From Candidatus Woesearchaeota archaeon (GTDB lineage: Archaea > Nanobdellota > Nanobdellia > Pacearchaeales > GW2011-AR1), in the NCBI GenBank assembly GCA_964358765.1, contig CAYHPN010000003.1, positions 43,327 through 107,326 on the forward strand: DNA of 64,000 bases. The letters are read 5' to 3'. Below are positions 1-64,000 of the stretch, one piece after another. The notes under the pieces are model-generated. The model made no database searches. It saw only the letters and a program-made list of their open reading frames with translations, and was not told where the DNA came from. The translations under genes were made by a program, and so were the position numbers. The first letter of the stretch is position 1. The number at the start of each line of letters is the position of its first letter.

Positions 1-118
1 GTTAATAGGTATTGTTGATGAAGAAGGAGATGTTACATATTATGAAATAAGATGGGAAAGGCCATAGGCTGAATTTTGATATAAAAATATTTATAACAAG
101 AGGTTTTCTTAGAAGTAA

Positions 119-1144
119 ATGGTTGACATATTAAAAATGAATAGAGATAAGGAAAAGATTTTATCTACAATAAGGATGAGAGGTCCGAGCTTACCTGTTC
201 AAATTTCAAAGAGCAGCGATTTAAGTCCGCTATTTGCATCTGCTTTCTTGTCAGAATTAAAGGGAGAGGAAAAATTAAAAATAAGTGATATGAAAGTGGG
301 AAGCTCTCCACTTTATTATATTCCTGGACAGGAGGCAATGCTTGAAAATTTTGTTCAACATCTAAATCAGAGAGAAAGACAGGCATTTAACCTACTAAAG
401 AATTCAAAAGTGCTTGTAGATTCGTCACTAGAGCCTGTTGTAAGAGTAGCTATGAGGTATATAAAAGATTTTGCAGTTGCGATAAAAGTAAAATATAATA
501 ATGAAGAAAAACTGTTCTGGAAATATTTTATTATTGATGATAAGGAATTTGAAGAAATTGCTAAAGATATTCTAGAAGGAAAAAAGAGACAAAATGATGG
601 AAGGAAAATGGATCTTGGGATTATAAAAGAGGAAAAAAATGAAGTAGTTAATAAAGAAAAATTTGTTGAAAATAGTATTAATATTGAAGAGAAATTAATT
701 GAGAAAAATGAAGAAATTATAAAAGAAAATAAAGAAGAAGGTAAGATCAAACTAAAGAAAAAACTACAAAAAAAAGATATAGTAAAGGAAATTACGAAAA
801 GTAACGAAAAAATTATTGAAAAAGATATGGAAACTGAATTTGGAAAAAATGTTAAAGAATATTTATCTGGAAAGAATGTAGAAATTATAGAAGTTATTTA
901 TGACAAGAAGAAGGAATTTATTGCAAAGATAATGACCGATCATATTTTTGGAAAACAAACTCATTATTTAATTGCCAAAGATAAAAAAATAGTTAGTGAT
1001 AATGACTTAATTGTGGCCTTGCAAAATGCACATGTGGAGAAAATGCCCGCTATTGTTATGTCCAAAGGAGATATTAATAAGAGAGGCAAAGAATATTTAA
1101 CTTTATGGGGAAATTTAGTTAAGTTTGAAAAATTAAAATTCTAA
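119..1144 (+). CDS. Winged-helix-like protein with a long K/E-rich linker and a C-terminal domain; possibly TFE/TFIIE-alpha-like N-terminus
   Basis: The N-terminal ~120 aa resemble an archaeal TFE winged helix (pattern ..SPLYYIPGQEAMLENF.. compared with the TFE motif ..WFIYYWKPNIDQINEIL..). The middle is a low-complexity K/E-rich stretch. No Zn ribbon is present. Confidence 0.3.
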   Translation: MVDILKMNRDKEKILSTIRMRGPSLPVQISKSSDLSPLFASAFLSELKGEEKLKISDMKVGSSPLYYIPGQEAMLENFVQHLNQRERQAFNLLKNSKVLVDSSLEPVVRVAMRYIKDFAVAIKVKYNNEEKLFWKYFIIDDKEFEEIAKDILEGKKRQNDGRKMDLGIIKEEKNEVVNKEKFVENSINIEEKLIEKNEEIIKENKEEGKIKLKKKLQKKDIVKEITKSNEKIIEKDMETEFGKNVKEYLSGKNVEIIEVIYDKKKEFIAKIMTDHIFGKQTHYLIAKDKKIVSDNDLIVALQNAHVEKMPAIVMSKGDINKRGKEYLTLWGNLVKFEKLKF

Positions 1145-1519
1145 AATGGAGGATAAAAGTCCAGGAAATTTTATTATTGAAAATGAATTGCAGAAGCCTT
1201 CTTTAATATTATTGGAATATTTAGTTAGTAAAAAAGAAGAATTAGTTAGAAGAGTTGATGGAAAGTTTAGATTGAATAAGATTACATTAAGAAAAGTCTT
1301 TGATGAAGGTGTTAGTGAAATGAAATTATCAGGTATGACTATATTGATGTAAATATTTATTGCAAGAGCGTACTAAAGTTTGAGGGAATTATGGGCTTTT
1401 TAGAAGATCAATTTAAAATAATGGATAAAATAGATGATAATGATGAACCTAGAAGATACAAATTTTCAAAGGATGATGCAAGGGGAAATGTTTAAATAAC
1501 CAGATTTTTAAACATTGGA

Positions 1520-1771
1520 ATGGGAAGAATAAAAACAGCATTGGTTAAGAGGAGTGCACAGCAAATGTTTGATGGATCAGAAATATTCAATAACAGCTTT
1601 GAGCATAATAAAAAAATTTTAGGAGATAAAATGCCTTCTAAGTCTGTGAGAAATAAGATTGCAGGACAATTAGTTAATTTATCAAAGAAGAAAAGTGCTC
1701 CTAGAAAAATAAAAAAGATAGAAACAGACTACAAAGAAAGTCAATATGGATCAACAAAGCAGTTTGAATAA
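1520..1771 (+). CDS. rps17e: 30S ribosomal protein S17e
   Basis: MGRIKTALVKRSAQQ...NKKIL...SKSVRNKIAGQLVNL matches the S17e N-terminal signature (MGRVRTKTVKKAA...NKRVCEE...SKKLRNKIAGYVTHL). Confidence 0.8.
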   Translation: MGRIKTALVKRSAQQMFDGSEIFNNSFEHNKKILGDKMPSKSVRNKIAGQLVNLSKKKSAPRKIKKIETDYKESQYGSTKQFE

Positions 1772-2126
1772 TGAAGGCAGGGGTTTTGAAGGCCTTAAAG
1801 AGGATAAAAACAATTCTAATAAAAATGATTTGAAAAATGAAAATAGTTATGATAAAAATAGCAATGTTATCTTTGTTGGTGATAAGCCTTTAGTTAATTA
1901 TATCCGGGGAGTAATTACTCAATTTTTAAAGAATGAATCTAAAGAAGTAATAATTAAGTCAAGAGGAAAGTTTATTTCAAAAGCAGTTGATGTAGCAGAA
2001 GTAGCAAAAAGATCATTGCAGGATAAAAATGTAAAAGTTAAAAATATAATTATTTCCAGCGAAAGTTTCCAGAGAGATGGAAAAAAGACAAATATTTCAA
2101 CAATGGATATAGTATTGAGTATGTAA
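1746..2126 (+). CDS. albA: Alba (Sso10b-family) DNA/RNA-binding protein with an N-terminal extension
   Basis: The core NVIFVGDKPLVNYIRGVITQF...EVIIKSRGKFISKAVDVAEVAKRSL aligns with Alba ([37 protein letters not shown]). It overlaps the rps17e 3' end by 26 nt. Confidence 0.8.
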   Translation: MDQQSSLNNEGRGFEGLKEDKNNSNKNDLKNENSYDKNSNVIFVGDKPLVNYIRGVITQFLKNESKEVIIKSRGKFISKAVDVAEVAKRSLQDKNVKVKNIIISSESFQRDGKKTNISTMDIVLSM

Positions 2127-2158
2127 ATTAAGGATTTTTAATTTTTAAAATGGAATAA

Positions 2159-2431
2159 TTATTCTTCTTTATCTTTAGCTTTCTTTTTTTCTTGAATTGA
2201 TAAAAGCCTGTCTATCTTTTCTTCAATTCTGATAATATCTTGCTTCATATTTCTAACATCTTTTAACTTTTTTGAATTGAATAATACCATAATTACGTGA
2301 AAAATAAGCCAAATTACAAAAATTACGCCTATTGTTTTTAACCATAATCCTATTTGACCTAAAACTACTAAGATATCGCTTGCTATTTCTGGAGTCTGAG
2401 TTATTGCGTCTACGATATCGCCAAAGGCCAT
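2159..2431 (-). CDS. Small membrane protein with a C-terminal coiled-coil; hypothetical
   Basis: A hydrophobic segment is followed by a K/E-rich helix. No family recognised. Confidence 0.3.
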   Translation of the reverse strand: MAFGDIVDAITQTPEIASDILVVLGQIGLWLKTIGVIFVIWLIFHVIMVLFNSKKLKDVRNMKQDIIRIEEKIDRLLSIQEKKKAKDKEE

Positions 2432-2510
2432 ATTTAATTATAGATTTATGGGTTTATTAAACTGTTGTTTGGAACATTTTAAAAAGGCTTTTTTTCTTGT
2501 CAATTGTAAT

Positions 2511-2584
2511 GGCTGCGTAGCTCAGTTGGCTAGAGCGCGTGTCTCATGAGCACGAGGTCGGGAGTTCAATTCTCCCCGCAGCCA
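2511..2584 (+). tRNA. tRNA-Met (anticodon CAT), elongator-type G1:C72 (could alternatively be tRNA-Ile2)
   Basis: Manual cloverleaf: acceptor ggctgcg/cgcagcc, D arm gctc-agttggcta-gagc, anticodon stem cgtgt/gcacg with loop ctCATga, T arm gggag-ttcaatt-ctccc, discriminator A. An oligo-T run follows. Confidence 0.85.
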
Positions 2585-2619
2585 TTTTAATTTAATGATT
2601 TTATTCAATATATTTCATA

Positions 2620-3057
2620 ATGGTGAGAATAAATTTAATTGACCCTAAGAATCTTGCAGATCAGCATTTAATTGCAGAATACAATGAAATATTGATGTTA
2701 ATTGGTCATTTGAAAAAACATGGTGTAAAGTCGGATCCTGTGCCAGAAAGTTATTGTCTGGGTAAAGGACATATTACTTTTTTTAAAAATAAACTTCTTT
2801 ATTTGAAGAAAAGACATGGATTAATTAAAAATGAGATGAGGAATAGAGGTTTTAAGACAAATAAGAAGTTAGAAATAAGCAAATATAGTAAAAAGCTGAA
2901 AAATGATTGGAAGCCTGAAAAGAGAGATTATGAAACAATAAAGAAAAGACTAATGGAGAAAATAAATTCTAAACCAAATCATTACAGGCATTATGGGGAG
3001 CATAAAGATAAGAAATTTTTCATTAATTTGATAAATGCTAATAAAATCATGAAATAA
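2620..3057 (+). CDS. Pyrimidine dimer DNA glycosylase, T4 endonuclease V (DenV) family
   Basis: The N-terminus [25 protein letters not shown] closely matches T4 endo V [45 protein letters not shown] matches [20 protein letters not shown]. The length (~145 aa) is typical. Confidence 0.8.
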   Translation: [145 protein letters not shown]

Positions 3058-3412
3058 TTCTTAATCCATCACTATCTTTTCTTGGCAATATATGAATATG
3101 TGCATGATTGACTACTTGGCCTGCTGGCTCTAAATTATTCATCAAAATATTAAAACCATCTCCTTCTTTATTATCTAAAATCTGCGAACCTATCTTTTTA
3201 GTAAAAGTTAGGAGTTCTTCGCCTAAGTTATTTGGAATATCTAGAAGTGTAACTAAGTGTTTTTTTGAGATAATTAGAGTATGCCCCTTTGCTTTGGGAT
3301 TAGCGTCTAAAAAGGCCATAAAATTATTAGATTCTCCAATAAAATCGGATTTAATTATTCCTTGTGCAATTTTGCAGAAAATGCAATTTTCTTCTATTTT
3401 ATTCATAAACAT
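3047..3412 (-). CDS. HIT-family (histidine triad) nucleotide hydrolase
   Basis: A C-terminal HAHIHILPR histidine-triad motif (HxHxHxx) and a CIFCKI N-terminal motif. Confidence 0.8.
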   Translation of the reverse strand: MFMNKIEENCIFCKIAQGIIKSDFIGESNNFMAFLDANPKAKGHTLIISKKHLVTLLDIPNNLGEELLTFTKKIGSQILDNKEGDGFNILMNNLEPAGQVVNHAHIHILPRKDSDGLRIIS

Positions 3413-3444
3413 TCATAGATGGAGCAGAGATTTAAAGTTTTAGG

Positions 3445-4254
3445 TTAATCCTTAAAAACACTTTTATAAAAAGAATCTTTAAGCAACTCGCGGTTGACTT
3501 TCTCTTTTTTATGGTCAAATCTAAAAAGGCTAGAGATAATTGAAGATTTTTCTTTGTTAAATGTCAGTGCTGCAGAAAGATTATCTATTTCTCTTGAGAA
3601 AGGAGTTTTTTTATGATAAGAAGTAATTGGCATTTTATTGAATAATGCAGGGATTGCATTCTTATCGTCAGGTATTTTTGCTATGACTGGAATATCAGTT
3701 GCCTGCTCTATATCATTTAAAGATAACTCAAATTTTGGGGAGCGAATTTTATTTAGAATTATTCCTGCGATTGGACGACCTCTCTGTTTAGCTAGCTTTG
3801 CAGCTTTTAATGAACATGACAAAGTCGGATAGTCGGGAGTAGAAACAACAAAGAGAAGATCAGAAGCAAGCATTGTTGAGAGGATTTCATCATTTAATGA
3901 TGGAGAAGAATCTAAAATTATATAATCATATTGATTTTTTATTGCTTTAATTTTTTCTTTAAGTTTAAGATGATTTAATTCTGAATTATAAATATAACTT
4001 CCTGGAATGACGTCTACACCGAATTTATTATGTATTGCACTTTTTATGTTGATTTTATTATCTAAGACATGATGTATTGTTTTTTCAGGATCTACTAAAT
4101 CCATATGAAGGCCTAAGTTGGGAGCTGAGAAGTTAGTATCGATGAGAAGAACTTTTTTGTTATATTCATTTGCTAAATTTGCTGCAAGAGAGGAAGATAC
4201 TGTTGTTTTTCCGACGCCTCCTTTTATGGCAATAATGCCTAATGTCTTCACCAT
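3445..4254 (-). CDS. ParA/MinD-family P-loop ATPase
   Basis: The deviant Walker A IAIKGGVGKTTVSSSLA is present, and a DTN...DSSPSL-type motif. The ORF track extends 42 hydrophobic codons upstream (to 4380); these may be a membrane anchor or spurious. The ATG at 4254 is preferred. Confidence 0.7.
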   Translation of the reverse strand: MVKTLGIIAIKGGVGKTTVSSSLAANLANEYNKKVLLIDTNFSAPNLGLHMDLVDPEKTIHHVLDNKINIKSAIHNKFGVDVIPGSYIYNSELNHLKLKEKIKAIKNQYDYIILDSSPSLNDEILSTMLASDLLFVVSTPDYPTLSCSLKAAKLAKQRGRPIAGIILNKIRSPKFELSLNDIEQATDIPVIAKIPDDKNAIPALFNKMPITSYHKKTPFSREIDNLSAALTFNKEKSSIISSLFRFDHKKEKVNRELLKDSFYKSVFKD

Positions 4255-4401
4255 TGATTGACTAATTAAACTGAACTTAAAAATGTTTTGATTTATAAAA
4301 TTGTTGCACTGAATTGCAACAATATCTATGAGAACGAAAAAAGGATAAATTAACAATACTAGGGAGAAAAAAATAATCATACAACATAGCAGATTTTATA
4401 T

Positions 4402-5583
4402 TTATACTTCTTTAGTTTTAAATGAGATTAAAAAGAAAAATACCATATAAACTGCAAATAAAATGAAGAGATATTTGAAATCAAGAACTAACAAAACTGA
4501 GGATGCAATTAATTTTCCAACGAGTATGGTTGTGTTTGAATTGGTATTATACGGGCCGTAATATTTTGTTGTTTCTTTTTTATTAAGAATTTGAAGGAAA
4601 TATGACTCTGTAGTTGGTTCTAAAAATGCTAAACCAAAGCTTGCTATTGAGAGGATAATTAAAATTAAATAAATATTTGAAATAAAGAAACATAATAAAC
4701 AAAGAATGGCAGTTATTAAATAACCAGTGACAAATATTTTTTTAAATCCAATTTTAGAAGTTTTTCTACTTATATAATATTCCGTCATAATTAAAGGAAC
4801 TGAAGTTGCAAAAATGAAATATCCTATGTATTTTGTAGGTAAATTATTATCTTTCATGAAAAGTGGTATAAATAAAAATATGAATGTCCACCATAATTGC
4901 ACTCCGCCACCCACAAGATAAGCAATAACTCTATTTTTGTCTCTAAAATAATCTATAAAGTTTTTTATAATATTTGAGTCTATTTTTTTTGATATTCTTT
5001 TATCTTTTATTGCAGAAATTTTGTAAATGAAATATGCTGCAAAGAAAAATAATGATCCGGCTATAAATACCAAAGAGTAACCATTCTCTGAAGAAAGATA
5101 ACCTGCTAGTAATGGTCCGATTAAGAAAGCAATGTTTGCAAATGTATACATAAGACCCAGGCTTTTAGAAATTGATTTTTTAGGCTGAGTATCTTTTATT
5201 ATTATTCCATTTACTGTTATTCTAATAGATTGTATTATTATTGTTGCAATAGAAATTAAAACAACTGTCGCTAGCGATCTTGTGACAAAAGCAAAAAATA
5301 AGTGAGATATTGCTGTTAAGAATAGTGTAACTGAGAATAATTTACCTTTATCATATTTTTCAACTAGAGGAACAAATGCAAAATAGGAAAAAAATGAGAT
5401 CAGGGTTAATAATGAAGAGATATAACCTGTAGTTGAAGTACTTTTAACAAAACTGTTTAAATATAGGGCCCAGACCGTCATAATAACGGCGTTTCCTAGT
5501 GCTAAGAAAAATCGGATAGATATTAAAGCACCGACACTTTTTGTTTTAGGGACTCCCTCTTTGCGTTTATGTAACAGGCCCAT
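4402..5583 (-). CDS. Major facilitator superfamily (MFS) transporter
   Basis: About 12 predicted TM helices in a 393-aa protein, with the typical MFS loop architecture. Confidence 0.65.
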   Translation of the reverse strand: MGLLHKRKEGVPKTKSVGALISIRFFLALGNAVIMTVWALYLNSFVKSTSTTGYISSLLTLISFFSYFAFVPLVEKYDKGKLFSVTLFLTAISHLFFAFVTRSLATVVLISIATIIIQSIRITVNGIIIKDTQPKKSISKSLGLMYTFANIAFLIGPLLAGYLSSENGYSLVFIAGSLFFFAAYFIYKISAIKDKRISKKIDSNIIKNFIDYFRDKNRVIAYLVGGGVQLWWTFIFLFIPLFMKDNNLPTKYIGYFIFATSVPLIMTEYYISRKTSKIGFKKIFVTGYLITAILCLLCFFISNIYLILIILSIASFGLAFLEPTTESYFLQILNKKETTKYYGPYNTNSNTTILVGKLIASSVLLVLDFKYLFILFAVYMVFFFLISFKTKEV

Positions 5584-5625
5584 GGCAGTTGATAGAAAGG
5601 GAAGTTTTTAAAGGCTCTTGGAAAA

Positions 5626-6210
5626 TTAATTATGCTTACATAATGGTGCGATTTCAACTTTAAGTTCTTTTATTATATTCAAAAAAACTGGCCTATCTTT
5701 CAATGATATATTAATATATTTACTTTCTAGCTGAGTTAAACACTGAGTACATTCTTGGAAAGGACAAAAAGGACAACACTCGCTAGAAAGAAGTTTTTTT
5801 AATTTACTTACTTCTATTTTTTTATTTCTTTTTTTCATACCAAGAAGAATACTTGCTGAATCTAAAGAATCTTTGCCATACATTCTTCCTTTCATAACCC
5901 CTCTTCTTAATTTAAGGAAAATTCCTAATTCTGGGCTTATCGAGTATATTAAACCTTGAGAAGTAATTCTTGCCCAAGGAGATTGGAAAGCTTCTTGTGG
6001 AAAATTATAGCCTCTTACATTGTTGTGAAATATTCCCAAGAATATTTCATCTTTATAGGTAAATCCTCCATCTACATCATCATAACCAATTTCTTTAGGG
6101 GATCTTAGATTATAATCTTTATTTAGTCTCTCAAATCCTTCGTCATTAGCAACAAAATCGATTTCTGGATGTCTTTTTCTCAATCGTGGATAACCTGAAA
6201 TTTCTGGCAA
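5626..6210 (-). CDS. Hypothetical protein with a C-terminal cysteine cluster (CCPFCPFQECTQC)
   Basis: The annotated start codon is actually TTG (ttgccagaa). The in-frame open region continues upstream to a GTG near 6291 (adding VKKLLKTISRLTSPYEGSVLLIGGNTS). No family recognised. Confidence 0.3.
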   Translation of the reverse strand: MPEISGYPRLRKRHPEIDFVANDEGFERLNKDYNLRSPKEIGYDDVDGGFTYKDEIFLGIFHNNVRGYNFPQEAFQSPWARITSQGLIYSISPELGIFLKLRRGVMKGRMYGKDSLDSASILLGMKKRNKKIEVSKLKKLLSSECCPFCPFQECTQCLTQLESKYINISLKDRPVFLNIIKELKVEIAPLCKHN

Positions 6211-6599
6211 TGATGTGTTTCCTCCTATGAGAAGTACGCTTCCTTCGTAAGGGCTAGTTAATCTACTTATAGTTTTAAGAAGTTTTTTTCACTTATATTT
6301 TGACTTGCAATTTCTAAAGTTGTTGACATCTTATTTTTCTTAGATGGAAGCAAGAAATGAGTCTTTATAAATTAATTGAGAAAGGTTTTTAAGATTTTTT
6401 AAAATCTTTTTTGTAGAATTTCTCTAACTGAATTGTAGTCTTTATTTTTATAAGGCCTTATATGCATATTATAATTAGATTCAATTGCATTTATAAAGTT
6501 AATATTTTTCAGATTATGGAGTGAGTTATGATCTCATTCCTCTCTTGCTGCGGACCTACTCGCTTATGCTGTGTGGTTCCTCGCTGGCGGAGTAATGAG

Positions 6600-6671
6600 A
6601 GGGCCTGTAGTATAACGGTTATTATGTTCGGCTGGCAGTCGAAAGATTTGGGTTCGATTCCCGGCAGGTCC
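6600..6671 (+). tRNA. tRNA-Ala (anticodon GGC)
   Basis: Manual fold: acceptor gggcctg/caggtcc with the diagnostic G3:U70 wobble, anticodon stem ttcgg/tcgaa with loop ctGGCag, T arm ttggg-ttcgatt-cccgg, a 4-nt variable loop. The D stem is weak (3 of 4 pairs). Confidence 0.75.
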
Positions 6672-6747
6672 ATTAAGTAAAAATGGAAAAGATAAAAATA
6701 TACGGAACGGGGAATGAAAGAATTAGCGGAGATTATAATGTTAGTTT

Positions 6748-7281
6748 TTATTGAGCTTTCTGCCCAGTTAATTCCTCATATAAATCCAAATATCCTTTAG
6801 AAAACAATTTAACTTCTCCTGCAACCATCTCAAAACCAGAATTTCCATTGTTAAAAGAGGTTTCAATATATTTTTTATCTCTAAGCATCTTCACTCCTTC
6901 AACTTTAGTTGTTATAATTCTTATATCTTCGTTTGTTATACTTCCTTTTAGCACTTTGATGTTTTTATTAGATATTTCTGCGTTATAAATATCATTTTCT
7001 ATAATAAATTCTATTTTAGGAGTCTCTGAAGAGAATGGAGGGTTGTGCAAATTATATGCTTTAATACTTTGAAGTATATACAAAACAAAACCTTCATTAA
7101 ATTTTGCGACTGCTTGTTCATCGCTTAGTCCATCAACTGGATTAGATGGCTTACTTCCCACGTTTCTTCCAGTACTTTTATTTATAGACTTATTATAATA
7201 AGCAAATATTCCTCCAGCGATAATTAATAATATAAACAGAGATATTAGAATTATCAGAAATACTTTCCATCCTTTTTTCAT
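6748..7281 (-). CDS. N-terminally membrane-anchored hypothetical protein
   Basis: A single N-terminal TM (KVFLIILISLFILLIIAGGIFAYY) is followed by a soluble domain. Confidence 0.4.
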   Translation of the reverse strand: MKKGWKVFLIILISLFILLIIAGGIFAYYNKSINKSTGRNVGSKPSNPVDGLSDEQAVAKFNEGFVLYILQSIKAYNLHNPPFSSETPKIEFIIENDIYNAEISNKNIKVLKGSITNEDIRIITTKVEGVKMLRDKKYIETSFNNGNSGFEMVAGEVKLFSKGYLDLYEELTGQKAQ

Positions 7282-7515
7282 ATTCGTAATAAAATAAGAT
7301 ATTTTTTAAATTTATGCAAATGTCAAGAACCCATCACTGAAGTGGCGGGCGTGTTCGGGGTTCTTGATCACCTCAAAAAATTTCATTTTTTGACGGCACA
7401 AAAATCTTTGATTTTTGTTGTGATCAAGATGTTTATCCATACACTTAAGTGTATAGAGTTTGCAAAGCATCTTGACATCCAAAAGCCTTTTAACCATACT
7501 ATTATTCAAATTGTC

Positions 7516-8127
7516 ATGACAAAAAAACTTAAAATTTTAGCAGCTTCAGATATTCATGGAGATTCAAAGTTAGTAAGAAAATTAGCTGAAAAAGCAGAAA
7601 AAGAAAATGTAGATCTTGTTGTATTATGTGGGGATATAGTTGGCTGGTCAGAAACTAAAGATATTATAAAACCATTTAAAGATAAAGATAAAAGAGTTTT
7701 GATCTTGCCTGGAAACTGGGATAATTTTGCTACAACTGATTTTTTAGCTTCATTTTATGGGGTAAAAAACATACATGGGTATTCTGCAACTTATGGAAAT
7801 ATCGGTTTTTTCGGTGCAGGTGGTGCAGCTGGCTCACCAGGTCCTGGGAGAACAACCGAAAGAGAACTAATGGAAACACTAGAAAAAGCACATTCGGGCC
7901 TTAAAGGAATTGAAAAGAAGATTATGATAACTCATATGCACCCAAGAGGATCTGTTTCAGAATTTTCTGGTTTTGCAGGCTCTGAATCGATAACAAAAGC
8001 TATTAAAAAATTTAAACCAAGCATACTTCTTCATGGTCACATTCATGAAGCGGGCGGTTTTGAAGAAAAAATAGATTCAACAAGAGTTATTAATGTTGGC
8101 AGAGAAGGCAAGATTATTGAGATTTAA
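7516..8127 (+). CDS. Calcineurin-like metallophosphoesterase
   Basis: KILAASDIHGDS...VVLCGDIVG...LPGNWD...HGHIH metallophosphatase motifs. The true start is likely the ATG at 7516 (MTKKLKIL); the track ORF starts upstream at 7342. Confidence 0.75.
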   Translation: MTKKLKILAASDIHGDSKLVRKLAEKAEKENVDLVVLCGDIVGWSETKDIIKPFKDKDKRVLILPGNWDNFATTDFLASFYGVKNIHGYSATYGNIGFFGAGGAAGSPGPGRTTERELMETLEKAHSGLKGIEKKIMITHMHPRGSVSEFSGFAGSESITKAIKKFKPSILLHGHIHEAGGFEEKIDSTRVINVGREGKIIEI

Positions 8128-8187
8128 CAAATTAAAAAACTATAAAAAATAGCTTTAAATACTCTAACCTATCTTCAAATTCCCAAA

Positions 8188-9713
8188 ATGGGAAAAGAAA
8201 TTAACGACCGGCCCTACATTCTGCAAGCATCTTTAGAAATGGCATCAATACCTACATCTGATGCTCAAAAAGTAGACGCATCTGGATTTAAAAGATTTTA
8301 TTTTGATTCCCAAAGAAAATTGGCTAAGAAAGGAGGTCTTGGAGATGTTGTAACTTCTTTAGCTATTTCGCTTAGGAGTTTAGGAGTAAACATTGGAGTG
8401 GCTCTTCCTAATTGGTCATCCTTATTTGATAAAGAATTAGCTGAGAGGGTGGAGAGAGAGAGGCAGGAGAATTAGAACAAGCGGGAGTTCATCATTGGGA
8501 CAATCATTTATTTCTTATAAAAGATCAAATTTTTGAAAGAGCGTCAAATCTTGAAGACATTTATGGAAAAGACAAGGCGATGCAAAGTTTAATTTTTCAA
8601 AGAGAAGTGCTGAGTAATATAATTCCAAGTTGCAATCCCTCACTAATACAAACTCATGATTGGATGACTGGTTTAATTCCTCCATTAGTTAGTAAAAATA
8701 TCAAGACACTTCACACTGTTCATAATACTCATAGTTTTTATTCAACTCTTGAAGATCTAGAAAATGCAGGTCTTTCTGTGAAGACAGAAAAATTTTATAA
8801 AGATGTTCCTTGGGGAAACATTGTTGATTTTCAAATGAGCGGAATTTATGGTTCTGATCACATTGCTTTAGTAAGTGAAAATTGGCTTGAGGAATTAATT
8901 GAAGGAAAAGGCATAAATGGTTCTCCTAAAGATTTCTGCCAGAATGTTAGAAAAAAAGCCTTAGATGGAAAAGCCAGAGGGATATTAAATGCTCCTGATC
9001 CTTCATATATGCCTGAAATTGATAAATCTCTTGCTGTAAATTTTTCAAATGATAATAATATGTGTCTGGCAAAATTGGAAAATAAAATAAAGTTTCAAAA
9101 TACTTTTGATCTCAATGTAGACTCTTCTTCTGCTCTAATTGTATGGAATAACAGACTTGATGATTATCAAAAAGGGGTGCAACATCTTGACAACGCTCTT
9201 GCAGAATTGATGAGGCTCCACCATAATTTACAAATAGCAATTGTTGCAGATGGCCCATATAAAGAAAAGCTACAGTCAAAAATATCCAAAATAAATGAAG
9301 AATATAATGGAAGGGTAGTTCTTCATCCTTTTAGTGATTATATGGAAAGATTTGGTTACGGTGCAGCAGATGGATTGCTCAACTGCTCTAAATTTGCTCC
9401 ATGTGAAATGGTTCAACTTAAAGGCCCAAAATATGGAGTCATTCCAATCGTAAGAGGTATTGGGGGATTAGTTGACAGTGTATTTCATATTAATGGCAAT
9501 GAAGGAAATGGAATAGTTTTTAATGATTATGATTCAAATGCAATTATTTGGGGAGTAAATAATTTTATGGAGATTTTCAATAATAAACCCAGATTTAAAG
9601 AGACACAAAAAAGAATAAAAAAATATGCAGATAAAAATTTCTCAGTTGAAGCGATGGCTAGAAGATGTATTAATTATTATGAATATATCTTAGATAGAAA
9701 TATTACCGAGTAA
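8188..9713 (+). pseudogene. glgA: Glycogen (starch) synthase GT5 family, interrupted by a frameshift near 8445-8475
   Basis: The N-terminal piece (frame 1) carries KKGGLGDVV. The downstream piece (frame 3) carries AGVHHWDNHLFLIKDQIFER...HTHDWMTGLIPPL. The frame 3 open region begins right after the TGA at 8442 and overlaps the frame 1 stop at 8473-8475, inside a ggagagagagaggcaggagaa tract. Confidence 0.7.
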
Positions 9714-9799
9714 TTAATCATGAGCTATCAAATAGAAAAATAAAGAAGTATAAAGTCTACTTCATACAATTTAAATACCTTTAAGACTAAAAAAAATTT

Positions 9800-10603
9800 A
9801 TGAAGGAAGAAAACATAATAGAAGTAAAAAATCTAACAAAAAATTTTAAAAATATTAAAGCAGTAAATAATATTTCTTTTAGTGTTAAGAAAGGGGAAAT
9901 ATTTGCTTTCCTTGGACCCAATGGAGCAGGGAAATCTACAACGATAAAAATGTTAACAACACTTCTTCATCCAACTTCTGGAGATATAAAAGTTAATAGT
10001 TTTAATCCTTCTAAAAACTCTAACGAGGTGAGAAAATCAATAGGGATTGTATTTCAGGATCCTTCATTAGATAATGAGCTTACAGCTTTAGAAAATTTAG
10101 AATTCCATGCAATTTTATATAAGGTAGAAAAATCAAAAAGAAATGAAATAATTCCAGAGTTATTGAAATTTGTTGGTTTATATGATAGAAAAGATGATTA
10201 TGTGAAGACCTTTTCAGGAGGAATGAAAAGGCGTCTAGAAATTGCCAGAGGTTTAATTCATCATCCGAAAATTCTTTTCCTTGATGAGCCAACTTTAGGA
10301 TTAGATCCACAAACTAGAAATCATTTATGGGAATATGTAAAAAAATACAATAAAAAAGAAAAGATGACTGTTTTTCTTACAACGCATTACATGGAAGAGG
10401 CAGAAAATATTGCAGATACTATCGCAATTATAGATCATGGAAAGATAATAGCAAAAGGCACTGCAAAAGAATTAATGAAATTAACAAAAACTGATTCTTT
10501 AGAAAAGGCTTTTCTTAAATTAACCGAGCATAGAATAAGAGAAGAAGCAGGTTCTGCAAAAGATCGTCTTAAAGATCAAGCAAGAATGTGGGGTAGAAGA
10601 TGA
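9800..10603 (+). CDS. ABC transporter ATP-binding protein
   Basis: Walker A GPNGAGKST, ABC signature FSGGMKRRLEIA, Walker B ILFLDEPT. Confidence 0.85.
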   Translation: MKEENIIEVKNLTKNFKNIKAVNNISFSVKKGEIFAFLGPNGAGKSTTIKMLTTLLHPTSGDIKVNSFNPSKNSNEVRKSIGIVFQDPSLDNELTALENLEFHAILYKVEKSKRNEIIPELLKFVGLYDRKDDYVKTFSGGMKRRLEIARGLIHHPKILFLDEPTLGLDPQTRNHLWEYVKKYNKKEKMTVFLTTHYMEEAENIADTIAIIDHGKIIAKGTAKELMKLTKTDSLEKAFLKLTEHRIREEAGSAKDRLKDQARMWGRR

Positions 10604-10727
10604 AATGTAAATACTTTGTTTTTGATATTTTAAAAAACAGACATAGTACAATTTCTGAAAATTTTGAATTTACTTCAAAATTTAAAGCTAGCATAATTAA
10701 ATTTTTAATGAAAAATTTTGGTGAACT

Positions 10728-11471
10728 ATGAGTGCAATTTATGTTATGTGGCTAAGGCAGATAAAAAGATACTGGAGAAGCAAATCCAGAATGATTGGTG
10801 CCTTAGGACAACCATTATTATTTCTTTTTGCATTAGGTTTAGGATTCGGCCCAATATTTGAGCAAGCAGGTGCAGGCAATTATATTCAATTCCTTGCTCC
10901 TGGAGTAATTGCAATGACTATTCTTTTTACTGCTATGTTTTCAGGCATTGAAGTTATTTGGGAAAGGCAGATTGGATTCATAAAAGAAACCTTGGTAGCT
11001 CCAATAAAAAGATCGCATATTATGATAGGAAGAACTCTTGGAGGAGCAACTATTGCTATATTTCAAGGCTTAATAGTATTTGTTTTTACATTAATTGCTG
11101 GATTTAGACCCAACTTTTCTTCAATTCCTTTAGCTCTCTTATTTATGTTTTTAATTGCATGCTTGTTTACAGCAATAGGAATTGCCTTAGCTTCAAAATT
11201 GGAGGACATGCAAGCATTTCCAATAATAATAAATTTTATAATAATGCCTATTTTCTTCCTCTCAGGTTCAATTTTTCCTTTAGATAGTGCTCCGAAATTT
11301 CTTAAAACTGTTGCACAATTCAACCCTTTAACATATGGAATAGATGGAATTCGAGGTGCATTGACAGGTGCAAATCATTTTTCTATGTTGGGCGATTTTC
11401 TAATTATAGCTATATTAACTTTGATCGCAATTGCACTAGGAAGTTATTTATTTAAGAAAGTTGAGGCTTAG
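10728..11471 (+). CDS. ABC-2 type transporter permease
   Basis: A six-TM 247-aa protein immediately downstream of the ABC ATPase. Confidence 0.75.
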   Translation: MSAIYVMWLRQIKRYWRSKSRMIGALGQPLLFLFALGLGFGPIFEQAGAGNYIQFLAPGVIAMTILFTAMFSGIEVIWERQIGFIKETLVAPIKRSHIMIGRTLGGATIAIFQGLIVFVFTLIAGFRPNFSSIPLALLFMFLIACLFTAIGIALASKLEDMQAFPIIINFIIMPIFFLSGSIFPLDSAPKFLKTVAQFNPLTYGIDGIRGALTGANHFSMLGDFLIIAILTLIAIALGSYLFKKVEA

Positions 11472-11534
11472 AAAGCGTATTTTCAAAAAACAAAACTCTA
11501 TATAATTTAAAAACCCCATTTATCTAAAGAAAAA

Positions 11535-13814
11535 ATGGCAGTTGAATCATTCCTTAATCCTAGCGATGTCAAATTAACTGTTGAAAAGACAGTTAAAAGA
11601 AAACCCTCAATAGCAGAGCTTACAACTATTGAATCTCCTGGCAAACCAACCTCGGCAGATCAATTAGAAGAAAAGCCAAAAAAACCTAAAAAGAAAAGAG
11701 CAATAAAAAAAGAAAGTAATGAACCATCAAGTATAGAATATGATAAGAATACAATTTTAATAATTACAGAAAAACCTCAGGCTGCAGAAAAAATAGCAAA
11801 TTCTTTAGGTAAAACAAGAAAAATTTCTGAAGGAGGAGTATCTTATTTTCAGCTAGAAAGAAATGGAAAAATAATTAGGGTTGCCTCCGCTGTTGGTCAT
11901 TTATTTGGCCTAGATTATAAAGAAGGACAAAAGGGCTGGCCTATTTTTGAAATAGAATGGCGTCCATCTTATGAAAAAGAAAAATCTTTCTTTACAAAAA
12001 AATACTATTCTCTACTCAAAAAACTATCGAGAGATTCTGGGGAGATAGTTTTAGCATGCGACTATGATATAGAAGGGGAAGTCATAGGATGGAACGTCTT
12101 AAGATTTATTTGCCATAGGACTACAGCAAAAAGAATGAAATATTCTACTTTAACAAAAGATGAATTAATTAAATCTTATGAAAATTTAATGCCTAATCCT
12201 GATTGGGGAATGGCTTATGCTGGTGAAACAAGACATATTCTTGATTGGATGTATGGAATAAATCTCTCGAGAGCTTTAATGTCTGCTATAAAAATGGCTG
12301 GTTCATTTAAAATTCTCTCTATCGGAAGAGTGCAGGGACCAGCGTTAAAGATTATAGTAGATAAAGAACATGAAATTTCAAAATTTATTTCAGAACCCTA
12401 CTGGCAAGTTCTAGCTATGATAAATGGGCATGAATTCAAACATTCCAAAGATATTTTTGATAAATCGCAATTAGATAAATTCAAAAATATTAAAGAAGGT
12501 CATGGAGAAACCAAAGAAAATAATGAAAATATTCTTCCACCACATCCTTTTGATCTTACAACTTTACAAAGAGAGGCATATAACTTGCATAAAATAAGCC
12601 CTTCTCAATCTCTCTCAATTGCTCAAAAACTCTATCTTCAAGGATTAATTTCTTATCCAAGAACTTCATCCCAAAAAATACCCGATAGTATTGAACCAAA
12701 AAAGATATTAAAAAGTTTAGAAAAGAATTTTTCACTTGCAAAGGAAATTACACGTTCCTCTCCAGTTGAAGGAAAAAAATCTGATCCTGCACACCCTTCA
12801 ATTTATCCAACAGGAGAATTTGCTATACTAGAAGATCAAGAAAAAAAACTCTATGAATTAATTGTAAAACGTTTTATTAGCGTTTTTTCTGCGGATGCCG
12901 AAGTATTGAATAAAAAAGTAAATGTTAAAGCAAAGAATGATCCGAATATTGAATTTAGAGCGTCTGGATTAAAAATATTAAAAGAAGGATGGTCAAAAGT
13001 TTACCCTTCATTTCTAGAAGAAAGCAATGTTCCAACATTAAACGGCATTGTTAAAATAGATGAAATAAAATTCTTGGATAAAATGACACAACCACCTAAA
13101 AGATATACTCCTGCTTCATTAATAACATTGTTAGAAAAGATTAATCTTGGTACGAAAGCTACAAGATCTTCTATTGTGGATACATTATTTGATAGAGGAT
13201 ATTTAGATGGAAAAAGTATAGAAGCTACACCGTTAGGGATAAAATTAATAGAATCTTTAGAAAAATATTCTCCAATTATAATTGATGAAAATTTAACACG
13301 AGTTTTAGAAGACGAAATGGAAAAAATTCAAGATAGTAAATCTGATTTAGAAAAAATGGAAAAAATTGTAATTGAAAGAGCAAAGAAAATAATTATTGAC
13401 ATCTCAAAAGAATTTAAGGTCAATGAAAAAAAGATAGGAGAAGAAATACTTAAAGGTATCCAAGTGCAAAGAGAAATACAACAGCAAAATAATATTCTTA
13501 CTCCTTGCACACTATGCAAAAAAGGAAATTTAAGACTAATGTTTTCTCCAAAATTGAGGAGATCTTTTGTTGGATGTTCAAATTATCCAGAATGCAAGAA
13601 TACATTTTCTCTTCCCCCCAATTCATTAATTAAAAAATCAGATAAATTCTGTGAAGAATGCAAATTTCCTAAACTTCTTTCGATTAAAAAAGGCAAACGT
13701 CCTTGGGAATTTTGTTTTAATAAAGACTGTGTTATTAATAAGCAGCGTTTAGAAGAATGGAAGCAGAAGCAAGCTCAAACTCAGCCCCAGGTTTCAGAGT
13801 CTAATGAGAGTTAA
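11535..13814 (+). CDS. topA: DNA topoisomerase I (type IA) with C-terminal zinc ribbons and a K-rich N-terminal extension
   Basis: Toprim ILIITEKPQAAEKIA, a type IA core (GxxxLSIGRVQGPAL, LISYPRTSSQ), and C-terminal CTLCKKG...CSNYPECK and CEECKFP Zn fingers. Confidence 0.85.
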   Translation: MAVESFLNPSDVKLTVEKTVKRKPSIAELTTIESPGKPTSADQLEEKPKKPKKKRAIKKESNEPSSIEYDKNTILIITEKPQAAEKIANSLGKTRKISEGGVSYFQLERNGKIIRVASAVGHLFGLDYKEGQKGWPIFEIEWRPSYEKEKSFFTKKYYSLLKKLSRDSGEIVLACDYDIEGEVIGWNVLRFICHRTTAKRMKYSTLTKDELIKSYENLMPNPDWGMAYAGETRHILDWMYGINLSRALMSAIKMAGSFKILSIGRVQGPALKIIVDKEHEISKFISEPYWQVLAMINGHEFKHSKDIFDKSQLDKFKNIKEGHGETKENNENILPPHPFDLTTLQREAYNLHKISPSQSLSIAQKLYLQGLISYPRTSSQKIPDSIEPKKILKSLEKNFSLAKEITRSSPVEGKKSDPAHPSIYPTGEFAILEDQEKKLYELIVKRFISVFSADAEVLNKKVNVKAKNDPNIEFRASGLKILKEGWSKVYPSFLEESNVPTLNGIVKIDEIKFLDKMTQPPKRYTPASLITLLEKINLGTKATRSSIVDTLFDRGYLDGKSIEATPLGIKLIESLEKYSPIIIDENLTRVLEDEMEKIQDSKSDLEKMEKIVIERAKKIIIDISKEFKVNEKKIGEEILKGIQVQREIQQQNNILTPCTLCKKGNLRLMFSPKLRRSFVGCSNYPECKNTFSLPPNSLIKKSDKFCEECKFPKLLSIKKGKRPWEFCFNKDCVINKQRLEEWKQKQAQTQPQVSESNES

Positions 13815-14914
13815 CCATTCAAAGATAATTCAGAATCTCCGCTAATGATTAAATCAATTAAATTTGATTTTTTACTTGTAAGATGACTTGTTTGCTTTAA
13901 CCAGTCACCAAAAGTTTGGTCTATTTGTATAAAGGTTCCTATTTGCTCATTTTCTCGGCTCATGATAGGAGTTGAATAGATAGTGCCGTAATGTTCTTTC
14001 CCAGTATTGTCTTTATATTTTATTTTACTTCTATCTCTTCCATCTTTAATGGAACAGGCAATATAAGGAACCTTAATTTTATACAAATCATTTTCATTCA
14101 TCCCATTAACTTCTAAAAATCTGGGTGTAGCATATATGGGTTCTAATCTTCTATTTAAGATGATACCAACAGTTTTGGATAGTGATGTTTTTTGTCCTAG
14201 TTCTTTAAATAAAAATGAAGCAAACCCATAGCTATCTTCAGTAATTTCTTTTTTATTTCTTTCTAAAGCTCCTTGTAAGAAAACTTGCTGTTTTTCAGCA
14301 ACGTCCGCTCTTCTAAGATGATTATCTATAGACTTTCCAAGAGCCTCTTCATATAATTTAAGGTCTTCTCTATAACCCAAAGTTAATTCTATTTGTTTTT
14401 TTTCAAAATCTCTGATTAAATCATTTTCTTTTTTGTTTACTCTTTCTTCAAATCTATTCTCAAGAATTCTTGCTCTTTCTCTAGATAATTTTAAATATTC
14501 AACAGCGGTTTGGATATGCCTTTGATAAAATAACTTAGTATCTTTAATTTGTGCATTTAATTTAGTTTCTCTTTCTTTAGATTCCCCTATTTCACTAACT
14601 AATCTTTCGTTTTCTCCACTTAATCTATCTCTATCTAAATTTGTTTCATTTAATGCTCTTTCATTACTTTCGTATCTATTTTGATAATCTTTTGATATGC
14701 CAGTTGTTAATTCAGTATCTACTTTTGCTACCACTAATCTTCTTTCCAGTTCACTATTTGAATCAACTAATCCAGAGATTCTTAGCTCATAAAAATCTCT
14801 TTCTCTTTTCCTATCATCTTCAACTATATCGCTTGGTAAAGCATTAGCTACCCATTTAACAATATTATATTTTCTTGCAAATTTGTTATCTAATATCCAT
14901 CTTAATATTCCCAT
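13811..14914 (-). CDS. Coiled-coil protein, hypothetical
   Basis: Long heptad-like E/K/R-rich helices followed by a C-terminal globular region. No motif recognised. Confidence 0.35.
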   Translation of the reverse strand: MGILRWILDNKFARKYNIVKWVANALPSDIVEDDRKRERDFYELRISGLVDSNSELERRLVVAKVDTELTTGISKDYQNRYESNERALNETNLDRDRLSGENERLVSEIGESKERETKLNAQIKDTKLFYQRHIQTAVEYLKLSRERARILENRFEERVNKKENDLIRDFEKKQIELTLGYREDLKLYEEALGKSIDNHLRRADVAEKQQVFLQGALERNKKEITEDSYGFASFLFKELGQKTSLSKTVGIILNRRLEPIYATPRFLEVNGMNENDLYKIKVPYIACSIKDGRDRSKIKYKDNTGKEHYGTIYSTPIMSRENEQIGTFIQIDQTFGDWLKQTSHLTSKKSNLIDLIISGDSELSLNG

Positions 14915-14974
14915 TTTTCTTTAAAATTTAGAAATAATCTCATTTATTAACCTTTCTCATTATCTAAAATATAC

Positions 14975-15421
14975 TTAGAAATCAAGATAGAAGCGGATAC
15001 TATCATAATTTTTTTTCTCATCCATCTTTAAAGATCTATTTACTGAAATACATGGCAAGTTATTGATGCTGACGTCTGAGAATATTCTCTTAACATTTTC
15101 TTCTTTTATACATTCAATGACTTTCTTTTTAAACTCTTTATAATGTCCTTTATTTCTATAATCACTTAAAATATAAGCATCGTGAATCTCTGCTTCTTCG
15201 CCTTCAACTTTGAGTCCTTTTAGAAACTGCCTTTTATATACATAAATATAACCAAATAATTTTTTATCTATTAAAGAGAGAAAAAATAAATTCTTTTCAT
15301 CTAAACTTGACATAACTTCTTTATTGTAATAAGGCTTATTTTCTTCAATTTCTCTTTTCATAATAAGAGACAGAAAATCTTCTAAATCTGAATTATTATA
15401 TTTTTTTATAATTAAAGCCAT
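14975..15421 (-). CDS. Hypothetical protein, possibly a GNAT-type acetyltransferase
   Basis: The size is right for GNAT and there is a weak resemblance to its fold pattern. This call is uncertain. Confidence 0.25.
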   Translation of the reverse strand: MALIIKKYNNSDLEDFLSLIMKREIEENKPYYNKEVMSSLDEKNLFFLSLIDKKLFGYIYVYKRQFLKGLKVEGEEAEIHDAYILSDYRNKGHYKEFKKKVIECIKEENVKRIFSDVSINNLPCISVNRSLKMDEKKNYDSIRFYLDF

Positions 15422-15429
15422 ATTAAGAA

Positions 15430-16005
15430 TTACTTGCCTTTTCTATTCCAAGATCTTAGAGAAGGTCTTACTTTAAGATTGTGACTCTTACTTCTTAAGC
15501 CTCTAGATTTTCTTGCAGCTGAAGTTAATCCTCTTTCTGCTCTTCCTTTATTTTGTTCTTTAGCAATCCAATTCAATATTTTATCGTTTTTTATTTCTGG
15601 CCTTTGAGGATCTACCATTATAACTTCAAAATAATAATATTTTCCGTCTTTTCCAATCCAGTAGGAATTTAAAATTTCTAAATTATTGTGTTTTCTGGAA
15701 GCTCTTATTTCAGCAACCCAACGATAACTCATCTTTAGTGTTTTTCTATTTGTCTGTTTCCTTGATTTTCTTCCTTTGACTCCCATTCTTGTTCTTTTTC
15801 TTCCTCCCCTCTTAACTCTTACCCTATAAACTATAATTCCTTTCTTTGCCTTATATCCAAGCATTCTAGCCTTGTCTAGTCTAAGAGGCTTCTCTACTTG
15901 TACGACAGAATCAGAAGCTCTCCATTCAACCATTCTAAGTCTTAAAGTTTCTTTATCGGGTTTTTTCCATGCCTGCTTAATATAGTGATACATTCCTTGT
16001 GTCAT
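15430..16005 (-). CDS. rpl15e: 50S ribosomal protein L15e
   Basis: MTQGMYHYIKQAWKKPDKE...RLRMVEWR...RVKRGGRKRTRMGVKGRKSRK is the canonical L15e sequence. Confidence 0.9.
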   Translation of the reverse strand: MTQGMYHYIKQAWKKPDKETLRLRMVEWRASDSVVQVEKPLRLDKARMLGYKAKKGIIVYRVRVKRGGRKRTRMGVKGRKSRKQTNRKTLKMSYRWVAEIRASRKHNNLEILNSYWIGKDGKYYYFEVIMVDPQRPEIKNDKILNWIAKEQNKGRAERGLTSAARKSRGLRSKSHNLKVRPSLRSWNRKGK

Positions 16006-16380
16006 TTTTAATTCAGATAAAAGTGGTTTTTAAATCTTCCCACGAATTATTTCATTGCGTAGAAATCGTTAAATACTCTAAATTCTAACAATACACATGG
16101 TGGCATCATTAGACACACCTTTTGAAACAGATATTAGAGTTCTTCTCAGACATTCAGATAGAAAATTGCCTTCCCTAAAAACAATAAAACCATATAACGT
16201 ATGGGAAGATTCTGATTCAGAAGAAAGGGAAGAAATAAGCAGATATTGGGGTAGATCAATGGGTTACAACGCAGAATTTGATAATTATGCTACAATAAAT
16301 TGAAACTAATTTTTTTATTATAATTTCATAGATAAAACTTATCCACTAACATTTTTATACCCCTCAAGGTTTGATTTTTA

Positions 16381-17835
16381 ATGAAAAACAAAAATACGTT
16401 TTATGTTACAACTCCAATATATTATCCTAATGATGTTCCTCATTTAGGGCATGCGTACACGACTATAGCGGCAGATATAATGGCAAGATGGTATAAACTC
16501 TTAGGAAAGAATGTTTTCTTTCTTACTGGAACTGATGAACATGGAAAGAAAATTGCAAAAGTAGCTGAAAAAGCAGGTCAAACTCCGAAAGAATTTACTG
16601 ATAGTTTAATTCCAAAATTTAAAGAAGACTGGGAAAAATTAAACATTCAATATGATAGATTTATCAGAACAACAGATAAAGACCATGAAAATGTAGTTGC
16701 GCACATTTTACAGCAAACGTTTGATGCGGGAGATATTTATAAGGGCGTATATGAAGGCCTATATTGTACAGATTGCGAAGCATATTACACTGAGAAAGAT
16801 GCTCCGACAATACAGTGTCCAATTCATAAGAGGCCTTTAGAAAATTTAAAAGAAGAATCTTATTTCTTTAAACTCTCAAAATATCAAAATTATCTTTTAG
16901 AGTTATACGAAAAAAATCCTGGGTTTATCTCTCCTCCAAAAAGAAGACAAGAAATAATTAATCGTGTTAAGGAGGGACTAAAAGATTTCAGTATCTCTAG
17001 AACTTCTTTTAATTGGGGGATTCCTTTACCCTTTGATAAAAAACATTATTGCTATGTCTGGTATGATGCACTCATCAACTATATTTCAGGATTAGGTTAT
17101 TTAGAAAACAAAAATATGTTTAAAAAATTCTGGCCTGCCCAGGTTCATTTGATCGGAAAAGATATTCTCTGGTTTCACTCAGTATATTGGCCAGCAATGT
17201 TAAAAAGCGTCGGAATTGAAATGCCTAAAGTAGTTTTTGCTCATGGTTTTTGGACAATCAATGATGAAAAAATAGGAAAGTCCGCAGGGAATGCAATAAA
17301 AATCGATAAATTACTCAGTTACGCAGGAGCAGACACAGTTCGTTATGCATTATTTAGAATCGCTCCTTTTGGAGATGATGGAGATTTCTCTGAAAGCGCA
17401 CTCATTGAACGCCATAATAATGAACTGGCAAATAAACTAGGAAATTTAGTCAGCAGAGTTTCTACACTAGCGGAAAAATATGGAGTGGAGAAAACAGAAA
17501 TAAAAGATATATTATTCAAAAAAGTTTACAAATCAGTAGAAAAGCACTTTGAGAATCTGGAATTTGACAAAGCACTCAACGAAATTTTCGGCTTTATCGA
17601 TCAATGCAACGAATATATTCAAGATAAAAAGCCTTGGGAAAGTAAAGACACTAAAATTCTCTATGAATTAGCAAATGCAATTAAAGACTTTACAATTATT
17701 TTGTCTCCTTTTATACCTCAAACTTGTGAGAAAATTGCAAAGACTTTTAATTTTGAGATATCTATTAAATCTCTAGACCATCCTTTGAAAGTCAGCAAGA
17801 TTTCCAAGTCAGAGATATTATTTAAGAAGATTTAG
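16381..17835 (+). CDS. metG: Methionyl-tRNA synthetase (short form)
   Basis: HIGH motif PHLGHAYT, Zn knuckle CTDCEAYY..CPIHKRP, KMSKS-like EKIGKSAGN, and the MetRS anticodon-binding region. Confidence 0.9.
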   Translation: MKNKNTFYVTTPIYYPNDVPHLGHAYTTIAADIMARWYKLLGKNVFFLTGTDEHGKKIAKVAEKAGQTPKEFTDSLIPKFKEDWEKLNIQYDRFIRTTDKDHENVVAHILQQTFDAGDIYKGVYEGLYCTDCEAYYTEKDAPTIQCPIHKRPLENLKEESYFFKLSKYQNYLLELYEKNPGFISPPKRRQEIINRVKEGLKDFSISRTSFNWGIPLPFDKKHYCYVWYDALINYISGLGYLENKNMFKKFWPAQVHLIGKDILWFHSVYWPAMLKSVGIEMPKVVFAHGFWTINDEKIGKSAGNAIKIDKLLSYAGADTVRYALFRIAPFGDDGDFSESALIERHNNELANKLGNLVSRVSTLAEKYGVEKTEIKDILFKKVYKSVEKHFENLEFDKALNEIFGFIDQCNEYIQDKKPWESKDTKILYELANAIKDFTIILSPFIPQTCEKIAKTFNFEISIKSLDHPLKVSKISKSEILFKKI

Positions 17836-17839
17836 CATT

Positions 17840-18205
17840 TCATTTTTTAACAAATTCTACATTCTCAAAAGACTTAAATCCCTCATCTCCTGTTAAAAAT
17901 TTTACTTTTGATCTTTTTGCAACAATATAACCAACTACATCAGGTATTGAAAGATCTTTATATTGTATTTTTAAATCCATAGCATTAATAATATCATCCC
18001 ACAAAATTCTTACAGTACATTGCTTAAATTTTTTTGTAAAAAAATCTGCTATTTTTTTTGAATGTAATTTTTTTAAATTATAATTCAATTCTGCAATATT
18101 AAATGCCGTAGTAATTGCTTTGGAATCAGTATATTTTTCATATTTCGGATTTCCTCTAATTATCTCGAATAATGCATAAGTGTCAAAGAAATATGTTTCA
18201 CTCAT
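17840..18205 (-). CDS. vapC: PIN-domain toxin (VapC)
   Basis: The N-terminal YFFDTYALFE acidic-residue motif and the C-terminal FLTGDEGF are typical of PIN nucleases. It directly follows a small AbrB-type gene. Confidence 0.7.
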   Translation of the reverse strand: MSETYFFDTYALFEIIRGNPKYEKYTDSKAITTAFNIAELNYNLKKLHSKKIADFFTKKFKQCTVRILWDDIINAMDLKIQYKDLSIPDVVGYIVAKRSKVKFLTGDEGFKSFENVEFVKK

Positions 18206-18419
18206 CCCAGCTTTCTTTATCCCCTTCTTTTAATATTTCCTCAGTTGAACGTTTAAACTTTAATTTACCAAAAGTTTCCTTTAATGGATTTTTTTTCTTA
18301 GTAATCTTAAGTTCAAGAGTCTCATTCTCGATTAAATCAGCTTCTCTAACTTTTTCCATTGGTATAACCACTCCAAATGATCTTCCCCAACGCTTTAATT
18401 GAGCTTCTACTTCTATCAT
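18198..18419 (-). CDS. vapB: AbrB/SpoVT-type antitoxin (VapB)
   Basis: RWGRSFGVVIPMEKVREADL matches the swapped-hairpin AbrB/MazE DNA-binding motif. The stop overlaps the vapC start by 8 nt. Confidence 0.65.
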   Translation of the reverse strand: MIEVEAQLKRWGRSFGVVIPMEKVREADLIENETLELKITKKKNPLKETFGKLKFKRSTEEILKEGDKESWDE

Positions 18420-18467
18420 GATTATATTGATATAACCAAATATTTAAAGTCTTCTATTTTAACAAAT

Positions 18468-19097
18468 TTAATCCCTCAATTTCTCTATTGATCTCTTCAG
18501 ATTTTCCTTTGCTCTATCTTGATACTTATCCCTAAAATATTCCGTATGATAAATATTTTTCCTGGATAAAAATCCTTCAAGTATCTCTCTTCTCCCTTTT
18601 CTGTAGTCTTTTTCTTCCACCCAAGAATATTCTTTTTTGATATTTTCCTCATATTCATCAAATTCTTCCTCGCTCTTTCCAAATATCGATAAATCAATAT
18701 CCACAATTATCTTTCCATCATTTGTTTTTGGAGTTTGGATATGTTTTGTATCCAAAGTCCAAATTCTGCATTTATCTCCAATACTTTCAAATAATCCATA
18801 TTTTATTAATTCGTCACTGAGTTTTTCCCAGCTCTTTTCCTCATTATCTTTTTTCCTAGAATTATACTCATAATCATGATGCCACCACACTAATTCCAAA
18901 GGTTTTGGATATTCTACTATTCCGACACGATTTGCAAAGTCAAGTTCAACTAATCCATTTCCAATATGATTCAGTACATGATAAAATCTTCCTTGTGCAT
19001 TATAATATCTTTCTAAGCCTTCAAAAGATGGAGCCGTTCTTTGAGAAATACCTAAACTATCCCATAATAATTTCCATCTTTGCTCCAATTTAATCAT
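18468..19097 (-). CDS. HD-superfamily metal-dependent phosphohydrolase (COG4339-like)
   Basis: RWKLLWDSLG...YYNAQGRFYHVLNHI...WWHHDYEY...DIDLSIFG resembles the small HD family often mislabelled NMDA-receptor-like. Confidence 0.5.
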   Translation of the reverse strand: MIKLEQRWKLLWDSLGISQRTAPSFEGLERYYNAQGRFYHVLNHIGNGLVELDFANRVGIVEYPKPLELVWWHHDYEYNSRKKDNEEKSWEKLSDELIKYGLFESIGDKCRIWTLDTKHIQTPKTNDGKIIVDIDLSIFGKSEEEFDEYEENIKKEYSWVEEKDYRKGRREILEGFLSRKNIYHTEYFRDKYQDRAKENLKRSIEKLRD

Positions 19098-20242
19098 TTT
19101 TTTCCTCCATCGATCTTCAGATGATTGATTAAATTATTAAATACATTCTCAATTTTACTATCGTCTCCTGCTTTAGAATTCTCAAGTTCCCAAATATAAC
19201 CATTATTGTCTCTTATTATTGCACTTTCTAGTTTTTCTTTTTTTAATTCAAAGTTATACTGTCCTAAATCTCTTCTTTCTATCTGTTTTTCATTTAATCC
19301 TCGTTCACTAAGTCTTTTATTTCTAGAATATTTATCTGCATGTACTAATACTATATTATTATTGCATAGATAGGACATATCAGTTTCAGCTATTAGTGCT
19401 GCATTAATTAAAATAAGCCCCTTTTTATCAGATATTTCTCTTCTCAACCTAACCAACATAGATTGCTGCATTATCTCATTTAATTTTTTTAATTTAATGC
19501 CGTCATTAAAAACAATTTCTCCTAATGCTTTTCTATTTATAAATCCATTTTCAAGTTTGACACTTTCTCCAAATTCTTGAATAATTTCGTTTCTAACTTG
19601 CATATATCTCGGATTTTTGAGTTTTCCTAATATCTCGTGTCCAATATTATCTAGTTCAATATTATGAACTGCTAATCCTTTTTGGTTTCCTATTTCAACA
19701 AATTTTTTTGAGACAAAAGATTTACCAGATCCCATTTCTCCAGTTATTCCTATAATGTATTGTGATGACAATTTTTCTTCCAGTTTTTGTTTTACACATA
19801 TTGGAACATATTCTCTTATATTGCCTTGGTATTTTTGCAATGATTTTACTACACTAGAGCTAAAATGCGCAAAGTCGGGTCTTGCAAACAAAACATAGCT
19901 GTCTATTCCAAGTTTCTGACTTTCTCCAATCTGATGAAGCATTTTCTCATAATCAAAATCTTTTGAATCTCTTGCTCCTTTAACTACCACATTAATTCCC
20001 TTTTCAAAAGCATAATCAACCAGAAGTCCATTAAATGATTCAACTTTAACATTTCTTAATTTGCTTAATGATTTTTCTGCCATATTGACTCTTTCTTCTA
20101 AAGAAAAAGTATAATCTTTCTTTTCAGGATTAACTCCGATCGCTACGATAATTTCATCAAAAGCTTTGGCTGCTCGTGCTATAACATCAATATGCCCATA
20201 ATGAATTGGATCAAGACTTGCTGCGTAAATTGCTTGTGTCAT
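19094..20242 (-). CDS. Bifunctional phosphopantetheine adenylyltransferase / dephospho-CoA kinase (CoaD-CoaE fusion)
   Basis: The N-terminus AIYAASLDPIHYGHIDVIARAAKAFDEIIVAIGVNPEKK matches bacterial-type CoaD (AIYPGTFDPITNGHID..). The C-terminal half has IIGITGEMGSGKSFVS, the CoaE P-loop (IGLTGGIGSGKS). Confidence 0.7.
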   Translation of the reverse strand: MTQAIYAASLDPIHYGHIDVIARAAKAFDEIIVAIGVNPEKKDYTFSLEERVNMAEKSLSKLRNVKVESFNGLLVDYAFEKGINVVVKGARDSKDFDYEKMLHQIGESQKLGIDSYVLFARPDFAHFSSSVVKSLQKYQGNIREYVPICVKQKLEEKLSSQYIIGITGEMGSGKSFVSKKFVEIGNQKGLAVHNIELDNIGHEILGKLKNPRYMQVRNEIIQEFGESVKLENGFINRKALGEIVFNDGIKLKKLNEIMQQSMLVRLRREISDKKGLILINAALIAETDMSYLCNNNIVLVHADKYSRNKRLSERGLNEKQIERRDLGQYNFELKKEKLESAIIRDNNGYIWELENSKAGDDSKIENVFNNLINHLKIDGGKK

Positions 20243-20245
20243 TTT

Positions 20246-20485
20246 TTATCCTGACTCCGCATATGCCTGTGCAAGTTCTTTCAATTTAATTAATTCTAAG
20301 TTAATATTTTTAGTAAGAGTATTTTCCAGATTTCTAAAAGTTCTTTGGTTTGAAGGATCTAATTTATCATATAATGTTGTTTTTATTAATTCAATAAGTT
20401 CATATGGTTCTTTCTCCCATTTTTTGTTCCACTCATTTTGAGTAATGTAATTATTTCCTATATTTCCGTTTAATCCTAAGCTCAT
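20246..20485 (-). CDS. Small hypothetical protein
   Basis: A 79-aa ORF 4 nt upstream of the coaDE start on the same strand. Confidence 0.3.
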   Translation of the reverse strand: MSLGLNGNIGNNYITQNEWNKKWEKEPYELIELIKTTLYDKLDPSNQRTFRNLENTLTKNINLELIKLKELAQAYAESG

Positions 20486-20616
20486 TTTTTCATTCCTCCA
20501 ATGATATTTTGCTTTGTCATGCCAAATAGAGCATAAAACATAATATAAGATCTATTACTTAAAATTGTATAAAAAAGGGAAAATTTATATACTATTTACC
20601 TTATTTTAATATATAG

Positions 20617-20818
20617 TAAATTATAACGAAAATAATTTCCTATGGAAATATAGTTATTTTATACGAAGTAAATTCGTCTAAAATAAAATTTATAGAAAAT
20701 TTGTAAAATTTTCTAATCCGACAATTTTGTATTAAAAATTAAAAAATTGTCGATATGAGAAGTTTGCTTTCGAATAAATTACTAAATGTGCTTTAGCACC
20801 CATGCCTGTTAAGGCATT
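20617..20818 (+). repeat. Intergenic repeat element, copy A (about 200 bp)
   Basis: It shares the 5' module taaattataacgaaaataatttccNatggaaatatagttatttt and the 3' module aaattactaaNtgtgcNNNagcac plus a terminal hairpin with copies at 34695, 54707 (rc) and 57639 (rc). It ends 12 nt before the ATG of the gene at 20830. Confidence 0.7.
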
Positions 20819-20829
20819 ATCTTAATAAT

Positions 20830-21789
20830 ATGGACTTGATAGATAAAAAAATACTCTGCGAACTTGATATTAATTGTAGAACTCCCTATAGTAAAATAGC
20901 AAAGAAACTTCGGATTGGAAGAAATGTATTTGATTATAGAGTTAAAAAATTAGAAAAAGAGAGTGTTATTACTAATTACATTTGTTCAATTAATCTTGGA
21001 AAATTAGGCTATAATACTTATAAGATATACTTTAAAATTAAGTCATCTAATATTGATAAAGAAAAGAGGTTTATTAATTTTATACTGGAAGATAAGAGAG
21101 CAATACACTTTCTCAAAACCGAAGGATCTTTCGATTATACTATTGCAGTTGCTGTGAAAGATATAAAGGAGCTAGATGAATTTATCTCTGAGTTAAGGGA
21201 TAATTTTAATGAAATAATAAATGACTATATGATAAGCATAGTTGTTTTTTCCAGAATTTTTAAATTGCATAAATTATTATTAAAAGAAAACAAAGAAATC
21301 ATTAAATTTGACAAATATGATAATAATAAAGATCAAATAACCTTAGATGATAAAGATAAAGTAATTTTAAAGACGCTTTCAAATAATGCAAAATTATCAA
21401 TCGTAGCATTATCGGAAGTAACGGGTTTAAGTATAGATATAATAAAATATAGGTTAAAGATTTTATCTAGTACTATTATAAGTTCATTTCGAATGATTCC
21501 GGATATAAATAAATTGGGTTTCTTTCATTATGTTGCTATGCTAAAAATTAGGAATTCTTCTATAAATGAAGAAAAAAACTTTGTAAATTGGTGCGCTAAT
21601 AAGTATAATATAATGTACTTAACAAAAAGAATTGGTTATTTTGATTATGAGCTTAACTTTGCTATTATGGATATTAAAGAACTAAACTCTTTTATCTCAG
21701 AACTAAAATTAAATTTCAATAATATTATAGATTCTTATGAACTCATAATAAATAGCAACTTGCTAAAATTAAATTATCTTCCTTTTTAA
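20830..21789 (+). CDS. Transcription regulator with two tandem Lrp/AsnC modules (HTH + RAM, duplicated)
   Basis: Two repeats of the pattern LDxxDxxILxxLxxNxRxSxxxIAxxxGLSxxxVxxRIKxL, each followed by a RAM-like domain. It is paralogous to 37572-38543. Confidence 0.65.
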   Translation: MDLIDKKILCELDINCRTPYSKIAKKLRIGRNVFDYRVKKLEKESVITNYICSINLGKLGYNTYKIYFKIKSSNIDKEKRFINFILEDKRAIHFLKTEGSFDYTIAVAVKDIKELDEFISELRDNFNEIINDYMISIVVFSRIFKLHKLLLKENKEIIKFDKYDNNKDQITLDDKDKVILKTLSNNAKLSIVALSEVTGLSIDIIKYRLKILSSTIISSFRMIPDINKLGFFHYVAMLKIRNSSINEEKNFVNWCANKYNIMYLTKRIGYFDYELNFAIMDIKELNSFISELKLNFNNIIDSYELIINSNLLKLNYLPF

Positions 21790-21793
21790 TAAA

Positions 21794-22585
21794 TCAGATA
21801 ATTTTTAAAAATAATAAAATCTCCATAACTATAGATAATGATAAGGCATAAACCCCAAACCATCTTAAATTTTTCTTCTTAGTCAATACATAGCCCATAA
21901 GTAAATGAATAGTAATTAAACCAATTATAAAAGAAATTAAAGTTGGGATAAACATTTCTGGAGGAATATTTCCCCTCCCTAGTTCTATTAAATTTGCCCC
22001 CAGTATTGCAGGAATTGACATTAAAAATGAAAATTTAATTGCATCTTTCTCTCTTAATCCAGTTAATAATCCTGCAGAAATAGTAGTTCCACTTCTTGAT
22101 ATTCCAGGAAATAAAGCAATAACTTGAGAACATCCAATTAAAAGTGCTTTGCCATATCCAAATTTCCGATTCTTATTATTTTTAAATTCAAGAGATCCAA
22201 TAAAAAGAACAATTGCAGTAATTGCAAAACCAACTGCTACTATAGCTAAACTGGAGAAAGCACTCTCAAATATTTTTCTAAACAATAAACCTATAACTGC
22301 AGAAGGAATTGTTGCTACTAAAACCATTAAACCTAATTTTCCTTTTTCGCTCTTCCATTTTCCTTTAAGTAAATTTTCAATTATATCAACTATATCTTTT
22401 CCAAAGTAAACAAAAACAGCCATTAAAGTTCCAAAATGCAATGCAACATCAAATTCTATCCCCCCTCCCTTAAATCCTAAAATTTTCTCAAATAATACTA
22501 AATGTCCAGAGCTTGAAATAGGCAGCCATTCAGTTGCTCCCTGAATTATTGCCAGTATTAAAGATTTAACAAATTCACTAATCAT
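21794..22585 (-). CDS. uppP: Undecaprenyl-diphosphatase (BacA/UppP)
   Basis: IQGATEWLPISSSGHL signature, 8 TM helices, and the GISRSGTTI motif. Confidence 0.85.
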   Translation of the reverse strand: MISEFVKSLILAIIQGATEWLPISSSGHLVLFEKILGFKGGGIEFDVALHFGTLMAVFVYFGKDIVDIIENLLKGKWKSEKGKLGLMVLVATIPSAVIGLLFRKIFESAFSSLAIVAVGFAITAIVLFIGSLEFKNNKNRKFGYGKALLIGCSQVIALFPGISRSGTTISAGLLTGLREKDAIKFSFLMSIPAILGANLIELGRGNIPPEMFIPTLISFIIGLITIHLLMGYVLTKKKNLRWFGVYALSLSIVMEILLFLKII

Positions 22586-22636
22586 TTTAAAATTAAAAAA
22601 CAGCCATTAATAAAATTAATTATCCTCTTTTATGCT

Positions 22637-23773
22637 TTAACATCCTTGCAAATAAGCTTTAATTCCATTTTTAACATCTTCCACAGTTCCTTCATCTTGA
22701 TAATACTTTTTGATAAACTCGTCTAATTCCTCTTTTTGTATGCAATTATCACAAGGTTTTTTGTCTGCATTTGTTCTGCATTGCACGCAGACATCACTTT
22801 CCTCATAACAACTTTGGTCTGTTTTGCACGAATTTTCTCCTTTTATGCAACCCTTGCCTGAATCGCAAATTTCTTTTCCATCACAAAATAAAGAATTTGA
22901 ACAAAAGTCGTTTTCTGGTTTATGTTCAACAATATCTTTTTCTTCATTACAGCTATCAAATGTGCAATAAATATTATCATTAGTTTCTATAGTGCTATTA
23001 ACACATCCTAAATATGAATTGCAAATTTCCTCGCCATTGCAGAATACTCCATCTGAACATTTTTCATTTGAATTTTCATGCACTATTATATCTAAATTTT
23101 CATCACAATAGTCTATAGTACACTCTATTTTATCCATTAAATTTAATTTTTCTCTTTCACATTTACCTACTCTACAAAATTCTAAACCATTACAATATAA
23201 ATTGTCCTGACAATCTGAGTCTATGCTGCATTCTTTAACGCCGCAATATCTTGTATCAATTTTACAATCGCTTCCACATATTAAATCTCCAATATCATAT
23301 GAATTGCTATACAAATTACATTTTCCGTAAAACTGGTCAAAATCATCTCTGTCACATTCTTCTTCTTTTTCTCTTATTCCATTTCCGCATATAAATCCCT
23401 GGATTTTTTCAGGAGGACTATAAACTACATTGTCTGCAGAACTATACCCGCTGTCGCCCTGGGAATTTCCTACAGGTACGCTCCCTCCTGTTTTACTTCT
23501 GTATTCATAAACAATTTTATCTTTATTTATATCAATTTCAGCATTATATTCTTTATTCAACTGGGGAGTTCTAATTGAAAATTTCTGAATTAAATTTATC
23601 CCAAAAGTTTCCACTTTATTTTTAATAATCTGCCCATAATAATTTTGACTTAAATATATTGTTAAGAATGATAATACAACTACCACAAAAATAACGCCCA
23701 AAACATTGAATGAATCAAATTCCTGTCTGAATCTTAAATACTTGCTTTTTATTGGATATGCCTCTTCTCCCAT
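22637..23773 (-). CDS. N-terminally anchored surface protein with Cys-rich repeats (DUF4215 / myxo-disulfide-repeat-like)
   Basis: One N-terminal TM, then repeated CGNG..EEECD..D / C.DxxFCNGxEICxxxxGC units carrying about 40 cysteines. Confidence 0.55.
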   Translation of the reverse strand: MGEEAYPIKSKYLRFRQEFDSFNVLGVIFVVVVLSFLTIYLSQNYYGQIIKNKVETFGINLIQKFSIRTPQLNKEYNAEIDINKDKIVYEYRSKTGGSVPVGNSQGDSGYSSADNVVYSPPEKIQGFICGNGIREKEEECDRDDFDQFYGKCNLYSNSYDIGDLICGSDCKIDTRYCGVKECSIDSDCQDNLYCNGLEFCRVGKCEREKLNLMDKIECTIDYCDENLDIIVHENSNEKCSDGVFCNGEEICNSYLGCVNSTIETNDNIYCTFDSCNEEKDIVEHKPENDFCSNSLFCDGKEICDSGKGCIKGENSCKTDQSCYEESDVCVQCRTNADKKPCDNCIQKEELDEFIKKYYQDEGTVEDVKNGIKAYLQGC

Positions 23774-23812
23774 TAATTTAATAGCTTTTATAGATTTATA
23801 ATTATATTCAAT

Positions 23813-26761
23813 TTAGATAATTCCATAAACATATTCGTTGCAAAATTCACAGTTTTTTTCAATTTCACAAGCCTTAAAACCATTTAAATAAGATTTTTTT
23901 ATCTCGCCTGCAGTTTCAATTAACTCTTTTTCGATGTCATAAATATTAAATGTAACTTTTTTATTTATTACTTCAATAGCGTTTCCTTTATCGTCAATTT
24001 CAAATTCTATTGGTTTTTCCTGTTTTAGCATATCAAGAGTAACTTTTCTTACTTTTCCAAATTTAGCCGCGGCCAAAGCATAATATCCTAATTGAAAATC
24101 TCTATCTTTTCCATATATTGGGCTCTTTCCAGTTTTATAATCAACAATACCTATGCCTTTATCAAGGAAATCAATTCTATCAGCATATCCTATAAAATTA
24201 AATTCTCCATGTTTCATTTTTAGACATTGTTCAGTAAGAGATTTTTCATTATATCTTCCTTTATTTCTCTCAAAAAATATCCTTAGTAAAAATATGGTTT
24301 CTTCTAGATCAACGCTTTTCCAATCGTCTTCTATAATTAATTCTCTTGCCAAATCTATGAAGTCTTTAATACTTAAGATATTTTTTTTTACTCCTAATTC
24401 TAAAATATAATGAACAAACGAACCAAGCTGCATTGCTTCCCATGAAAATGTCTTTTTCTCAGGCATATTAAATACATATTTGTATTCAAATGTTTTCTGG
24501 CAATTTAAAAAAGTCAATAATGATGAGGGGGATAAAAATTTTTCATAAAATTTCTCACTGTCAGTAATTTTTTCAGCAGAGATTATTTTCACATTTTTTT
24601 CTATTTCAATATACTTTCTATCTTTATCTTTTATTAATTCTATATCTTTGTTTTCCATAAAATTTATTTCATCTAAAAATCTAGAATTCGCAAATTTCTT
24701 TCCACCATATTCATTTGCAAAAGTCAATATTAATCTCTCTTTAGATCTAGTAAAACTTACATAACAAAGTCTCCTTTCTTCAGCTATTTGATTTTCTAAC
24801 TGATAGTTGTAATAATTTTCCTTTAGATCTATACAATCTGGCAGCAATTCGGCGGGGATTAAGAAATTTTCACTTATTCTTAGAAGGGGAAATTTCTTCT
24901 CAACCATGTTTGTTAATATTATTATTTTAAATTCTAGACCCTTAGTAGAATGCGAGGTCATTATTCTTATTCCTTTTTCTTCTAAATCTGCAGCATCTAT
25001 TTCTATACCTAATTTTTCGATTATCTCTAAATAATACAAAAATCCTTCAAGAGTTGATTCATACAACTCTCCATTTAATTTGCCAAGTTCTCTAAACTTA
25101 TTTAAATTCATTAAAATTTCTTTATTATTGTACTCAGTATTTACAAGTCCTAGAACACGATAAACTTCCTGTATAAAACCTTCAATGTTTTTAATTTCAA
25201 AATTAGATAAAATCTTTATTCTTTCTTTTATGATTAAAAGGAGACTTTTTCCAATTGGGGTTAATTTCAAATCATTTTCTTTGTTTAAAATTAAGACATT
25301 TAAATCTTCTTTTTCATTTTTCTTTAAAAAAGTTCCTATATTGCTTAGGTCTTCTCCTTTCATTCCAGAATTGTAGAAAATATCCCACCATAACTCCTTA
25401 TTACTTTGTTTTTTCTTTAACTTTCCTATTAAAGACATGTAATTAACCGCTAATTTTATCGAGGTTTGCTTTAATAGTGAATTCTTTCCAACACTTGTAT
25501 ATTCTATCTTTCTTTCTTCAAGCATCTTTTTTACTAGTCTTGTTTGCTGATGAGTTCTGAACATAATGCAGATTTCCTCTTTTCCTGTTCCTTTCTTTAT
25601 TTCTTCTTCAATGATCTCTATAATTTTTCTAGCTTCCTCTTTTCCATCAAGCATTTCATATACTCTTATTTTATCTCCCTCTCGCCCATGTGCATTCTCA
25701 ACAAAAAAACAATCGCTTTTATTTTTATAGTTATTAGTTATTAAATTATGGGCGTTCCTTAAAACCTTATTTGGAGACCTATATGAAAGATCTAAATTAT
25801 AAATATCTTCATTAGTCACATTAAAATAATTCTTAAAGATCTCTAGATTGTTTTTATAGGCTCCTCTAAATCTATATATTGATTGATTTAGATCTCCAAC
25901 AACCATTAAGTTTCCATTTTTAGCTAATTCAAATAATAATCCAATTTGAACTTTGTTTGTATCTTGAAATTCGTCGATAATTATATAATCAAATTTTTTG
26001 CCAATTTCAGTATTTTCTTTTAGTAATTTTATTGCTAATAGGTTCAAATCAGAATAATCTAGAGAATTTTTTCTTTCTTTTAATTTTTCATATCCTTTCC
26101 AAATTTTGATAAATCTATTTATTTCTATTATTTGTGTTAAATCATTTATTTTTTCAAGCAGATTTCTCTTATCTTCTTTTTTTCCCCTTAGATGCATAGT
26201 CTGCAAAACAAAATGCAGATTTTCCAACTCCTTCTTTATTTTTTCTTCATTTCTTCCATTTATTTTACTATCTAGGAATTTTTCATAATCTTTTATACTT
26301 ACTCCCAGATCTTTTGCAGTTCCTATAGCTGAAATATATTTATAGCAATGTGCGGCATCTAATTTAAAACTACTATGTAATAATATCTTACCTGCATCCG
26401 GATCTAAAATGCTAAAATCTTTATTTATTCCTATTTTATCTCCAAATTCTCTTAGCAAGTATGCGGAAAATGAATGAAAGGTCTTTATTATTGGTTCGCG
26501 TGTATTTTCAAAATCAATAAATCTCCTTACTCTATTTAGCAAATTATTTGCCGCTTCGTTTGAAAAAGTAATGCAGGCTATTCTTTCAGGAGAGTATATA
26601 TTATTATTTATGAGATATTTTACCTTTTCTACAATAGTGTAAGTCTTTCCCGTACCTGCTCCAGCCATGACTACACAAGGCCCTTTTACTTTTTCTATTA
26701 AATTCATATTTTGAAGCAGAATTTTATAGTTATAATATTTTCTATCTTGAAGATATGGCAA
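23813..26761 (-). CDS. UvrD/PcrA-type SF1 helicase fused to a C-terminal PD-(D/E)xK (RecB/Cas4-like) nuclease with a Cys cluster
   Basis: Walker A MAGAGTGKTYT (the likely start is the Met at 26707), IIIDEFQDTN, VVGDLNQSIYRFRGA, TSHSTKGLEF. The C-terminus has DRIDFLD...IVDYKTGK and CEIEKNCEFC. Confidence 0.75.
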   Translation of the reverse strand: MPYLQDRKYYNYKILLQNMNLIEKVKGPCVVMAGAGTGKTYTIVEKVKYLINNNIYSPERIACITFSNEAANNLLNRVRRFIDFENTREPIIKTFHSFSAYLLREFGDKIGINKDFSILDPDAGKILLHSSFKLDAAHCYKYISAIGTAKDLGVSIKDYEKFLDSKINGRNEEKIKKELENLHFVLQTMHLRGKKEDKRNLLEKINDLTQIIEINRFIKIWKGYEKLKERKNSLDYSDLNLLAIKLLKENTEIGKKFDYIIIDEFQDTNKVQIGLLFELAKNGNLMVVGDLNQSIYRFRGAYKNNLEIFKNYFNVTNEDIYNLDLSYRSPNKVLRNAHNLITNNYKNKSDCFFVENAHGREGDKIRVYEMLDGKEEARKIIEIIEEEIKKGTGKEEICIMFRTHQQTRLVKKMLEERKIEYTSVGKNSLLKQTSIKLAVNYMSLIGKLKKKQSNKELWWDIFYNSGMKGEDLSNIGTFLKKNEKEDLNVLILNKENDLKLTPIGKSLLLIIKERIKILSNFEIKNIEGFIQEVYRVLGLVNTEYNNKEILMNLNKFRELGKLNGELYESTLEGFLYYLEIIEKLGIEIDAADLEEKGIRIMTSHSTKGLEFKIIILTNMVEKKFPLLRISENFLIPAELLPDCIDLKENYYNYQLENQIAEERRLCYVSFTRSKERLILTFANEYGGKKFANSRFLDEINFMENKDIELIKDKDRKYIEIEKNVKIISAEKITDSEKFYEKFLSPSSLLTFLNCQKTFEYKYVFNMPEKKTFSWEAMQLGSFVHYILELGVKKNILSIKDFIDLARELIIEDDWKSVDLEETIFLLRIFFERNKGRYNEKSLTEQCLKMKHGEFNFIGYADRIDFLDKGIGIVDYKTGKSPIYGKDRDFQLGYYALAAAKFGKVRKVTLDMLKQEKPIEFEIDDKGNAIEVINKKVTFNIYDIEKELIETAGEIKKSYLNGFKACEIEKNCEFCNEYVYGII

Positions 26762-26777
26762 AGCTTATAAAATAATT

Positions 26778-27434
26778 TTGTTTTGTTCTTCAATGAATAA
26801 AGAAGTTTATTATGTAAAGTCGTTAGAAGAAGATTTTGCAACTAAAACTATTAAAAATAAGAAGAAAGTAATATTTCAGACAATTGAAAATATAATTAAA
26901 ACAAAAAATATAAAACCAAATACAAAAAGTTTTGGAAGAGAAAAACGTTTATCTTGCACTGTCCTTAGTAAAAATTATACAAAGACTTATCGTCCACATG
27001 GAATAATTTTTCAAACCTTGCAGAAACCAGATCATATTCTACCATTCGATTTAGTTTTACTAAGTGCAACAGATAACATCATAGTTCATTATTACAGAAT
27101 AAAGAACAATCTTCATATATATTATAATCATTCATTAATTAATGGATTTGAAAAATTCTTTTTTAAAGATTTTAATTCATTGTTAAATAAATACTCTTCT
27201 CCTTTAATTGCATGGAAAGAAGTAAATAAATTTAGAAAACAAAATGGATATAACGCTCTTCCAAAGAATAAATTTCGTTTAGCAGAATATAACGAAGCAG
27301 TTTTTTATAAATCGATTAAAATTAAACCAATTGCAATTTATGGTTATCTTCCAGAAACAATTAAAATAGCTAGAGAGTTAAATCTACCTCGTTTTATTTC
27401 AGCTAAGCAATTTTTCAATAAAATTAATAATTAA
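26778..27434 (+). CDS. Hypothetical protein
   Basis: A 218-aa ORF divergent from the helicase gene. No motif recognised. Confidence 0.3.
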   Translation: MFCSSMNKEVYYVKSLEEDFATKTIKNKKKVIFQTIENIIKTKNIKPNTKSFGREKRLSCTVLSKNYTKTYRPHGIIFQTLQKPDHILPFDLVLLSATDNIIVHYYRIKNNLHIYYNHSLINGFEKFFFKDFNSLLNKYSSPLIAWKEVNKFRKQNGYNALPKNKFRLAEYNEAVFYKSIKIKPIAIYGYLPETIKIARELNLPRFISAKQFFNKINN

Positions 27435-27435
27435 A

Positions 27436-27660
27436 TCATCTAGTAAAAACCCAAAATCCTAGTAAAATTAAAACAATCAATATCACGATTATCAGGATAA
27501 TCCAATTTCTTTTTCTATCTCTTTTTTCTCTTTCCTTTCTTTCATAATATTCATTATATCCTTCTTTGATATCTCTTTTTCTTTCATCATCAAGCTTTAA
27601 AGTTACATTTTTCCCATAAGTAAAACTTTTTAGCCCTCCTGTTGCAACAGATTCTGCCAT
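27436..27660 (-). CDS. Small tail-anchored membrane protein, hypothetical
   Basis: A charged N-terminus, a C-terminal TM WIILIIVILIVLILLGFWVF, and a 1-nt gap to the upstream ORF's stop. Confidence 0.3.
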   Translation of the reverse strand: MAESVATGGLKSFTYGKNVTLKLDDERKRDIKEGYNEYYERKEREKRDRKRNWIILIIVILIVLILLGFWVFTR

Positions 27661-27702
27661 ATTTTTAAATCAAGTAGTAAGTTTATATTATTTTCTATCC
27701 AT

Positions 27703-28833
27703 TTGGTTTTTAAACCCATTTTATCACATCATATGATGGAAAAACAAAAAACAGTAGTAATAGGTTTATCTGGAGGAGTAGATTCAGCTGTAGCGGCTCT
27801 CCTATTAAAAAAACAAGGGTATAATGTAATGGGGATATTCATGAAAAACTTTTCAGATACTAAAGATCCCATTACTGGCGAATGTTCTTATCTAGAAGAG
27901 AGAAAAATGGCTCAAAAAATAGCGGCAATACTAGAAATTCCTTTTGTAACACTGGACTATGAAAAGAAATATAAAAAAGAAGTAATTAGTTATTTGTTCA
28001 AGTCATATAAACAAGGTTTTACGCCTAACCCTGATATTCTGTGCAATAAAACAATTAAATTTCCCGCTTTATTGAAAATTGCAAAGAAACTGAAAGCAGA
28101 GTATATAGCAACAGGCCATTATGCTAAGATTAGTAAAACAAAGAAAGGTTTTAATTTATATAGGCCAAAGGATGATTTTAAAGATCAGACTTATTTCCTT
28201 TCAGACTTATCTCAAAAAGACCTTTCTCACACTATTTTTCCTCTCAACAAGATTACTAAATCAAGGGTTAGAGAGATTGCAAAGAAGAACAAATTTCCAA
28301 ACTGGGATAAACATGGCACTAGGGGAATATGCTTTATTGGAAAATTAGATTTCAAATCTTTCCTAAAAAATAAAATAAAAGAAAAGCAGGGGAAAGTTCT
28401 TTCACAGAATGGTAAAGTTATAGGAACTCATCCAGGAATATACTATTTTACAATAGGGGAGAGAGCGGGTGAAAGTAAAAATATAATTATAAATCAAGAC
28501 TATAAAAAACAAAATTCATCAACAAAATTATACATCGCAAAAAAGATAATAAATAAAAATATTCTTGTAATCGCACCTCGAGGAGATCCAAGTTTACTAA
28601 CAAAAGCAATTAAAGTAAATAATTTGCATCTGATTAATCCTAAGGAAAAAATTCCAGTTAATTTAAAGGTAAAAATTCGCCATATGGGTAAACTTTTATC
28701 AGGAAAATTAAAAAAATTTAACAGTAATTTTACTTTTAATTTCTCTACACCTCAGGAAGGTGTTGCACCTGGACAATTTATAGTCTTTTATTCTAAAGAT
28801 AAAGTCTTAGGCTGCGGCGAAATTAGAATATAA
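27703..28833 (+). CDS. mnmA: tRNA-specific 2-thiouridylase MnmA
   Basis: PP-loop VVIGLSGGVDSAVAA, catalytic CNK..KF, and GHYA signatures of MnmA/TrmU. Confidence 0.85.
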   Translation: MVFKPILSHHMMEKQKTVVIGLSGGVDSAVAALLLKKQGYNVMGIFMKNFSDTKDPITGECSYLEERKMAQKIAAILEIPFVTLDYEKKYKKEVISYLFKSYKQGFTPNPDILCNKTIKFPALLKIAKKLKAEYIATGHYAKISKTKKGFNLYRPKDDFKDQTYFLSDLSQKDLSHTIFPLNKITKSRVREIAKKNKFPNWDKHGTRGICFIGKLDFKSFLKNKIKEKQGKVLSQNGKVIGTHPGIYYFTIGERAGESKNIIINQDYKKQNSSTKLYIAKKIINKNILVIAPRGDPSLLTKAIKVNNLHLINPKEKIPVNLKVKIRHMGKLLSGKLKKFNSNFTFNFSTPQEGVAPGQFIVFYSKDKVLGCGEIRI

Positions 28834-28886
28834 AAGTTATTTTATATTAACTATATGTTTTTATATTAAACAACCATTATTCCATC

Positions 28887-29960
28887 ATGATTAAAAAAAG
28901 AGCAAAAGAAAAAAGAAATAGCGAAACTAAATATATAGAAAATCTTAGAGAACAAATATCAAATAATCAAGGAGATTTGCTTCTAATTCGCAGAGAAATT
29001 GTAATTGATAATGCTCATTATGATTCTGGTGTAAATTATATCAGAGAACCTAGTGCGACTTATTCAGGAACTTTAGAGTTGGGAATAATAAATGGAGAGT
29101 TAGAAAAAAACAAAAAACCTTCATTATCTCACACTGCATTGTTTGGTTCCAGATATTTTTATTCTCCAGATTATACAGTTTCAGTTAAAAATAAATTAAG
29201 CGTATCAGGGATTTCACAATGTTATTTTATAATTGATCAAGAAAATATTGAAAAAATAGAAGAAAACAGCACTTTAAGTATTGGAAATGAAGAAATATCA
29301 AAAGAAAATAATAACATTTTTGAAAATATCCCAAGAAATCCTCCATATTTAAGTAAAATAGAAATTATTGTAGGAGAAGAAAAGATAAATGAAACTTTAA
29401 GTAAACATGATAGATTCCATTCAAGTCTATTAATCAGTGTAAGAGACGAAAAAGGCAATGAATCGGGTCATGAGTTGTTATTTACAATGTTAAAGGGTAA
29501 ATCTGATCTTGGTGGCTATATTTCAAAACTTAAAAAATCAAGAGCTAATTCACTATCTGAATCTTTAGTTTATGATGTTTGCAGTATTTCTTTAGGTTTG
29601 TATGAAATCTCAAAATTACCTCTTTCTTTAGAAAATCTAAGTATGGATTCTTGGAGCCCAAATGGAGATTCTCCGGATTATTTTTGGAATGATAATGCAA
29701 CAGTTGAAAGATACAATACAATAATAACTAAAATATTAAAACATACTTTAAGTGTAAACAAGATAATAACAGAAGAAAATAATAAAAAATTGCTTACGGA
29801 TAATCAAAAAATTGATGGCAAGATAATCGGTTTTCCATCAAGTATAGATGCAAAAGAATATCTCAAAAATGCTACGGATATTTTAAACAAAGCAAATAGT
29901 GTTATTGGGGAAATTAATTCATCTATTCAAAAGAAGATAAAAGATTCTCGAAGAAGATAA
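28887..29960 (+). CDS. Hypothetical protein
   Basis: 357 aa. No motif recognised. Confidence 0.3.
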   Translation: MIKKRAKEKRNSETKYIENLREQISNNQGDLLLIRREIVIDNAHYDSGVNYIREPSATYSGTLELGIINGELEKNKKPSLSHTALFGSRYFYSPDYTVSVKNKLSVSGISQCYFIIDQENIEKIEENSTLSIGNEEISKENNNIFENIPRNPPYLSKIEIIVGEEKINETLSKHDRFHSSLLISVRDEKGNESGHELLFTMLKGKSDLGGYISKLKKSRANSLSESLVYDVCSISLGLYEISKLPLSLENLSMDSWSPNGDSPDYFWNDNATVERYNTIITKILKHTLSVNKIITEENNKKLLTDNQKIDGKIIGFPSSIDAKEYLKNATDILNKANSVIGEINSSIQKKIKDSRRR

Positions 29961-30000
29961 TTCTTTAAGAGAAAACAACATTTTTATATGACTATTTCCT

Positions 30001-30588
30001 GTGATTAATATGGAATTTGACACTGTTATTAAAAAAAGGAGATCTGTAAAAGAATTTAAGGCAAAAAAAGCTTCTTGGAAACTTGTTCTAGAAGCAATTG
30101 ACACATCCCTACAAGGCCCATTTGCAGGAAATCATAATTTCCTTAAATTCCTTATAACAGAAGAACCAGATATAATAAAGTTCATTGCAAAACATTGTGA
30201 ACAAGTCTGGATAGCGCAAGTAGAAATTCTTGTTCTTGTACTTTCAGATGATAAACACTTAGAAAATATTTATGGAGAAAGAGGCAGGGTCTATTCAAGA
30301 CAACAAGCCGGAGCAGCAATTCAGACAATGCTCTTAAAATTAGTGGATCTTGGTTTATCTTCATGCTGGGTCGGTTCATATGATGATGATGCAATAAGAG
30401 ACAAATTAAAGATTCCAAAAAATATCCAGATAGAAGCAATACTTCCTATTGGTTACGAAGACACTAAAAAACAAGACGAAAAAAAACCAAAAAAAGCTTT
30501 AGATACAGTTTTGTTCTGGGAACGTTGGGGAATGCCTCGCAGGCCTTCAATATTTGAGGAAGGCGTTGAGGATTATAGGCCGCAGTAA
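30001..30588 (+). CDS. Nitroreductase-family protein
   Basis: KKRRSVKEFK...SWKLVLEAIDTSLQGPFAGNHNF, with the typical nitroreductase N-terminus and size. Confidence 0.5.
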   Translation: MINMEFDTVIKKRRSVKEFKAKKASWKLVLEAIDTSLQGPFAGNHNFLKFLITEEPDIIKFIAKHCEQVWIAQVEILVLVLSDDKHLENIYGERGRVYSRQQAGAAIQTMLLKLVDLGLSSCWVGSYDDDAIRDKLKIPKNIQIEAILPIGYEDTKKQDEKKPKKALDTVLFWERWGMPRRPSIFEEGVEDYRPQ

Positions 30589-30661
30589 AATCCATAATAG
30601 ATGCATCTTAATAGTAGTTACATACAGAAAGGCTTATAAATAGAAATTTTTTACCTTTTAC

Positions 30662-31522
30662 ATGAAAATGTCACATATAGTGCCTTGGATGAAATGTGTA
30701 GTTAAAACATCTCGTGCAGATAGCAAAGTCAGGAAATATTTTGACCTTCCTTTAAGACCCTATAAAGTAGAGTTTAATCCTCAAATATCAAAACAAGAAA
30801 AAATACTAAACGATAAAACAACTGTCGTTAAAGAAATAGGAGGAAATGCAACAAAAAAAGGAGTTACTTATCCTCAAGTACCTCAACTGTATCAGGCTCA
30901 ACACGAAGTAGTGCATGTACAACATTTATTGAATAATCCTTCATTAAAAAATATTGATGAAATATACAAAGATCCTGATAAACGACTACTTGCAACTATG
31001 GCATTAGAATTAATAGCTAATGGTTTTGTTTCTAGAGATGGTGTTCCGGAACAATGGAGAGTAGCATCATATAAAAGCAATAAAAAAATATTTGAAGTTT
31101 CAGATGAAGCGATTAATTATTTTGATTCACTAGCTCAAAAAAGAGAAAACTTTGAGAATTACACAGCCCTAAATGAAGCAACAGATCTAGAAGCTTTGAA
31201 AGAAGCATACTGGAAAACAGAAGAACAAGCATATTCCATTGGCACAGAAGTTGGTAGATGGTTGTTCACTGATTGGACTGCAGAACAACCGTTTAGTATA
31301 AATGTTGAAGTACATGAAGAAAAAGTTGAAGGTACAATTTCTTATAAAACATCTTCAATTGATCCAACAACACGAAAGGCTTTACTTAATGATCTTTTTT
31401 TCAGAGATTATGAAGAAGTAGCTGGATATGCAAATGCAGTTTATTCACAATCTCTCGCTCCCCTATTACAAAAAGGATATGAAGAACTTTCTTGTAAAGT
31501 AAAAGAGAAATTAAAAAAATAA
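30662..31522 (+). CDS. Hypothetical protein (slightly GC-richer than its neighbours)
   Basis: 286 aa. No motif recognised. Confidence 0.3.
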   Translation: MKMSHIVPWMKCVVKTSRADSKVRKYFDLPLRPYKVEFNPQISKQEKILNDKTTVVKEIGGNATKKGVTYPQVPQLYQAQHEVVHVQHLLNNPSLKNIDEIYKDPDKRLLATMALELIANGFVSRDGVPEQWRVASYKSNKKIFEVSDEAINYFDSLAQKRENFENYTALNEATDLEALKEAYWKTEEQAYSIGTEVGRWLFTDWTAEQPFSINVEVHEEKVEGTISYKTSSIDPTTRKALLNDLFFRDYEEVAGYANAVYSQSLAPLLQKGYEELSCKVKEKLKK

Positions 31523-31576
31523 GTTAAATCTTGAAAAATAAAAGAAATAGAAAAATAAAAAAAATAATTTTAAGTT

Positions 31577-32662
31577 TTATCTGAAAACCTCAATGCCTAA
31601 TTCTGACATATCGCTTGGAGTAGATGATTTTTCTTTGCCCCTTCCTAAAGCTTTACCCATAACATAAGGAGAGTTAACTCCAGTCATAATAGTAATAACT
31701 CTTACTTTGTTTGCAAAGTCTTTATTAATTCTAGCTCCAATGATCACTTGTGCTTCTGGACTGATATTCTCAGTTACTAATTCTCCAACTCCGGAAAATT
31801 CCTCTAACTTAAAGTCAGGTCCGCAAGTTATGTGAATTAATGCACCAGTAGCTCCTCTGTAATCAACATCTAGTAAAGGTTGTGTTAAGGCTTGTCTTAC
31901 AGCTTCTTCAACTCTTCCAGTTGTATCGCTTTCTCCGACTCCTATAACTGCAACTTCCCCATTCTTCATAATTGCCGATACGTCTGCATAGTCTAAGTTA
32001 ATCAATGAAGGCAAAGTAATAGTCTCGACTATACCTTTTATCATTGTACTTACTAATTCATTCGCAACAGCAAAAGCCTGCTCCATAGGTAAGTTTCCTG
32101 CAATATCTACAAGTCTATTGTTATCAATCAATATAGCTGTGTCAACAACTTCGGTTAATTCCTGTAAACCAAATTCTGCTTTCTCTTGTCTAACTCTCTC
32201 GCATTCAAAAGGCATCGTTGCAACTGCAATTACTACAGCTCCAGATTCTTTTGCAAGTTGTGCTACAACAGGCGCAGCTCCAGTTCCAGTTCCACCGCCA
32301 AGTCCAAGTAACACAAAAACCATATCTGCTCCACCAACTGATTTTTTCAGTTCTGATAAAGACTCTTTTGCTGCTTCTCTTCCTCTTCCAGGATTTCCAC
32401 CGCAACCAAGTCCTCTAGTGAGCTCTTTTCCGATTAAGATTTTCTCATCAGCTTTTGTAATACTAAGGTGCAATGCATCGGTGTTTGTACCATAAATTGT
32501 TGCTCCATTAATACCTTTGTTGAAAAGCCATGTAATTGTATTACATCCTGCTCCACCAACTCCAAAAACCTTTATATTTGCTTTTCCAGCCCTTAGTTCA
32601 TCAAAATTAATGCTATGTGTTTCTGCATTTTTTATCGCTTCTCTAGCGAAATCAAGTACCAT
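31577..32662 (-). CDS. ftsZ: Cell division GTPase FtsZ
   Basis: Tubulin signature GGGTGTGAAPVVAQLAKE, NTDALHL, and an AGGAGG Shine-Dalgarno 17 nt upstream. Confidence 0.9.
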   Translation of the reverse strand: MVLDFAREAIKNAETHSINFDELRAGKANIKVFGVGGAGCNTITWLFNKGINGATIYGTNTDALHLSITKADEKILIGKELTRGLGCGGNPGRGREAAKESLSELKKSVGGADMVFVLLGLGGGTGTGAAPVVAQLAKESGAVVIAVATMPFECERVRQEKAEFGLQELTEVVDTAILIDNNRLVDIAGNLPMEQAFAVANELVSTMIKGIVETITLPSLINLDYADVSAIMKNGEVAVIGVGESDTTGRVEEAVRQALTQPLLDVDYRGATGALIHITCGPDFKLEEFSGVGELVTENISPEAQVIIGARINKDFANKVRVITIMTGVNSPYVMGKALGRGKEKSSTPSDMSELGIEVFR

Positions 32663-32909
32663 TTTATTCTTTTTTTGTTCCTCCTTTCAGTTTTTTCACA
32701 AATTTATTTAAATTCTTAACAACTTCCTATTTAAATATTTGACTGTGTTTTAAAAAATATAAAAGAGTAACATTTTTTCACTTTTTTGGAGTTAAATATC
32801 TGTTTTTTAGGTCAAATTATCAAATTTCTTGATTAGTTTTATCCTTTTCCATCACACCATACACAACATTTATCCGGACAATCATCATTTAATAATTTTA
32901 TAGCATTAT

Positions 32910-33944
32910 CTAAAATTCTTTGAGCCTTTTCATAACAGTATCAAAATCTTTTTTCATAAAATGCGCTCCAGCAGCAGGAATATGACCTCCGCCAGAGGCA
33001 CTTTCCAGATCTTTTATTAATCTCTTCATTAAAACAGACATATTTTCTTTTTGATCTTGTCTTCTTCCATGTACATGAAATGTTTCCTCTTTGTCTTCAA
33101 TAATTATCAAAGTCTTATCAATAATTTCCCCGCTGATCATTGAACTGATAACAGAACCAGTCGGAAATCTAGGACGGTATACAAAAACATCTCGTCCATT
33201 AATTTCATTTTTCTCCTTCCAAAAATTCTGTATACTTTTATCAATTTCTTCTTGTACTTCTTTTGCATGTTTTCCTAACTCTCCAATATCTCCAAATTCT
33301 TCTCCTAGATTATTATAAACATTTTTAACATCTTTGCTAAAAAACAATATGGAATTATAAATTTCAGTTAATAATTTCCAAAACTTTCCTTCCTTTTTTA
33401 CTAAAATTCCTTCAACTTTTAATTCATCACCGTATTTTTTATAAGTCATTTCCACAAACTTTCTATTTTTATGATATAACCAATCACTAACAGAAGCAAT
33501 TGCAATTAGCCAATCTAGTTTTTCTAAATTGTCAACTTTAGAGAATAAATAATAAGAAATATATGCTGCACATAATCCTTGTACATTTAAAAAAACGATT
33601 TTATAGGTATTGAGGTCTACTTTAAATTGATGATGATCAATAATTAATACCTCGCAAAGCTTAGATAGATTAATAAAAAAATTTTCTTCTGCTCCAAGAT
33701 CAGTAACTATTGTTTTAGTTATTCCTTTTTGTTTCAATTCGTTTAGAAGTTCATCATTAAGATCATTATAATCAACAAATTTAATCAACTCTACATCAAT
33801 TACAGAATTAACAACTTTTGCAGAAATAATTCCATCTATATCTCTTGAATGCGAGATCAAAGCAATTTTATCATTTCCATTTAATTTTGATATAAATTCA
33901 AAAAATCTTTTTTCTTCACCGGCATTGAAATCTATTTTTTCCAT
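32910..33944 (-). CDS. DHH/DHHA1 phosphoesterase (archaeal RecJ/GAN-like or NrnA-like)
   Basis: DHH motifs ALISHSRDIDGIISA, LIIDHHQ, and DHHA1 GGGHIPAAGAHF. Confidence 0.7.
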   Translation of the reverse strand: MEKIDFNAGEEKRFFEFISKLNGNDKIALISHSRDIDGIISAKVVNSVIDVELIKFVDYNDLNDELLNELKQKGITKTIVTDLGAEENFFINLSKLCEVLIIDHHQFKVDLNTYKIVFLNVQGLCAAYISYYLFSKVDNLEKLDWLIAIASVSDWLYHKNRKFVEMTYKKYGDELKVEGILVKKEGKFWKLLTEIYNSILFFSKDVKNVYNNLGEEFGDIGELGKHAKEVQEEIDKSIQNFWKEKNEINGRDVFVYRPRFPTGSVISSMISGEIIDKTLIIIEDKEETFHVHGRRQDQKENMSVLMKRLIKDLESASGGGHIPAAGAHFMKKDFDTVMKRLKEF

Positions 33945-34099
33945 TTTCTAGAATTAATTGTTTAGTATTTAAAGATTTATTTTAAAAAAATTAGTTTCCC
34001 AGTCACCTCATTCAAATTAATGTCTTCAAAATTATATCCCTTAGGCCCAATATACACAATTATAGATGAATATAAATTAAAAAAATAAATCATTAATTC

Positions 34100-34255
34100 T
34101 TACTCATTTTTAAGTTTTGCCATTCTTTCAGTCACTCCTTTAGTTTCTTTATCCAATACATCTTTGTACTCTTTAAGCATCTCAAGTTTCTCTTCTTTGG
34201 TAAGAAAACTTCTTCCAGAGTAACTTCCACATCCGCCATAACAGCATCCATCCAT
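34100..34255 (-). CDS. Unannotated 51-aa protein MDGCCYGGCGSYSGRSFLTKEEKLEMLKEYKDVLDKETKGVTERMAKLKNE
   Basis: It is not in the ORF track (under 60 aa). A perfect GGAGGT Shine-Dalgarno lies 9 nt upstream of the ATG. It has a Cys/Gly-rich N-terminus plus a charged helix. The adjacent PadR gene at 34373 is on the + strand, so the two are divergent rather than co-transcribed. Confidence 0.4.
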   Translation of the reverse strand: MDGCCYGGCGSYSGRSFLTKEEKLEMLKEYKDVLDKETKGVTERMAKLKNE

Positions 34256-34372
34256 TTTTATCTCTTACCTCCTTTCATCTTAATGTCTCTTTCTTGTAGA
34301 GTATAGTCAGTTTTCAATTCATATCTATCGGTCATACGATATTATAAAAATCGAAGTATTTAAATATATCGC

Positions 34373-34687
34373 TTGCCCGATACAAGTATGAAAGATTGCG
34401 TACCTTATTGCTGCGATATGCGTGGAATGTTATCATTCTTAATTCTATTTTTACTTTCTAAAAAATCAATGCATGGACAAGAAATTGCTCTTGAATTAGA
34501 AAAAAGAAAAGGGGAAAAACCCTCTCCAGGAACAATCTATCCAGCATTAAAGCATCTTAAAAATGAAAAACTCATTTCTGAAAATAAAGAAGGCAAAAAT
34601 ATTTATTATTCTCTGACTAAAGAGGGTAAAGATGCTCTTAAAGTTGCAAAGATCAAATTTTGCACTATTTTTAAGGATGTTTTTTAA
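34373..34687 (+). CDS. PadR-family transcriptional regulator
   Basis: GMLSFLILFLLSKKSMHGQEI...GTIYPALKHLKNEKLI...YYSLTKEGKDAL is the PadR winged-helix pattern. Confidence 0.65.
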   Translation: MPDTSMKDCVPYCCDMRGMLSFLILFLLSKKSMHGQEIALELEKRKGEKPSPGTIYPALKHLKNEKLISENKEGKNIYYSLTKEGKDALKVAKIKFCTIFKDVF

Positions 34688-34694
34688 TATAATA

Positions 34695-34896
34695 TAAATT
34701 ATAACAAAAATAATTTCCCATGGAAATATAGTTATTTTGTCCAAAGTAAATTTGCTCAAAATAAGAATTTAGGCAACACTTGCTTTTGACTATCGGCAAT
34801 TCTGTTTTAAATTTGTCAAAATTGACGTATTAGAGAATTTAACAGAATTCTCTATAAATTACTAACTGTGCTTTAGCACTCTGCCCGAAGGATATT
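34695..34896 (+). repeat. Intergenic repeat element, copy B
   Basis: Same 5' and 3' modules as copy A. It lies between the PadR stop and the 35004 gene start. The spurious track ORF 34547-34759 is a translation of this repeat. Confidence 0.7.
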
Positions 34897-35003
34897 ATTT
34901 TATATTTTATTCTATTTATCTTTAGAGTTTAATACCTATAGGCTCACCTTATAGTATTAATGATGATAAAAAAGTTTATATCAGGCATCTATCTAATTTT
35001 TAA

Positions 35004-36620
35004 ATGAAAGAAAGAAATGTTGCAATAGCTTTGTTTGCCCTATTTATCTTTCTCGGAGTTTTAACATTTTGCTTAACTGTTTTTATTACAGATTTTAATT
35101 TTTACAAATCTCATTTGGAAATAAACGAATTTACAGTAAATGAAAAGTTATACTTTCATACAGATAAACCTTATCACACATTATATAGAAATTTCCTCGA
35201 TCCTTTATATCCTCCTCAAATAAATTCAAAAAATTTCATTTCTTTAGTAGATATAACCTGTTCAGGTGGACAGCCCTATTTAAGGGATCGGAGTAATAAC
35301 TGTTATAATGTCCCCGGTTTCTACAATGTTAATTGTCAAGCATTTACAGAAAAAAATGAATATGGATGTACCTTTGGTTCGGCGCTTGGATTTAAAAAAA
35401 ATTCAGAATATACGATTGATGCTAGTTATATAATAAATCCACAAAATATATTTAAAATAAAAAATAGGCATTATATAAAATTTATCGTATATTCAAAAGA
35501 TAATCATAAATTACTTACAAAAAACAATTTTTTAACATCGAAAAATATAATTAGAAAGAATAATTACCTGCCAAATGAGGATGTAATTGTATATATACCA
35601 TATGAAGGAAATACCCAAGGTTTAAAGTTAATAGTCCAGAATTCATTTGATTTTAATACTGGTAGCATGTCCTTATTATTGTTTATGTGTTTATTTCCAG
35701 CCATACTTTTCATACTAGTTTGGTTCATTGAAGGGAGAGAATATTCATGCCTGGACATCCCAGAGGAATTGAGCGATTTTCCTTCAAAAATAAAGGGATG
35801 GGAAGTTGCTACATTCTATAATCCTCCATTTTCAATTGCAGATGATCATTTCATATCTTCTATAATGTTGGATTTTTATCATAAAAAGATTCTTGACATT
35901 AAAGTAGATGAAAAAAACCTACCATGGGTTAAAATATATAAAGATAATAAAAAAATTTCAACTCTAGACGATATTGAATTAAAATTCTTATCAATATTAC
36001 AAAGTCTAAATGATAAGTGTTCGCAAGATTATATAGATGGAGAATATTTTAACATCAAGAAAGCATCTTACCGATATAGTTTAAGTTTAAAGAGTGAATT
36101 TAAGATCTTACAAAAAGAATTAAAGAAAAAAAGTAAAATGTACCTTAGCTCAGGTCCAAAATGGATTCCAATAATTTTTGCCTTGGTATCTTGGTTTTTA
36201 ATAAAAATGTTTAATCACTATTATTTAGCAATCTTTTACTTCATTTCCCTGATAATGTTCTCAGTAATATTGAATAAATCTGCGCTACTTAATAGATTTA
36301 GAGGAGAATACTACATTGAATACCAAAAATGGCAGGCATTTAAGAAATATCTTTCAAAATCATTTTCTATAACTAAGCACGGTCATCAAGCAGTAAAACT
36401 CTGGGATCACTACTTGATATATGGAGCAGCTTTAGGAGTGTCAAAAAAAGTTATTAAAGAGCTCCGTTCAGCTAGAATAATTGATGAAAAAGATTATAAT
36501 ATCTACACAGGAATTAATCTTGCTTCGGTTTCATTTGCCTCTTCATCAGGTTCAAAAGGAGGAAGTTTAGGAGGAGCTTCCGGCGGCGGAATAGGTGGGG
36601 GAGGAGGCGGAGGCAGATAA
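35004..36620 (+). CDS. DUF2207-like membrane protein (N-terminal TM, extracellular domain, TM cluster, C-terminal poly-Gly tail)
   Basis: The architecture and the GGSLGGASGGGIGGGGGGGR C-terminus are typical of DUF2207 proteins. Confidence 0.5.
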   Translation: MKERNVAIALFALFIFLGVLTFCLTVFITDFNFYKSHLEINEFTVNEKLYFHTDKPYHTLYRNFLDPLYPPQINSKNFISLVDITCSGGQPYLRDRSNNCYNVPGFYNVNCQAFTEKNEYGCTFGSALGFKKNSEYTIDASYIINPQNIFKIKNRHYIKFIVYSKDNHKLLTKNNFLTSKNIIRKNNYLPNEDVIVYIPYEGNTQGLKLIVQNSFDFNTGSMSLLLFMCLFPAILFILVWFIEGREYSCLDIPEELSDFPSKIKGWEVATFYNPPFSIADDHFISSIMLDFYHKKILDIKVDEKNLPWVKIYKDNKKISTLDDIELKFLSILQSLNDKCSQDYIDGEYFNIKKASYRYSLSLKSEFKILQKELKKKSKMYLSSGPKWIPIIFALVSWFLIKMFNHYYLAIFYFISLIMFSVILNKSALLNRFRGEYYIEYQKWQAFKKYLSKSFSITKHGHQAVKLWDHYLIYGAALGVSKKVIKELRSARIIDEKDYNIYTGINLASVSFASSSGSKGGSLGGASGGGIGGGGGGGR

Positions 36621-36669
36621 CCCAATTAATCTCATAAATATTAATAAACAATCAATGCCTATCCTCTAA

Positions 36670-37221
36670 ATGTTAACTGATGCAAAAAATTTAGAAAAAT
36701 CATTATCAGATACAATAAATAAGGAAGCTAATAAAATAAAAGAAACATCACAGATTCTAATAAATACGATAAAATCAGGAAATAAAATATTATCTTGCGG
36801 AAACGGAGGTTCTGCAGCAGAATCCCAGCATTTTGTAACTGAGTTAGTTGTAAGATTTAAAACTAATAGAAAAGCAATCCCTGCAATCTCACTTACGACT
36901 GATACTTCTATCCTAACAGCATGTTCAAATGACTTTTCATTTGAAGATATTTTTTCTAGACAAGTTGAAGCATTGGCAAATCCTGGGGATGTTCTAATCT
37001 GTTTGAGTACTTCAGGAAACTCTCCAAATGTTGTAAAAACCGCACAAAAAGCAAAAGAAATGAATTGTAAAGTTATCTCTCTGACAGGTTTAAAAGAAAA
37101 TAAGCTCGAAAGCTTTTCAGATATCCATATTAAAGTACACTCACTAGAAACCTCAAGAATTCAAGAAATCCATCTCTTTCTTCTTCATTATTTCGCAGAC
37201 GAATTAGAAAAATCAATTTAA
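36670..37221 (+). CDS. gmhA: SIS-domain phosphoheptose isomerase (GmhA-like)
   Basis: ILSCGNGGSAAESQHFVTELVVRF and LICLSTSGNSPNVV match the GmhA motifs (GNGGSAADAQHFAAEL; ISTSGNS). Confidence 0.8.
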   Translation: MLTDAKNLEKSLSDTINKEANKIKETSQILINTIKSGNKILSCGNGGSAAESQHFVTELVVRFKTNRKAIPAISLTTDTSILTACSNDFSFEDIFSRQVEALANPGDVLICLSTSGNSPNVVKTAQKAKEMNCKVISLTGLKENKLESFSDIHIKVHSLETSRIQEIHLFLLHYFADELEKSI

Positions 37222-37533
37222 ACTAAAATAAAGAGCAAGTGTCAAAAAAGCAACTATAACCATGATCAGTAAAATTGCCAAAGTATATCCTATTAAAGAA
37301 ACAGCTTCTTTCTTCTTCCCATCTAAATACCACATTACAGGCCTCCCGAATACAAGAAATCCCGTCAGGGCAGCAGAAAATACAAAAAGTAAAAGCATTG
37401 CAATAGGTATTATTATATTATCTTCTGGTTCATGGGAAAAAGCTTGAAGGGAAAATATAAAGGAGACTACAAGTATAATATACAAAGTCGTCCCAATGGC
37501 ATTAATAAGCGCATTTTTTATTATTTTGTTCAT
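37213..37533 (-). CDS. Small membrane protein, hypothetical
   Basis: Three predicted TM helices. Confidence 0.35.
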   Translation of the reverse strand: MNKIIKNALINAIGTTLYIILVVSFIFSLQAFSHEPEDNIIIPIAMLLLFVFSAALTGFLVFGRPVMWYLDGKKKEAVSLIGYTLAILLIMVIVAFLTLALYFSLN

Positions 37534-37571
37534 ATCCTATCCAAGAATCTAAAGGTTTTAAAGATTTATAG

Positions 37572-38543
37572 CTAGAAATATACAAATTTATGTTCTTTTG
37601 ATATTGTTATAATGTCTAAATGTTTTATTATGTCAGAAAAATTATTTTTTATGGATTCCACAATCAAATCAAACTCTTTTTCAGAATAAACCTCAAATTC
37701 AGGCTCATAATCCCAATTTCCTAAAACCCTTACATGGTGGATTATGTTCCTATTACTCTCAAGAGAATTAACGAATTCGTTTACTCTTTTCTCTTTTGGA
37801 GAATCCAAGTAAACGAACACCTTATAGAACTTTATCCCTAGTTTTTCATAATTTACTGCGATCTTAAATCCCAAGATGACCTTATTCTTCATCATCTGTT
37901 TAATCCTGTAATTGACAATTCTAACACTCGTCTTTAGTTTAGCAGCTATATTGACTAATGACTCTCTCGCATTCAAGCTTAAATGCTTAAGAATTGAGAG
38001 ATCTAATTCATCTAGTTTAATTTTTTCGTCTCTCTTCATGATTATTCTTTCCCTTTCTATAGTCTTCTTCTCTTCTAATAAATAATCCCGATTATATGTT
38101 GAGGCCTCCACTAGAATAGAAATAGATTTTTTATCTATATAACCGGAAAATTTCTCTAAAACATCATTTTTTAATAGTTCTATATTTTCAATAGAATCTG
38201 CTTCTAAAGAAATTATCAAATCCCAGCTTCCCTTTGTAGATACTATCCATTTAACGGCTTTATTTTTCTTCAGCTCATTGATAATCTTAGTTAATTTCTC
38301 AGAATTGATATGCTGAAGAGTCAGGCATATCTTAAACTGTAAAATTCCAAGCTTAGACAAATTAACGATTAACTGATATTGCGTTATTATCTCCTCTTCA
38401 AGTCTCTTAATTCTATAATTGACTACTTCAGTAGATAATCCTACTTTCTTTCCTATCTGAGTACAAGATAGTCTCGCATTTTTATCCAGTTCGTATAAGA
38501 TTCTTCTGTCTTTTAAGTCTAGTTTTACAATTTCCTCAACCAT
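37572..38543 (-). CDS. Transcription regulator with two tandem Lrp/AsnC modules (paralogue of 20830-21789)
   Basis: LDLKDRRILYELDKNARLSCTQIGKKVGLSTEVVNYRIKRL and a second module LDELDLSILKHLSLNARESLVNIAAKLKTSVRIVNYRIK. Confidence 0.65.
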   Translation of the reverse strand: MVEEIVKLDLKDRRILYELDKNARLSCTQIGKKVGLSTEVVNYRIKRLEEEIITQYQLIVNLSKLGILQFKICLTLQHINSEKLTKIINELKKNKAVKWIVSTKGSWDLIISLEADSIENIELLKNDVLEKFSGYIDKKSISILVEASTYNRDYLLEEKKTIERERIIMKRDEKIKLDELDLSILKHLSLNARESLVNIAAKLKTSVRIVNYRIKQMMKNKVILGFKIAVNYEKLGIKFYKVFVYLDSPKEKRVNEFVNSLESNRNIIHHVRVLGNWDYEPEFEVYSEKEFDLIVESIKNNFSDIIKHLDIITISKEHKFVYF

Positions 38544-38694
38544 ATTTTATAGTTATTACATTTTATTTATAAATCTTGTCTTTTTTATAAAATTATCCTT
38601 AAAAGATTTTAATTATCTGTTTGTTCTAGGGATATTATGAAAACACAAACAACAAAACAAAAACAGAAAGCAATGAAAGGAGGTAGATGTAAAC

Positions 38695-39330
38695 ATGAAA
38701 TGTTCAAATATACCAAAAATTGAAGAAATAATTGAATGGGCCGATACATTTCCAAGAGCAATTGAATGCCGAGTAAAAGATTATGGTAACACTTATTTTT
38801 GTCATGTTGAGGAGCATCCTCTTGAAGATAAATGGGGAATACCAGATAAAACTCTTACTGATCTAGGTAATGCAATTCCAATGTATCAACCTGACACAAT
38901 AAAAATAGACAAAGAACATGAAAAGGAATTAGATGAAATTTACACAACCTCTGATAGACCCCATAGATTTGAAGTAAGAAATACAATCTATAATCTATCT
39001 GAGATGGAATATAGATTTTTACTTGGTAATGATTATCCAAAGGGTAAAGAAGATAGTGCTGATTTTTATAGAATAAGATCAATAAAAGTTGGAGAAATTA
39101 TTTTATCCATGGATAAGGGCGGTGTTAGACCAAAACCTAATGCATATTGTCTTGGAAACGATACGTTTGCATATAGTCATAATGGAAAGTCAGTAGATAT
39201 TTTTTCAGCACAATCTTTTATGATTTCAACTAAAGATTATAAAAAATTAGCTTTGTCACCAAATGTAAGAAAGAATTTTATTGATGTAATTAAATCTGAG
39301 AGAGATAGCATGACTAAAAGCAAGAGATAA
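38695..39330 (+). CDS. Hypothetical protein
   Basis: 211 aa with AGGAGG upstream. No motif recognised. Confidence 0.3.
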   Translation: MKCSNIPKIEEIIEWADTFPRAIECRVKDYGNTYFCHVEEHPLEDKWGIPDKTLTDLGNAIPMYQPDTIKIDKEHEKELDEIYTTSDRPHRFEVRNTIYNLSEMEYRFLLGNDYPKGKEDSADFYRIRSIKVGEIILSMDKGGVRPKPNAYCLGNDTFAYSHNGKSVDIFSAQSFMISTKDYKKLALSPNVRKNFIDVIKSERDSMTKSKR

Positions 39331-39351
39331 GAACCTTTAAAATTTATTTTT

Positions 39352-40014
39352 TTATTTTTTTCTTTTCCTTAGCCTTTTTATATATTCTTCAGAATCTGGT
39401 TCAACTTTTGTTCCAGGGAATGTAATAATGCTAAATGATTGAAAAACAGTTAACAAGAAATAATACAATACGCCCCAAAGTAAAATAAATGCAGGATTAT
39501 CAACAATTTCTCCACTTATGCTTCCCCCATGTCTTGTACCTGTTTCTATAATCTTATTTCTTAATAGTTCTTGCTGTTCTGGGAAATTATTTCCAATTCC
39601 AGATAAAAATATTGATAAAAGTGCACTAAATATCAAAGAAATTCCAATTAAAACCTTTAATTTTGATTGGGTTTTTATATTATTCATATCTTTTACCAAA
39701 ATAAATTTAGATAATGTAGAAAAAACAAAAAACAAAAATAGCATATAATTATTAAATATAAATGAAATTCCTAGAGCAAATGCGACTACTATCAATAAAA
39801 TAAATAGAGGTTTAAGTTCGCTTACTTTTCTTATTTTAGGTATTGTTAATGGCACAAATAATTCGAAGAATTCCATCATTATTATAGGAAAACCATAATG
39901 AACTAACCAGAAATTTGTTTCAAGAGGATAAAGAAATCCCTTAATATAATAATAAATCATGATAACATTGAATAAAACAAATAATATCTTGGGGATTATA
40001 TTCGCAATCTTCAT
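39352..40014 (-). CDS. Polytopic membrane protein, hypothetical
   Basis: Six or seven TM helices. Confidence 0.35.
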   Translation of the reverse strand: MKIANIIPKILFVLFNVIMIYYYIKGFLYPLETNFWLVHYGFPIIMMEFFELFVPLTIPKIRKVSELKPLFILLIVVAFALGISFIFNNYMLFLFFVFSTLSKFILVKDMNNIKTQSKLKVLIGISLIFSALLSIFLSGIGNNFPEQQELLRNKIIETGTRHGGSISGEIVDNPAFILLWGVLYYFLLTVFQSFSIITFPGTKVEPDSEEYIKRLRKRKK

Positions 40015-40230
40015 TTATAGACTTATATTCTTGCAGTTATAAATTTATTTCAGTATTGGTATTTCGTCTCAATAAATTTCACAAACTCTCCCGCCCCGCT
40101 TCCCAAAATTTCCTTCAACTTTTTACTCGTTTGCATTAAGCACTCCTCCCAAAATCCCAGACTTTTCCAAAAATTTATGACCTTTCTTCCCTTCCACGTT
40201 TGGATAAACTTTTAAGATGAAATATGATAA

Positions 40231-41133
40231 TTACTTATTTATTTTTTTCCCTAACTCCTTGCTTTTTTCTAAATAATTATTCTTAGTAACAACGTTTCTG
40301 CCTAATTCCTCTTCTGCTTTTTTTCTTGCAACCCCAGCTACCCCTCCGCCCCTCTTTGCAACATCTTTTATTTTGACAAAAATTTCAGGTTTCTCTTTTT
40401 GAGATATTTCAGTAGTAACTCTTTCTCCAAGCATTGTAAAAATTAATTCTAAATCATCCATGTGATCCCTTAAATTTATCTTTGATTTTTTAGGTAAATT
40501 CTTATAATTTTTATATTCACTTGGAGTAAGTCCAAAAGTTGCTTTGGATATTTCAGAAGTGAGAATTGCAAAATCTTTTTGTTTTCTTACACCCCTTTCC
40601 TTCCATTCATCAGTTAAATTCTGCCTTATTGCTATACCTCTTAATCTCTTATCGATCCAATCTTTAGAATACCCTTTTTTCTCATAAAGTTCTTTCATTC
40701 TTTCCTGAGCAATTTCAGGATTTTCAATCTCATCAATTCTATCTTTTCCAACTTTTGCAAGCCATAATTTGAAAGGTTCTGCCTTTGAAGAGGGTATTGA
40801 CTGGATAATTCTAAAAATATCTTTTATATTTCCTGCAATGAATTTTCTTTTAATATTTTTATCGGTTAACATCTCTACCTGGGGACATTTTGTCCCTATG
40901 TAGTTCCCAAGTTCCAAATCTCTTTTACGTAATTTTTTAAGATAATCTGTTGGATTTGAACTTTCAGTTAATACTTCGATAATATCAATTAAAGAATAAT
41001 ACCAATCTTCTTTAAACCATGTTCTTCTAATATTTTTATTTTGAAAAACAATTAGTTTATCCTGATCTTCATCCATGTTTATACTTAGTGGATTCTCAGT
41101 TAAAAGCTTTTTGTAATGAAGATAATCTAACAA
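40231..41133 (-). CDS. DNA damage-inducible protein D (DinD) family protein
   Basis: The C-terminal half KDFAILTSEISKATFGLTPSEY...INLRDHMDDLELIF...VAKRGGGVAG aligns with E. coli DinD (TDFAIFQNHGYQGLYGG...KILDHMGSTELAANLF...ELGG). Confidence 0.55.
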   Translation of the reverse strand: MLDYLHYKKLLTENPLSINMDEDQDKLIVFQNKNIRRTWFKEDWYYSLIDIIEVLTESSNPTDYLKKLRKRDLELGNYIGTKCPQVEMLTDKNIKRKFIAGNIKDIFRIIQSIPSSKAEPFKLWLAKVGKDRIDEIENPEIAQERMKELYEKKGYSKDWIDKRLRGIAIRQNLTDEWKERGVRKQKDFAILTSEISKATFGLTPSEYKNYKNLPKKSKINLRDHMDDLELIFTMLGERVTTEISQKEKPEIFVKIKDVAKRGGGVAGVARKKAEEELGRNVVTKNNYLEKSKELGKKINK

Positions 41134-41773
41134 ACTCTCCCGCTCTGCTTCCCAATATCTCCTTCAATTCTTCCTCTGTCGCATTAATAATTCCTCTCAA
41201 ACTCCCAAATTTCTCAAGTAACTTTTTAGCCTTTGCAGGCCCAACATTTGGAAATCCTTCTAAAATAAACTGCAATCTCTCCTCTTCGCTTAAAAATATC
41301 TTGCCCGCCCTTAAAGAATTATCTACTTTTTCTTTTCTAGCCAAAATGAAAATATGCATAGCAGTGTCTTTTTCATTTAGTGTATAAATTACAGGCACAT
41401 TATAATCCAGTGCAACACTCAGGAAAAATCCCCGCAGTGCATTCTCATGCATCCCTCCTTTATATCTTTCTTCTTTATCCCCTTCTATCATCAAAATACC
41501 CCTATCAAATTGTTTAAGTTCAAGCAGTTGGGTAAATATTCTCTTATCAATGATTGAACTCTTCAAATCATTTATAGTTTTTCTTTCAATTACAGCTCCC
41601 TTGACCATATAATCTCCAACTAAAAGTTGCTTAAATTCAACATCCATTCCTAATTTAACAAGCTCCGATGCAACAAGTGAATTCTTCTCTCTAAAATCAA
41701 TTTCAACCTTTACTTTTTCCTTTATTTCAACTTCTTCTCTTTTCTTCTTAGAAAATATATTCAATATTTCCAT
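41096..41773 (-). CDS. XPF/Hef-type ERCC4 nuclease with C-terminal (HhH)2 (short stand-alone form)
   Basis: ERCC4 motif LVGDYMV...GAVIERKTINDL...LMIEG, and the C-terminus EGFPNVGPAKAKKLLEKFGSLRGIINATEEEL. Confidence 0.75.
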   Translation of the reverse strand: MEILNIFSKKKREEVEIKEKVKVEIDFREKNSLVASELVKLGMDVEFKQLLVGDYMVKGAVIERKTINDLKSSIIDKRIFTQLLELKQFDRGILMIEGDKEERYKGGMHENALRGFFLSVALDYNVPVIYTLNEKDTAMHIFILARKEKVDNSLRAGKIFLSEEERLQFILEGFPNVGPAKAKKLLEKFGSLRGIINATEEELKEILGSRAGEFVRLSSLQKAFN

Positions 41774-41838
41774 AATATCTTAAAGTTATTTTAATATTTA
41801 AATTATTATTATTTTATCTTAAAAAGTAAATTCAAATA

Positions 41839-42393
41839 TTATTTCTTTCTTAAAATAAAAAATGCACCAATTAATCCAATAATAAATAATGTTGCCCCCA
41901 ATAAATTTGTAGTTTTAGCTGGTAAGCTACCAATCACATTCCCTGTAATTCCAGGAAAAGTAAAAAAAGTACTTCCTAAAAGAAGAAGGACAATAGAAGT
42001 TACAGCAGCAGCGTTTTCCAAAGGAGTTGATTTATTTTTTCCTCTAAGAATATAACCATGCCTATCTTCTTTCCTAAACTTTTTTCTTTCATTTCTATAT
42101 CTTGATTCTTTTGCTGCATGTTCTATAATATAATCTGGAGGTTGATGTGAACGTTTAAAACCGCTAGCTGCATAACCTTGCATGTGGAGATCTCGTGTAT
42201 GTTCTGCAGCACTTGCCCCATCAAGCAAATTTTCAATCCTTCTTCCCAAAGAATAAAATGTAGATTTTATTTCATATCCTATTGCAGCCAAAACACCCTC
42301 TTTTTCATAGACTTCTCCTAAAGTTTGCATATACTCTCTTGTTGCTTTGCGTTCAGACATCCCCTTAATTGGTTCATGCCTCTTTTTTGCCAT
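41839..42393 (-). CDS. Hypothetical protein with a C-terminal TM anchor; GC-richer than its surroundings
   Basis: 184 aa. The soluble N-terminus is rich in H/R/Y, and the C-terminal TM ends in RKK. The composition differs from the flanking genes. Confidence 0.35.
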   Translation of the reverse strand: MAKKRHEPIKGMSERKATREYMQTLGEVYEKEGVLAAIGYEIKSTFYSLGRRIENLLDGASAAEHTRDLHMQGYAASGFKRSHQPPDYIIEHAAKESRYRNERKKFRKEDRHGYILRGKNKSTPLENAAAVTSIVLLLLGSTFFTFPGITGNVIGSLPAKTTNLLGATLFIIGLIGAFFILRKK

Positions 42394-42441
42394 ATCTAAA
42401 TTTAAGCTTTTACCTTTATAAATTTTTAGCCAAAAATTAAA

Positions 42442-44094
42442 TTACCTAAAATCATCTATCGTTCTAGTCTTCCTTATTTCTTTTAAGTCTTTCTTCACGT
42501 CCTCAATAGTCTTATGCATTTTATTTTCCCTTGCCTTGGATGCATAATGATGAGCTACATCCCGAGTATCCTTTGTAATCAGAATGATTAATTTTCCTGG
42601 AGCAAGTCTCGCAGTCCTCCCAGCTCTCTGAATACTTCTTATTGCAGAAGGAATCGGCTCATAAAATATTACTGCAGATACTTCAGGGATATCAAGTCCC
42701 TCTTCCCCAATCGAAGTGCAAACTAAAACATTTATCTTTCCCTCTCTAAAATCATCAACAATTGCTTTTTGTTCTTTTTGATTTAGTCCTGCAACTTTTC
42801 CTTCAGAGTTTAATTTCTTTGCTTGTCCGATAAAAATTGCAGACTTAATTTTATCAATTTTATTCATCCTTCGCGATATTTTCATTGCAGTCTCCCTAAA
42901 CTGTGTAAATATTATAACCTTAGAATCTTCTTTTTCCTTTATCTGCTGTTCGAGTATAACTGCAATTTCTTCAATTTTAGGATGTTCGACTTCATTCTTA
43001 ATCAAATCAGCAACAGAAATTAGTATTGCTCTAAATTCTTTCGAGTTTACCAAGGCTACAACTGCTTTTGATTTCTTCATTTCCGCTTGTTTCATTAAAT
43101 TAATTAAATATTCATTCAGTCCAGATATCGTTTGTGTTTCCAACAATTCCATAGCATGGGATATTTTAATAGCACTTGCAGTTAAAGACATCCCTCGCAG
43201 TGCATTAAAATCTCTCGAGTTCTGATATCTCATTGCTAAATTTCCTTGCAATTTTAATAAGGTAATCTTGTTAACAGGCCCAAATAATAATTTTTTTTCC
43301 TTTAGATCGTCCACATTTTTATCAAAAACCTTCTTAAGTAAATATTTTATTTCTTCAAATTCTTTTGGAAAAGGTACCATCACTTTATTAAAATCAAGCT
43401 CTTGCATATACCCTTTAACATCTTCAGACTCCCTAGTTCTTAGTTCAATTTCCTCTATATCCAAATGCTTGCAAATCTCTTTAACTTTATCAGTTTCATG
43501 TCCAGGAGAGGCAGTCAATCCCAAAATTCTCTGCATTTCAGACTGTCTCTTATAATAATCTACAACTTTAGTATAATCATAATTCTTAAGGCATCTATGC
43601 GCTTCATCTATTACAAGTAAAGAAACTTCTTTGAGATCATAAATTCCTTTTTCTAAATCATTTGCAATGCATTGCGGAGTAGAAAATATCATTTCAGCAG
43701 TCTGAAAAATCTCACTTCTTTTTCCTGCGTGTACTGATCCAGTAAACATCTCCATTTCCATAAATAATTCAGGCAATAATTTCTTAAAAGTTTCATAATG
43801 CTGTTCCACTAGAGGTCTAGTAGGTGCCAAAATTAATATCTTTGACAGGGGATATTTCTTCTTTCTTTCAATTGCAAGCATTAACGCAATAAGAGTTTTT
43901 CCTGTCCCTGTTGGCAAAACAACTAAAGTATTTTTATCTTTTGCAATTTCAAATATATTTTGCTGGTATTCTCTAGGTTTAATATCAATTTCAATATCTT
44001 TTAATTCTCTTTTCTCTTCTTTCTTTTTTGTGTATTCGCCCTCATTTAATGCAGTTTTATCAAATATATTATAAAAATTTCTCTTTTTTTCCAT
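42442..44094 (-). CDS. Hef/FANCM-type SF2 helicase (helicase module only)
   Basis: Motif I VVLPTGTGKTLIA, II VIDEAHR, III LGLTASPG, VI QRAGRTAR. It ends with a stop and does not continue into a nuclease domain. Confidence 0.75.
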   Translation of the reverse strand: MEKKRNFYNIFDKTALNEGEYTKKKEEKRELKDIEIDIKPREYQQNIFEIAKDKNTLVVLPTGTGKTLIALMLAIERKKKYPLSKILILAPTRPLVEQHYETFKKLLPELFMEMEMFTGSVHAGKRSEIFQTAEMIFSTPQCIANDLEKGIYDLKEVSLLVIDEAHRCLKNYDYTKVVDYYKRQSEMQRILGLTASPGHETDKVKEICKHLDIEEIELRTRESEDVKGYMQELDFNKVMVPFPKEFEEIKYLLKKVFDKNVDDLKEKKLLFGPVNKITLLKLQGNLAMRYQNSRDFNALRGMSLTASAIKISHAMELLETQTISGLNEYLINLMKQAEMKKSKAVVALVNSKEFRAILISVADLIKNEVEHPKIEEIAVILEQQIKEKEDSKVIIFTQFRETAMKISRRMNKIDKIKSAIFIGQAKKLNSEGKVAGLNQKEQKAIVDDFREGKINVLVCTSIGEEGLDIPEVSAVIFYEPIPSAIRSIQRAGRTARLAPGKLIILITKDTRDVAHHYASKARENKMHKTIEDVKKDLKEIRKTRTIDDFR

Positions 44095-44451
44095 TTAAAC
44101 TCATAAAAACTCTTATTTATAGAATTTTGTCTTTTTACAAATTAGTTCATTGGTTATTAATTATCTTAAAATTAGTATGCCTAGGTCACATTTCTTATAT
44201 TAATCATTTATTAATTAGTCCCTTGATTATTAATTATCTTAATATGTCAAGAAACCATTCATTAAATTATGATTTCTTATTTGGGTTTCTTGAGCATGTT
44301 CAAGAACTAAAATGAAAATGCAATTCACTTTAATACAAAGTTCTTGACATTATCCGATCTATGTCTTCCGCCTTTCTTATATTTATTATATCTTCCTTTG
44401 GCTTTCTTATCATTCTTCGTTCTTCTCCTATCTGGCATTTCGTAATCCATT

Positions 44452-44754
44452 TTATTTTCTCCTTTTACTCTTTTTAATTAATTTATCATTTATAATAGTC
44501 TTGTCCTTTTTTATATGTTTCCCAATATACGCCCCAAGGGAAGATAAAAAGAAAAATAATAACAAAGGTATCAAAGAATAATTATCATTTATATATGGTT
44601 TGTTTATTGCAACAATTATCAAAACAATCATGGAAACTGATCCAAGATATCCTCCAATAATGAGTCCTTTAAATGTATTAGGTAATGTCTTCCAAGTCCT
44701 TAGGTCTTCTCTTTTAAAGTTCATTTTATTAACCGTTGCAATTATAATCTTCAC
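44452..44754 (-). CDS. Small two-TM membrane protein, the last gene of the pilin-like operon
   Basis: 100 aa. Its start overlaps the upstream pilin-like gene. Confidence 0.35.
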   Translation of the reverse strand: MKIIIATVNKMNFKREDLRTWKTLPNTFKGLIIGGYLGSVSMIVLIIVAINKPYINDNYSLIPLLLFFFLSSLGAYIGKHIKKDKTIINDKLIKKSKRRK

Positions 44755-45064
44755 AACTTAATTGACAATTGATTTCTAATCTTGAATCATTGCATTTTAT
44801 CTTCCCATTGTCAATATCATACTCCTTACAACAAAAAGTGAGTTTATCGTTATTATCACAAGCAATCCCGCAAGCATTCTTTATTGCAGAGGATGTCGAG
44901 GTATCCACAAATGGTTTCGTTCCTTCCTTAAAACTCTTAAAACCTCCCAATAAGGCATATGCAATTCCAACCAATACGAGTATTCCAATCACTATTAATA
45001 TCAATGTTGAAATCGCCATTTCCATCCCTTTAGAATTTTTCATTTTAAGGTTCTTTAAACTCAA
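44729..45064 (-). CDS. Pilin-like protein (class III signal peptide) with a Cys-rich C-terminal domain
   Basis: NSKG-MEMAISTLILIVIGILVLV is a prepilin-type signal. Eight Cys residues follow. Confidence 0.55.
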   Translation of the reverse strand: MSLKNLKMKNSKGMEMAISTLILIVIGILVLVGIAYALLGGFKSFKEGTKPFVDTSTSSAIKNACGIACDNNDKLTFCCKEYDIDNGKIKCNDSRLEINCQLSCEDYNCNG

Positions 45065-45488
45065 GAATATCCGTACAGCTGCGACTGTTCACAATTGTTT
45101 TCTCTTTGTCCTTATCATCAAATTTTTGACATCTTTCACTTTCTCTTACTTCTTTACTTTCTCCGCAATCTAATTTGGTCTCAACTCCAACTAAAACTCT
45201 ATCATCCTCACAATTGACGTACTCAGTTTTTCCATTAACCTTAATCTTCTTAAAATCAGTACAATAAGATATTTTGTCGCTTGAGGCAACTGCCGTATTA
45301 CATGCAGCTGCAACAGTAGAAAGCGAATTACCACCTTGAAATATATTAATCTTCTCCCATAAATTGCTCCAGCCCATTGAAAATCCTAAAATCAATAACA
45401 CCAAAACTATAATTCCTAAAACAATTAATATTAAAGTACCTATAGAAAGATCCTGTCCTCTCTTATTAACCCTCTTCTCCATCACCAT
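45045..45488 (-). CDS. Pilin-like protein (class III signal peptide, KRGQ motif) with Cys-rich domain
   Basis: VNKRGQ-DLSIGTLILIVLGIIVLV matches the archaeal EppA/PibD-type prepilin signal with Q at +1. Confidence 0.6.
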   Translation of the reverse strand: MVMEKRVNKRGQDLSIGTLILIVLGIIVLVLLILGFSMGWSNLWEKINIFQGGNSLSTVAAACNTAVASSDKISYCTDFKKIKVNGKTEYVNCEDDRVLVGVETKLDCGESKEVRESERCQKFDDKDKEKTIVNSRSCTDILEFKEP

Positions 45489-45504
45489 TCTAAATTTTTT
45501 ATAT

Positions 45505-45972
45505 TTATAAACCTTTACCTAATTTTATAATTATTTCAAAATTCCTCTTTATTTTATTATTTCCTCTTTCTGCTTCAACAAATAAATCTTTAATAATAAT
45601 TTCTTTAATTCCTTCATTTTCGATAATTTCAAACTCTCCATTTCTTAGTTTAGCATATATGTTTCCAGCACCCTCGTACCTATATGTTTTTTCCTTTTCA
45701 TTGGATATTCTAATTATCCTTTGTTTTAATTCTTCATTATTACAACTGCCGCATTCATTGTAAGCCTCATCAAATATCAATCTTGTCTGCTCTTGTAGAT
45801 ATTCTTCATTAAAAATTACTTCATTCATCATCTCAGATAAGTTTTTTGAATCTGTATATAACGCTGAATTAAATGTTACCATCCCCCATAATGATACAAT
45901 AATTAAGGTTATTGTTGTAACTAACAATATTCCTGTTGCTACGTCTCCTTTTTTATTCATTATTATAAACAC
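45505..45972 (-). CDS. Pilin-like protein (class III signal peptide)
   Basis: MNKKG-DVATGILLVTTITLIIV. Confidence 0.5.
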   Translation of the reverse strand: MFIIMNKKGDVATGILLVTTITLIIVSLWGMVTFNSALYTDSKNLSEMMNEVIFNEEYLQEQTRLIFDEAYNECGSCNNEELKQRIIRISNEKEKTYRYEGAGNIYAKLRNGEFEIIENEGIKEIIIKDLFVEAERGNNKIKRNFEIIIKLGKGL

Positions 45973-46547
45973 GCTCCATAATAATATTGTATAAATACAT
46001 CTTGCAATTTATTATTTTTAACAATAATTTGGTTTAGATAACCGCCATTATGGTATTTCCCAGCAGATAACGGTCTACCCCCTAAACTCTCATCAATTAC
46101 TTCATCATAATTAAAATTCATAGATATATCATCTCTTGCTGATCCTCCAGTTCTTCCTGCCGGTTTCTCAGTATAACCTTTTGCTAAAATCAAGCAATGA
46201 CCTTTCTGAACTATTTTCATTAAAGATTTTGTTAGTGTTTCTCTATCAATTATTTCGTTTTCATACAAGACATAAGAATCTAACACAAACATCTCTTTTT
46301 CCTTTCCATCTATATTAATTTGGATTTTATTTAATAAAAGATCATTGCTTGCAGTAGAAATTGATTCTGGACTAACCATGGATGGTTTTTTTATTAATCC
46401 GCTTGCAGCAACAAACAAATACGCTCCTAAAATAAAAATGATAAATAGCAATACTGGTAAAAATACAATTCCTTTCCCCAGTTGTGCTTTTTTATGGATA
46501 ATTCTGTTGTTCAATATTAGTTTTTTAGAATTTTCCATATTTATCAT
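45963..46547 (-). CDS. Pilin-like protein (class III signal peptide)
   Basis: KKAQLGKG-IVFLPVLLFIIFILGAYLF. The N-terminus is a basic stretch, then G, then a hydrophobic helix. Confidence 0.45.
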   Translation of the reverse strand: MINMENSKKLILNNRIIHKKAQLGKGIVFLPVLLFIIFILGAYLFVAASGLIKKPSMVSPESISTASNDLLLNKIQINIDGKEKEMFVLDSYVLYENEIIDRETLTKSLMKIVQKGHCLILAKGYTEKPAGRTGGSARDDISMNFNYDEVIDESLGGRPLSAGKYHNGGYLNQIIVKNNKLQDVFIQYYYGACL

Positions 46548-47077
46548 GTGAGTTTCTCCCTGCTTAATTGATTGCTTCCAGTAGATATTATAAAGTTGTA
46601 TTCTCTTTCTTTTATTTTCATTTTTAAAGTAGAATCAACACACCTCATATATTTTGGATTTTTCTCTGACAAAGCACATTGCGCTTCATCTCCCTTTCCT
46701 AAATTTAGAATTTCATTTTTTTCATCCTTTATCTGTATAAACCATGAATTCCCAGTTGAATTAAAATTTATATTGCACTTAGAATAAAATTCTTCTTCTA
46801 AAACTTCTTTATTATTGTCCCAATTAACCTCTTGCGTTTTAATGCAATTTCTTGCATTCTTATTTAAAATTGCAGCATCTACTTCTCTAAATTCATAATT
46901 TTCAGAAAAAAATAAATAAGATCCTAAAATAATGCCCGCGGTTATAACAATAATAAGAAAAAAAAATGCAATTACCATGGTCATATTCCCTAGTTGTGCT
47001 CTTCTCGATTTAATATTTTTATTCATTTTCACTCCCGACCTCCATTTCCTTATCAATAACCTTAAACGACAATACAT
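46544..47077 (-). CDS. Pilin-like protein (class III signal peptide); the start is probably the internal Met at 47026
   Basis: MNKNIKSRRAQLG-NMTMVIAFFFLIIVITAG. Confidence 0.45.
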   Translation of the reverse strand: MYCRLRLLIRKWRSGVKMNKNIKSRRAQLGNMTMVIAFFFLIIVITAGIILGSYLFFSENYEFREVDAAILNKNARNCIKTQEVNWDNNKEVLEEEFYSKCNINFNSTGNSWFIQIKDEKNEILNLGKGDEAQCALSEKNPKYMRCVDSTLKMKIKEREYNFIISTGSNQLSREKLT

Positions 47078-47450
47078 TTATCGGATCTGCAAGCCTTAAT
47101 TCATCATTTACAATTGACACATCATTAAAATAAGAATAGCATTTTTTTCTTCCTTTTGACAATTTAACGCACACTTCGTTATTTACATTATCAAATTGAA
47201 AAATTTCTGAATAACTCCCTAGTGTTTGTTTTTGCGCAATTTCTGTGGCTTTATGTACATCTAAAACAACTTCATCTCCAGGTTTTGCCATATTTATTAC
47301 TTTAGTTATTTCTTTAGAATAATAATCCTCATAAAAAGAAGTCGCAAATTTGAAATTTCCTAAGAAATACATTGTCATAGAAAAAAATATAACTGCTAAA
47401 ACTATGTAAATCGCATTATCTAAAATTATATTCGTCCCTTTCTTATTCAT
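47019..47450 (-). CDS. Pilin-like protein (class III signal peptide)
   Basis: MNKKG-TNIILDNAIYIVLAVIFF. Confidence 0.5.
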   Translation of the reverse strand: MNKKGTNIILDNAIYIVLAVIFFSMTMYFLGNFKFATSFYEDYYSKEITKVINMAKPGDEVVLDVHKATEIAQKQTLGSYSEIFQFDNVNNEVCVKLSKGRKKCYSYFNDVSIVNDELRLADPINVLSFKVIDKEMEVGSENE

Positions 47451-48103
47451 TTTCTTATTTCATCCATATGGTCTAAATATTCGTTAGTATAATGTGTAAT
47501 AACTAATATTTTTTTACTGCCTTCCATTTTCTTAGTTATTTCTAATTCCAATAATTTATTTTTTTCAAAAGCCAAATAATCTAAATTTTGTTTATTGTAA
47601 TAACCAGTCCAAGACTCAAAATCACTAGTAGGTCTAGCAAAAGCCATATCTTTTGTAGCATGAGTTACATTGATAATTATTTCATCAAAATCTAATTTTT
47701 TGAATACTCCTTTTTCTTTGCAACTAGCTTCTTTATTTTCTCCATTTCCTTTGCAAATAGCAAGGCATAGCTGCTCAAAACATGCATCAGGCCTATTAAA
47801 ATTAGAAAAATTAAAACTGGTTAGAAACCATCCCTCTCCATTTACCGAATTTATTGTTTTCTTTACTGGGTTATTATCTTCAACATCGTTAATTCTTTGT
47901 TCAATTACATCTCCAAATCTTTTTGCACTATTAATTTCTCTGTCTTGTAAAAAATTAGTGTATATTTTTACACATGCAGCAAATAAAATAACTAAAATTA
48001 GCACGGCAATAACTAATTCTGTAGAGTTTTCCATCAAATTGCCACCTTTATCTTTTTTTTCTATTTTCATTTTAAAATATCCGACCTTAAGGATCTCCTT
48101 CAA
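47447..48103 (-). CDS. Pilin-like protein (class III signal peptide) with Cys-containing C-domain
   Basis: KKDKGG-NLMENSTELVIAVLILVILFA. Confidence 0.45.
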   Translation of the reverse strand: MKEILKVGYFKMKIEKKDKGGNLMENSTELVIAVLILVILFAACVKIYTNFLQDREINSAKRFGDVIEQRINDVEDNNPVKKTINSVNGEGWFLTSFNFSNFNRPDACFEQLCLAICKGNGENKEASCKEKGVFKKLDFDEIIINVTHATKDMAFARPTSDFESWTGYYNKQNLDYLAFEKNKLLELEITKKMEGSKKILVITHYTNEYLDHMDEIRK

Positions 48104-49133
48104 TGTAACTGCAAACCTTATTTATTGATTCCACTTCGTAAGGCAAAATTTGTACTGTTGAACACCCCTCAACTTCACTAGTCTCTTCATTTTGAAAATC
48201 ACTGCAATGATTAACAGCAGCTACTTTTCCTTGATAAACATTTGACATTGCATTTACAGTTGCACCAGCACCTATTACTCCGATAAATGCTAGTCCAGTT
48301 GAGGAAGTTGCAACTTTACCTACAAATGGCACCTGTGAAGCTGTTACTACAGAGGAAATTCCTAGTCCAGCTAAATTATTTAGTACATCCATATAACCTT
48401 TATTTTTAATCTGAGTAAATACTACCGCGTATTCTGTTAAGTCGTCGTCATTAAATTCCGTTTTTTTATTATAAATTCCTAATTTCCCTCCTATATCATC
48501 AGGTGTTTTTGCATATCCATTTACAGATCTATCTTTTGCAAAATATTGTAAATATGTCTCGCTTTTCCCTTCTATTTGTTTCGTTCCCAGATATTCCTCT
48601 ACATTAACTTTATTTTCATTTTTTTCCCCTTCAATATATTTCAAAAGAGTTTCATTATTTTTTGATTTTATTTTTACTCTGGAACAAATCATGCAAGTAA
48701 CATCTTGTTTTTCCTGCCCATATGTCTTTGCTAGTCCTCCATTGAATAAATCCATTTTCCCTTCTCCCATCATATTCCAGCAATTATACATTTCATCAGC
48801 CAATGTCTTTTCAATAGTTCTCTTATCACTTCCAATATCTCCAGATAATTGAATGGTTTTCTTTACGTTTTCCTCTCCTCTAAAATCTTCACAATCCTTT
48901 CCATCTGAAATACAAATTTTCTTAGTAGTGCATTTCAATGGTACATAGGCTGAAGTAGCCTGCGGTGAAGTTGCTCTTGTTAAAACAGAAAAAGCACATA
49001 CATCTTCATTTGTTTCCCCTCCTAAATTCAAGCCATTTAAAATAAAATATAATACTACTACAAATCCTGCAATAACTAAAACTGTAGTTATAACAAAACT
49101 AGAAGTCAATTCTCCTCTTTTGCCTTTTTCCAT
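48087..49133 (-). CDS. Large pilin-like protein (class III signal peptide, KRGE motif), first gene of the operon
   Basis: MEKGKRG-ELTSSFVITTVLVIAGFVVVLY, followed by a 300-aa Cys-containing domain. Confidence 0.55.
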   Translation of the reverse strand: MEKGKRGELTSSFVITTVLVIAGFVVVLYFILNGLNLGGETNEDVCAFSVLTRATSPQATSAYVPLKCTTKKICISDGKDCEDFRGEENVKKTIQLSGDIGSDKRTIEKTLADEMYNCWNMMGEGKMDLFNGGLAKTYGQEKQDVTCMICSRVKIKSKNNETLLKYIEGEKNENKVNVEEYLGTKQIEGKSETYLQYFAKDRSVNGYAKTPDDIGGKLGIYNKKTEFNDDDLTEYAVVFTQIKNKGYMDVLNNLAGLGISSVVTASQVPFVGKVATSSTGLAFIGVIGAGATVNAMSNVYQGKVAAVNHCSDFQNEETSEVEGCSTVQILPYEVESINKVCSYIEGDP

Positions 49134-49205
49134 ATAAAACTATAGAATTTTAGATTTATAACATTTTGCACAAATTATTATAAATGAAATTTTTTCTCCT
49201 TATCA

Positions 49206-50621
49206 ATGAAGTCTCTTAAAGAACATAGATATGATATCGAAAAGATAAAGAATAACATTAAAGCAAATAGAAAGGATAATAGAAAATTGCGGTTCGATCA
49301 TGGAAGCACCAACGCTACAAGGAAAAAAGTTACAGAAAAATACCATACTATTAACATTTCAAATTTAAACAAGATAATTGAGATCAATCCCAATAATAAA
49401 GAAATTACCCTTGAGCCAGGAGTAAAAATGTTTGAATTAGTTGAAGAATGTTTAAAATTCGGCCTTATTCCTCCAGTAGTTCCAGAATTTAAAGAAATCA
49501 CAGCAGGCGGAGCAATTTTAGGAGGGGCATTAGAAAGTTCTTCATTTAAGTTCGGTCAATTCGGTGATAGTTGTATTGAGTTAGACATAATCGATGGAGA
49601 TGGAAATTTGATTAAAACATCAAAGTCGAAAAACTCAGATTTATTTTATGGCATACAAGGGTCCTATGGAAGTTTAGGTTTGCTTACATTAATAAAATTA
49701 AAATTAATAGAAACAAAACCTTATGTAAAATTAGAAATTTGTACATGCACAGATTTGCAATCATCGTTAATGTTAATAAAAGAAAAAACATTCTCTAATT
49801 CCGACTTTATCGATGGCATAATATATAAAAATAAAATTGTAGTTTTGACTGGCACATTTTCACAAAATGCTCTTTCGTCGCTTGCATTCTCAAAAAGATT
49901 TGATGAATGGTTCTACAAGTATATTGATAAAAAATCAAATCTAACTAAAAATGAAATCGCCTATATTCCAATCAAAGAATACCTATTTAGATACGACCGC
50001 GGGGCATTTTGGATGGGAGATTATGCATTTAAAATCCTAAAAATGCCCTTGTTTAATTCTAGAATATGCAGAGGAGTATTCAATCATTACTTCACAACCA
50101 AAGAATTATACTCTGCATTACATCTTTCAAATTATTTTCAAGAATTTTTTATCCAAGACATTTATTTTCCTTTTGACAATGCAATCAATTATCTTAAATG
50201 GAATAAGAATAAATTAAATATCTATCCAATTTGGTTATGCCCAATAAAGGCTGTAAAAAATCCACAGAAACTTTCTCCCCATTATATCAAAGATACATTA
50301 TTATTAAATATAGGAATTTGGGGTCAATCTAAAGTTTTTCTTACAGATTACCTTTTGATCAATAAAAATATTGAAAAATTAGCCTCTCAAAATAAAGCAA
50401 GAAAAATGCTCTACTCACAACAATATTACACGCCCTCTGATTTCTGGAAAATCTACTCTAAAAAATGGTACGATAATCTAAGAAAAAAATATCATATGAC
50501 TATATTTCCAGATATTTATGAAAAAACATTTGTTTCTGAAAAATATAATCCTAATATATTCAAAGGTTTTCTCAATTATCATAAGTTAAAATTAAAGAAA
50601 TTCATTTCTAATTTTACATAG
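49206..50621 (+). CDS. FAD-binding (PCMH-type) oxidoreductase of the DHCR24/DIMINUTO family
   Basis: ITAGGAILGGALESSSFKFG...KNSDLFYGIQGSYGSLGLLTLIKLKLIETKPYVKL aligns with DHCR24 (VTVGGLI.G.GIE.SSHKYG...[35 protein letters not shown]). Confidence 0.55.
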   Translation: MKSLKEHRYDIEKIKNNIKANRKDNRKLRFDHGSTNATRKKVTEKYHTINISNLNKIIEINPNNKEITLEPGVKMFELVEECLKFGLIPPVVPEFKEITAGGAILGGALESSSFKFGQFGDSCIELDIIDGDGNLIKTSKSKNSDLFYGIQGSYGSLGLLTLIKLKLIETKPYVKLEICTCTDLQSSLMLIKEKTFSNSDFIDGIIYKNKIVVLTGTFSQNALSSLAFSKRFDEWFYKYIDKKSNLTKNEIAYIPIKEYLFRYDRGAFWMGDYAFKILKMPLFNSRICRGVFNHYFTTKELYSALHLSNYFQEFFIQDIYFPFDNAINYLKWNKNKLNIYPIWLCPIKAVKNPQKLSPHYIKDTLLLNIGIWGQSKVFLTDYLLINKNIEKLASQNKARKMLYSQQYYTPSDFWKIYSKKWYDNLRKKYHMTIFPDIYEKTFVSEKYNPNIFKGFLNYHKLKLKKFISNFT

Positions 50622-50645
50622 TAAACTTCTTAACTAATAAAATTT

Positions 50646-50742
50646 AATGCCCTGCGGGCAGTTCTATTATTGTAATTCATTCGGAAGTAAATTCCTCATG
50701 AATTCTATTTTGGCTAAATTTACTTTAGACAAAATAACTTCC
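50646..50742 (-). repeat. Partial, diverged copy (E) of the intergenic repeat element
   Basis: It shares aatgccctNcNggcag and attctattttggctaaatttactttagacaaaataact with copy C, and lacks the palindromic ccatgg module. It begins 25 nt after the oxidoreductase stop. Confidence 0.45.
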
Positions 50743-50945
50743 TTCTCATAAAGTTTTTATACTTTATATACTAAAATTTAATTGCTTTTCGTTTTGTCTT
50801 TGCAAAGTTTCAAAATATGAAGCATATATAATTTACATTGTAAATTTCTTAACTAATAAAGTTAAACCGTATATTGCTACACCAAGAAAAATTATCCATA
50901 ATAATATCTTAATCATAAACTCCATTTCAAATGCTTTTTTATTCA

Positions 50946-51809
50946 TTAATGCACCTCAACAGGACATTTATAATTTAGATCATTAGATTCAGTAGGTTTT
51001 GCTAAATCGACTTTTAATTTATCAGGTTTGTAAAAAATCACGCAATACCTTTTAGTTTCTCTCTCTTTTCCATCCTCTTGATATGTTAAAGAAATTGGTT
51101 CATCTGCCATTGACGATCTCCATTTCTGTGCAATGGCATTAAAAGTATTTATTAAGTCTCTATTACTTACCTTCTCATATTTATCTTCAGGAACAATTTT
51201 GTCTCCGTCTATAATTTTAGTCTTTAATATTTCTACTTGGCCATTAACTAAAACTTTTACAATCCCTCCTATAGCTTTAGAAACACAATCTTTAGAATCT
51301 TCTTTTACAAGTTTAATTATAACATCATTATTTTTATTAGGTTCTGTAGTAGAAATAAGAGGTACACATGCTTTAACATCGGGAATCTGTGGACACGCTG
51401 CACTTTTAGAACAAGGATCATATAACATTTCTATTGTCTTTGGGTGTAATGTTTCAAAGGATTCACTTTTTAATTTATTATTGTAAAACCAATCGTCTTC
51501 AAATTCCTTCTTCAAAAGTTTCTGATCTAAATTTTTCTTCCCAACTTTAGCCTCACCTTTTGCATTAAAATCATAAAAATTGTTCCCATCGTACCACTGA
51601 ACTTTTTTAGCAGTTAAATCATATCGTATAATTTCAATACCTTCTGCAAGAGGTTTAGTCATATTATATCCAGGAAGCAATATTTTTATTTTATCTATTA
51701 TAGTGTTGCCAAATATAAGTATAACGCCTAATGCAACTATAATTAATACAGTTACTGCCTTTCCTATATTTACTCCTTCATCTGCGGTTTGAGAGGCTTT
51801 TCTATTCAT
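50946..51809 (-). CDS. N-terminally anchored extracellular protein, possibly pilin-like
   Basis: ADEGVNIGKAVTVLIIVALGVILIFG is an N-terminal hydrophobic helix after a short polar leader. The start overlaps (ATGA) the stop of the mini-pilin ORF. Confidence 0.4.
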   Translation of the reverse strand: MNRKASQTADEGVNIGKAVTVLIIVALGVILIFGNTIIDKIKILLPGYNMTKPLAEGIEIIRYDLTAKKVQWYDGNNFYDFNAKGEAKVGKKNLDQKLLKKEFEDDWFYNNKLKSESFETLHPKTIEMLYDPCSKSAACPQIPDVKACVPLISTTEPNKNNDVIIKLVKEDSKDCVSKAIGGIVKVLVNGQVEILKTKIIDGDKIVPEDKYEKVSNRDLINTFNAIAQKWRSSMADEPISLTYQEDGKERETKRYCVIFYKPDKLKVDLAKPTESNDLNYKCPVEVH

Positions 51810-51973
51810 TTTCCAAATATCTTCAGATTTTTTAAAAATGCTGCCGCAGAGTTCATCTTCCCGCTAATAACTAAATATACTATCATTCCCAAAACCAGTA
51901 CTGCTATTCCAATGATCCATGGAATAAGATTATCCCAAACTAGTTGTCCTTTATTTCTTTTTTTTATGTTCAT
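51806..51973 (-). CDS. Unannotated 55-aa mini-pilin-like protein MNIKKRNKGQLVWDNLIPWIIGIAVLVLGMIVYLVISGKMNSAAAFLKNLKIFGK
   Basis: It is not in the ORF track (under 60 aa). A KRNKGQ class III signal motif is followed by a hydrophobic helix. Its TGA overlaps the ATG of 50946-51809 (ATGA). Confidence 0.45.
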   Translation of the reverse strand: MNIKKRNKGQLVWDNLIPWIIGIAVLVLGMIVYLVISGKMNSAAAFLKNLKIFGK

Positions 51974-52147
51974 CATTGTTTTATATAAATTTCATTTATG
52001 AATTTTAAATTATCCCAAACTAGCTGCCCCTTTCTCCCTACCCTTTTTTTCATAAATTAAAAAAGAATAAGGAGTATAAAAATACTTTGTAATTTTACTC
52101 TCTTAATCTAAAACGTACAATTTATAACATCTTTTTTCCTATATTAA

Positions 52148-54385
52148 TTGACAAAAAAGAGAATGGCAAACGAAAACTATAATCCGGATTATAATGGCCC
52201 TAGCTTTGGCTTTAACAATCAAGGAAATAACAATGCTTCTTCGATCATAAAAAAATATTCTCAAAAGTTAAATTCTCAGTTGAATTATAACTCTCAAAAT
52301 AATGCAGGCTATTCTAAAGAATATTCTCAGTTTAAAATTGAAATGGCTCCAGATCTTTCTAGATATGAAAAATGGGCAAAGTCTCTTGGCAATGTCCTCA
52401 ATCTAAAGATTGCAGAAAAAGACCGCATTAAAATGCAAAGGTATTTAGATATCGCTCATCTCGATGTTACTGCTTCTCAATCTCTAACCCTGGCAGTAAT
52501 GGCAACTTTTGCAGTATTTTTCGTAACAATTATGTTAGTTGTCGGAATTTATTTAATAAATGATAGTCTTCAACTTCTCTTAGGTTTTCTTGGAATCATT
52601 GCAAGTCTTTTTATCTTTTATTATACATATGGCATGCCTCAAAGGCTTTCAAATTCTTGGAGACTTTCTGCTTCCGCTCAAATGGTTCCTGCAATTTTGT
52701 ATGTTGTAGTTTATATGAAACATACTTCTAACCTAGAAAGAGCAATTCAGTTTGCTTCTCAGCATCTAGAAGGACCTTTAGCCTTAGACTTTAGAAAAAT
52801 ATTTTATGACGTTGAAATTGGAAAATTCTCAACAATCAAGCAATCTTTAGAGAATTATTTAGAAGAGTGGAGAGATTATTCCCCTGAATTTATAGAAAGT
52901 TTCCATTTGATTGAATCTTCCTTATTTGAACCAAGTGAGATTAGAAGAGTAGAAATATTAGAAAAATCATTGCAAGTTATTCTTGATGGCGTCTATGAAA
53001 AGATGCTGAAATACTCAAGAGAAATACGTTCTCCACTAACCAACCTTTATATGTTGGGAATTATTTTACCAACTCTTGGTTTAGCTCTTTTGCCCTTAGC
53101 TTCTACACTTTTAGCCGGAGCTTTCAAATGGCCCCATGTCATTATTTTATTTAATGTCATAATCCCTTTCTTTGTTTTTTATATGGTTTCAGAAGTTCTC
53201 TTAAAGCGTCCAGGAGGTTATGGTGAAACTTCTGCACTCCAGTTAAACCCAAATTATCAAAGTTATAAATCAAATAAACCTTACTTCAAAGCAGCTTTAA
53301 TTGCTTTCCCTATTTTATTAATTGGTTTGCTTCCCTTGTTGCTGCAAATAAATTATTCAGTTATAGGCCTAAATATTCCTCATGATTTTAAGATGGAAAA
53401 AATAGGTCTTGGATTTTTCGGAGATGTAAATGCTTTTGATTTTAAGCCAATTCCAGATGGTAATGGTAAAAGAATTGGACCCCTAGGCCCATTAGCCTTA
53501 GTTCTGAGCATGTTCATCCCATTATCTATTGCTGTATTTTTCTCATTTACATATTCTCAAAAAACTAAAAAATTAATAAGCACTAGAAAAGACACCAAAG
53601 TTTTAGAAACGGAATTTACTAATTCTCTCTTTCAATTAGGGAACAGATTAGGAGATGGTATTCCAGCTGAAATAGCTTTTGGTAGAGTTGCCGATTCTAC
53701 AACCGGGCAGAAAAGTTCTGAATTTTTCTTAGTAGTAAGTAAAAATATACAGCAAGGAGGCATGGATGTAGAAAACGCCGTATTTGATCAAAAAAGAGGA
53801 GCAATTACTTATTTCCCATCCGCTTTAATTGCCACCTCTATGAGAATTCTAGTAGAAAGCGTAAAAAAAGGTTTAACTGTTGCAGCACGATCATTAATGT
53901 CGATTTCAGAATATGTAAAAAACATAGAAAAAATTAATCAGCGTCTGCGTGATCTCTTAGCAGAAATAGTTTCCGATATGAAATCAAATATGACTTTCTT
54001 AGCACCTTTACTTGCAGGCATTGTTGTAGGTTTATCCGGAATGATAACATTTATACTTAACAAATTAGGAGAACTAAATTTAGGTGAAGGAAGTTCTCAG
54101 CTAGGCGGATTTGATATAAATACTCTTTCAAGTTTTCTGGATTCAACAAATATGATTCCTCCTTATTTTATACAAATTGCTATAGGGGTCTATATTATAG
54201 AAATTATCTTCATTTTAACTGGAGCTTTAATAACTGTTGATGCCGGGAAAGATCCTCTTAGGGAAAAATATGAATTAGCCAAAAACTTAAGAAGAGGTAT
54301 GTTCCTTTACCTAATTACGGCATTCATTTCAACTCTTGCTTTAAGCATACTAGCAGGTTTTGCACTATCAAATCTTGGGCAATGA
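52148..54385 (+). CDS. FlaJ/TadC-like polytopic membrane protein with two T2SSF-type domains (pilus/archaellum assembly platform)
   Basis: Two cytoplasmic helical domains separated by TM triplets: AIQFASQHLEGPLALDFRKIFYDVEIGKFSTIKQSLENYL and TEFTNSLFQLGNRLGDGIPAEIAFGRVADST resemble GspF/T2SSF repeats. It is 745 aa with about 9 TMs. Confidence 0.5.
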   Translation: MTKKRMANENYNPDYNGPSFGFNNQGNNNASSIIKKYSQKLNSQLNYNSQNNAGYSKEYSQFKIEMAPDLSRYEKWAKSLGNVLNLKIAEKDRIKMQRYLDIAHLDVTASQSLTLAVMATFAVFFVTIMLVVGIYLINDSLQLLLGFLGIIASLFIFYYTYGMPQRLSNSWRLSASAQMVPAILYVVVYMKHTSNLERAIQFASQHLEGPLALDFRKIFYDVEIGKFSTIKQSLENYLEEWRDYSPEFIESFHLIESSLFEPSEIRRVEILEKSLQVILDGVYEKMLKYSREIRSPLTNLYMLGIILPTLGLALLPLASTLLAGAFKWPHVIILFNVIIPFFVFYMVSEVLLKRPGGYGETSALQLNPNYQSYKSNKPYFKAALIAFPILLIGLLPLLLQINYSVIGLNIPHDFKMEKIGLGFFGDVNAFDFKPIPDGNGKRIGPLGPLALVLSMFIPLSIAVFFSFTYSQKTKKLISTRKDTKVLETEFTNSLFQLGNRLGDGIPAEIAFGRVADSTTGQKSSEFFLVVSKNIQQGGMDVENAVFDQKRGAITYFPSALIATSMRILVESVKKGLTVAARSLMSISEYVKNIEKINQRLRDLLAEIVSDMKSNMTFLAPLLAGIVVGLSGMITFILNKLGELNLGEGSSQLGGFDINTLSSFLDSTNMIPPYFIQIAIGVYIIEIIFILTGALITVDAGKDPLREKYELAKNLRRGMFLYLITAFISTLALSILAGFALSNLGQ

Positions 54386-54419
54386 AAAGCAATATATAAT
54401 CTATTTTTCTAATATTAAC

Positions 54420-55196
54420 ATGGCATTAAATTTTATTTCAGAAAATAAAGAAAAATATCTGGAAATTAAAGAAATAATTCCTCAAATAAAAATGATTTCT
54501 CTCCAGCTTCCAGAGATTCAGGAAATAGACCCAAAAGCCATAATAGAGGGAAAATTAAAGTTCGCTATGAAAAAACAAAAGGGTGAACTTTTCTGTGAAG
54601 ATACTTCTCTTTATATCAACTGTTTAAATGGTTTTCCAGGTCCTCTAATCAAGTGGATTCTCAAATCTCTCACCGATAAAGGATTAGCAGAATTAGTCTT
54701 AAAATAATGCCCTTCAGGCAGGGTGCAGATGCACATTTAGTAATTTAGTCAAAAGGCAAGTGTTGCCTAAATTCTTATTTTGGGCAAATTTACTTTGAAC
54801 AAAATAACTATATTTCCAATGGAAATTATTTTCGTTATAATTTACATTAGATTGAAATATAAAGATCATTCAGTAATTGCTAAAACAGTAATAGGATATA
54901 CTGATGGAAAAGAAATAAAATATTTCCAAGGTTCTATAGCTGGAAAGATTGTTTTACCTAAAGGAAATAACGGATTTGGCTGGGATAAAATATTCCTTCC
55001 ATTAAACTCAAATAAAACTTTTGGAGAAATGACTTCCTCTGAAAAGAATAAAATAAGTATGAGAAAAATAGCTGCACTAAACCTAAAAGATTATTTAAAT
55101 TCAACCGCCACTTCTTCTCAAGGTTATATAATTATTAATTATCAACCCTACAATCAAAACAGAAACAATATGTCCAGTAAATGCAGCAATAATTGA
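54420..55196 (+). pseudogene. Ham1/RdgB-family non-canonical NTP pyrophosphatase (ITPase) split by insertion of repeat copy C
   Basis: The N-terminal half (to 54707) MALNFISENKEKYLEIKEI...LFCEDTSLYINCLNGFPGPLIKW matches the Ham1 N-terminus. The C-terminal half (from about 54858) YKDHSVIAKTVIGY...GNNGFGWDKIFLP...KTFGEMTSSEKNKISMRKIA matches the Ham1 C-terminus (FKTVIGY..GYGFAYDSIFIP..TFAEMTTEEKSQISHRKKA). A stop-containing insert of about 150 nt separates them. Confidence 0.7.
54707..54859 (-). mobile_element. Repeat element copy C (MITE-like) inserted inside the ITPase gene, flanked by an AAATA (possibly TTRAAATA) direct duplication
   Basis: Its reverse complement carries the full 5' module taaattataacgaaaataatttccattggaaatatagttatttt and the 3' module aaattactaaatgtgcatctgcac-cctgcctgaagggcatt. 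Left junction cttaaaata|atgccc; right junction gattgaaata|taaagat. Confidence 0.7.
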
Positions 55197-55772
55197 AACT
55201 AGCCTAGCCGCGCCCATTGGACAGATATCTCCATATCCTACAGTAAAAAAAGTAACTGCACTAAAATAGAAGAAATCTCTTGAAATTAAGTTATCTGTTC
55301 CTATCATTTGATTATTAAAATCGCTTGTACATCCACCATACCTTATATATCCTCTTCCAGTTAATTCTACGATATTAAAGACCGTAGCAAAAATAAATAA
55401 AATCCCAAATAAGAATAATGCATACGCTCCAATTAAAGACAAGAGATTTTTGGGTTTTAATAAATGATCAATAAACCCTTTGACCATATAGCCCATAACA
55501 ATAATAAAATAAATAGCAATTAATATTTCTATAAATACTATTGGCAATCTTACTTTGTAAATTTTAGGATAATATTTTAATATATTTGAGAGTACTACAT
55601 AAACTAAAATTAATAAAACAAATTTGGTTAACGGTCTATTAAAAAGTATTCTCCTCATACCATGAATTTCTTTCCCTCTTTTAATTATAGCCTTCACTCT
55701 CTTTTTCATAAATAATTTAAGATTTTCTTGTTTAAAAGTCTTCTGAAAAGATGTATCTGCAAAGTCTCGCAA
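55101..55772 (-). CDS. Two-TM potassium channel (KcsA-like pore)
   Basis: The selectivity filter TVGYGD is flanked by TM helices (FFYFSAVTFFTVGYGDICPMGAARLVSIIAAF). Confidence 0.75.
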   Translation of the reverse strand: MRDFADTSFQKTFKQENLKLFMKKRVKAIIKRGKEIHGMRRILFNRPLTKFVLLILVYVVLSNILKYYPKIYKVRLPIVFIEILIAIYFIIVMGYMVKGFIDHLLKPKNLLSLIGAYALFLFGILFIFATVFNIVELTGRGYIRYGGCTSDFNNQMIGTDNLISRDFFYFSAVTFFTVGYGDICPMGAARLVSIIAAFTGHIVSVLIVGLIINNYITLRRSGG

Positions 55773-55783
55773 AACTCTAGTAA

Positions 55784-57517
55784 TTACCCAGATTCTTTAT
55801 TCTCATCTTCATCTTTAGTGTCCTCATCGGCATCTGTTTCATTATCATTATCCAAATCATCATCTGTTTTTTCATCGTCATCAGTTTTTGTTTCTTTTTG
55901 TTCAAATTTTTTTAGTGCTGATTCTACTTCTAAAACGGTCACTCCTAATCTTGCTGCAACTTCTGATAAAATAACCGCCTTATCTCCTGATTCTATCCTC
56001 GATGAATCCTTCACCCCTTCCCATTCGTATTTTACATCTGCAATAGTTTTACCATCTTTTTCTTTAACTTTTATCTCAACCTTCCTTTCCTTATTCTCTT
56101 CAAGGTCATTTTCTTCCTCGATTCTGGCTACTATTCGTAATTGATCTATTGTTAAAGCATTTGTTTGTTCAACAATATCAGCATAAATTTCTTCAGAAGT
56201 AATTCCACTTATAAATCTTAATTTAAATTTAATTTCAGCTCTTGTTTCTCCATTCTCTTTTCGTTCTAGATCAATTTTTACCCTCAATCTTTCCTTGCTT
56301 ATAAACTCTTCCTCGCTTCCATCATCTGTTTCATTTTCATCAGAATCATCATCTTCTGCATCTTCATCTAATTCATCAGAATCATCCTCTGTTTCATCCT
56401 CCTCCCGTTCGTCAGAATCCTCATCTTCTGCATCTTCATCTAATTCATCAGAATCCCCATCTTCGTTTTCTGTATCATTATTGTCTGAATCGTCATCAGC
56501 ACTATCTTCATCGTCATTGTTTGATGATCCAGTCGCTTGACCAGTAATTAAAGAATTATCTGAATTTTCTTCAGATCCATCTTCATCTAATTCATCAGAA
56601 TCTTCATCATTTGTTTCATTTTCATCCTGTTCGTCAGAATCATCATCTTCATTTTCATTCTCTAACTCATCAACCATCCCTGCAGACTCAGAATCATCTG
56701 CTCCTTCCTCAATCTTAGTTATCGTTTTTGCTTCATCTTGAGTAGTCGTTACTTGTGCTAGGGTTTTTTGCAGTAAGTCCTCAACTGTCAATAATGTTGA
56801 TGATTCTGTTTTTTCTTTAAAACTATATTCTACAGTTACTACAGAAACATTACCTATAATTTCTGCTTTTATTCGCTTATCTTCTCTTAATTCGTCCAGT
56901 TCATTTCTTATCTCTAACCTTGATCTACCTAGTTTTTCTTCAAATTTAATTAAAGATGTAGACTCTGCATCATCAATTTTCCCTTTTATGTTTTCTAACA
57001 CCCCCTCAACACCTAACAATTCTTGCAATACTAATCTTCTTTGTTCAAGAGTTAATTCTGAAAGTAAATCTTGTAATTGTGTCAGTTCCTCTTCTTGTAA
57101 AGAAAGAGTTTTCTCAACAGTTATAACATCTCTTAATATGTCTTCATCTTTTGCTTCATTTAATCGCTCTTCAATTCTAACTCTTACTTTCTCAAGAATT
57201 TTTTCATGTGATTCTTTAGCTTCTCTTATTTTTTCTTGTTTTCCTTTCTTACTCATTAATTTTATTTCTTCAAATCTTTCCTCAGCAATCCTTAAACCCG
57301 TAGTTTCCTTATCCTTGGAAAAAGTATATTTCAAATTATCCCAAGTCTTATCTAAACTATAAAACATACTTTCCGGTGTTGTTCCAGCCTCAATATCTTC
57401 AAACTCTGAATCTATTTCTTCAATACTTAAAGTAGAATCATCAATCTCCCCAGTAGCAAAAGGCATTACTAAAAAAAGAAAGATTATTACAAAATAGAAA
57501 TACTTCTTCAACCTCAT
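55784..57517 (-). CDS. Secreted, extremely acidic D/E-rich repeat protein
   Basis: Signal-peptide-like MRLKKYFYFVIIFLFLVMPFATG (the track starts 24 codons earlier at a TTG). There are long runs of DSDELDEDAEDEDSDEREEDETEDD with nucleotide-level tandem repeats around 56290-56680. Confidence 0.5.
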   Translation of the reverse strand: MRLKKYFYFVIIFLFLVMPFATGEIDDSTLSIEEIDSEFEDIEAGTTPESMFYSLDKTWDNLKYTFSKDKETTGLRIAEERFEEIKLMSKKGKQEKIREAKESHEKILEKVRVRIEERLNEAKDEDILRDVITVEKTLSLQEEELTQLQDLLSELTLEQRRLVLQELLGVEGVLENIKGKIDDAESTSLIKFEEKLGRSRLEIRNELDELREDKRIKAEIIGNVSVVTVEYSFKEKTESSTLLTVEDLLQKTLAQVTTTQDEAKTITKIEEGADDSESAGMVDELENENEDDDSDEQDENETNDEDSDELDEDGSEENSDNSLITGQATGSSNNDDEDSADDDSDNNDTENEDGDSDELDEDAEDEDSDEREEDETEDDSDELDEDAEDDDSDENETDDGSEEEFISKERLRVKIDLERKENGETRAEIKFKLRFISGITSEEIYADIVEQTNALTIDQLRIVARIEEENDLEENKERKVEIKVKEKDGKTIADVKYEWEGVKDSSRIESGDKAVILSEVAARLGVTVLEVESALKKFEQKETKTDDDEKTDDDLDNDNETDADEDTKDEDENKESG

Positions 57518-57638
57518 AAAAAAAGAATATCCAACCTCCTTTAAATATCTTCCGGCAATAGCAAATTTTAGACTTCTCTTTTTTTCCAAACCATTAAAAT
57601 TATGTAAGAAATTTTCATGTCATCTAAGCAATCAAGAA

Positions 57639-57780
57639 AATGCCCTTTCAGAGCAAAGTGCTTACGCACATTTAGTAATTTAGTTCAAAAGTAAATTTTG
57701 AATAAATTCTTATTTTAGACGAATTAAATTCGTTTAAAATAGCTATATTTCCATGGGAAATTATTTTCATTATAATTTAC
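57639..57780 (-). repeat. Intergenic repeat element, copy D
   Basis: The reverse complement reads taaattataatgaaaataatttcccatggaaatatagctatttt...aaattactaaatgtgcgtaagcac...gaaagggcatt. It is oriented toward, and about 120 nt upstream of, the acidic protein gene on the minus strand. Confidence 0.7.
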
Positions 57781-58224
57781 TATATATTATATAATATCTG
57801 TTAACAATTATTTGTAATAAATGGTATTCTCATTTACAACTGGAATATTGCTTAATTGTCTCAATGTGCTAAAGGATTTTATTGGCTCACCCATATTATT
57901 AATAAACTACATCTTTTGCAAAGGCTCAAAGTCTTAATATCTATAGTCAATTATAATAAAAATTAAGTTATTAACCTTAGTCAAGTTAGAAAAATTATTC
58001 TGTCGTAAGACGAATAGTTTTTCAGTCAAATTTCAAAATCCATTCTCTTTTCGTTCTAGATCAATTTTTAACTAAACAATCGTATTTCTTTTATGGATAA
58101 CTGCATTGTTTATGTGACAAATTCTCGGCAGTTGTCCATTAGAGGACTGTGTACAAAATATTATATAACCTACGCAGTTCCCTATAGCAAATGCGAAAAG
58201 ATATAAATAATCTCTTTAACATTA

Positions 58225-58776
58225 GTGAATATGAAAAAAGTTGCAAAAAAGAAGATTAAAAAAGCTCCTAGAAAAGTAAAGGCAAATTTTCCTAAACTTC
58301 CTAAAATAGAATTAGCAACTTTTGGTGGAGGTTGTTTCTGGCACGTCCAATTAGAGTTCTCTAAAATTCCAGGAGTAATAAAAACAGAGGCAGGTTATAT
58401 GGGAGGTAAAGACCGATTTCAAAATCCAACATATGAAGAAGTATGTACTGATAAAACAGGTCATGCAGAAGTAGTTCAAATTACTTTTGATCCTAAACTA
58501 GTTTCCTACTTCCAATTCTTAGAAGTATTCTTCAAAAACCATGATCCAACACAATTAAACAGACAAGGACCAGATGTCGGCTCACAATATCGTTCAATTA
58601 TTTTCTATAACTCGCCAAAGCAAAAAAAAGAAGCACAGGAATTTTTAAATCATTTTCAGCAAACTCTCTCCAAAAAAATAATGACTCTCATAGAACCTGC
58701 AAAACCTTTCTATATTGCGGAAGATTACCATCAAAATTACCTTGTAAAAAAAGGCTTGGATTCCTGCATGATTTAG
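58225..58776 (+). CDS. msrA: Peptide methionine sulfoxide reductase MsrA
   Basis: The catalytic motif FGGGCFWHVQLEFSKIPGVIKTEAGYMGG matches MsrA GCFWG...GV..T.VGYAGG. Confidence 0.85.
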   Translation: MNMKKVAKKKIKKAPRKVKANFPKLPKIELATFGGGCFWHVQLEFSKIPGVIKTEAGYMGGKDRFQNPTYEEVCTDKTGHAEVVQITFDPKLVSYFQFLEVFFKNHDPTQLNRQGPDVGSQYRSIIFYNSPKQKKEAQEFLNHFQQTLSKKIMTLIEPAKPFYIAEDYHQNYLVKKGLDSCMI

Positions 58777-58783
58777 TAAGCTT

Positions 58784-59074
58784 CTATGCTATAGATTCAT
58801 AAAATACGGGGCAAACATCCTGTGTGCCAAAATCTACTTGTCTCTTTAACCCTTTAAAATATGGTTTTCGAACATCATCATTAGGTAATCCTACAACTTC
58901 ATCAACAAAATCATATCTAGGAACAGATAATTGTTGGACAACTAATGTATCTCCCATTAAATTTGGCCTAGTAAATTCTATCATTAAATCTCTTGGATAT
59001 TTTTGAGCAGTAGCTAGACTAGCATCTACTCCAGTAAATACCCATCCATAAAAGCTATCATTTTGTTTATTCAT
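58784..59074 (-). CDS. Hypothetical protein
   Basis: 96 aa. No motif recognised. Confidence 0.3.
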   Translation of the reverse strand: MNKQNDSFYGWVFTGVDASLATAQKYPRDLMIEFTRPNLMGDTLVVQQLSVPRYDFVDEVVGLPNDDVRKPYFKGLKRQVDFGTQDVCPVFYESIA

Positions 59075-59210
59075 GTGTAAAAAACATATTCTTCCCTTTT
59101 AAACCTTTCCATTTGTTATTACTTTATAATAACACTTTTATCGAATAAATCTAGAAAGATCACTTCTTCAATCCAATAATCATTATAAGCAAGATTGGCT
59201 TTTAAACCTA

Positions 59211-60389
59211 ATGACATGTAAAATTTGTGGAGAAGAAGATTGTAAAAAGCACTCAATCTTATTTTCAAAAGCGAGAAGTATAACCGAGTTCTCTGGCTCC
59301 TCTCCTCCAGAAATTTTCGTTGGAAAATGGAATTATCCAAATGTTTATACGGGCATATTATCTCCAGAATCTCATGGAAATACAGAAATTCTTTCCTCTT
59401 CAGAATTATGGCATGAAAAGAAACTGCCAATCTCAAATATATTGAGTATGCGTAATCAATTAATTTATGGCCGTACCCAATCCAATATTTTTAAACCTAG
59501 ATCCCAGACAGATCAAAATAAATCAAAATTTCTTGAAACAATGCAAGAAGTAGCAATGACTGAAAAATCAATTTCTGCAGAATATAAATTAAAAAAACCT
59601 ATTTCTAAAAATGAAGAAAGAGAGTCGAGCGTACCTTTAATTTCAAATGCAGCGCAAGTAGAATCTATTCGTTTAGAAGAAAATCCTTCCGTTTTACCAA
59701 AAGTAGATTATCTAGTTAATGATACAGATGTTAAATCAACTCAGTCCTTGCAAGAACTCCATAAAGCAAATATTCCAACTTCCTCTTTAGTAAAACTTCT
59801 TTCCGCTGGTCTTTTAGGTCTAAAAAAGAACCGTAAATTAGTACCCACAAGATGGTCTATTACAGCAGTAGATGATACTTTATCAAAAAATATCCTTAGC
59901 AAAGTTAAGGCATTTCAGGAAATTTCAGATATTCTTGTGTTCCATGCAACTTATATTGGAAACAATTATAATTTCCTTCTCCTGCCCTCAGAATTTGCTT
60001 TCGAAGTGATTGAAATATCCCTCAAAAATATGTCTGTCTGGCATGATTCAGAAACTTTTTTCCCAAGAAAAAAATACGCAGATAGTGTAACAGGCGCATA
60101 TTACGCAAATCGTCTCGCCCTATGTGAATATTTAGAAAAAATTAATCGTCAAGCTTCCTGTCTTGTTATCAGAGAAATCCGTCAGGAATATTATGCCCCC
60201 TTAGGCGTGGGAATTCTAAGACAAATATCTAGGGAAGCTTTTCTAAATCAACCAAATAAATTCTCCACCTTACAAGAAGCTTTCCAAGACATCCAATCTC
60301 GTCTCAAGCAGCCAATAACAAATTACATCTCAAGATCTTTGTTATTAAAAAATCAAAAGACTCAGACTAAATTATCTAGATTTTTCTGA
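59211..60389 (+). CDS. NreA-like archaeal DNA-repair protein with an N-terminal Zn ribbon and a C-terminal PIP box
   Basis: The N-terminus is CKICGEEDCKKH...PPEIFVGKWNYPNVYTGILSP (NreA-type: CxxC then P.VFVGR.GYP.V..G). The last 8 residues QTKLSRFF fit the PCNA-interacting motif QxxLxxFF. Confidence 0.5.
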   Translation: MTCKICGEEDCKKHSILFSKARSITEFSGSSPPEIFVGKWNYPNVYTGILSPESHGNTEILSSSELWHEKKLPISNILSMRNQLIYGRTQSNIFKPRSQTDQNKSKFLETMQEVAMTEKSISAEYKLKKPISKNEERESSVPLISNAAQVESIRLEENPSVLPKVDYLVNDTDVKSTQSLQELHKANIPTSSLVKLLSAGLLGLKKNRKLVPTRWSITAVDDTLSKNILSKVKAFQEISDILVFHATYIGNNYNFLLLPSEFAFEVIEISLKNMSVWHDSETFFPRKKYADSVTGAYYANRLALCEYLEKINRQASCLVIREIRQEYYAPLGVGILRQISREAFLNQPNKFSTLQEAFQDIQSRLKQPITNYISRSLLLKNQKTQTKLSRFF

Positions 60390-60656
60390 ATATTCTTCCT
60401 TAAGAATGATATCTGCTTCTTGAATCAAAGTCAATATACTATTGACAGAATTTCTGCTCATCTTAAAATCTGTTGTTGGTGTTAACATTTCTCCAGAATG
60501 ATACTGTCTTCTGTAGGCAGAACATGCTATCTCCCTTACTCTATCAAATTTAACGGAAAATCCACATTCTATCTTTTCACAATAAAAGGACTTTGCCCTT
60601 GAATCATCAATAACTGATCTCATGGTATGGCATTTCGGACAATCATAATTACTCAT
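60372..60656 (-). CDS. Small zinc-ribbon protein, hypothetical
   Basis: CPKC...CEKIEC four-Cys N-terminus. It converges on, and overlaps by 18 nt, the NreA-like gene's end. Confidence 0.35.
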   Translation of the reverse strand: MSNYDCPKCHTMRSVIDDSRAKSFYCEKIECGFSVKFDRVREIACSAYRRQYHSGEMLTPTTDFKMSRNSVNSILTLIQEADIILKEEYSEKSR

Positions 60657-60713
60657 TATAAAAATAAACTAACATAGTTTAAAAACAATCATATTATACA
60701 AAATATAATTTAC

Positions 60714-61268
60714 TCAAGCATCTTTCTTTACAGCTTCGCGAATATTCTTATTGAGTTGCCTCATGCTTTCTTCAAGTTGTTCTTTATTCTTAGTTCCAGT
60801 ACAAACTAATTTTCCATTTGAGAACAATAAGAAAGTTGCAGTCGGATCAACTAGTTTATAAACAAGTCCAGGAAATTGTTCAGGTTCATATTCAGTGTTT
60901 TCAAGTTGCAAGGCTAAAATATTCAAATTCAAGCTTAAATCAATGCTTCCAGAAGCAACAATATTCTGTACAGTTATCTTCGGAACATCAGTTATTTTTA
61001 CTCCTATTTTTCCTATCTGTTTTATTACCTGCTGAATTACTTCTTTTACTTGCAATACGCTCTTTGTTCCAGTACACACTAAATTCCCGCTTGAAAATAC
61101 TAGTACTGCACTTTTAGGTTCTTTTATTCTTAAAACTAGTCCAGGAAATTGCTCAGGATTATATTCGGTATTGCTCTGTGTCCTTGCTAATTTAGTCAAT
61201 GAAACCGGCTTCCCTAAAGATGTAGTAGCAACGATATTCTGTATTTTAAGGTTAGATTTTTCTGCCAT
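60714..61268 (-). CDS. tbp: TATA-box binding protein
   Basis: Two direct repeats: NIVATTSLGKPVSLTKLA...EQFPGLVLRI...AVLVFSSGNLVCTGTKS and NIVASGSIDLSLNLNILA...EQFPGLVYKL...TFLLFSNGKLVCTGTKN. Confidence 0.9.
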   Translation of the reverse strand: MAEKSNLKIQNIVATTSLGKPVSLTKLARTQSNTEYNPEQFPGLVLRIKEPKSAVLVFSSGNLVCTGTKSVLQVKEVIQQVIKQIGKIGVKITDVPKITVQNIVASGSIDLSLNLNILALQLENTEYEPEQFPGLVYKLVDPTATFLLFSNGKLVCTGTKNKEQLEESMRQLNKNIREAVKKDA

Positions 61269-61335
61269 TTCTCTATCATTCTATTTATAAAGGAAATGCT
61301 TTATAAACCTTTCTTTATATTATGTTGTTAATTCA

Positions 61336-62259
61336 TTATTTACGAAGAGCCATTTCCTTTAATTCCTCATAAACATTTTTTCCTCTAGATATCATCTCAA
61401 TATCCTCTAAGGATTTTCTGCATGATTCAGGCACATCATTTAAAGATAATTTCATCCCTTTCAATTGGGACCTTAGCCAATCTTCATACTTTTGTTGAAT
61501 AAGTTCAGAATAATAGCCAATGCGTGTTTCTCCTTTTCCCATATCTAAAGTAATCTTGTCCTGCCACTCACTATCCTGAGGAAGACTCCCCTTAAGTTTA
61601 AACTCTTTGTTTATGTTAAAATTACGAAGACCTTTATAATAATCTATAAAAGTTGCATTTTCTCCTAAATCAAAAACCTCCCATGTAATATTTAATTCTC
61701 CTTTGGCCTGCCAGTTTCCTCCTCCAATAGCCCTAAGTCCATCTACGGGAACTAATTTTGTTTTTGCTTTTATAAGCTGTTTATTGCCTTTACCCCCATT
61801 CAAATAAAACCTAGAAGAATCAACTTCATTATATCCTTCATTTTTGAGAATATAAAAAAGATCAAGGTCTTGTTTTTCATTATGAGCAATTGGTAAATTG
61901 CATTTTCTTGACAAATCGAACAATCTGCTGATGTCATACATCCTTAAGTCTTCTCCTTCGCCGCAAAGAACTTTCGAAGTATATTGAGCGCTAAGACCAA
62001 CTTCAAAGGTAACAGCTTCCTTAAGACTTTGAATAGAAGGAGCTTTAGTCAGATCAAATTCAAGAATTTCTACTAATTCATTTGCCACATAGGTTTCTAG
62101 ATCAGTTTGAACACCTTTGCTTTTCCCTTGGACAAAGCCTGCCTCTTTAATAAGGAATTCAGCTCCAAAGAATTTACCTAAGCACTCCGCACATGCCTGT
62201 TCAATATCTTTTTTTCTTAATTCGCTTCGGATAAGATTCTTAACTGTATTTTCATCCAT
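61336..62259 (-). CDS. Hypothetical protein
   Basis: 307 aa. No motif recognised. Confidence 0.3.
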   Translation of the reverse strand: MDENTVKNLIRSELRKKDIEQACAECLGKFFGAEFLIKEAGFVQGKSKGVQTDLETYVANELVEILEFDLTKAPSIQSLKEAVTFEVGLSAQYTSKVLCGEGEDLRMYDISRLFDLSRKCNLPIAHNEKQDLDLFYILKNEGYNEVDSSRFYLNGGKGNKQLIKAKTKLVPVDGLRAIGGGNWQAKGELNITWEVFDLGENATFIDYYKGLRNFNINKEFKLKGSLPQDSEWQDKITLDMGKGETRIGYYSELIQQKYEDWLRSQLKGMKLSLNDVPESCRKSLEDIEMISRGKNVYEELKEMALRK

Positions 62260-62333
62260 TCAAAATCAAAAATTACGGCATTTAAGAAGATTGTGGCAAA
62301 AAAGGAGGATAAGCAAGTAGTAAAAATATAGAT

Positions 62334-64000
62334 TTATACATCCAGTTTAATAAATTTCTTTTCATCTTTCTTTCCTAGTTTTCCCACCTTTCCCACTTTC
62401 TTGTGATGCACATGTAAAAATCTGATTACAAAGAAAAGTAATGCCAATGAAAGAATAAAAATCAAGACAACACCTGATTTTTTACCTCCACCTCCAGATA
62501 TAGCTAAACCAGTTCCCCCAGTTGAAGAAGGCAAGAATATCTTCTTTTCCTTACTTATCAAAGAAAATCCATCCCCAAATTCAAATATTAAAACAAACTC
62601 TCCAAATGAATCTTTAGGCAATTTAAACTCAATATTTTCATTTCTATCTTCTTTTTTCAACAATTTTGTATTTGATTGTCCTTTATATCTTGTAATATTA
62701 TCTAAATCTCTCATCTCATAATTTATCAATATATCATGATCTTCTCCAGAATATTCTTTCAAATTATAGTTAACTTTCAAATTTCCTCCGTTTCTTTCAT
62801 ACTCTCCAATTTCTCCCTCAAAACTATTTCTATAAGCATTCACTATCATTGGAATACTATAGTTGCCCTCGTCGCATTCTATAATAACTTCGGAAAGATA
62901 TTCCCCAGGTTCTCCTTCATCAGGCACTTTGACTTCAATACTATAAACAAATTTTTCCCCTTCTCCTAATCCTTTCGTCTGTCCATTGCTTAGCCAGGAA
63001 CTTACCCCTCCATTAAATTTCAATTTGCACCCATTCAAAAACACATTTCCAGTGTTTATAATTTGTAAATTTGCTTTTCCGCTTGTGCCCTTTTTTAGAA
63101 TAATCTCATCTAAAAATTCCAAATTAAGTTTCACGAGTTGACTAGCATTTGCAGGTTTTAACACACCCGTACTTCCACCACCGCCACCTCCGCCACCTCC
63201 AGGAGTGCCTCCTGGCGTTCCTCCCCCTGTCGTTGAAACCGTAAAACTTGAATTTGTTGAATAAATATGTCCGACAGGATCTTCAACAAAAAAACTAAAA
63301 ACAAAATCAGCATCTAAAGTCACACTAAAGTTTGAACTCCCAGTAGCGCAATTAACTAAAGTATTGGGTATCTCAATATTGCTTCCCCTGTAAACTCTGT
63401 AATAGCACATAGTCGGACTAGTATCATTCACGCTGAATGAAATAGGCAAATTATTCCTTGTCGAATAGCTCCCTAAAGGAGAATTCAATGTAGCATTAGG
63501 AGAAATTGTATCTATATGAAAACTTTCATTCGATGTGATAGAAACATGTCCAAATGAGTCATTACAGCTGACACTCCAGATATAATCTCCGTCACTCAAA
63601 TTCAAAAAGAAACTATTCTCACTACCTGATGTAACCGAATTATCCGTTTGATTCAAAGAGAATATTCCATTGAAATTGCCCCATAATCCACAACTCCCCA
63701 AGTCTAAATCGCTGGCTTCATAAACGAATTCTAATTCCTCATTTTCCCCCAAATATTCCCCTACAGGAGAAACTAAAGATACCGTAGGGGCGCCAACCTG
63801 AATGCTGAAAGAGCTATTTGTCATCCCAAAATTTCCATAGCTATCATTTGCAAAAAGAAAAACAACATGACTGCCTTCACTGGTATTGAAAGTGGAATTT
63901 AGACACCCGGTTAAAGTCCGGTTTGCTCCATTATCAATATTATACCAGCAACTCTGTAGATTTGAGTCATTAACTGAGAAATTTAATGCTAAACTAACGT
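62334..64000 (-). CDS. Large surface (S-layer-like) protein with repeated Ig-like domains, a Gly/Thr/Pro linker and a C-terminal TM anchor; the 5' end lies beyond the window
   Basis: The reading frame stays open upstream of the track start (63824) to the window edge. It has repeated about 100-aa units rich in N-x-S/T sequons, GGTPGGTPGGGGGGGGGS, and the C-terminal TM VLIFILSLALLFFVIRFL plus a basic tail. Confidence 0.5.
   Translation of the reverse strand, partial: VSLALNFSVNDSNLQSCWYNIDNGANRTLTGCLNSTFNTSEGSHVVFLFANDSYGNFGMTNSSFSIQVGAPTVSLVSPVGEYLGENEELEFVYEASDLDLGSCGLWGNFNGIFSLNQTDNSVTSGSENSFFLNLSDGDYIWSVSCNDSFGHVSITSNESFHIDTISPNATLNSPLGSYSTRNNLPISFSVNDTSPTMCYYRVYRGSNIEIPNTLVNCATGSSNFSVTLDADFVFSFFVEDPVGHIYSTNSSFTVSTTGGGTPGGTPGGGGGGGGGSTGVLKPANASQLVKLNLEFLDEIILKKGTSGKANLQIINTGNVFLNGCKLKFNGGVSSWLSNGQTKGLGEGEKFVYSIEVKVPDEGEPGEYLSEVIIECDEGNYSIPMIVNAYRNSFEGEIGEYERNGGNLKVNYNLKEYSGEDHDILINYEMRDLDNITRYKGQSNTKLLKKEDRNENIEFKLPKDSFGEFVLIFEFGDGFSLISKEKKIFLPSSTGGTGLAISGGGGKKSGVVLIFILSLALLFFVIRFLHVHHKKVGKVGKLGKKDEKKFIKLDV

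Follow-up and report, generated by a model that had tools for sequence, protein, structure and literature searches.

A family of small structured repeats dispersed through the genome of an AT-rich DPANN archaeon

DPANN archaea possess tiny, tightly packed genomes, in which mobile DNA and non-coding RNAs have received hardly any study. Here we describe a family of hairpin-rich repeats in the window, i.e. the whole stretch of 64,000 nucleotides analyzed, whose copies have entered new sites, a Ham1 gene among them, and accumulate at the 3' ends of genes, and whose fold has been maintained through compensatory substitutions while its subfamilies diversify and swap modules. The family is new but of a broadly familiar genomic-parasite kind, and its members are probably small mobile elements, non-coding and non-autonomous, in a DPANN archaeon resembling Pacearchaeota/Woesearchaeota.

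Results

Five copies of the repeat in the window

The ends of copy C were set by the Ham1 gene that it disrupts and were then transferred to copies A, B, D, and E. A covariance-model search with filters off found exactly five copies in the window, all of them same-strand matches (Table 1), and a profile built on copies A-D recovered these four at E = 3e-38 to 8e-49 (nhmmer) and matched copy E at 2e-6. The remaining covariance-model matches in the window were weaker opposite-strand echoes at the five copy sites. All five sites of the original prediction were confirmed as located, with revised boundaries, and the ordered modules that it described are real, corresponding to helices P0 (the CCATGG palindrome), P1/P1a, P2, P3 (GTGC..GCAC), and P4 (..GGGCA). 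Copy E, previously considered a diverged partial copy, is instead complete and belongs to a sister subfamily devoid of the GTGC..GCAC hairpin, and it is located in the spacer of two converging genes. Copies A and B each harbor a different block of 62-63 nt, made up of two hairpins, within the P2 domain.

In the window, which is 89% coding, the five copies account for about 1.3% of the sequence. The genes for ribosomal protein L15e and Nre, together with the Ham1 relatives, which are named Pacearchaeota, Woesearchaeota, or Nanoarchaeota, back the proposed assignment of the host to an AT-rich DPANN-type archaeon. In a genome of about 30% G+C short AT-rich words recur, which might favor a chance similarity or a local duplication. 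Nevertheless, the E-values (down to 1e-49), the dispersed copies, and the covariation described below refute this explanation, whose probability is practically nil.

Table 1. Coordinates of the repeat copies, their helices, and the neighboring genes in the window
Feature	Position	Strand	P0	P1/P1a	P2	P3	P4	Remarks
Copy A	20610-20825	+	20629-20653	20654-20686	3' strand ends 20780	20788-20799	20803-20816	Type 1, long form; extra hairpins 20693-20715 and 20719-20752; tail TTATCTTAA 20817-20825
Copy A 5' flank	20604-20609							TTTTAA
Tandem-Lrp gene ATG	20830							4-10 nt past copy A end
PadR-like gene TAA stop	34685-34687							Copy B begins at next base
Copy B	34688-34903	+	34707-34731	34732-34764		34868-34879	34882-34894 (degenerate)	Type 1, long form, extra block unlike that of A; extra hairpins 34794-34827 and 34832-34853; tail 34895-34903
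Start of gene downstream of copy B	35004							Gap about 100 nt
Copy E	50638-50771	-	50748-50767	50705-50737	50674-50704	none	50648-50660	Subfamily E, full length
Copy E flanking repeat	50638-50647 (tail) and 50772-50781 (5' flank)							TTAAATTTTA, exact 10-nt direct repeat
Ham1/ITPase gene	54360-55196	+						Split by copy C; N-terminal half to 54707, C-terminal half from about 54852
Copy C	54699-54851	-	54808-54832	54775-54807	54742-54773	54723-54734	54708-54720	Type 1, short form; antisense within Ham1 gene; tail TTATTTTAA 54699-54707
Copy C 5' flank	54852-54859	-						TATTTCAA, repeats TATTTTAA of 54699-54706
DUF5667 protein gene	55784-57589							Copy D lies upstream, ending at least 42 nt before 57589
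Copy D	57632-57786	-	57743-57767	57710-57742	57677-57708	57658-57669	57641-57655	Type 1, short form; tail TTTTCTTGA 57632-57640

Copies and relatives beyond the window

A metagenome scan yielded about 40 more non-identical copies, the majority from the same Hainich groundwater archaeon. About 47 non-redundant copies were present across 78 loci. The elements are multicopy and dispersed, with a size of about 125-215 bp, and no ORF was found within them. The existence of dozens of copies with unrelated flanks and on other contigs shows that the family extends beyond the window and is not a local duplication. The copies of subfamily E at four further loci are 94-99% identical, indicating a recent spread, and head-to-tail copy pairs are present in two loci (L078 and L055). 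It was also observed that public metagenome contigs of this population break off at repeat copies.

Related families are present in other populations. Types 3 and 4 are larger relatives from other DPANN populations that carry a G+C-rich hairpin and lack a TATA-like box at the corresponding position. In the distant type 4 relatives (L040, L061, L062, and L064), a short terminal inverted repeat (TIR), CTTRRYYTCGCCA, extends over about 13 nt and is accompanied by a duplication of 6 bp. The P1/P1a core is the sole part common to all subfamilies and to the relatives in other metagenomes. When the window was compared with Rfam at gathering thresholds, two tRNAs were the only hits and no family matched the repeat; at E<=5 (window positions 50000-58500) and E<=1 (four loci) nothing overlapped a copy. 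The Rfam check proposed with the original prediction therefore left the repeat without a known counterpart in that database.

A conserved chain of helices

All copies have in common a chain of helices P0-P4, of which P3 is optional, and these hairpins make up nearly the whole of each copy. P0 is a 5' hairpin that varies among subfamilies, P1 is an invariant UUAUUUU/AAAAUAA stem around P1a (loop GUAAA), P2 (AAUUUA/UAAAUU) closes a variable domain able to accept extra hairpins, and P4 (UGCCY..RGGCA) is followed by a U-rich tail. In the alignment of copies, which was fitted to the model and joins subfamilies of common ancestry, 95.6% of the cells are pairing, and double changes were found in 20 of 34 pairs, compared with 9.2+-1.6 in shuffles (0 of 500 reached the observed value) and with only 1-5 pairs in slid controls. 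The covariation score was 0.307 versus 0.148, and a hand segmentation of the sequences revealed the same base-pair swaps, in agreement with the expectation that the hairpins are kept by compensatory change. G.U cells exceeded A.C cells (40 versus 5), although 25 of the 40 came from two alignment columns and, therefore, a few events may have been counted repeatedly. Compared with shuffled sequence, single copies gave better folds (z = -2.1 to -5.5), and the minimum free energies of the two strands did not differ (mean difference -0.95 kcal/mol, p = 0.14).

Insertion of copy C into the Ham1 gene and features of the element ends

When the two halves of the Ham1 gene were joined without the insert, they encoded a protein of 177 amino acids, as long as its best homologues, and they matched positions 2-95 and 107-185 of the Pfam profile. 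By comparison with intact Ham1 homologues, the insert is a clean segment of 145-153 bp flanked by TATTTYAA. The homologues read ..AELV-LKYKDHS.., and in the window LK stands on either side of the insert; thus, Leu-Lys is encoded by both flanks of copy C and once only in the intact homologues, 6-8 bp of Ham1 coding sequence being duplicated. This clean insertion, for which the empty site is provided by homologues 55-69% identical rather than by a sister strain, and for copy C alone among the copies, indicates that the element is or was mobile and upholds the claim that copy C lies in a coding sequence, that of the housekeeping gene Ham1/ITPase, which the family has thereby inactivated. A Pfam scan of 50 window ORFs detected no domain of a transposase, integrase, or reverse transcriptase, no protein family enriched beside the copies was found, and neither a TnpA, TnpB, or Y2 gene nor a RAYT/Y1 HUH gene was detected in about 0.5 Mb of related contigs by tblastn with an approximate IS608 TnpA query and motif scans.

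Types 1, 2, and E lack TIRs, which makes the classical MITE route unavailable to them: their 5' ends are TMTAATG.. or GTATATAAA.., their 3' ends are ..GGGCATTA, and the best end-to-end match is the 5-nt TAATG/CATTA with a 2-nt offset. The 5' flank resembles the 3' tail of the element itself, ATTAWYTTRA, and the match is closer to this tail than to those of the other copies (p = 5e-5 in an 8-mer permutation). Within subfamilies, where the 3' member is conserved, the same permutation gave p = 0.07-0.15, so that true duplication and target mimicry are inseparable. Exact 10-nt flanking repeats were observed at copy E and at one further locus (L059).

Position of the copies relative to genes

Of the 27 intergenic sites, 12 were in convergent and 2 in divergent spacers, the others being in tandem spacers, either co-oriented (9) or anti-oriented (4). 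Convergent spacers make up 7% of the intergenic base pairs of the window (p = 9e-8 for the 12 of 27 sites), and divergent spacers make up 41% of them (p = 1e-4), the only two divergent sites being those of window copies A and D. A co-oriented stop codon was located upstream of about 24 of 32 copies, often 0-30 nt away, and a stop codon faced the 3' end of the element at 16 of the 27 sites. A co-oriented downstream start was found in only 13 of the 33 copies with a known downstream neighbor, at distances of -22 to 264 nt. Thus, the suggestion that the copies are consistently oriented just upstream of genes could not be sustained for the family. It is accurate for copies A, B, and D, each oriented toward its downstream gene and ending 4-10, about 100, and at least 42 nt ahead of the start, respectively, but the site classes over all copies reveal the window as a biased sample.

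Discussion

The location of the copies bears on two explanations in which the element serves an adjacent gene. According to the original prediction, it would be a mobile promoter or 5'-UTR module whose 3' part supplies a TATA/BRE or a leader to the gene ahead, with AATAAATTACTAA as the putative promoter segment. Copies A, B, and D do face co-oriented genes at 4-106 nt, and copy A ends so near the Lrp ATG that the Lrp promoter must be inside the element or upstream of it. However, a co-oriented downstream gene accompanies just those 13 of 33 copies at widely varying distances, the 3' end faces a stop codon at 16 of 27 sites, copy C is within a gene and copy E between converging genes, and the downstream genes are functionally unrelated. 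Because gene 3' ends are preferred across the 27 sites, 12 of them convergent and 2 divergent, such a role is not general, and we regard it as very improbable. Alternatively, the element could be a host-serving 3'-UTR/terminator cassette that is co-transcribed with the upstream gene and stops transcription and/or protects the mRNA 3' end, as has been suggested for bacterial REP and SPRITE, a role whose selection would account for the conserved fold; roles of this kind for SPRITE and BOX elements have been noted in a review (PMC10969869). The 5' boundary 0-30 nt past a co-oriented stop codon in many copies, the enrichment of convergent and depletion of divergent spacers, and the terminator-like P4 plus U-rich tail are consistent with this explanation. 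Nevertheless, tandem spacers are weakly biased (9 co-oriented versus 4 anti-oriented, p = 0.27), convergent sites are uninformative on orientation, the type 2 tails (UUAACUUG) are poor U tracts, most window genes have no element, and the same positions would be expected if purifying selection removed insertions that hit promoters and genes. We consider the cassette quite improbable.

The conserved fold might also reflect a family of small-RNA genes, each copy being a self-contained unit whose product, a structured RNA, would span P1 to P4 (about 105-175 nt), with mobility as a secondary property. A BRE/TATA-like box within P0, about 24 nt ahead of the conserved AGUUAUUUU, would direct the start of transcription, which would end at P4 and the U tract. 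In favor of this possibility, the core is preceded at a constant 23-24 nt by an octamer resembling a TATA box, ATTATAAC in type 1 and TATATAAA in types 2 and E, and the GTAAAT before the type 1 octamer fits RNWAAW, the BRE consensus. The P1/P1a core as the only part common to all subfamilies and to the relatives in other metagenomes, the covariation and G.U excess, and the terminator-like score of P4 plus the T-rich tail in copies C, D, and E point in the same direction. In contrast, no TATA-like box stands at this position in types 3 and 4, which carry a G+C-rich hairpin, the module content varies from copy to copy, one copy is antisense in a gene, and a variable "guide-like" segment was not seen. 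Moreover, P0, which contains the TATA-like bases, shows a compensatory C-G to G-C swap, and hence the folded species seems to begin upstream of the proposed transcription start. We consider this possibility rather unlikely.

If the repeats are non-autonomous mobile elements, as we favor, an enzyme encoded elsewhere would mobilize them by recognizing their structure and/or 3' end, not TIRs, and would probably act on a single-stranded form (ssDNA or RNA). The evidence for such a form is indirect, as the G.U excess comes largely from two alignment columns and the strands have similar minimum free energies. Integration would take place at T-rich TTTYRA sites, often containing or adjoining a stop codon, and would produce either a 6-10-bp duplication or an end matching the target. 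Effects on neighboring genes would then be by-products and not the reason why the family exists; among them may be a terminator-like effect of P4 and its U tract past the end of the upstream gene and, at copies A and D, a TATA-like box in front of the gene downstream. The conservation of a five-helix fold exceeds the need of most selfish DNA repeats, so that there is scope for an RNA function at the level of the host. Taken together with types 3 and 4, the family could even be an undescribed archaeal replicator, structured, strand-specific, and TIR-less, with a single-stranded (ssDNA/RNA) intermediate and targets resembling its own 3'-terminal decamer ATTAWYTTRA, i.e. an analogue of REPIN/SINE with a new enzyme partner, or the P1/P1a core could serve as the handle for a new class of mobile small RNAs, although we think this unlikely.

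The family places ready-made hairpins, U tracts, and TATA-like boxes beside genes, and its mobilizing enzyme, if found, could reveal a transposition route undescribed in archaea. In practical terms, the covariance model can be used to annotate and mask repeats in DPANN MAGs, and the presence or absence of copies can serve as a strain marker.

Among known systems, the integron attC site, a single imperfect hairpin found in cassette arrays beside an IntI gene, was discarded by inspection, because the repeat has multiple hairpins, lacks RYYYAAC/GTTRRRY core sites at its ends, and occurs as dispersed singletons. The copies are singletons between housekeeping genes, not cassette arrays. As MITEs, the elements are small, non-coding, multicopy, AT-rich, and mostly intergenic, with short flanking direct repeats, stable hairpins, and nested or adjacent insertions, and a census reported a very high MITE density (105 per Mb) in one Woesearchaea genome (PMC11602168). 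In contrast to MITEs, types 1, 2, and E have no TIRs and no parental insertion sequence sharing their ends was detected, the flanking repeat imitates the 3' tail of the element and may not be a copy-specific target duplication, and a multi-helix fold is conserved over the whole length. A conserved fold, the lack of inverted repeats, and target/tail mimicry thus fit the standard MITE model poorly. TIR-less ends, subterminal hairpins, strand-specific biology, a hairpin about 10 nt ahead of the 3' end, and insertion beside a short specific sequence resembling the other end of the element recall the non-autonomous IS200/IS605 derivatives (PATEs) and the IS91/Helitron-type rolling-circle elements, but P0 and P4, the left and right hairpins of the repeat, show no sequence relationship and the target-like stretch is 6-10 nt rather than 4-5 nt; no omega-RNA or HEARO family matched in Rfam.

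With SINEs, whose subfamilies arise from master copies, the family shares short structured elements, a promoter-like box toward the 5' end, a conserved stem-loop followed by a tail on the 3' side, T/A-rich insertion sites, flanking repeats of variable length, and subfamilies. It differs in that no reverse transcriptase partner, 5'-truncated copies, or A-rich tail were seen, and an archaeal TATA box, lying upstream of the transcript, would not be copied through RNA. The modular organization with optional internal modules (boxA-boxB(n)-boxC) and the intergenic location are reminiscent of BOX, RUP, and SPRITE, and SPRITE possesses a terminator-like hairpin and pneumococcal elements insert beside or into one another (PMC10969869). 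These elements, however, have no sequence relationship to the family, and their host belongs to another domain of life. To our knowledge, a covariation-supported global fold and target/tail mimicry are not features of BOX, RUP, or SPRITE. REPINs are inverted doublets of a 20-40-nt palindrome with GTAG- or CGTC-type heads, whereas five distinct helices in a fixed order and no inverted doublet are found here. Nevertheless, REPs and the REPIN/RAYT system are likewise short structured intergenic repeats located behind genes, with subfamilies evolving within a lineage, and they are propagated in trans by an enzyme recognizing the hairpins of single-stranded DNA. The best reading is that of a non-autonomous structured repeat analogous to REPIN, BOX, SPRITE, or MITE and new for DPANN archaea.

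A structured repeat family and its host

The five stretches were read directly and aligned, and they showed the ordered modules with which the original prediction had described a repeat family in the window. A profile HMM made from copies A-D recovered these four with E = 3e-38 to 8e-49 and the fifth stretch, copy E, with E = 2e-6, and no other window match had E < 0.02. With all filters disabled, a covariance model likewise returned only these five sites on the forward strand of the 64 kb. No Rfam family matched the element, whether gathering thresholds or permissive E-values were applied.

Coordinates of the repeat copies, neighboring genes and related features
Feature	Sequence	Position	Strand	Remark
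Copy A, type 1	window	20610-20825	+	
Copy B, type 1	window	34688-34903	+	
Copy E, type E	window	50638-50771	-	
Copy C, type 1	window	54699-54851	-	
Copy D, type 1	window	57632-57786	-	
P0 palindrome TTTCCNNTGGAAA (examples)	window	54813-54826; 57748-57761		type 1
Ham1/ITPase (non-canonical NTP pyrophosphatase) gene	window	54360-55196	+	sole Ham1 in window; interrupted by copy C
Cytidylyltransferase-like domain fused to CoaE-type kinase	window	19094-20242	-	
Tandem-Lrp gene, first	window	20830-21789	+	preceded by copy A
Tandem-Lrp gene, second	window	37572-38543	-	no repeat copy before it
Bro-N domain protein gene	window	40231-41133	-	
Seven co-oriented ORFs	window	45045-49133	-	downstream of Bro-N gene
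C/D-box-like matches	window	56338-56632	-	in DUF5667 gene
Contig ends of L079, L080, L082, L084	window	near 34730, 34980, 50690		within or beside repeat copies
Type 3 site	L014	9196-9512	-	
Type 3 site	L078	2044-2222	-	
Type 3 site	L055	14513-14683		
Type 3 site	L010	4100-5140	-	
Type 3 site	L050	2172-2949		
Joined copy	L006 (=L049)	4091-4276		
Copy sharing its 5' half	L033	2730-2917		
Tyrosine integrase	L053	1-2530		directly adjoins type 3 copy
Integrase homologue	L010	6384-10343		63% identical

The host had been taken for a small AT-rich DPANN archaeon, and this was right, judging from the G+C content of the window (25-35%), the ribosomal protein L15e and the Nre protein encoded in it, both archaeal families, and the nearest Ham1 relatives, which bear the names Pacearchaeota, Woesearchaeota or Nanoarchaeota. 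A bacterial (CPR) origin, prompted by the presence of CoaE, BacA and PadR, was ruled out by L15e, Nre and the DPANN-named Ham1 relatives. The Lrp-like protein encoded beside copy A is also encoded, unchanged in sequence, on contigs from metagenomes of the Hainich groundwater well H43; it and its paralogue in the window contain two AsnC-type HTH domains each. CoaE is the bacterial/eukaryotic type of dephospho-CoA kinase and would be unusual in an archaeon. The Bro-N gene and the seven-ORF run (143-348 aa, without Pfam match) may be left over from a mobile element or a virus. The matches within the DUF5667 gene, to the archaeal C/D-box sRNA families sR52, sR2 and sR35, are sub-threshold (E = 0.3-4.6) and lie ~60-70 nt apart, and they may reflect a tandem repeat of the coding sequence rather than sRNAs.

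Subfamilies beyond the window

Scanning of GTDB genomes with the type 1 pattern TTCCNNNGGAAATATAGNTATTTT gave only four matches, all bacterial and apparently due to chance, and therefore type 1 is absent from the GTDB species representatives. When metagenomes were scanned with the core TTATTTTN5AAGTAAATTN5AAAATA, 70 loci were obtained, and viral contigs gave no match to the same pattern. A search of the loci with nhmmer yielded 51 matches, corresponding to ~47 non-redundant copies, so that the family is not restricted to the window. Type 1 is characterized by a CCATGG palindrome; type 2 is marked by GGTATATAAACTTTAAACAAGTTTATGG.. and has an ATGC..GCAT hairpin; type E is devoid of the optional helix P3, and its copies are 94-99% identical; type 4, from JGI sample Ga0182027, ends in G+C-rich hairpins and has a short TIR as well as duplications of 6 bp. 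Type 3 is a second, larger hairpin-rich repeat family (180-600 nt, CTTGAC...CTCAAG) with the P1/P1a core in common, which is present in multiple copies in the same Hainich population and is also conserved elsewhere, in JGI contigs from other places. It shows a long-range helix, GACAGTTGG/CAACTGTC, around variable domains, and in L010 hairpin modules extend over ~1 kb of unbroken non-coding sequence.

The copies are modular. Copies A and B carry differing extra blocks, of two hairpins each, within P2, and each block recurs in copies elsewhere. Modules are swapped among types in L012 and in L006/L033, and copies are paired head to tail in L078 and L055. In the public contig L006, the 5' half of the copy and the genes upstream of it match L033, whereas the 3' half matches copy A and is followed by the Lrp gene, and the changeover falls within a shared 63-nt extra block; either recombination between copies or an assembly chimera at 3-4x coverage would account for it. 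Short ORFs in types 2 and E (MERELFCLK, MRRKLFCLK) were considered as a leader peptide, a candidate rejected because in type 1 the fourth codon is a stop.

Insertion of copy C into the Ham1 gene

The claim that copy C lies in a coding sequence was borne out, since the copy is flanked by two same-frame ORFs that align with the Pfam Ham1 profile at positions 2-95 and 107-185, and the homologues are uninterrupted. The stretch between the two halves is full of stop codons, and the halves joined give 177 aa, a length equal to that of the best of 353 homologues (69% identical). Leu-Lys occurs on either side of the insert in the window but only once in the aligned homologues (..AELV-LKYKDHS..), and therefore the insertion can be described as 145 bp flanked by TATTTCAA/TATTTTAA. 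It can equally be read as 147 bp with a TTTYAA repeat of 6 bp, or as an insertion of 153 bp located 3' of TTTCAA, and the three readings are indistinguishable. The interrupted gene should be non-functional: the 153-nt insert is a multiple of three and in frame, with several stop codons. An intron was also considered and rejected, because on inspection the junctions lack a bulge-helix-bulge and can form no more than a TAATG/CATTA helix of 5 bp, and stop codons lie inside.

The Ham1 site sets the ends of the element as 5' TMTAATG/TATATAG and 3' ..GGGCAT(TA), and these copy C ends were transferred to the other copies. Empty sites were sought in sister strains via flanking proteins; the contigs fetched are all from this population, and each either contains the repeat or is broken there. 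Such breaks in public assemblies are as expected of a multicopy element at low coverage.

Conservation of the fold

Hand segmentation revealed an invariant P1, UUAUUUU/AAAAUAA(G), with an inner closing pair that switches from G-C to A-U and a conserved pyrimidine or A.C mismatch, and within it a 5-bp P1a with a GUAAA loop and six or more differing sequences. The fold was then modeled over 114 positions with 34 pairs, and this model scored 32 forward-strand copies at 60-135 bits, with opposite-strand echoes at the same sites of 30-55 bits. In the alignment, which was fitted to the model, 95.6% of the cells pair. Covariation, one of the checks proposed with the original prediction, was observed: 20 of the 34 pairs showed changes on both sides versus 9.2+-1.6 in shuffled alignments (0/500 reached this value) and 1-5 in slid controls, and the covariation score was 0.307 vs 0.148. 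Compensatory changes were observed in P2 (AAUUUA/UAAAUU, AAUUCA/UGAAUU, AUUUUA/UAAAAU), in P3 (GUGC/GCAC, AUGC/GCAU, UUCG/CGAA) and in the loop-closing pair of P4 (C-G, U-A, U.G), and the base of P2a is a conserved G.A/A.G tandem. In P0, which includes TATA-like bases, C-G is likewise exchanged for G-C from one subfamily to another. Single copies fold better than shuffled sequence (z = -2.1 to -5.5).

G.U cells outnumbered A.C cells (40 vs 5, with 25 of the 40 G.U cells coming from two columns), which favors folding of the given strand, but the two-strand difference in minimum free energy was not significant; strand specificity is likely, not proven. The type 1 P0 palindrome resembles the core dyad (TTCCAGTGGAAA) of the mini-ORB boxes at which archaeal origins are recognized, and an origin role is unlikely because the copies are dispersed rather than clustered at an origin.

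Genomic position and alternative readings

Among 27 classified intergenic sites, 12 are convergent spacers, 9 tandem and co-oriented, 4 tandem and anti-oriented (a weak orientation bias), and 2, window copies A and D, divergent. Taking as the null the element-free intergenic base pairs of the window (7% in convergent spacers, 41% in divergent ones), convergent spacers were in excess (p = 9e-8; p = 0.002 with a count null) and divergent ones in deficit (p = 1e-4; p = 0.12 with the count null). A co-oriented stop codon often lies at 0-30 nt from the 5' boundary, and copy B begins directly after the PadR TAA stop. Given this 27-site pattern, the general rule is siting behind genes; the rule of placement just upstream of genes did not hold, and it reflects the divergent sites A and D plus B.

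Fold and position may be read in other ways. The original prediction had included a small-RNA gene; each copy would then be a structured-RNA gene, with a transcript from about AGUUAUUUU to after P4, and P4 with the tail that follows it does have a terminator-like score. We consider this reading improbable. A 3'-UTR cassette, to which siting behind genes would be relevant, appears a little less probable again.

Target sites and search for a partner enzyme

The 6-10 nt located 5' of a copy resemble its own 3' tail, ATTAWYTTRA, exactly over 10 nt at E and L059 and in 7/8 positions at A, C and L031. These flanks matched the tail of their own copy better than other tails overall (p = 5e-5); the tail is conserved within subfamilies, and there the difference was not significant (p = 0.07-0.15). 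The pattern fits integration at sites mimicking the 3' end of the element, and duplication of a random target fits it less well; site-specific, HUH-type and microhomology-primed mechanisms all predict it. An internal guide, i.e. a P0 segment complementary to tail and target (AAAATAAT/ATTATTTT in type 1, CAAGTTTAT/ATTAACTTG in type 2), was discarded because L011, L017 and L031 break the covariation.

No partner enzyme was found, and the element itself is without ORF. No protein family was enriched near the copies, 50 window ORFs revealed no transposase, integrase or RT domain, and ~0.5 Mb searched with crude probes gave no match to motifs of Y1 transposase, RT or recombinase. The tyrosine integrase adjoining the type 3 copy of L053 belongs to a Pacearchaeota/Nanoarchaeota-wide family (385-390 aa; 2073 proteins at E<=1e-20, top matches ~60-70% identical). 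Three other members (P0143, P0190, P0126), in seven loci (L085-L091), occupy one margin of a module composed of integrase, N6/N4 methylase, TrbC pilin and TraC-like genes, and a fourth query listed similar genes. The repeat is absent from those seven loci, and this, together with the very large size of the family, led us to reject the integrase as specific partner. The integrase adjoins genes for an N6/N4 DNA methylase, a TrbC/T4SS pilin and a TraC/VirB4-like ATPase, and the module has the appearance of a DPANN element of the integrative conjugative type. In L053, the integrase follows what appears by eye to be a tRNA 3' end, cut by the locus start and not called by ARAGORN.

Comparison with known repeats

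The non-autonomous structured repeats of bacteria include MITE, REPIN, BOX and SPRITE (PMC10969869), and a count of MITEs in a Woesearchaea genome gave high densities (PMC11602168). The element lacks the terminal inverted repeats that define a MITE, and it fails the architecture tests for REPIN and IS200/IS605. It behaves like the MITE/REPIN/BOX/SPRITE repeats (PMC10969869), and it is probably a family of mobile repeats of DPANN archaea, modular and with a conserved fold, moved by a mechanism that would read the structure or the 3' end.

Follow-up and report, generated by a model that had tools for sequence, protein, structure and literature searches.

A probable type IV filament gene cluster with eleven pilin-like genes and a divergent platform protein in Pacearchaeota-type DPANN archaea

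Described type IV filaments and how the present locus compares

Archaea of the Pacearchaeota and related lineages occur in abundance, have not been cultivated and probably depend on a host. In a groundwater study, DPANN genomes were said to miss type IV pilus components, and the presence of pili was used to call cells CPR (bioRxiv 10.1101/2020.05.14.094862). Elsewhere among archaea, Methanococcus maripaludis is reported to have a pilus cluster of 11 genes that includes a dedicated peptidase (bioRxiv 10.64898/2026.04.22.720090), and type IV pilus (T4P) components with multiple conserved Cys have been reported in the Thermoproteales (PMC4858521). Since operons with many pilins and their own peptidase have been described before, as have archaeal pili with Cys-rich components, the locus analysed here, which a sequence-only reading had taken for something other than a described system, cannot be regarded as such on these grounds.

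The locus resembles the Epd pilus of M. maripaludis, or type IV filament (TFF) 'system 1' (PMC4858521; Sivabalasarma & Albers 2026 preprint), in its operon-like arrangement of about 11 genes and its many distinct minor pilins. Both systems also have in common a very short, headless major-type pilin, a frequent Q at +1, a prepilin peptidase of their own within the cluster and a TadA/FlaI-like ATPase, the last two being encoded in our case in the loci of relatives. However, the Epd type contains two platform genes, whereas a single gene of the 745-aa type is found here, both in the window (the whole 64-kb stretch of DNA that was analysed) and in all 80 related loci fetched. Moreover, unlike in the Epd pilus, neither the platform nor any of the pilin families is detected by Pfam or NCBIfam, the heads are Cys-rich and the ATPase of relatives, a protein of about 757 aa, has a long region N-terminal to its T2SSE domain.

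With the bacterial Tad/Flp pilus, the system shares Flp-like mini-pilins that contain little beyond a hydrophobic helix and stand beside pseudopilin-like proteins, an ATPase in relatives whose best NCBIfam model is of the TadA family, and platform orthologues of which some are labelled TadB by JGI. However, the host is an archaeon, a secretin and other outer-membrane parts are lacking, the platform is single and fused, and the ATPase scores far under the family cutoff (134 vs 373 bits). The Cys content recalls the Thermoproteales T4P (subclades 4B/4D/4E, Makarova 2016), in which nearly all components carry multiple conserved Cys and disulfides are expected (PMC4858521), although lineage and gene content differ. 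Finally, T4P also occur in Saccharibacteria and further CPR bacteria, which likewise are ultra-small, probably depend on hosts and share the groundwater habitats, and pilin genes have been targeted in cultivated Saccharibacteria, testing the predicted role of T4P in episymbiosis (PMC11623550). However, the CPR machinery is bacterial (PilB, PilC, PilD and PilT), and any similarity is one of lifestyle, not ancestry.

We conclude that the region probably encodes the filament subunits and the platform of a type IV filament system that is restricted to Pacearchaeota-type DPANN archaea and conserved among them, with the ATPase and the peptidase outside the window and adhesion as the most likely use. 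The kind of system is ordinary though poorly annotated, and its biology is that expected for a type IV filament.

The pilin-like genes and their products

A scan of species-representative genomes yielded 248 relatives, all of them Pacearchaeota, 'Woesearchaeota' or Nanoarchaeota MAGs, and the locus counts given throughout are drawn from 80 loci fetched out of these. In about 60 of the 80 loci the pilin-like genes recur with their order unchanged, and the cluster is syntenic one-to-one with the related locus L001. Between positions 44452 and 54385 of the window every ORF of the sequence-only reading is present at its coordinates, except for one small gene that ends at 51976 instead of 51973. 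Each of the nine minus-strand genes between 49133 and 44452 overlaps or adjoins the next, just as that reading had described, several of the longer overlaps being an artefact of ORFs over-extended to the first start codon. It had counted about 10 pilin-like genes; their class stands, whereas their number is 11, including one at 50833..50946 on the minus strand that had been missed. These 11 genes are divergent to, and adjoin, the 745-aa platform gene (52148..54385, plus strand).

All of the pilin-like genes lie on the minus strand and are given here from the platform side onwards, with a slash at the end of each leader. Two of them encode Flp-like mini-pilins, namely a 56-aa protein without a globular head (51806..51976; KG/QLVWDNLIPWIIG...; family in 48 related loci) and the previously missed 37-aa protein (50833..50946; MNKKA/FEMEFMIKILLWIIF..., with FEMEF after MNKKA; family at the equivalent position in 31 related loci). 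Between them lies the gene of a 287-aa protein (50946..51809; MNRKA/S...; two conserved Cys). The main series begins with proteins of 348 aa (48087..49133; KRG/ELTSS...; 10 conserved Cys; 61 loci) and 218 aa (47447..48103, with a likely true start at 48070, MKIEKKDKGG/NLME...; four conserved Cys; 53 loci), and continues with proteins of 143 aa (47019..47450; MNKKG/TNIIL...; 59 loci), 177 aa (46544..47077, with a likely start at 47026, MNKNIKSRRA/QLG...; four conserved Cys; 50 loci), 194 aa (45963..46547; ..HKKA/QLGKG...; two conserved Cys; 22 loci) and 155 aa (45505..45972; MNKKG/DVATG...; 35 loci). It ends with two pilins, a 147-aa candidate major subunit (45045..45488; NKRG/QDLSIGTLILIVLG...; six conserved Cys; 52 loci) and its 111-aa paralogue (44729..45064; SKG/MEMAISTLILIV...; eight conserved Cys). 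The operon end is formed by a small two-TM membrane protein (44452..44754, minus strand), which has two hydrophobic segments, is not a pilin, and has orthologues limited to the closest relatives, L001 and L006. After the operon, a very basic 41-aa peptide is encoded (44325..44450, minus strand) in a position kept in 39 related loci. A FAD-oxidase gene is also located inside the cluster.

As the earlier reading had noted, the products of eight of the nine contiguous minus-strand genes begin with a basic leader that runs into a hydrophobic helix. Those of 50946-51809 and 51806-51976 start in the same way, with G or A between the basic leader and 20-25 hydrophobic residues, and the pattern of a short basic [KR][KR][G/A] leader and a 20-25 residue hydrophobic helix extends to all 11 genes. 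In a chance control on the 180 window ORFs of at least 45 aa, a strict [KR][KR][GAS] motif with a hydrophobic helix occurs in 10, seven of which lie inside the cluster. Ordinary signal anchors likewise consist of a basic leader and a hydrophobic helix and, because they fit the same description, the class III assignment is made by context and conservation: in each family, orthologues from dozens of species retain motif and helix. Thus, the 11 clustered genes appear to carry the class III signal of type IV filament subunits, with predicted cleavage after the leader.

The pilin-like genes form ten separate families that are conserved individually, each with one-to-one orthologues in a kept order. 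The Cys counts of the sequence-only reading are borne out, with the Cys positions conserved in orthologues and the conserved Cys coming in even numbers per family. Its description of the genes as paralogues applies only to the heads of 45045-45488 and 44729-45064, which are detectably related (hhalign of the 111-aa pilin head against the 147-aa family: probability 96.6%, E 5.6e-10), the rest being separate families; with only one related pair, a recent paralogue expansion was rejected. Neither Pfam nor NCBIfam returned anything significant for the pilin-like proteins, ten of which were scanned with Pfam, fold and profile searches of the PDB matched the pilin heads to no solved pilin fold, and the 348-aa protein has no Pfam or PDB match, even by profile.

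The families differ in their rates of change. Identity to the L001 orthologues is graded from 74% for the platform, through 66-67% for the 147-aa and 111-aa pilins, to 26-37% for the 287-aa, 218-aa and 194-aa proteins, the lowest value being that of the 287-aa protein (26%). In the orthologue alignment of the 147-aa pilin, the first 39 residues hardly vary, while the head is variable, as expected for a core subunit. In its AlphaFold model (pLDDT 84.8), a linker connects a helix at 16-47 with a small head of alpha/beta type, and neither its fold nor its sequence has a match in the PDB. No member varies more, in sequence or in length, than the 287-aa protein, whose family ranges from 246 to 464 aa and which is a candidate tip or adhesin subunit.

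Platform protein, ATPase and prepilin peptidase

The 745-aa protein (52148..54385) has about nine TM segments and two cytoplasmic helical domains. The window's own copy lies below every Pfam threshold, and PDB sequence searches with this protein alone and with a shallow profile gave no match. However, orthologues with 64-75% identity to it do pass PF00482 (T2SSF), a model matched by 10 of 23 close and 16 of 50 diverse platform orthologues (best E 3.2e-10) and confined in them to the C-terminal half. Its best PDB profile match is EpsF, a weak one (E 0.32), and Foldseek aligns its model locally with the cytoplasmic domains of EpsF, OutF and PilC (probability 0.96-0.99, TM 0.64-0.71), matches whose global E-values are not significant and whose position within the query is not reported. 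From the Pfam matches of its orthologues, the fold matches and the adjacency to the ATPase gene in relatives, the protein is assigned to the GspF/PilC/TadC/FlaJ (PF00482) family as a divergent, polytopic platform. The sequence-only reading had called it a FlaJ/TadC-like platform with two T2SSF-like domains; the family holds, for the C-terminal half and via orthologues, whereas the second domain is plausible by helix pattern but the internal duplication is not significant when the N and C halves are compared by hhalign (E 0.07 and 0.15).

As that reading had stated, neither a T2SSE ATPase nor an A24 peptidase is found in the 64-kb window, by Pfam on the larger ORFs, by tblastn or by family HMMs on the six-frame translation with filters off. 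In relatives, clustering of P-loop ORFs identified a 757-aa T2SSE ATPase whose gene adjoins the platform gene in 63 of the 80 loci. This protein matches PF00437 (E 4.9e-12), has its T2SSE domain at residues 422-599, behind the long N-terminal region, and carries the Walker A motif GTRSAGKTS and the Walker B motif VGEVRS. A prepilin peptidase of about 281 aa closes the pilin operon in 38 of the 80 loci; it matches Peptidase_A24 (E 1.2e-12), retains the conserved QD and GGDAK aspartate motifs and has FlaK as a weak best match. Platform, pilins and peptidase stand together in 37 loci, each with 8-12 class III ORFs, and the ATPase is present in 36 of these. The recurrence of pilins, ATPase and peptidase in relatives thus points to a complete archaeal type IV filament system.

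Since the ATPase and the peptidase share the locus in relatives, their absence from the window is not a property of the system and probably reflects a local rearrangement that has left both genes outside it. The ATPase-side block of relatives, which comprises the unknown genes F104 and F246 and the F174 triplet (three tandem membrane proteins of about 175 aa), is absent from the window as well. A candidate ATPase, P0242, shares the groundwater ENA assembly ERZ1292640 with window-identical genes at similar coverage, and on its contig no platform gene follows. An archaellum was rejected, as the ten pilin-like proteins contain no archaellin (PF01917) or other Pfam match and no FlaH is present; the recurrent families around the ATPase and platform of relatives include no second P-loop protein, and the ATPase reaches 120 bits against the FlaI model, with a cutoff of 550.

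Assembly, rival explanations and biological meaning

By analogy with known type IV filaments, the 11 precursors would insert into the membrane by their hydrophobic N-terminal helix and be cut after the [KR][KR][G/A] leader by the A24 aspartic prepilin peptidase. Docked on the cytoplasmic domains of the 745-aa protein, a hexameric T2SSE ATPase would extract the subunits step by step and drive them into a helical fibre. The fibre body may be built from the most conserved subunits, either the Cys-rich 147-aa and 111-aa pair or one of the 56-aa and 37-aa Flp-like mini-pilins, while the larger, faster-evolving members of 287, 348, 218 and 194 aa may act as low-abundance priming or tip subunits with binding specificity, whose conserved Cys could form disulfide bonds. 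We infer that adhesion to a surface or to a host cell is the most likely use.

The same machine could instead work as a short secretion pseudopilus or piston, or as a competence-like DNA-uptake fibre feeding nucleotides to a reduced DPANN cell. It shares its core parts with type II secretion and Com systems, the set of distinct minor pilin-like proteins has many members, neither a retraction ATPase nor an adhesin domain is recognised, and a study of CPR bacteria finds type IV pilin-like genes together with competence genes and links them both to eDNA uptake and to adherence (PMC9938205). However, no ComEC, DprA or nuclease gene recurs in the conserved neighbourhood, where the recurrent neighbours are housekeeping genes or unknowns, and two Flp-like mini-pilins with a strongly conserved 147-aa pilin suit a real fibre, so that we regard a secretion or uptake role as unlikely. 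It is less probable still that the class III proteins are ligand-binding or enzymatic components of a bindosome-like surface assembly. Archaeal substrate-binding proteins also use class III signals, according to a preprint (bioRxiv 10.64898/2026.04.22.720090), and most members have sizeable globular domains of no recognised function; nevertheless, neither a substrate-binding nor a catalytic domain is detected in any member scanned or, by Pfam, in 35 orthologues of the largest, the 348-aa protein, there is no adjacent ABC transporter, and the mini-pilins are wholly headless. The same lack of catalytic domains led us to reject signal-anchored enzymes.

The absence of ATPase, peptidase and the entire ATPase-side block from the window, together with the FAD-oxidase gene within the cluster, might also mark a decaying remnant that is no longer functional in this organism. 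This we hold to be very improbable, since the platform and all 11 pilin genes are intact, the leader motif, the Cys positions and the full-length alignment with orthologues are kept, and the assembly also contains a matching ATPase whose gene is not linked to that of a platform. A more tentative proposal, which falls somewhat short of being probable, is that the cluster, together with F104, F246 and the three proteins of about 175 aa of relatives, constitutes a separate, so far unclassified archaeal TFF subtype confined to Pacearchaeota-like DPANN, whose marks would be a fused giant platform, heads without a solved relative and a fast-evolving tip set for host recognition.

A strongly conserved pilus locus with relatives in at least 248 species-level genomes corrects the picture of DPANN archaea without pilus components, a locus whose platform and pilins are all missed by standard annotation. 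The families defined here can be used for annotation models, to look for the major pilin in metatranscriptomic or proteomic data, and to test which of the fast-evolving subunits follow host range. Moreover, if the separate-subtype reading were true, pili on ultra-small groundwater cells would be no guide to whether these belong to CPR or DPANN (bioRxiv 10.1101/2020.05.14.094862).

Pilin-like genes and their subunit families

The window, taken from a 127,103-bp NCBI contig, is AT-rich (GC ~30%) and carries archaeal markers (Nre, FtsZ and a split Hef), and the homologues of its proteins come from Pacearchaeota or Nanoarchaeota MAGs. All ORFs named in the sequence-only reading are present, and the nine minus-strand genes running from 49133 to 44452 overlap or abut as described there, while some long overlaps vanish with the likely true start codons, chosen by orthologue comparison. 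Eight of the nine encode a short basic leader, G or A, and a hydrophobic helix of 20–25 residues, much as that reading claimed with Gly alone before the helix, and the same type of N-terminus is found in the genes at 50946-51809 and 51806-51976. The ninth gene, 44452-44754, encodes two hydrophobic segments and is no pilin. A 37-aa class III-type gene overlooked previously (50833-50946, minus strand), which starts MNKKA|FEMEFMIKILLWIIF..., overlaps the stop of the 287-aa gene; together with the eight and the two, it therefore brings the cluster to 11 class III-type genes. These are divided into two runs by a FAD_binding_4 oxidase gene (49206-50621, plus strand) located within the cluster on the opposite strand, and the 37-aa and 348-aa genes adjoin in L001, the closest related locus, and in other related loci with inspected gene order.

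As a control for chance occurrence, a strict pattern, [KR][KR][GAS] plus a hydrophobic helix, was applied to the 180 window ORFs of at least 45 aa and matched 10, with 7 of these located within the pilin cluster. Distant from the cluster, a 177-aa ORF (6748-7281, minus strand; start MKKG|WKVFLIILISLF...) has an N-terminus that looks class III-like or like a signal anchor. Immediately past the pilin operon lies a very basic 41-aa peptide (44325-44450, minus strand; MDYxxPxxRKSKNDKKAKGRYNKYKKGG...) without any family match, which is kept at the same position in 39 related loci.

Across all families, the leader follows the consensus M-x(0-5)-[NK]-[KR]-[KR]-[G/A, rarely S], and position +1 is occupied by Q, E, D or a hydrophobic amino acid. 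Among the heads, homology is detectable between the 147-aa and the 111-aa protein (hhalign probability 96.6%), and all other pairs score at background. With a single related pair, the genes therefore represent ten distinct families, each kept across species, instead of the set of paralogues first proposed, and a recent paralogue expansion is rejected.

The Cys-rich character pointed out from the sequence is conserved among orthologues, always in even numbers. The 348-aa protein has 10 conserved Cys, the 111-aa protein 8 and the 147-aa pilin 6; the 218-aa and 177-aa proteins have 4 apiece, and the 194-aa and 287-aa proteins 2 apiece. Such even numbers would fit extracellular disulfides. In the 147-aa pilin, each of the six Cys is at least 90% conserved, and residues 12-50 are almost invariant while the head is variable; its model (pLDDT 84.8) shows a helix of 32 residues joined by a flexible linker to a small alpha/beta head, for which solved structures gave no match. 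The 56-aa and 37-aa mini-pilins are hardly more than a hydrophobic helix and resemble Flp or Epd-type major pilins. Conservation is highest in the platform and the ATPase (see below), followed by the 147-aa and 111-aa pilins, and lowest in the 287, 218, 194 and 348-aa proteins, with members of the 287-aa family ranging from 246 to 464 aa. The divergence of these last four would fit a role as subunits exposed at the tip or as adhesins. Elsewhere, a 496-aa ORF (62334-63824, minus strand) runs past the window end and represents the C-terminal portion of a 1549-aa protein (L087) with Laminin_G_3 and Big-like domains, which suggests a cell-surface protein and another candidate adhesin.

The 745-aa platform protein

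The 745-aa membrane protein (52148..54385, plus strand), divergent to the pilin-like genes, itself yields no Pfam or NCBIfam match and no PDB sequence match. Its homologues number thousands, the best 120 at 64-74% identity, and clustering the family at 50% identity in the representative library gives 1143 clusters. Its link to the GspF/PilC/TadC/FlaJ family is supported in three ways. The T2SSF profile PF00482 is reached by 10 of 23 close and 16 of 50 diverse orthologues (best E 3.2e-10), always in the C-terminal half (~residues 466-597). Moreover, when a profile of diverse platforms was compared with 177,635 PDB sequences, the EpsF cytoplasmic domain ranked first, weakly (E 0.32). Finally, the AlphaFold model (pLDDT 68.5) gives local Foldseek matches to the cytoplasmic domains of EpsF, OutF and PilC (probability 0.96-0.99, TM 0.64-0.71), with global E-values that are not significant. 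Hydropathy indicates ~9 TM segments around two cytoplasmic helical regions. Of the two T2SSF-like domains originally proposed, the C-terminal one is borne out through the orthologues, while alignment of the N-terminal and C-terminal halves by hhalign gives a non-significant E of 0.07-0.15 for a second copy.

The locus in related genomes and its probable rearrangement in the window

The gene context in relatives decides the identity of the system. L001 carries one-to-one orthologues of these genes in unchanged order (26-67% identity for the pilin-like proteins, 74% for the platform), with a Peptidase_A24 gene just past the operon. A scan of species-representative genomes recovered 248 platform relatives, all in Pacearchaeota, 'Woesearchaeota' or Nanoarchaeota MAGs; gene content was counted in 80 loci retrieved from this set. 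Beside the platform and in conserved order, the 348-aa family occurs in 61 of these 80 loci, the 143-aa in 59, the 218-aa in 53, the 147-aa in 52, the 177-aa in 50, the 56-aa in 48, the 111-aa in 41, the 287-aa and the 155-aa in 35 each, and the 194-aa in 22; the 37-aa family is found in 31 loci. The operon ends with an A24 peptidase homologue, keeping both the QD... and GGDAK aspartate motifs, in 38 loci.

Clustering of P-loop ORFs revealed a ~757-aa protein adjoining the platform in 63 loci. This is a T2SSE ATPase (PF00437, E 4.9e-12) with Walker A GTRSAGKTS and Walker B VGEVRS, whose best NCBIfam matches, TadA and FlaI, are each far under cutoff. Some orthologues reach ~1270 aa (12342-16145 in locus L008, 3361-7188 in L074), and two, P0323 and P0324, contain intein and LAGLIDADG domains (PF14890, PF14528). 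In ~50 loci (L006, L021, L023 and others; e.g., ~14.7-19 kb in L021), the ATPase is flanked by conserved genes of unknown function encoding a ~104-aa coiled-coil protein, a ~246-aa protein and three tandem ~175-aa membrane proteins, all of them possible accessory components. Platform, pilins and peptidase occur together in 37 loci, each with 8-12 class III ORFs, 36 of them with the ATPase; 32 show the divergent layout of the window and 5 are co-directional. The ancestral order runs RPA-like, EF-1beta, HIT, A24, pilin operon, platform, ATPase, F104, F246, three F174 membrane proteins (F104, F246 and F174 being the conserved ATPase-side families of unknown function described above), PRC-barrel, M50-like, Hef helicase and ERCC4 nuclease.

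As the sequence-only reading held, the window lacks an assembly ATPase and a prepilin peptidase: family HMMs run against its six-frame translation with filters off gave no match. Also missing from it are the conserved genes that flank the ATPase in relatives. Hef is present as two separate genes, ERCC4 nuclease and helicase (41096-41773 and 42442-44094, minus strand), and this pair directly follows the pilin operon, whereas relatives have it beyond the ATPase block. The platform, in turn, is followed by Ham1 and an ion-channel gene. The displaced pair and the genes after the platform thus suggest, on gene order, that this lineage underwent at least two rearrangements. Genes identical to those of the window occur in ENA assemblies from Hainich well H43, and one of these, ERZ1292640, also contains the ATPase P0242, 81% identical to that of L006, the nearest species representative. 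The 65,722-bp contig of P0242 has low coverage and no platform gene after the ATPase, which fits a candidate unlinked ATPase of the same genome.

The Ham1/ITPase gene (54360-55196, plus strand) is interrupted: two Pfam-matching halves (54360-54707 and ~54860-55196) are separated by ~150 nt with several stop codons. This stretch matches nothing in Rfam, and its folding is only slightly better than that of shuffled sequence (z -2.3). It may represent a small insertion, an intron-like element or a pseudogene.

A probable type IV filament system and its alternatives

A type IV filament system is the best-supported explanation of the cluster. Its components and their linkage are visible in the loci. 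By analogy with characterised systems, the A24 peptidase would take off the leaders of the precursors, and the ATPase, acting via the platform, would build a fibre of a conserved core subunit with low-abundance priming or tip subunits; an adhesive or host-contact role may be assigned on the same grounds. A pseudopilus serving secretion or DNA uptake is possible, although no competence genes recur in the conserved neighbourhood. The class III proteins were also considered as a bindosome-like display, but no binding or catalytic domains were detected in them. Neither does the operon resemble a decaying remnant, another reading considered, since all its genes are intact and conserved features are retained. 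An archaellum is ruled out by the lack of archaellins and FlaH.

Among described systems, the Epd pilus (system 1) of Methanococcus maripaludis comes closest to this filament machinery: its 11-gene unit encodes numerous minor pilins, a major pilin lacking a head and a dedicated peptidase (bioRxiv 10.64898/2026.04.22.720090, section 9). The window system is not assigned to system 1 because it has one platform gene, not two. For T4P components with several conserved Cys, Thermoproteales offer a precedent (PMC4858521). In other DPANN genomes, type IV pili are routinely reported with FlaIJK-type annotation (PMC8561730), but at least one groundwater study described them as missing from DPANN (bioRxiv 10.1101/2020.05.14.094862). 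The earlier statement that this is not a described system holds for the locus itself, as a literature search found no paper describing the Pacearchaeota pilus locus, but not for its kind, known from the Epd pilus and the Thermoproteales. The locus is under-annotated, with platform and pilin families specific to its lineage.

Follow-up and report, generated by a model that had tools for sequence, protein, structure and literature searches.

PATEs (palindrome-associated transposable elements) are defined by the absence of ITR and of target duplication, by near-terminal palindromes, and by a length too short for a transposase; PATEs and other terminal-only derivatives of IS200/IS605 are known in archaea, in Haloquadratum walsbyi (PMC3119063). 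In our study, a dispersed repeat that resembles an IS605-derived PATE more closely than a classical MITE was found in a 64,000-nt stretch of DNA (the window) of an uncultured DPANN archaeon, which forms a low-abundance population in groundwater. One of its copies (copy C) was found inside a Ham1/ITPase gene. Like a PATE, the repeat is too short for a transposase, contains no ITR, shows no demonstrable target duplication and has near-terminal palindromes; a short conserved 5' flank is present, and heterogeneous copies target other copies, as seen in the tandem copies L009p and L009f. Unlike the case in PATEs, the 20 window ORFs and the copy-bearing contigs yielded no IS605-type parent (TnpA/TnpB) sharing the ends of the repeat. 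The flank motif is 8 nt long instead of the usual 4–6, the boundary is followed after 1–2 nt by the left hairpin, whose sequence is unrelated to that of the right hairpin, hairpins make up the whole repeat and not just its ends, and the host is a DPANN archaeon.

The MITEs of Neisseria (Correia/NEMIS) and Sulfolobus (SM1–4) are similar to the repeat in size, in copy number, in their mostly intergenic location with occasional disruption of a gene or promoter, and in a folded structure with compensatory changes, whereas the terminal inverted repeats of our repeat were not significant and a target-site duplication was not demonstrable. The initial annotation had called the repeat MITE-like; this is apt for its small size, non-coding nature and multiple copies, but not for terminal inverted repeats or a copy-specific target duplication. 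As with the Rickettsia palindromic elements (RPE), copy C is a small palindromic repeat in a conserved gene, and its length of 153 nt is a multiple of three that keeps the downstream frame. RPEs are translated within the host protein, whereas copy C cannot be translated in this way because it contains four in-frame stops. Ham1 resembles the split genes found in Nanoarchaeum equitans and other DPANN archaea in its DPANN host, in its two ORFs that are contiguous halves of an enzyme, and in a split within a loop. In contrast to them, the Ham1 halves are adjacent and in frame with a mobile repeat between them, the C-terminal half is without expression signals, and the relatives all have the gene in one piece.

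The interrupted Ham1 gene

The gene, its promoter and the insert were found at the following positions of the window.

54386..54399, + strand: BRE/TATA-type promoter 14-mer AAAGCAATATATAA of Ham1, 34 nt before ATG 54420 (score 4.3 at -34)
54420..54707, + strand: N-terminal half of Ham1/ITPase, 95 codons and a TAA stop made at the insertion junction
54699..54706, + strand: left 8-mer TTAAAATA, codons TTA AAA TA(T) of Ham1 itself, which also fit the TTAARATA motif
54707..54859, + strand: repeat copy C, the 153-nt insert, with hairpins H1–H5, conserved tail TTATAATTTAC and 3' 8-mer TTGAAATA (54852–54859)
54819..54857, + strand: repeat-derived in-frame codons (MEIIFVIIYIRLK), with which gene callers begin the C-terminal ORF
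54858..55103, + strand: C-terminal half of Ham1/ITPase proper, Y96 to S177, from PF01725 and the homologue alignment
55104..55196, + strand: 30-codon tail and stop of the C-terminal ORF, missing from all homologues

Promoters were scored with a PWM learned from 37 genes of the window, whose promoter architecture is leaderless; the 14-mer begins at -34 in 24 of the 37.

The N-terminal half extended from ATG 54420 to TAA 54705–54707, ended in GLAELVLK*, and matched Pfam PF01725 at profile positions 2–95 (E 2e-13); the 95 aa are called as a gene of their own in public assemblies. The C-terminal half matched the profile at positions 107–185 (E 1.5e-20). Its ORF (54780–55196) begins with repeat-derived codons followed by Ham1 from LKYKDHS onwards (TTG 54852, TAT 54858), which confirms the earlier view that the leader of this ORF is a translation of the repeat; the corresponding called gene, P0004, is 125 aa long with a repeat-encoded N-terminus. 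The repeat peptide MAKFTLNKITIFPMEIIFVIIYI also starts an unrelated ORF in contig L007, and other ORFs are headed by the same peptide as well.

The two ORFs had been proposed to be contiguous halves of one Ham1, and the profile alignment agreed: joined in silico, they gave a single PF01725 match over positions 2–185 with 132 bits (cut-off 22.5), and scored 277 bits against the family HMM, where the family ranges from 266 to 310. The join was gapless against the nearest homologues, of which P0001 reads ...AELVLKYKDHSAIAKTVIGY..., and against the solved ITPases 8ji1 and 2car; the joined reading ...ELVLKYKDHS... is the same as in 113 DPANN homologues. The DNA of P0001 at the insertion site, GTG TTA AAA TAC AAA GAC CAT, bears out the reconstructed pre-insertion reading VLKYKDH, and the homologue DNA matching the region of the left 8-mer is GTGTTAAAATACAAAGAC. 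No ancestral split was found in the related genomes, all 113 of the 113 near-full-length homologues being uninterrupted, and in none of them was Ham1 split at this point. The locus of the closest homologue (contig L016) was rejected as a positional orthologue because its neighbouring genes differ.

Both halves share one frame and, as had been noted, are otherwise intact. Neither a further stop nor a frameshift occurs in them, and none of the residues found to be invariant in a 67-sequence alignment was lost (K12, E15, E32, D61-T62, P73-G74-P75, K78-W79, F118, G124, K158, and R164). The split position was a surface loop, residues 94–99, between the helix 77–93 and the strand 100–110 of the AlphaFold model. 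The homologues stop at, or no more than about 10 residues from, ...LKDYLNS; the 30-codon tail of the C-terminal ORF had an AlphaFold pLDDT of 53–59, and the end of this ORF overlaps by 96 nt (55101–55196) a convergent K+ channel gene (55101–55772, Ion_trans_2 match).

The net insertion was 153 nt, from 54699 to 54852. The AAATA found on both sides extends to TTAAAATA and TTGAAATA, which match at 7 of 8 positions, and deletion of 54707–54859, or of any register within this 8-mer repeat, gives back the exact ORF. The empty site obtained in silico reads ...GAATTAGTCTTAAAATATAAAGATCATTCAG..., with the junction sequence GTCTTAAAATATAAAGATCAT. The Ham1 site is a natural comparison of a filled with an empty site, by which the boundaries of the element are fixed to the base, and no duplication is needed.

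Copies and distribution of the repeat

The insert had been regarded as one copy of a dispersed repeat. This was established by nhmmer (copy C, E 2.6e-48), with which the window gave 5 copies; 7 or more further copies lay on contigs from the same groundwater metagenome (Hainich H43). In total, at least 12 copies were present at different loci, 79–96% identical, and the repeat was found to be non-coding and about 155–230 nt long (copy C itself 153 nt). The other window copies were as follows.

20602..20825, - strand: copy A, long form, with an orphan promoter (20579–20592, + strand) on one side and the start codon of an AsnC/Lrp-type regulator (ATG 20830) on the other
34680..34903, - strand: copy B, long form, whose right end gives a PadR gene (34373–34687) its final codons and its stop
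50639..50765 (end approximate), + strand: copy E, of a subfamily with a different 3' end that is common to L009p and the L026 variant
57632..57794, + strand: copy D, short form, in a divergent intergenic region

The repeat family was disruptive a second time in copy A. This copy lies between the AsnC-type gene and a strong promoter (PWM 10.9), and taking out 216 nt at this place gives a promoter spacing of 35, the mode being 34. No empty-site allele was found at the AsnC gene, every contig with this gene containing copy A; for the neighbouring MsrA, through which the empty site was also searched, the protein was without a database record. A coding location was found for one of the five window copies, vs 23 of the 36 TTAARATA sites, and this scarcity of coding copies agrees with selection against insertion into genes. 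One of the AsnC-gene contigs, L026, changes its flank inside a repeat copy, through either chimera formation or rearrangement.

It is the distribution of the copies that points to mobility, because neither a transposase partner nor an empty-site allele was found; no transposase domain or autonomous partner was present in the 20 window ORFs (6 of the 20 had no Pfam match) or on the copy-bearing contigs. The repeat family is not described before. A search of the GTDB representative genomes, which do not include the source genome, with a conserved 25-mer pattern gave only a chance match in a Chloroflexota MAG. The specific repeat pattern had no match in the viral contigs of IMG/VR, and of the 7 loci found there with a degenerate H4 pattern none matched the repeat HMM. 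Nothing was found by blastn of the insert against plasmid and phage collections, the doubled repeat-encoded peptide had no match as a protein query, and the literature on MITEs in DPANN and on Hainich MAGs contained nothing specific to this element. With Rfam 15, only two tRNAs reached the gathering score in the window, and the insert gave only chance matches of 10–16 bits at E<=10.

Hairpins and ends of the repeat

The repeat consists of successive hairpins, which are maintained by almost purely Watson-Crick compensatory changes. Both sides were altered in 12 of 34 stem pairs, and 93% of the cells were paired; none of 500 shuffles was as high as observed, and the slid controls were far lower. 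Only one G-U cell was found in the covarying stems, and this scarcity suggests hairpins formed at the level of DNA or on two strands. The folding energy was similar on both strands (-30 to -51 kcal/mol); a strand assignment of the repeat by folding energy was rejected, as both strands fold equally well. No significant terminal inverted repeats were found in the six full copies, where the best alignments matched at 7–11 of 16 positions (shuffle p 0.04–0.98).

The right 8-mer TTGAAATA is common to copy C and to L006a, at unrelated loci, and TTATATAA is common to copies D and L007a. Because the same variant occurs in a copy at a different locus, the right-hand 8-mer is part of the element and is inherited with it. 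On the left side, the 8-mers follow the consensus TTAAGATA; exactly this sequence was found in the unrelated copies A, L012, and L009f, and in each it differs from the copy's own right 8-mer. The other left-flank 8-mers were TTAAAATA, ATAAAATA, TCAAGAAA, AAAATTTA, and ACAAGTTA, and TTAARATA is a recurrent motif directly 5' of the element copies. AAATA had been read in the initial annotation as a target-site duplication. The flanking repeat is real, but a duplication is not demonstrable, because the right 8-mer belongs to the element and the left 8-mer is the recurrent motif. Insertion directed by a target motif and without duplication, as in the IS200/IS605-derived PATEs, would fit these ends best.

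Two other roles considered for the repeat found no support. As an outward promoter, its best PWM score inside the short-form copies was <=4.4 on either strand (the median of real promoters is 8.3), and a reverse-strand small-RNA gene, with a TATA box and a T-run terminator, was without PWM support.

Fate of the Ham1 gene

A tolerated insertional knockout of Ham1 by a non-autonomous mobile hairpin repeat is the explanation that we prefer, with a probability of about 0.72. The repeat would have inserted directly 3' of Ham1's own TTAAAATA (codons Leu-Lys-Ty..), and its first base completes a TAA, so that translation from the Ham1 promoter would not go beyond residue 95. The 112 codons of the C-terminal half stay in frame behind the four stops (54705, 54738, 54741, and 54768), without a promoter or ribosome-binding site of their own. 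The candidate in-frame starts of this half are ATG 54819 and TTG 54780. At the spacing required, each in-frame start scored between -3 and -15 with the PWM (-3.3 or lower for the repeat-derived codons at 54819–54857), and no GGAGG-type ribosome-binding site was found before any of them. The suggestion that the element supplies a start and possibly a promoter for the C-terminal half holds for the in-frame ATG and is not supported for the promoter. Because of the four stops and the lack of a promoter or ribosome-binding site of the type used in this genome, the C-terminal half is most likely not made, which would make Ham1 an insertional knockout. A dispensable house-cleaning enzyme would have been lost, and its loss may have been tolerated and fixed in the DPANN population.

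The loss of enzyme function and the age of the insertion are what we infer from the sequence. The insertion had been called very recent, which is not demonstrable, as copy C is only 92–96% identical to its nearest relatives. Against a knockout, the invariant residues are intact and the score of the joined protein is within the range of the family, which would fit a young knockout or a selected two-piece enzyme; the split is in a permissive place, and an in-frame ATG is present.

The intact state of the gene would also suit a reversible switch, which we regard as unlikely, in which seamless excision of the DNA by a single-strand HUH transposase, or recombination between the 8-mers, turns Ham1 and the AsnC-type gene OFF and ON. 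Removal of 54707–54859 gives the exact ORF with no residual duplication required, the ends are PATE-like (left target motif, hairpins, no TIR), and Ham1 is not decayed. However, the assembled proteins in the database included no uninterrupted allele with more than 69% identity, although at a coverage of only 3–5x rare alleles would be missed, and no transposase was found in the 20 window ORFs or related contigs. It is equally doubtful that the copies represent a new DPANN family of target-motif-directed, duplication-free hairpin elements that move as ssDNA, via an HUH enzyme or an RNA-guided recombinase, and exit seamlessly, the insertions in Ham1 and at the AsnC promoter being reversible switches. 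If this were true, the near lack of G-U pairs amid many compensatory changes would be a trace of the recognition of DNA hairpins.

A functional split, in which the fragment 1–95 and a C-terminal fragment from ATG 54819 or TTG 54780 form an active ITPase non-covalently, possibly from one read-through transcript like the Nanoarchaeum split genes, is improbable. The invariant residues are complete in the two halves, the break lies in a loop between secondary-structure elements (AlphaFold), the repeat supplies an in-frame ATG, and each ORF is called as a gene by itself. On the other hand, neither a promoter at -34 nor an SD precedes any in-frame start, the C-terminal fragment would have a hydrophobic repeat-derived leader (MEIIFVIIYI...), and the split is not seen in any other genome. 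In the ITPase fold the active site needs residues of both halves.

Removal of the insert at the RNA level, by a BHB intron or self-splicing, or a ribosomal hop from AAA-UAA (54702–54707) to AAA-UAU (54855–54860), is very improbable. The Lys codons match on both sides, a stop after take-off is followed by hairpin H1, and the length of the insert is divisible by three. RNA-level excision had been left open by the initial annotation; when the splice pairs that restore the ORF were scanned together with adjacent registers, no bulge-helix-bulge was found, the best ORF-restoring candidate having 3 of 4 central pairs and flanking helix runs of 3 and 1, and there was no Rfam intron or ribozyme match at permissive thresholds. 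The matching codons, the stop after take-off and the hairpin at the start of the gap are like those of T4 gene 60 and the yeast mitochondrial byps, as an analogy of sequence only; the gap in Ham1 is 153 nt vs 27–55, no sign of a nascent-peptide signal was found, and AAA recurs within the gap. To our knowledge, the longest translational bypass, among gene 60 and the byps, is about one-third of 153 nt. The other copies are intergenic, and the element is therefore not adapted to sit in ORFs.

An assembly artefact, in which a repeat copy is misplaced between the halves of an intact gene, is just as improbable, although contigs of this population often break at the repeat (L002, L003, and L006–L008) and L026 switches flank within a copy. 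The independent assemblies L001 and L004 contain an insertion identical to that in the window, bounded on each side by unique sequence; apart from these assemblies, two contigs break inside the repeat. Copy C is distinct from any other copy (92–96% identity), and its precise in-frame site at a recurrent target motif is unlike a chimera.

That a small repeat disrupts a dispensable gene is nothing out of the ordinary. The mobile elements of DPANN are barely catalogued, and the present family is well defined by its covarying hairpins, its TTAARATA flank and the lack of TIR and TSD. The insertion also creates an annotation artefact, two fake genes of 95 and 125 aa being called, which should be filtered in DPANN MAGs. 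The loss of ITPase could slightly raise the mutation rates in this lineage.

The interrupted Ham1 gene

The Ham1/RdgB-type ITPase gene was found to consist of two ORFs in the same frame within nucleotides 54420-55196, separated by one copy (copy C) of a hairpin-rich repeat family.

54420-54707, plus strand: N-half ORF, from ATG 54420 to TAA 54705-54707, 95 aa, C-terminus GLAELVLK
54780-55196, plus strand: C-half ORF, from TTG 54780 to TGA 55194-55196

Recognisable Ham1 protein was present in the C-half ORF from nucleotide 54852 onward (TTG AAA TAT AAA GAT CAT, LKYKDH). The N-half matched positions 2-95 and the C-half positions 107-185 of the Pfam Ham1 model (PF01725), and the halves joined in silico gave one continuous match (2-185, 132 bits). 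The join was gapless in the homologue alignment, exactly at ...AELVLKYKDHSA(I/V)AKTVIGY..., and likewise in alignment with the solved ITPases 8ji1 and 2car; the two halves are thus contiguous in the family, as the initial annotation had claimed. The reconstructed pre-insertion DNA, GTC TTA AAA TAT AAA GAT CAT, reads straight through as proposed and mirrors the junction of P0001 (GTG TTA AAA TAC AAA GAC CAT), the best near-full-length homologue (69% identity). The net insertion was 153 nt; the frame was kept, and four in-frame stops were present (54705, 54738, 54741, and 54768). The core reading, one gene split by a mobile repeat copy, was borne out and the observation was right in every detail.

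The joined protein gave 352 database matches at E <= 1e-5, the named ones mostly from Pacearchaeota, Woesearchaeota or Nanoarchaeota. Among the best 120 of these, 113 were near full-length (170-195 aa) and the only short entries were P0004 and P0058, the latter N-terminally truncated with the junction spanned intact. P0004, the only 100% match, is the C-half itself, called as a 125-aa gene; the N-half was recorded as its own 95-aa gene, and each formed a singleton cluster. The check in relatives, which revealed these uninterrupted homologues, ruled out an ancestral natural split. All invariant columns of the family alignment were kept and the family-HMM score (277) lay inside the family range (266-310), in agreement with the description of both halves as otherwise intact; the gene is free of decay. 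Its identity to the homologues P0002, P0003, and P0006 was 4-9 points below that of P0001, a difference that either phylogeny or a mild acceleration could explain. A 30-residue tail (55104-55193) was found in no homologue, was modelled as disordered (pLDDT 53-59), and might come from a lost stop codon. The tail, the preceding codon and the stop form a 96-nt overlap (55101-55196) with a convergent K+ channel gene (55101-55772); at 55101-55103, the Ham1 codon TCA lies opposite the TGA stop of the channel gene and is its antisense.

Exact-protein look-ups found the locus in metagenome assemblies from well H43 of the Hainich groundwater observatory. Two contigs from different assemblies (L001 and L004) contained both halves and an identical insert. 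The identity of copy C to other copies was only 92-96%; a misplaced repeat (assembly error) is therefore very unlikely. Two further contigs (L002, L003) begin inside the repeat.

Structure and ends of the repeat family

Five copies were defined in the window by repeat finding, alignment, and an nhmmer profile.

20602-20825, minus strand: copy A, long form
34680-34903, minus strand: copy B, long form
54707-54859, plus strand: copy C, Ham1 insert
57632-57794, plus strand: copy D, short form
about 50639-50765, plus strand: copy E, 3' end differs

At least seven further copies were present in other H43 contigs (L006a, L006b, L007a, L007b, L009f, which equals the L008 copy, L009p, and L012). Motif scans found no copy in GTDB contigs (one genome per species) or IMG/VR, blastn of the insert gave no match in plasmid and phage collections, and the repeat had no match in Rfam. 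In the orientation of copy C, the repeat contained the following elements.

H1, 5' end: ATGCC-loop-GGCA
H2, after H1: GTGC-loop-GCAC, then conserved TTTAGTAATT
H3, after TTTAGTAATT: composite hairpin closed by AATTTAG/CTAAATT
H4, after H3: TTATTTTGGGCAAA-TTTAC-TTTGAACAAAATAA
H5, after H4: ATTTCC-loop-GGAAAT
Tail, after H5, 3' end: TTTCGTTATAATTTAC-ATTATATT-RAAATA

The long forms A and B contained two extra hairpin modules inside H3, in swapped order, which suggests modular expansion or nested insertion. These modules (20690-20760, 34800-34870) were CGACAATTTT...AAAATTGTCG plus TAGAAAATTT...AAATTTTCTA or TAGAGAATT...AATTCTCTA. In an 11-copy alignment with the structure drawn by hand, 93% of cells were paired and both sides had changed in 12 of 34 pairs; none of 500 column shuffles came up to these values, and pairing fell to 29-49% when the partners were slid by 1-3 columns. 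The stem changes were nearly all from Watson-Crick to Watson-Crick (G-U in 1 of 314 cells), and both strands folded equally well. This pattern would be expected if the hairpins were recognised at the DNA level or had to form in both strands; we infer that palindrome-correcting template switching, without selection, could be another source. A second subfamily (50639-50765; L009 7397-7528; L026 2793-2873) was devoid of H5 and the TTATAATTTAC tail. Its 3' end, ...CCATAAAsTTGTyTAAAGTTTATAT..., contained a promoter-like AAAG-TTTATAT box, which in copy E scored 8.1 with the promoter matrix (PWM) learned from 37 window genes.

The AAATA flanking the Ham1 insert had been read as a target-site duplication. 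The direct repeat is real and even longer, extending to TTAAAATA (54699-54706) and TTGAAATA (54852-54859), but its reading as a duplication did not hold. The unusual right 8-mer TTGAAATA also ends L006a, at an unrelated locus with a different adjoining gene, and TTATATAA is common to D and L007a; the right 8-mer thus travels with the element. The left 8-mer directly 5' of ATGCC was TTAAGATA in three unrelated copies (A, L012, and L009f), whose own right 8-mers (TTAAAATA, TTTAAAAA, and TTTAAATA) differ from it. Alignment of copies with their flanks showed no similarity beyond the 8-mers, and terminal inverted repeats were not significant (7-11 of 16 positions matching, shuffle p 0.04-0.98). The data agree poorly with a DDE-type MITE that makes an 8-bp duplication. 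In L009, a full copy lay directly after another copy with TTAAGATA in between; this 8-mer may be the terminal motif of the first copy, which belongs to the subfamily with the different 3' end.

In the simplest description, the element (ATGCC ... TTRAAATA) would insert directly 3' of a TTAARATA-like sequence, duplicating nothing, and in Ham1 the gene's own TTA AAA TA would be that sequence. Site-specific recombination with a crossover within the shared 8-mer core fits equally well. Archaeal palindrome-associated transposable elements (PATEs) are defined by near-terminal palindromes and a short 5'-end targeting sequence, with no inverted terminal repeat and no target duplication, and the repeat's ends match this definition (PMC3119063). 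PATEs are further defined by their link to an IS605-type parent; a search of 20 window ORFs and of the copy-carrying contigs detected no transposase domain. The family is undescribed, yet of a known kind, namely PATE/MITE-like non-autonomous elements.

Expression of the halves and explanations of the split

In 24 of the 37 window genes, a BRE/TATA 14-mer (consensus AAAAATTTATAAAT) began at exactly -34 relative to the start codon, implying leaderless transcripts, whereas operon-internal genes contained GGAGG-type ribosome-binding sites instead.

54386-54399, plus strand: Ham1 promoter box, at -34, PWM score 4.3

At the four in-frame starts of the C-half (TTG 54780, TTG 54795, ATG 54819, and TTG 54852), the best PWM scores near the required spacing were -0.2 to -5.5, those at exactly -34 were -6 to -15, and no Shine-Dalgarno sequence was found. 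In the short-form copies, promoter-like sites scored at most 4.4 on both strands, compared with a median of 8.3 among real promoters, and the earlier suggestion of a repeat-supplied promoter for the C-half was not supported. With a box at -34 before the N-half and neither box nor Shine-Dalgarno sequence for the C-half, the N-fragment should be made and the C-fragment, by the genome's own rules, should not. Repeat-derived N-termini in automatic ORF calls at unrelated loci (MGKFTLNKITIFPMEIIFVIIYI... and MAKFTLNKITIFPMEIIFVIIYI...; L007 387-1013 and window 54780-54857) are an annotation artefact, recurring wherever the repeat precedes an open frame. A 601-aa ORF (55784-57589, minus strand) contained a long Asp/Glu-rich, extremely acidic region whose DNA consists of imperfect tandem repeats (family D1, 56310-56672); the start of the ORF is listed as TTG, with no promoter box at the usual spacing.

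Ham1, a dispensable house-cleaning enzyme, has most likely been knocked out by the insertion (probability about 0.7), an event that is in itself ordinary. A reversible, seamlessly excisable insertion is improbable. A working two-piece enzyme is likewise improbable: the AlphaFold model of the joined protein (mean pLDDT 90.8) places the break, between K95 and Y96, in the loop (94-99) that connects helix 77-93 to strand 100-110, a permissive position, but the active-site residues of ITPases are contributed by both halves. A ribosomal hop of the gene-60 kind is formally suggested by AAA-UAA ... AAA-UAU plus hairpin H1, but the gap, 153 nt long and itself containing AAA codons, lies far outside known cases. 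The RNA-level excision considered earlier was rejected, as no bulge-helix-bulge could be drawn at any ORF-restoring splice pair (the best had 3 of 4 central pairs, with 3 and 1 pairs in the helix runs on its flanks) and no ribozyme or intron match was found in Rfam.

Other insertions of the family

Copy A was present between a strong orphan BRE/TATA box (GAAAATTTATATAC, 20579-20592, PWM 10.9) and the ATG (20830) of an AsnC/Lrp-type regulator (20830-21789), whose HTH domain begins at residue 1. Removal of 216 nt in silico gave a box-to-ATG spacing of 35, against the genome mode of 34, and copy A looks like a second disruptive insertion. The H43 contig L026 (2700-3010, compared with window 20530-20840) contained the AsnC-type gene, with the left part of copy A identical to that of the window; inside the repeat the sequence changed to the right part of the other subfamily, with a wholly different upstream flank (GluRS/GlnRS-type tRNA synthetase), either by chimeric assembly at the repeat or by repeat-mediated rearrangement in a co-existing strain. 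In L009 (7190-7575, minus strand), a promoter-like box with an ATG at exactly +34 (7539) led directly into two tandem copies, the one of partial type and the other full. When the left 8-mer (...ACAAGTTA) was joined to the flank after the second copy, an uninterrupted 36-codon ORF resulted (MYKIKDKQVNSMIESPLSDSERNLREIIIDQVDKIV), possibly a third interrupted gene. The right end of copy B (34680-34687) supplies the last two codons and the TAA stop of a PadR-family gene (34373-34687), whose native C-terminus it may have replaced. Only one of the five window copies was in coding sequence, compared with 23 of 36 TTAARATA sites. These disruptions and this distribution point to a mobile, mildly deleterious element whose genic insertions are mostly purged, Ham1 being a tolerated exception.
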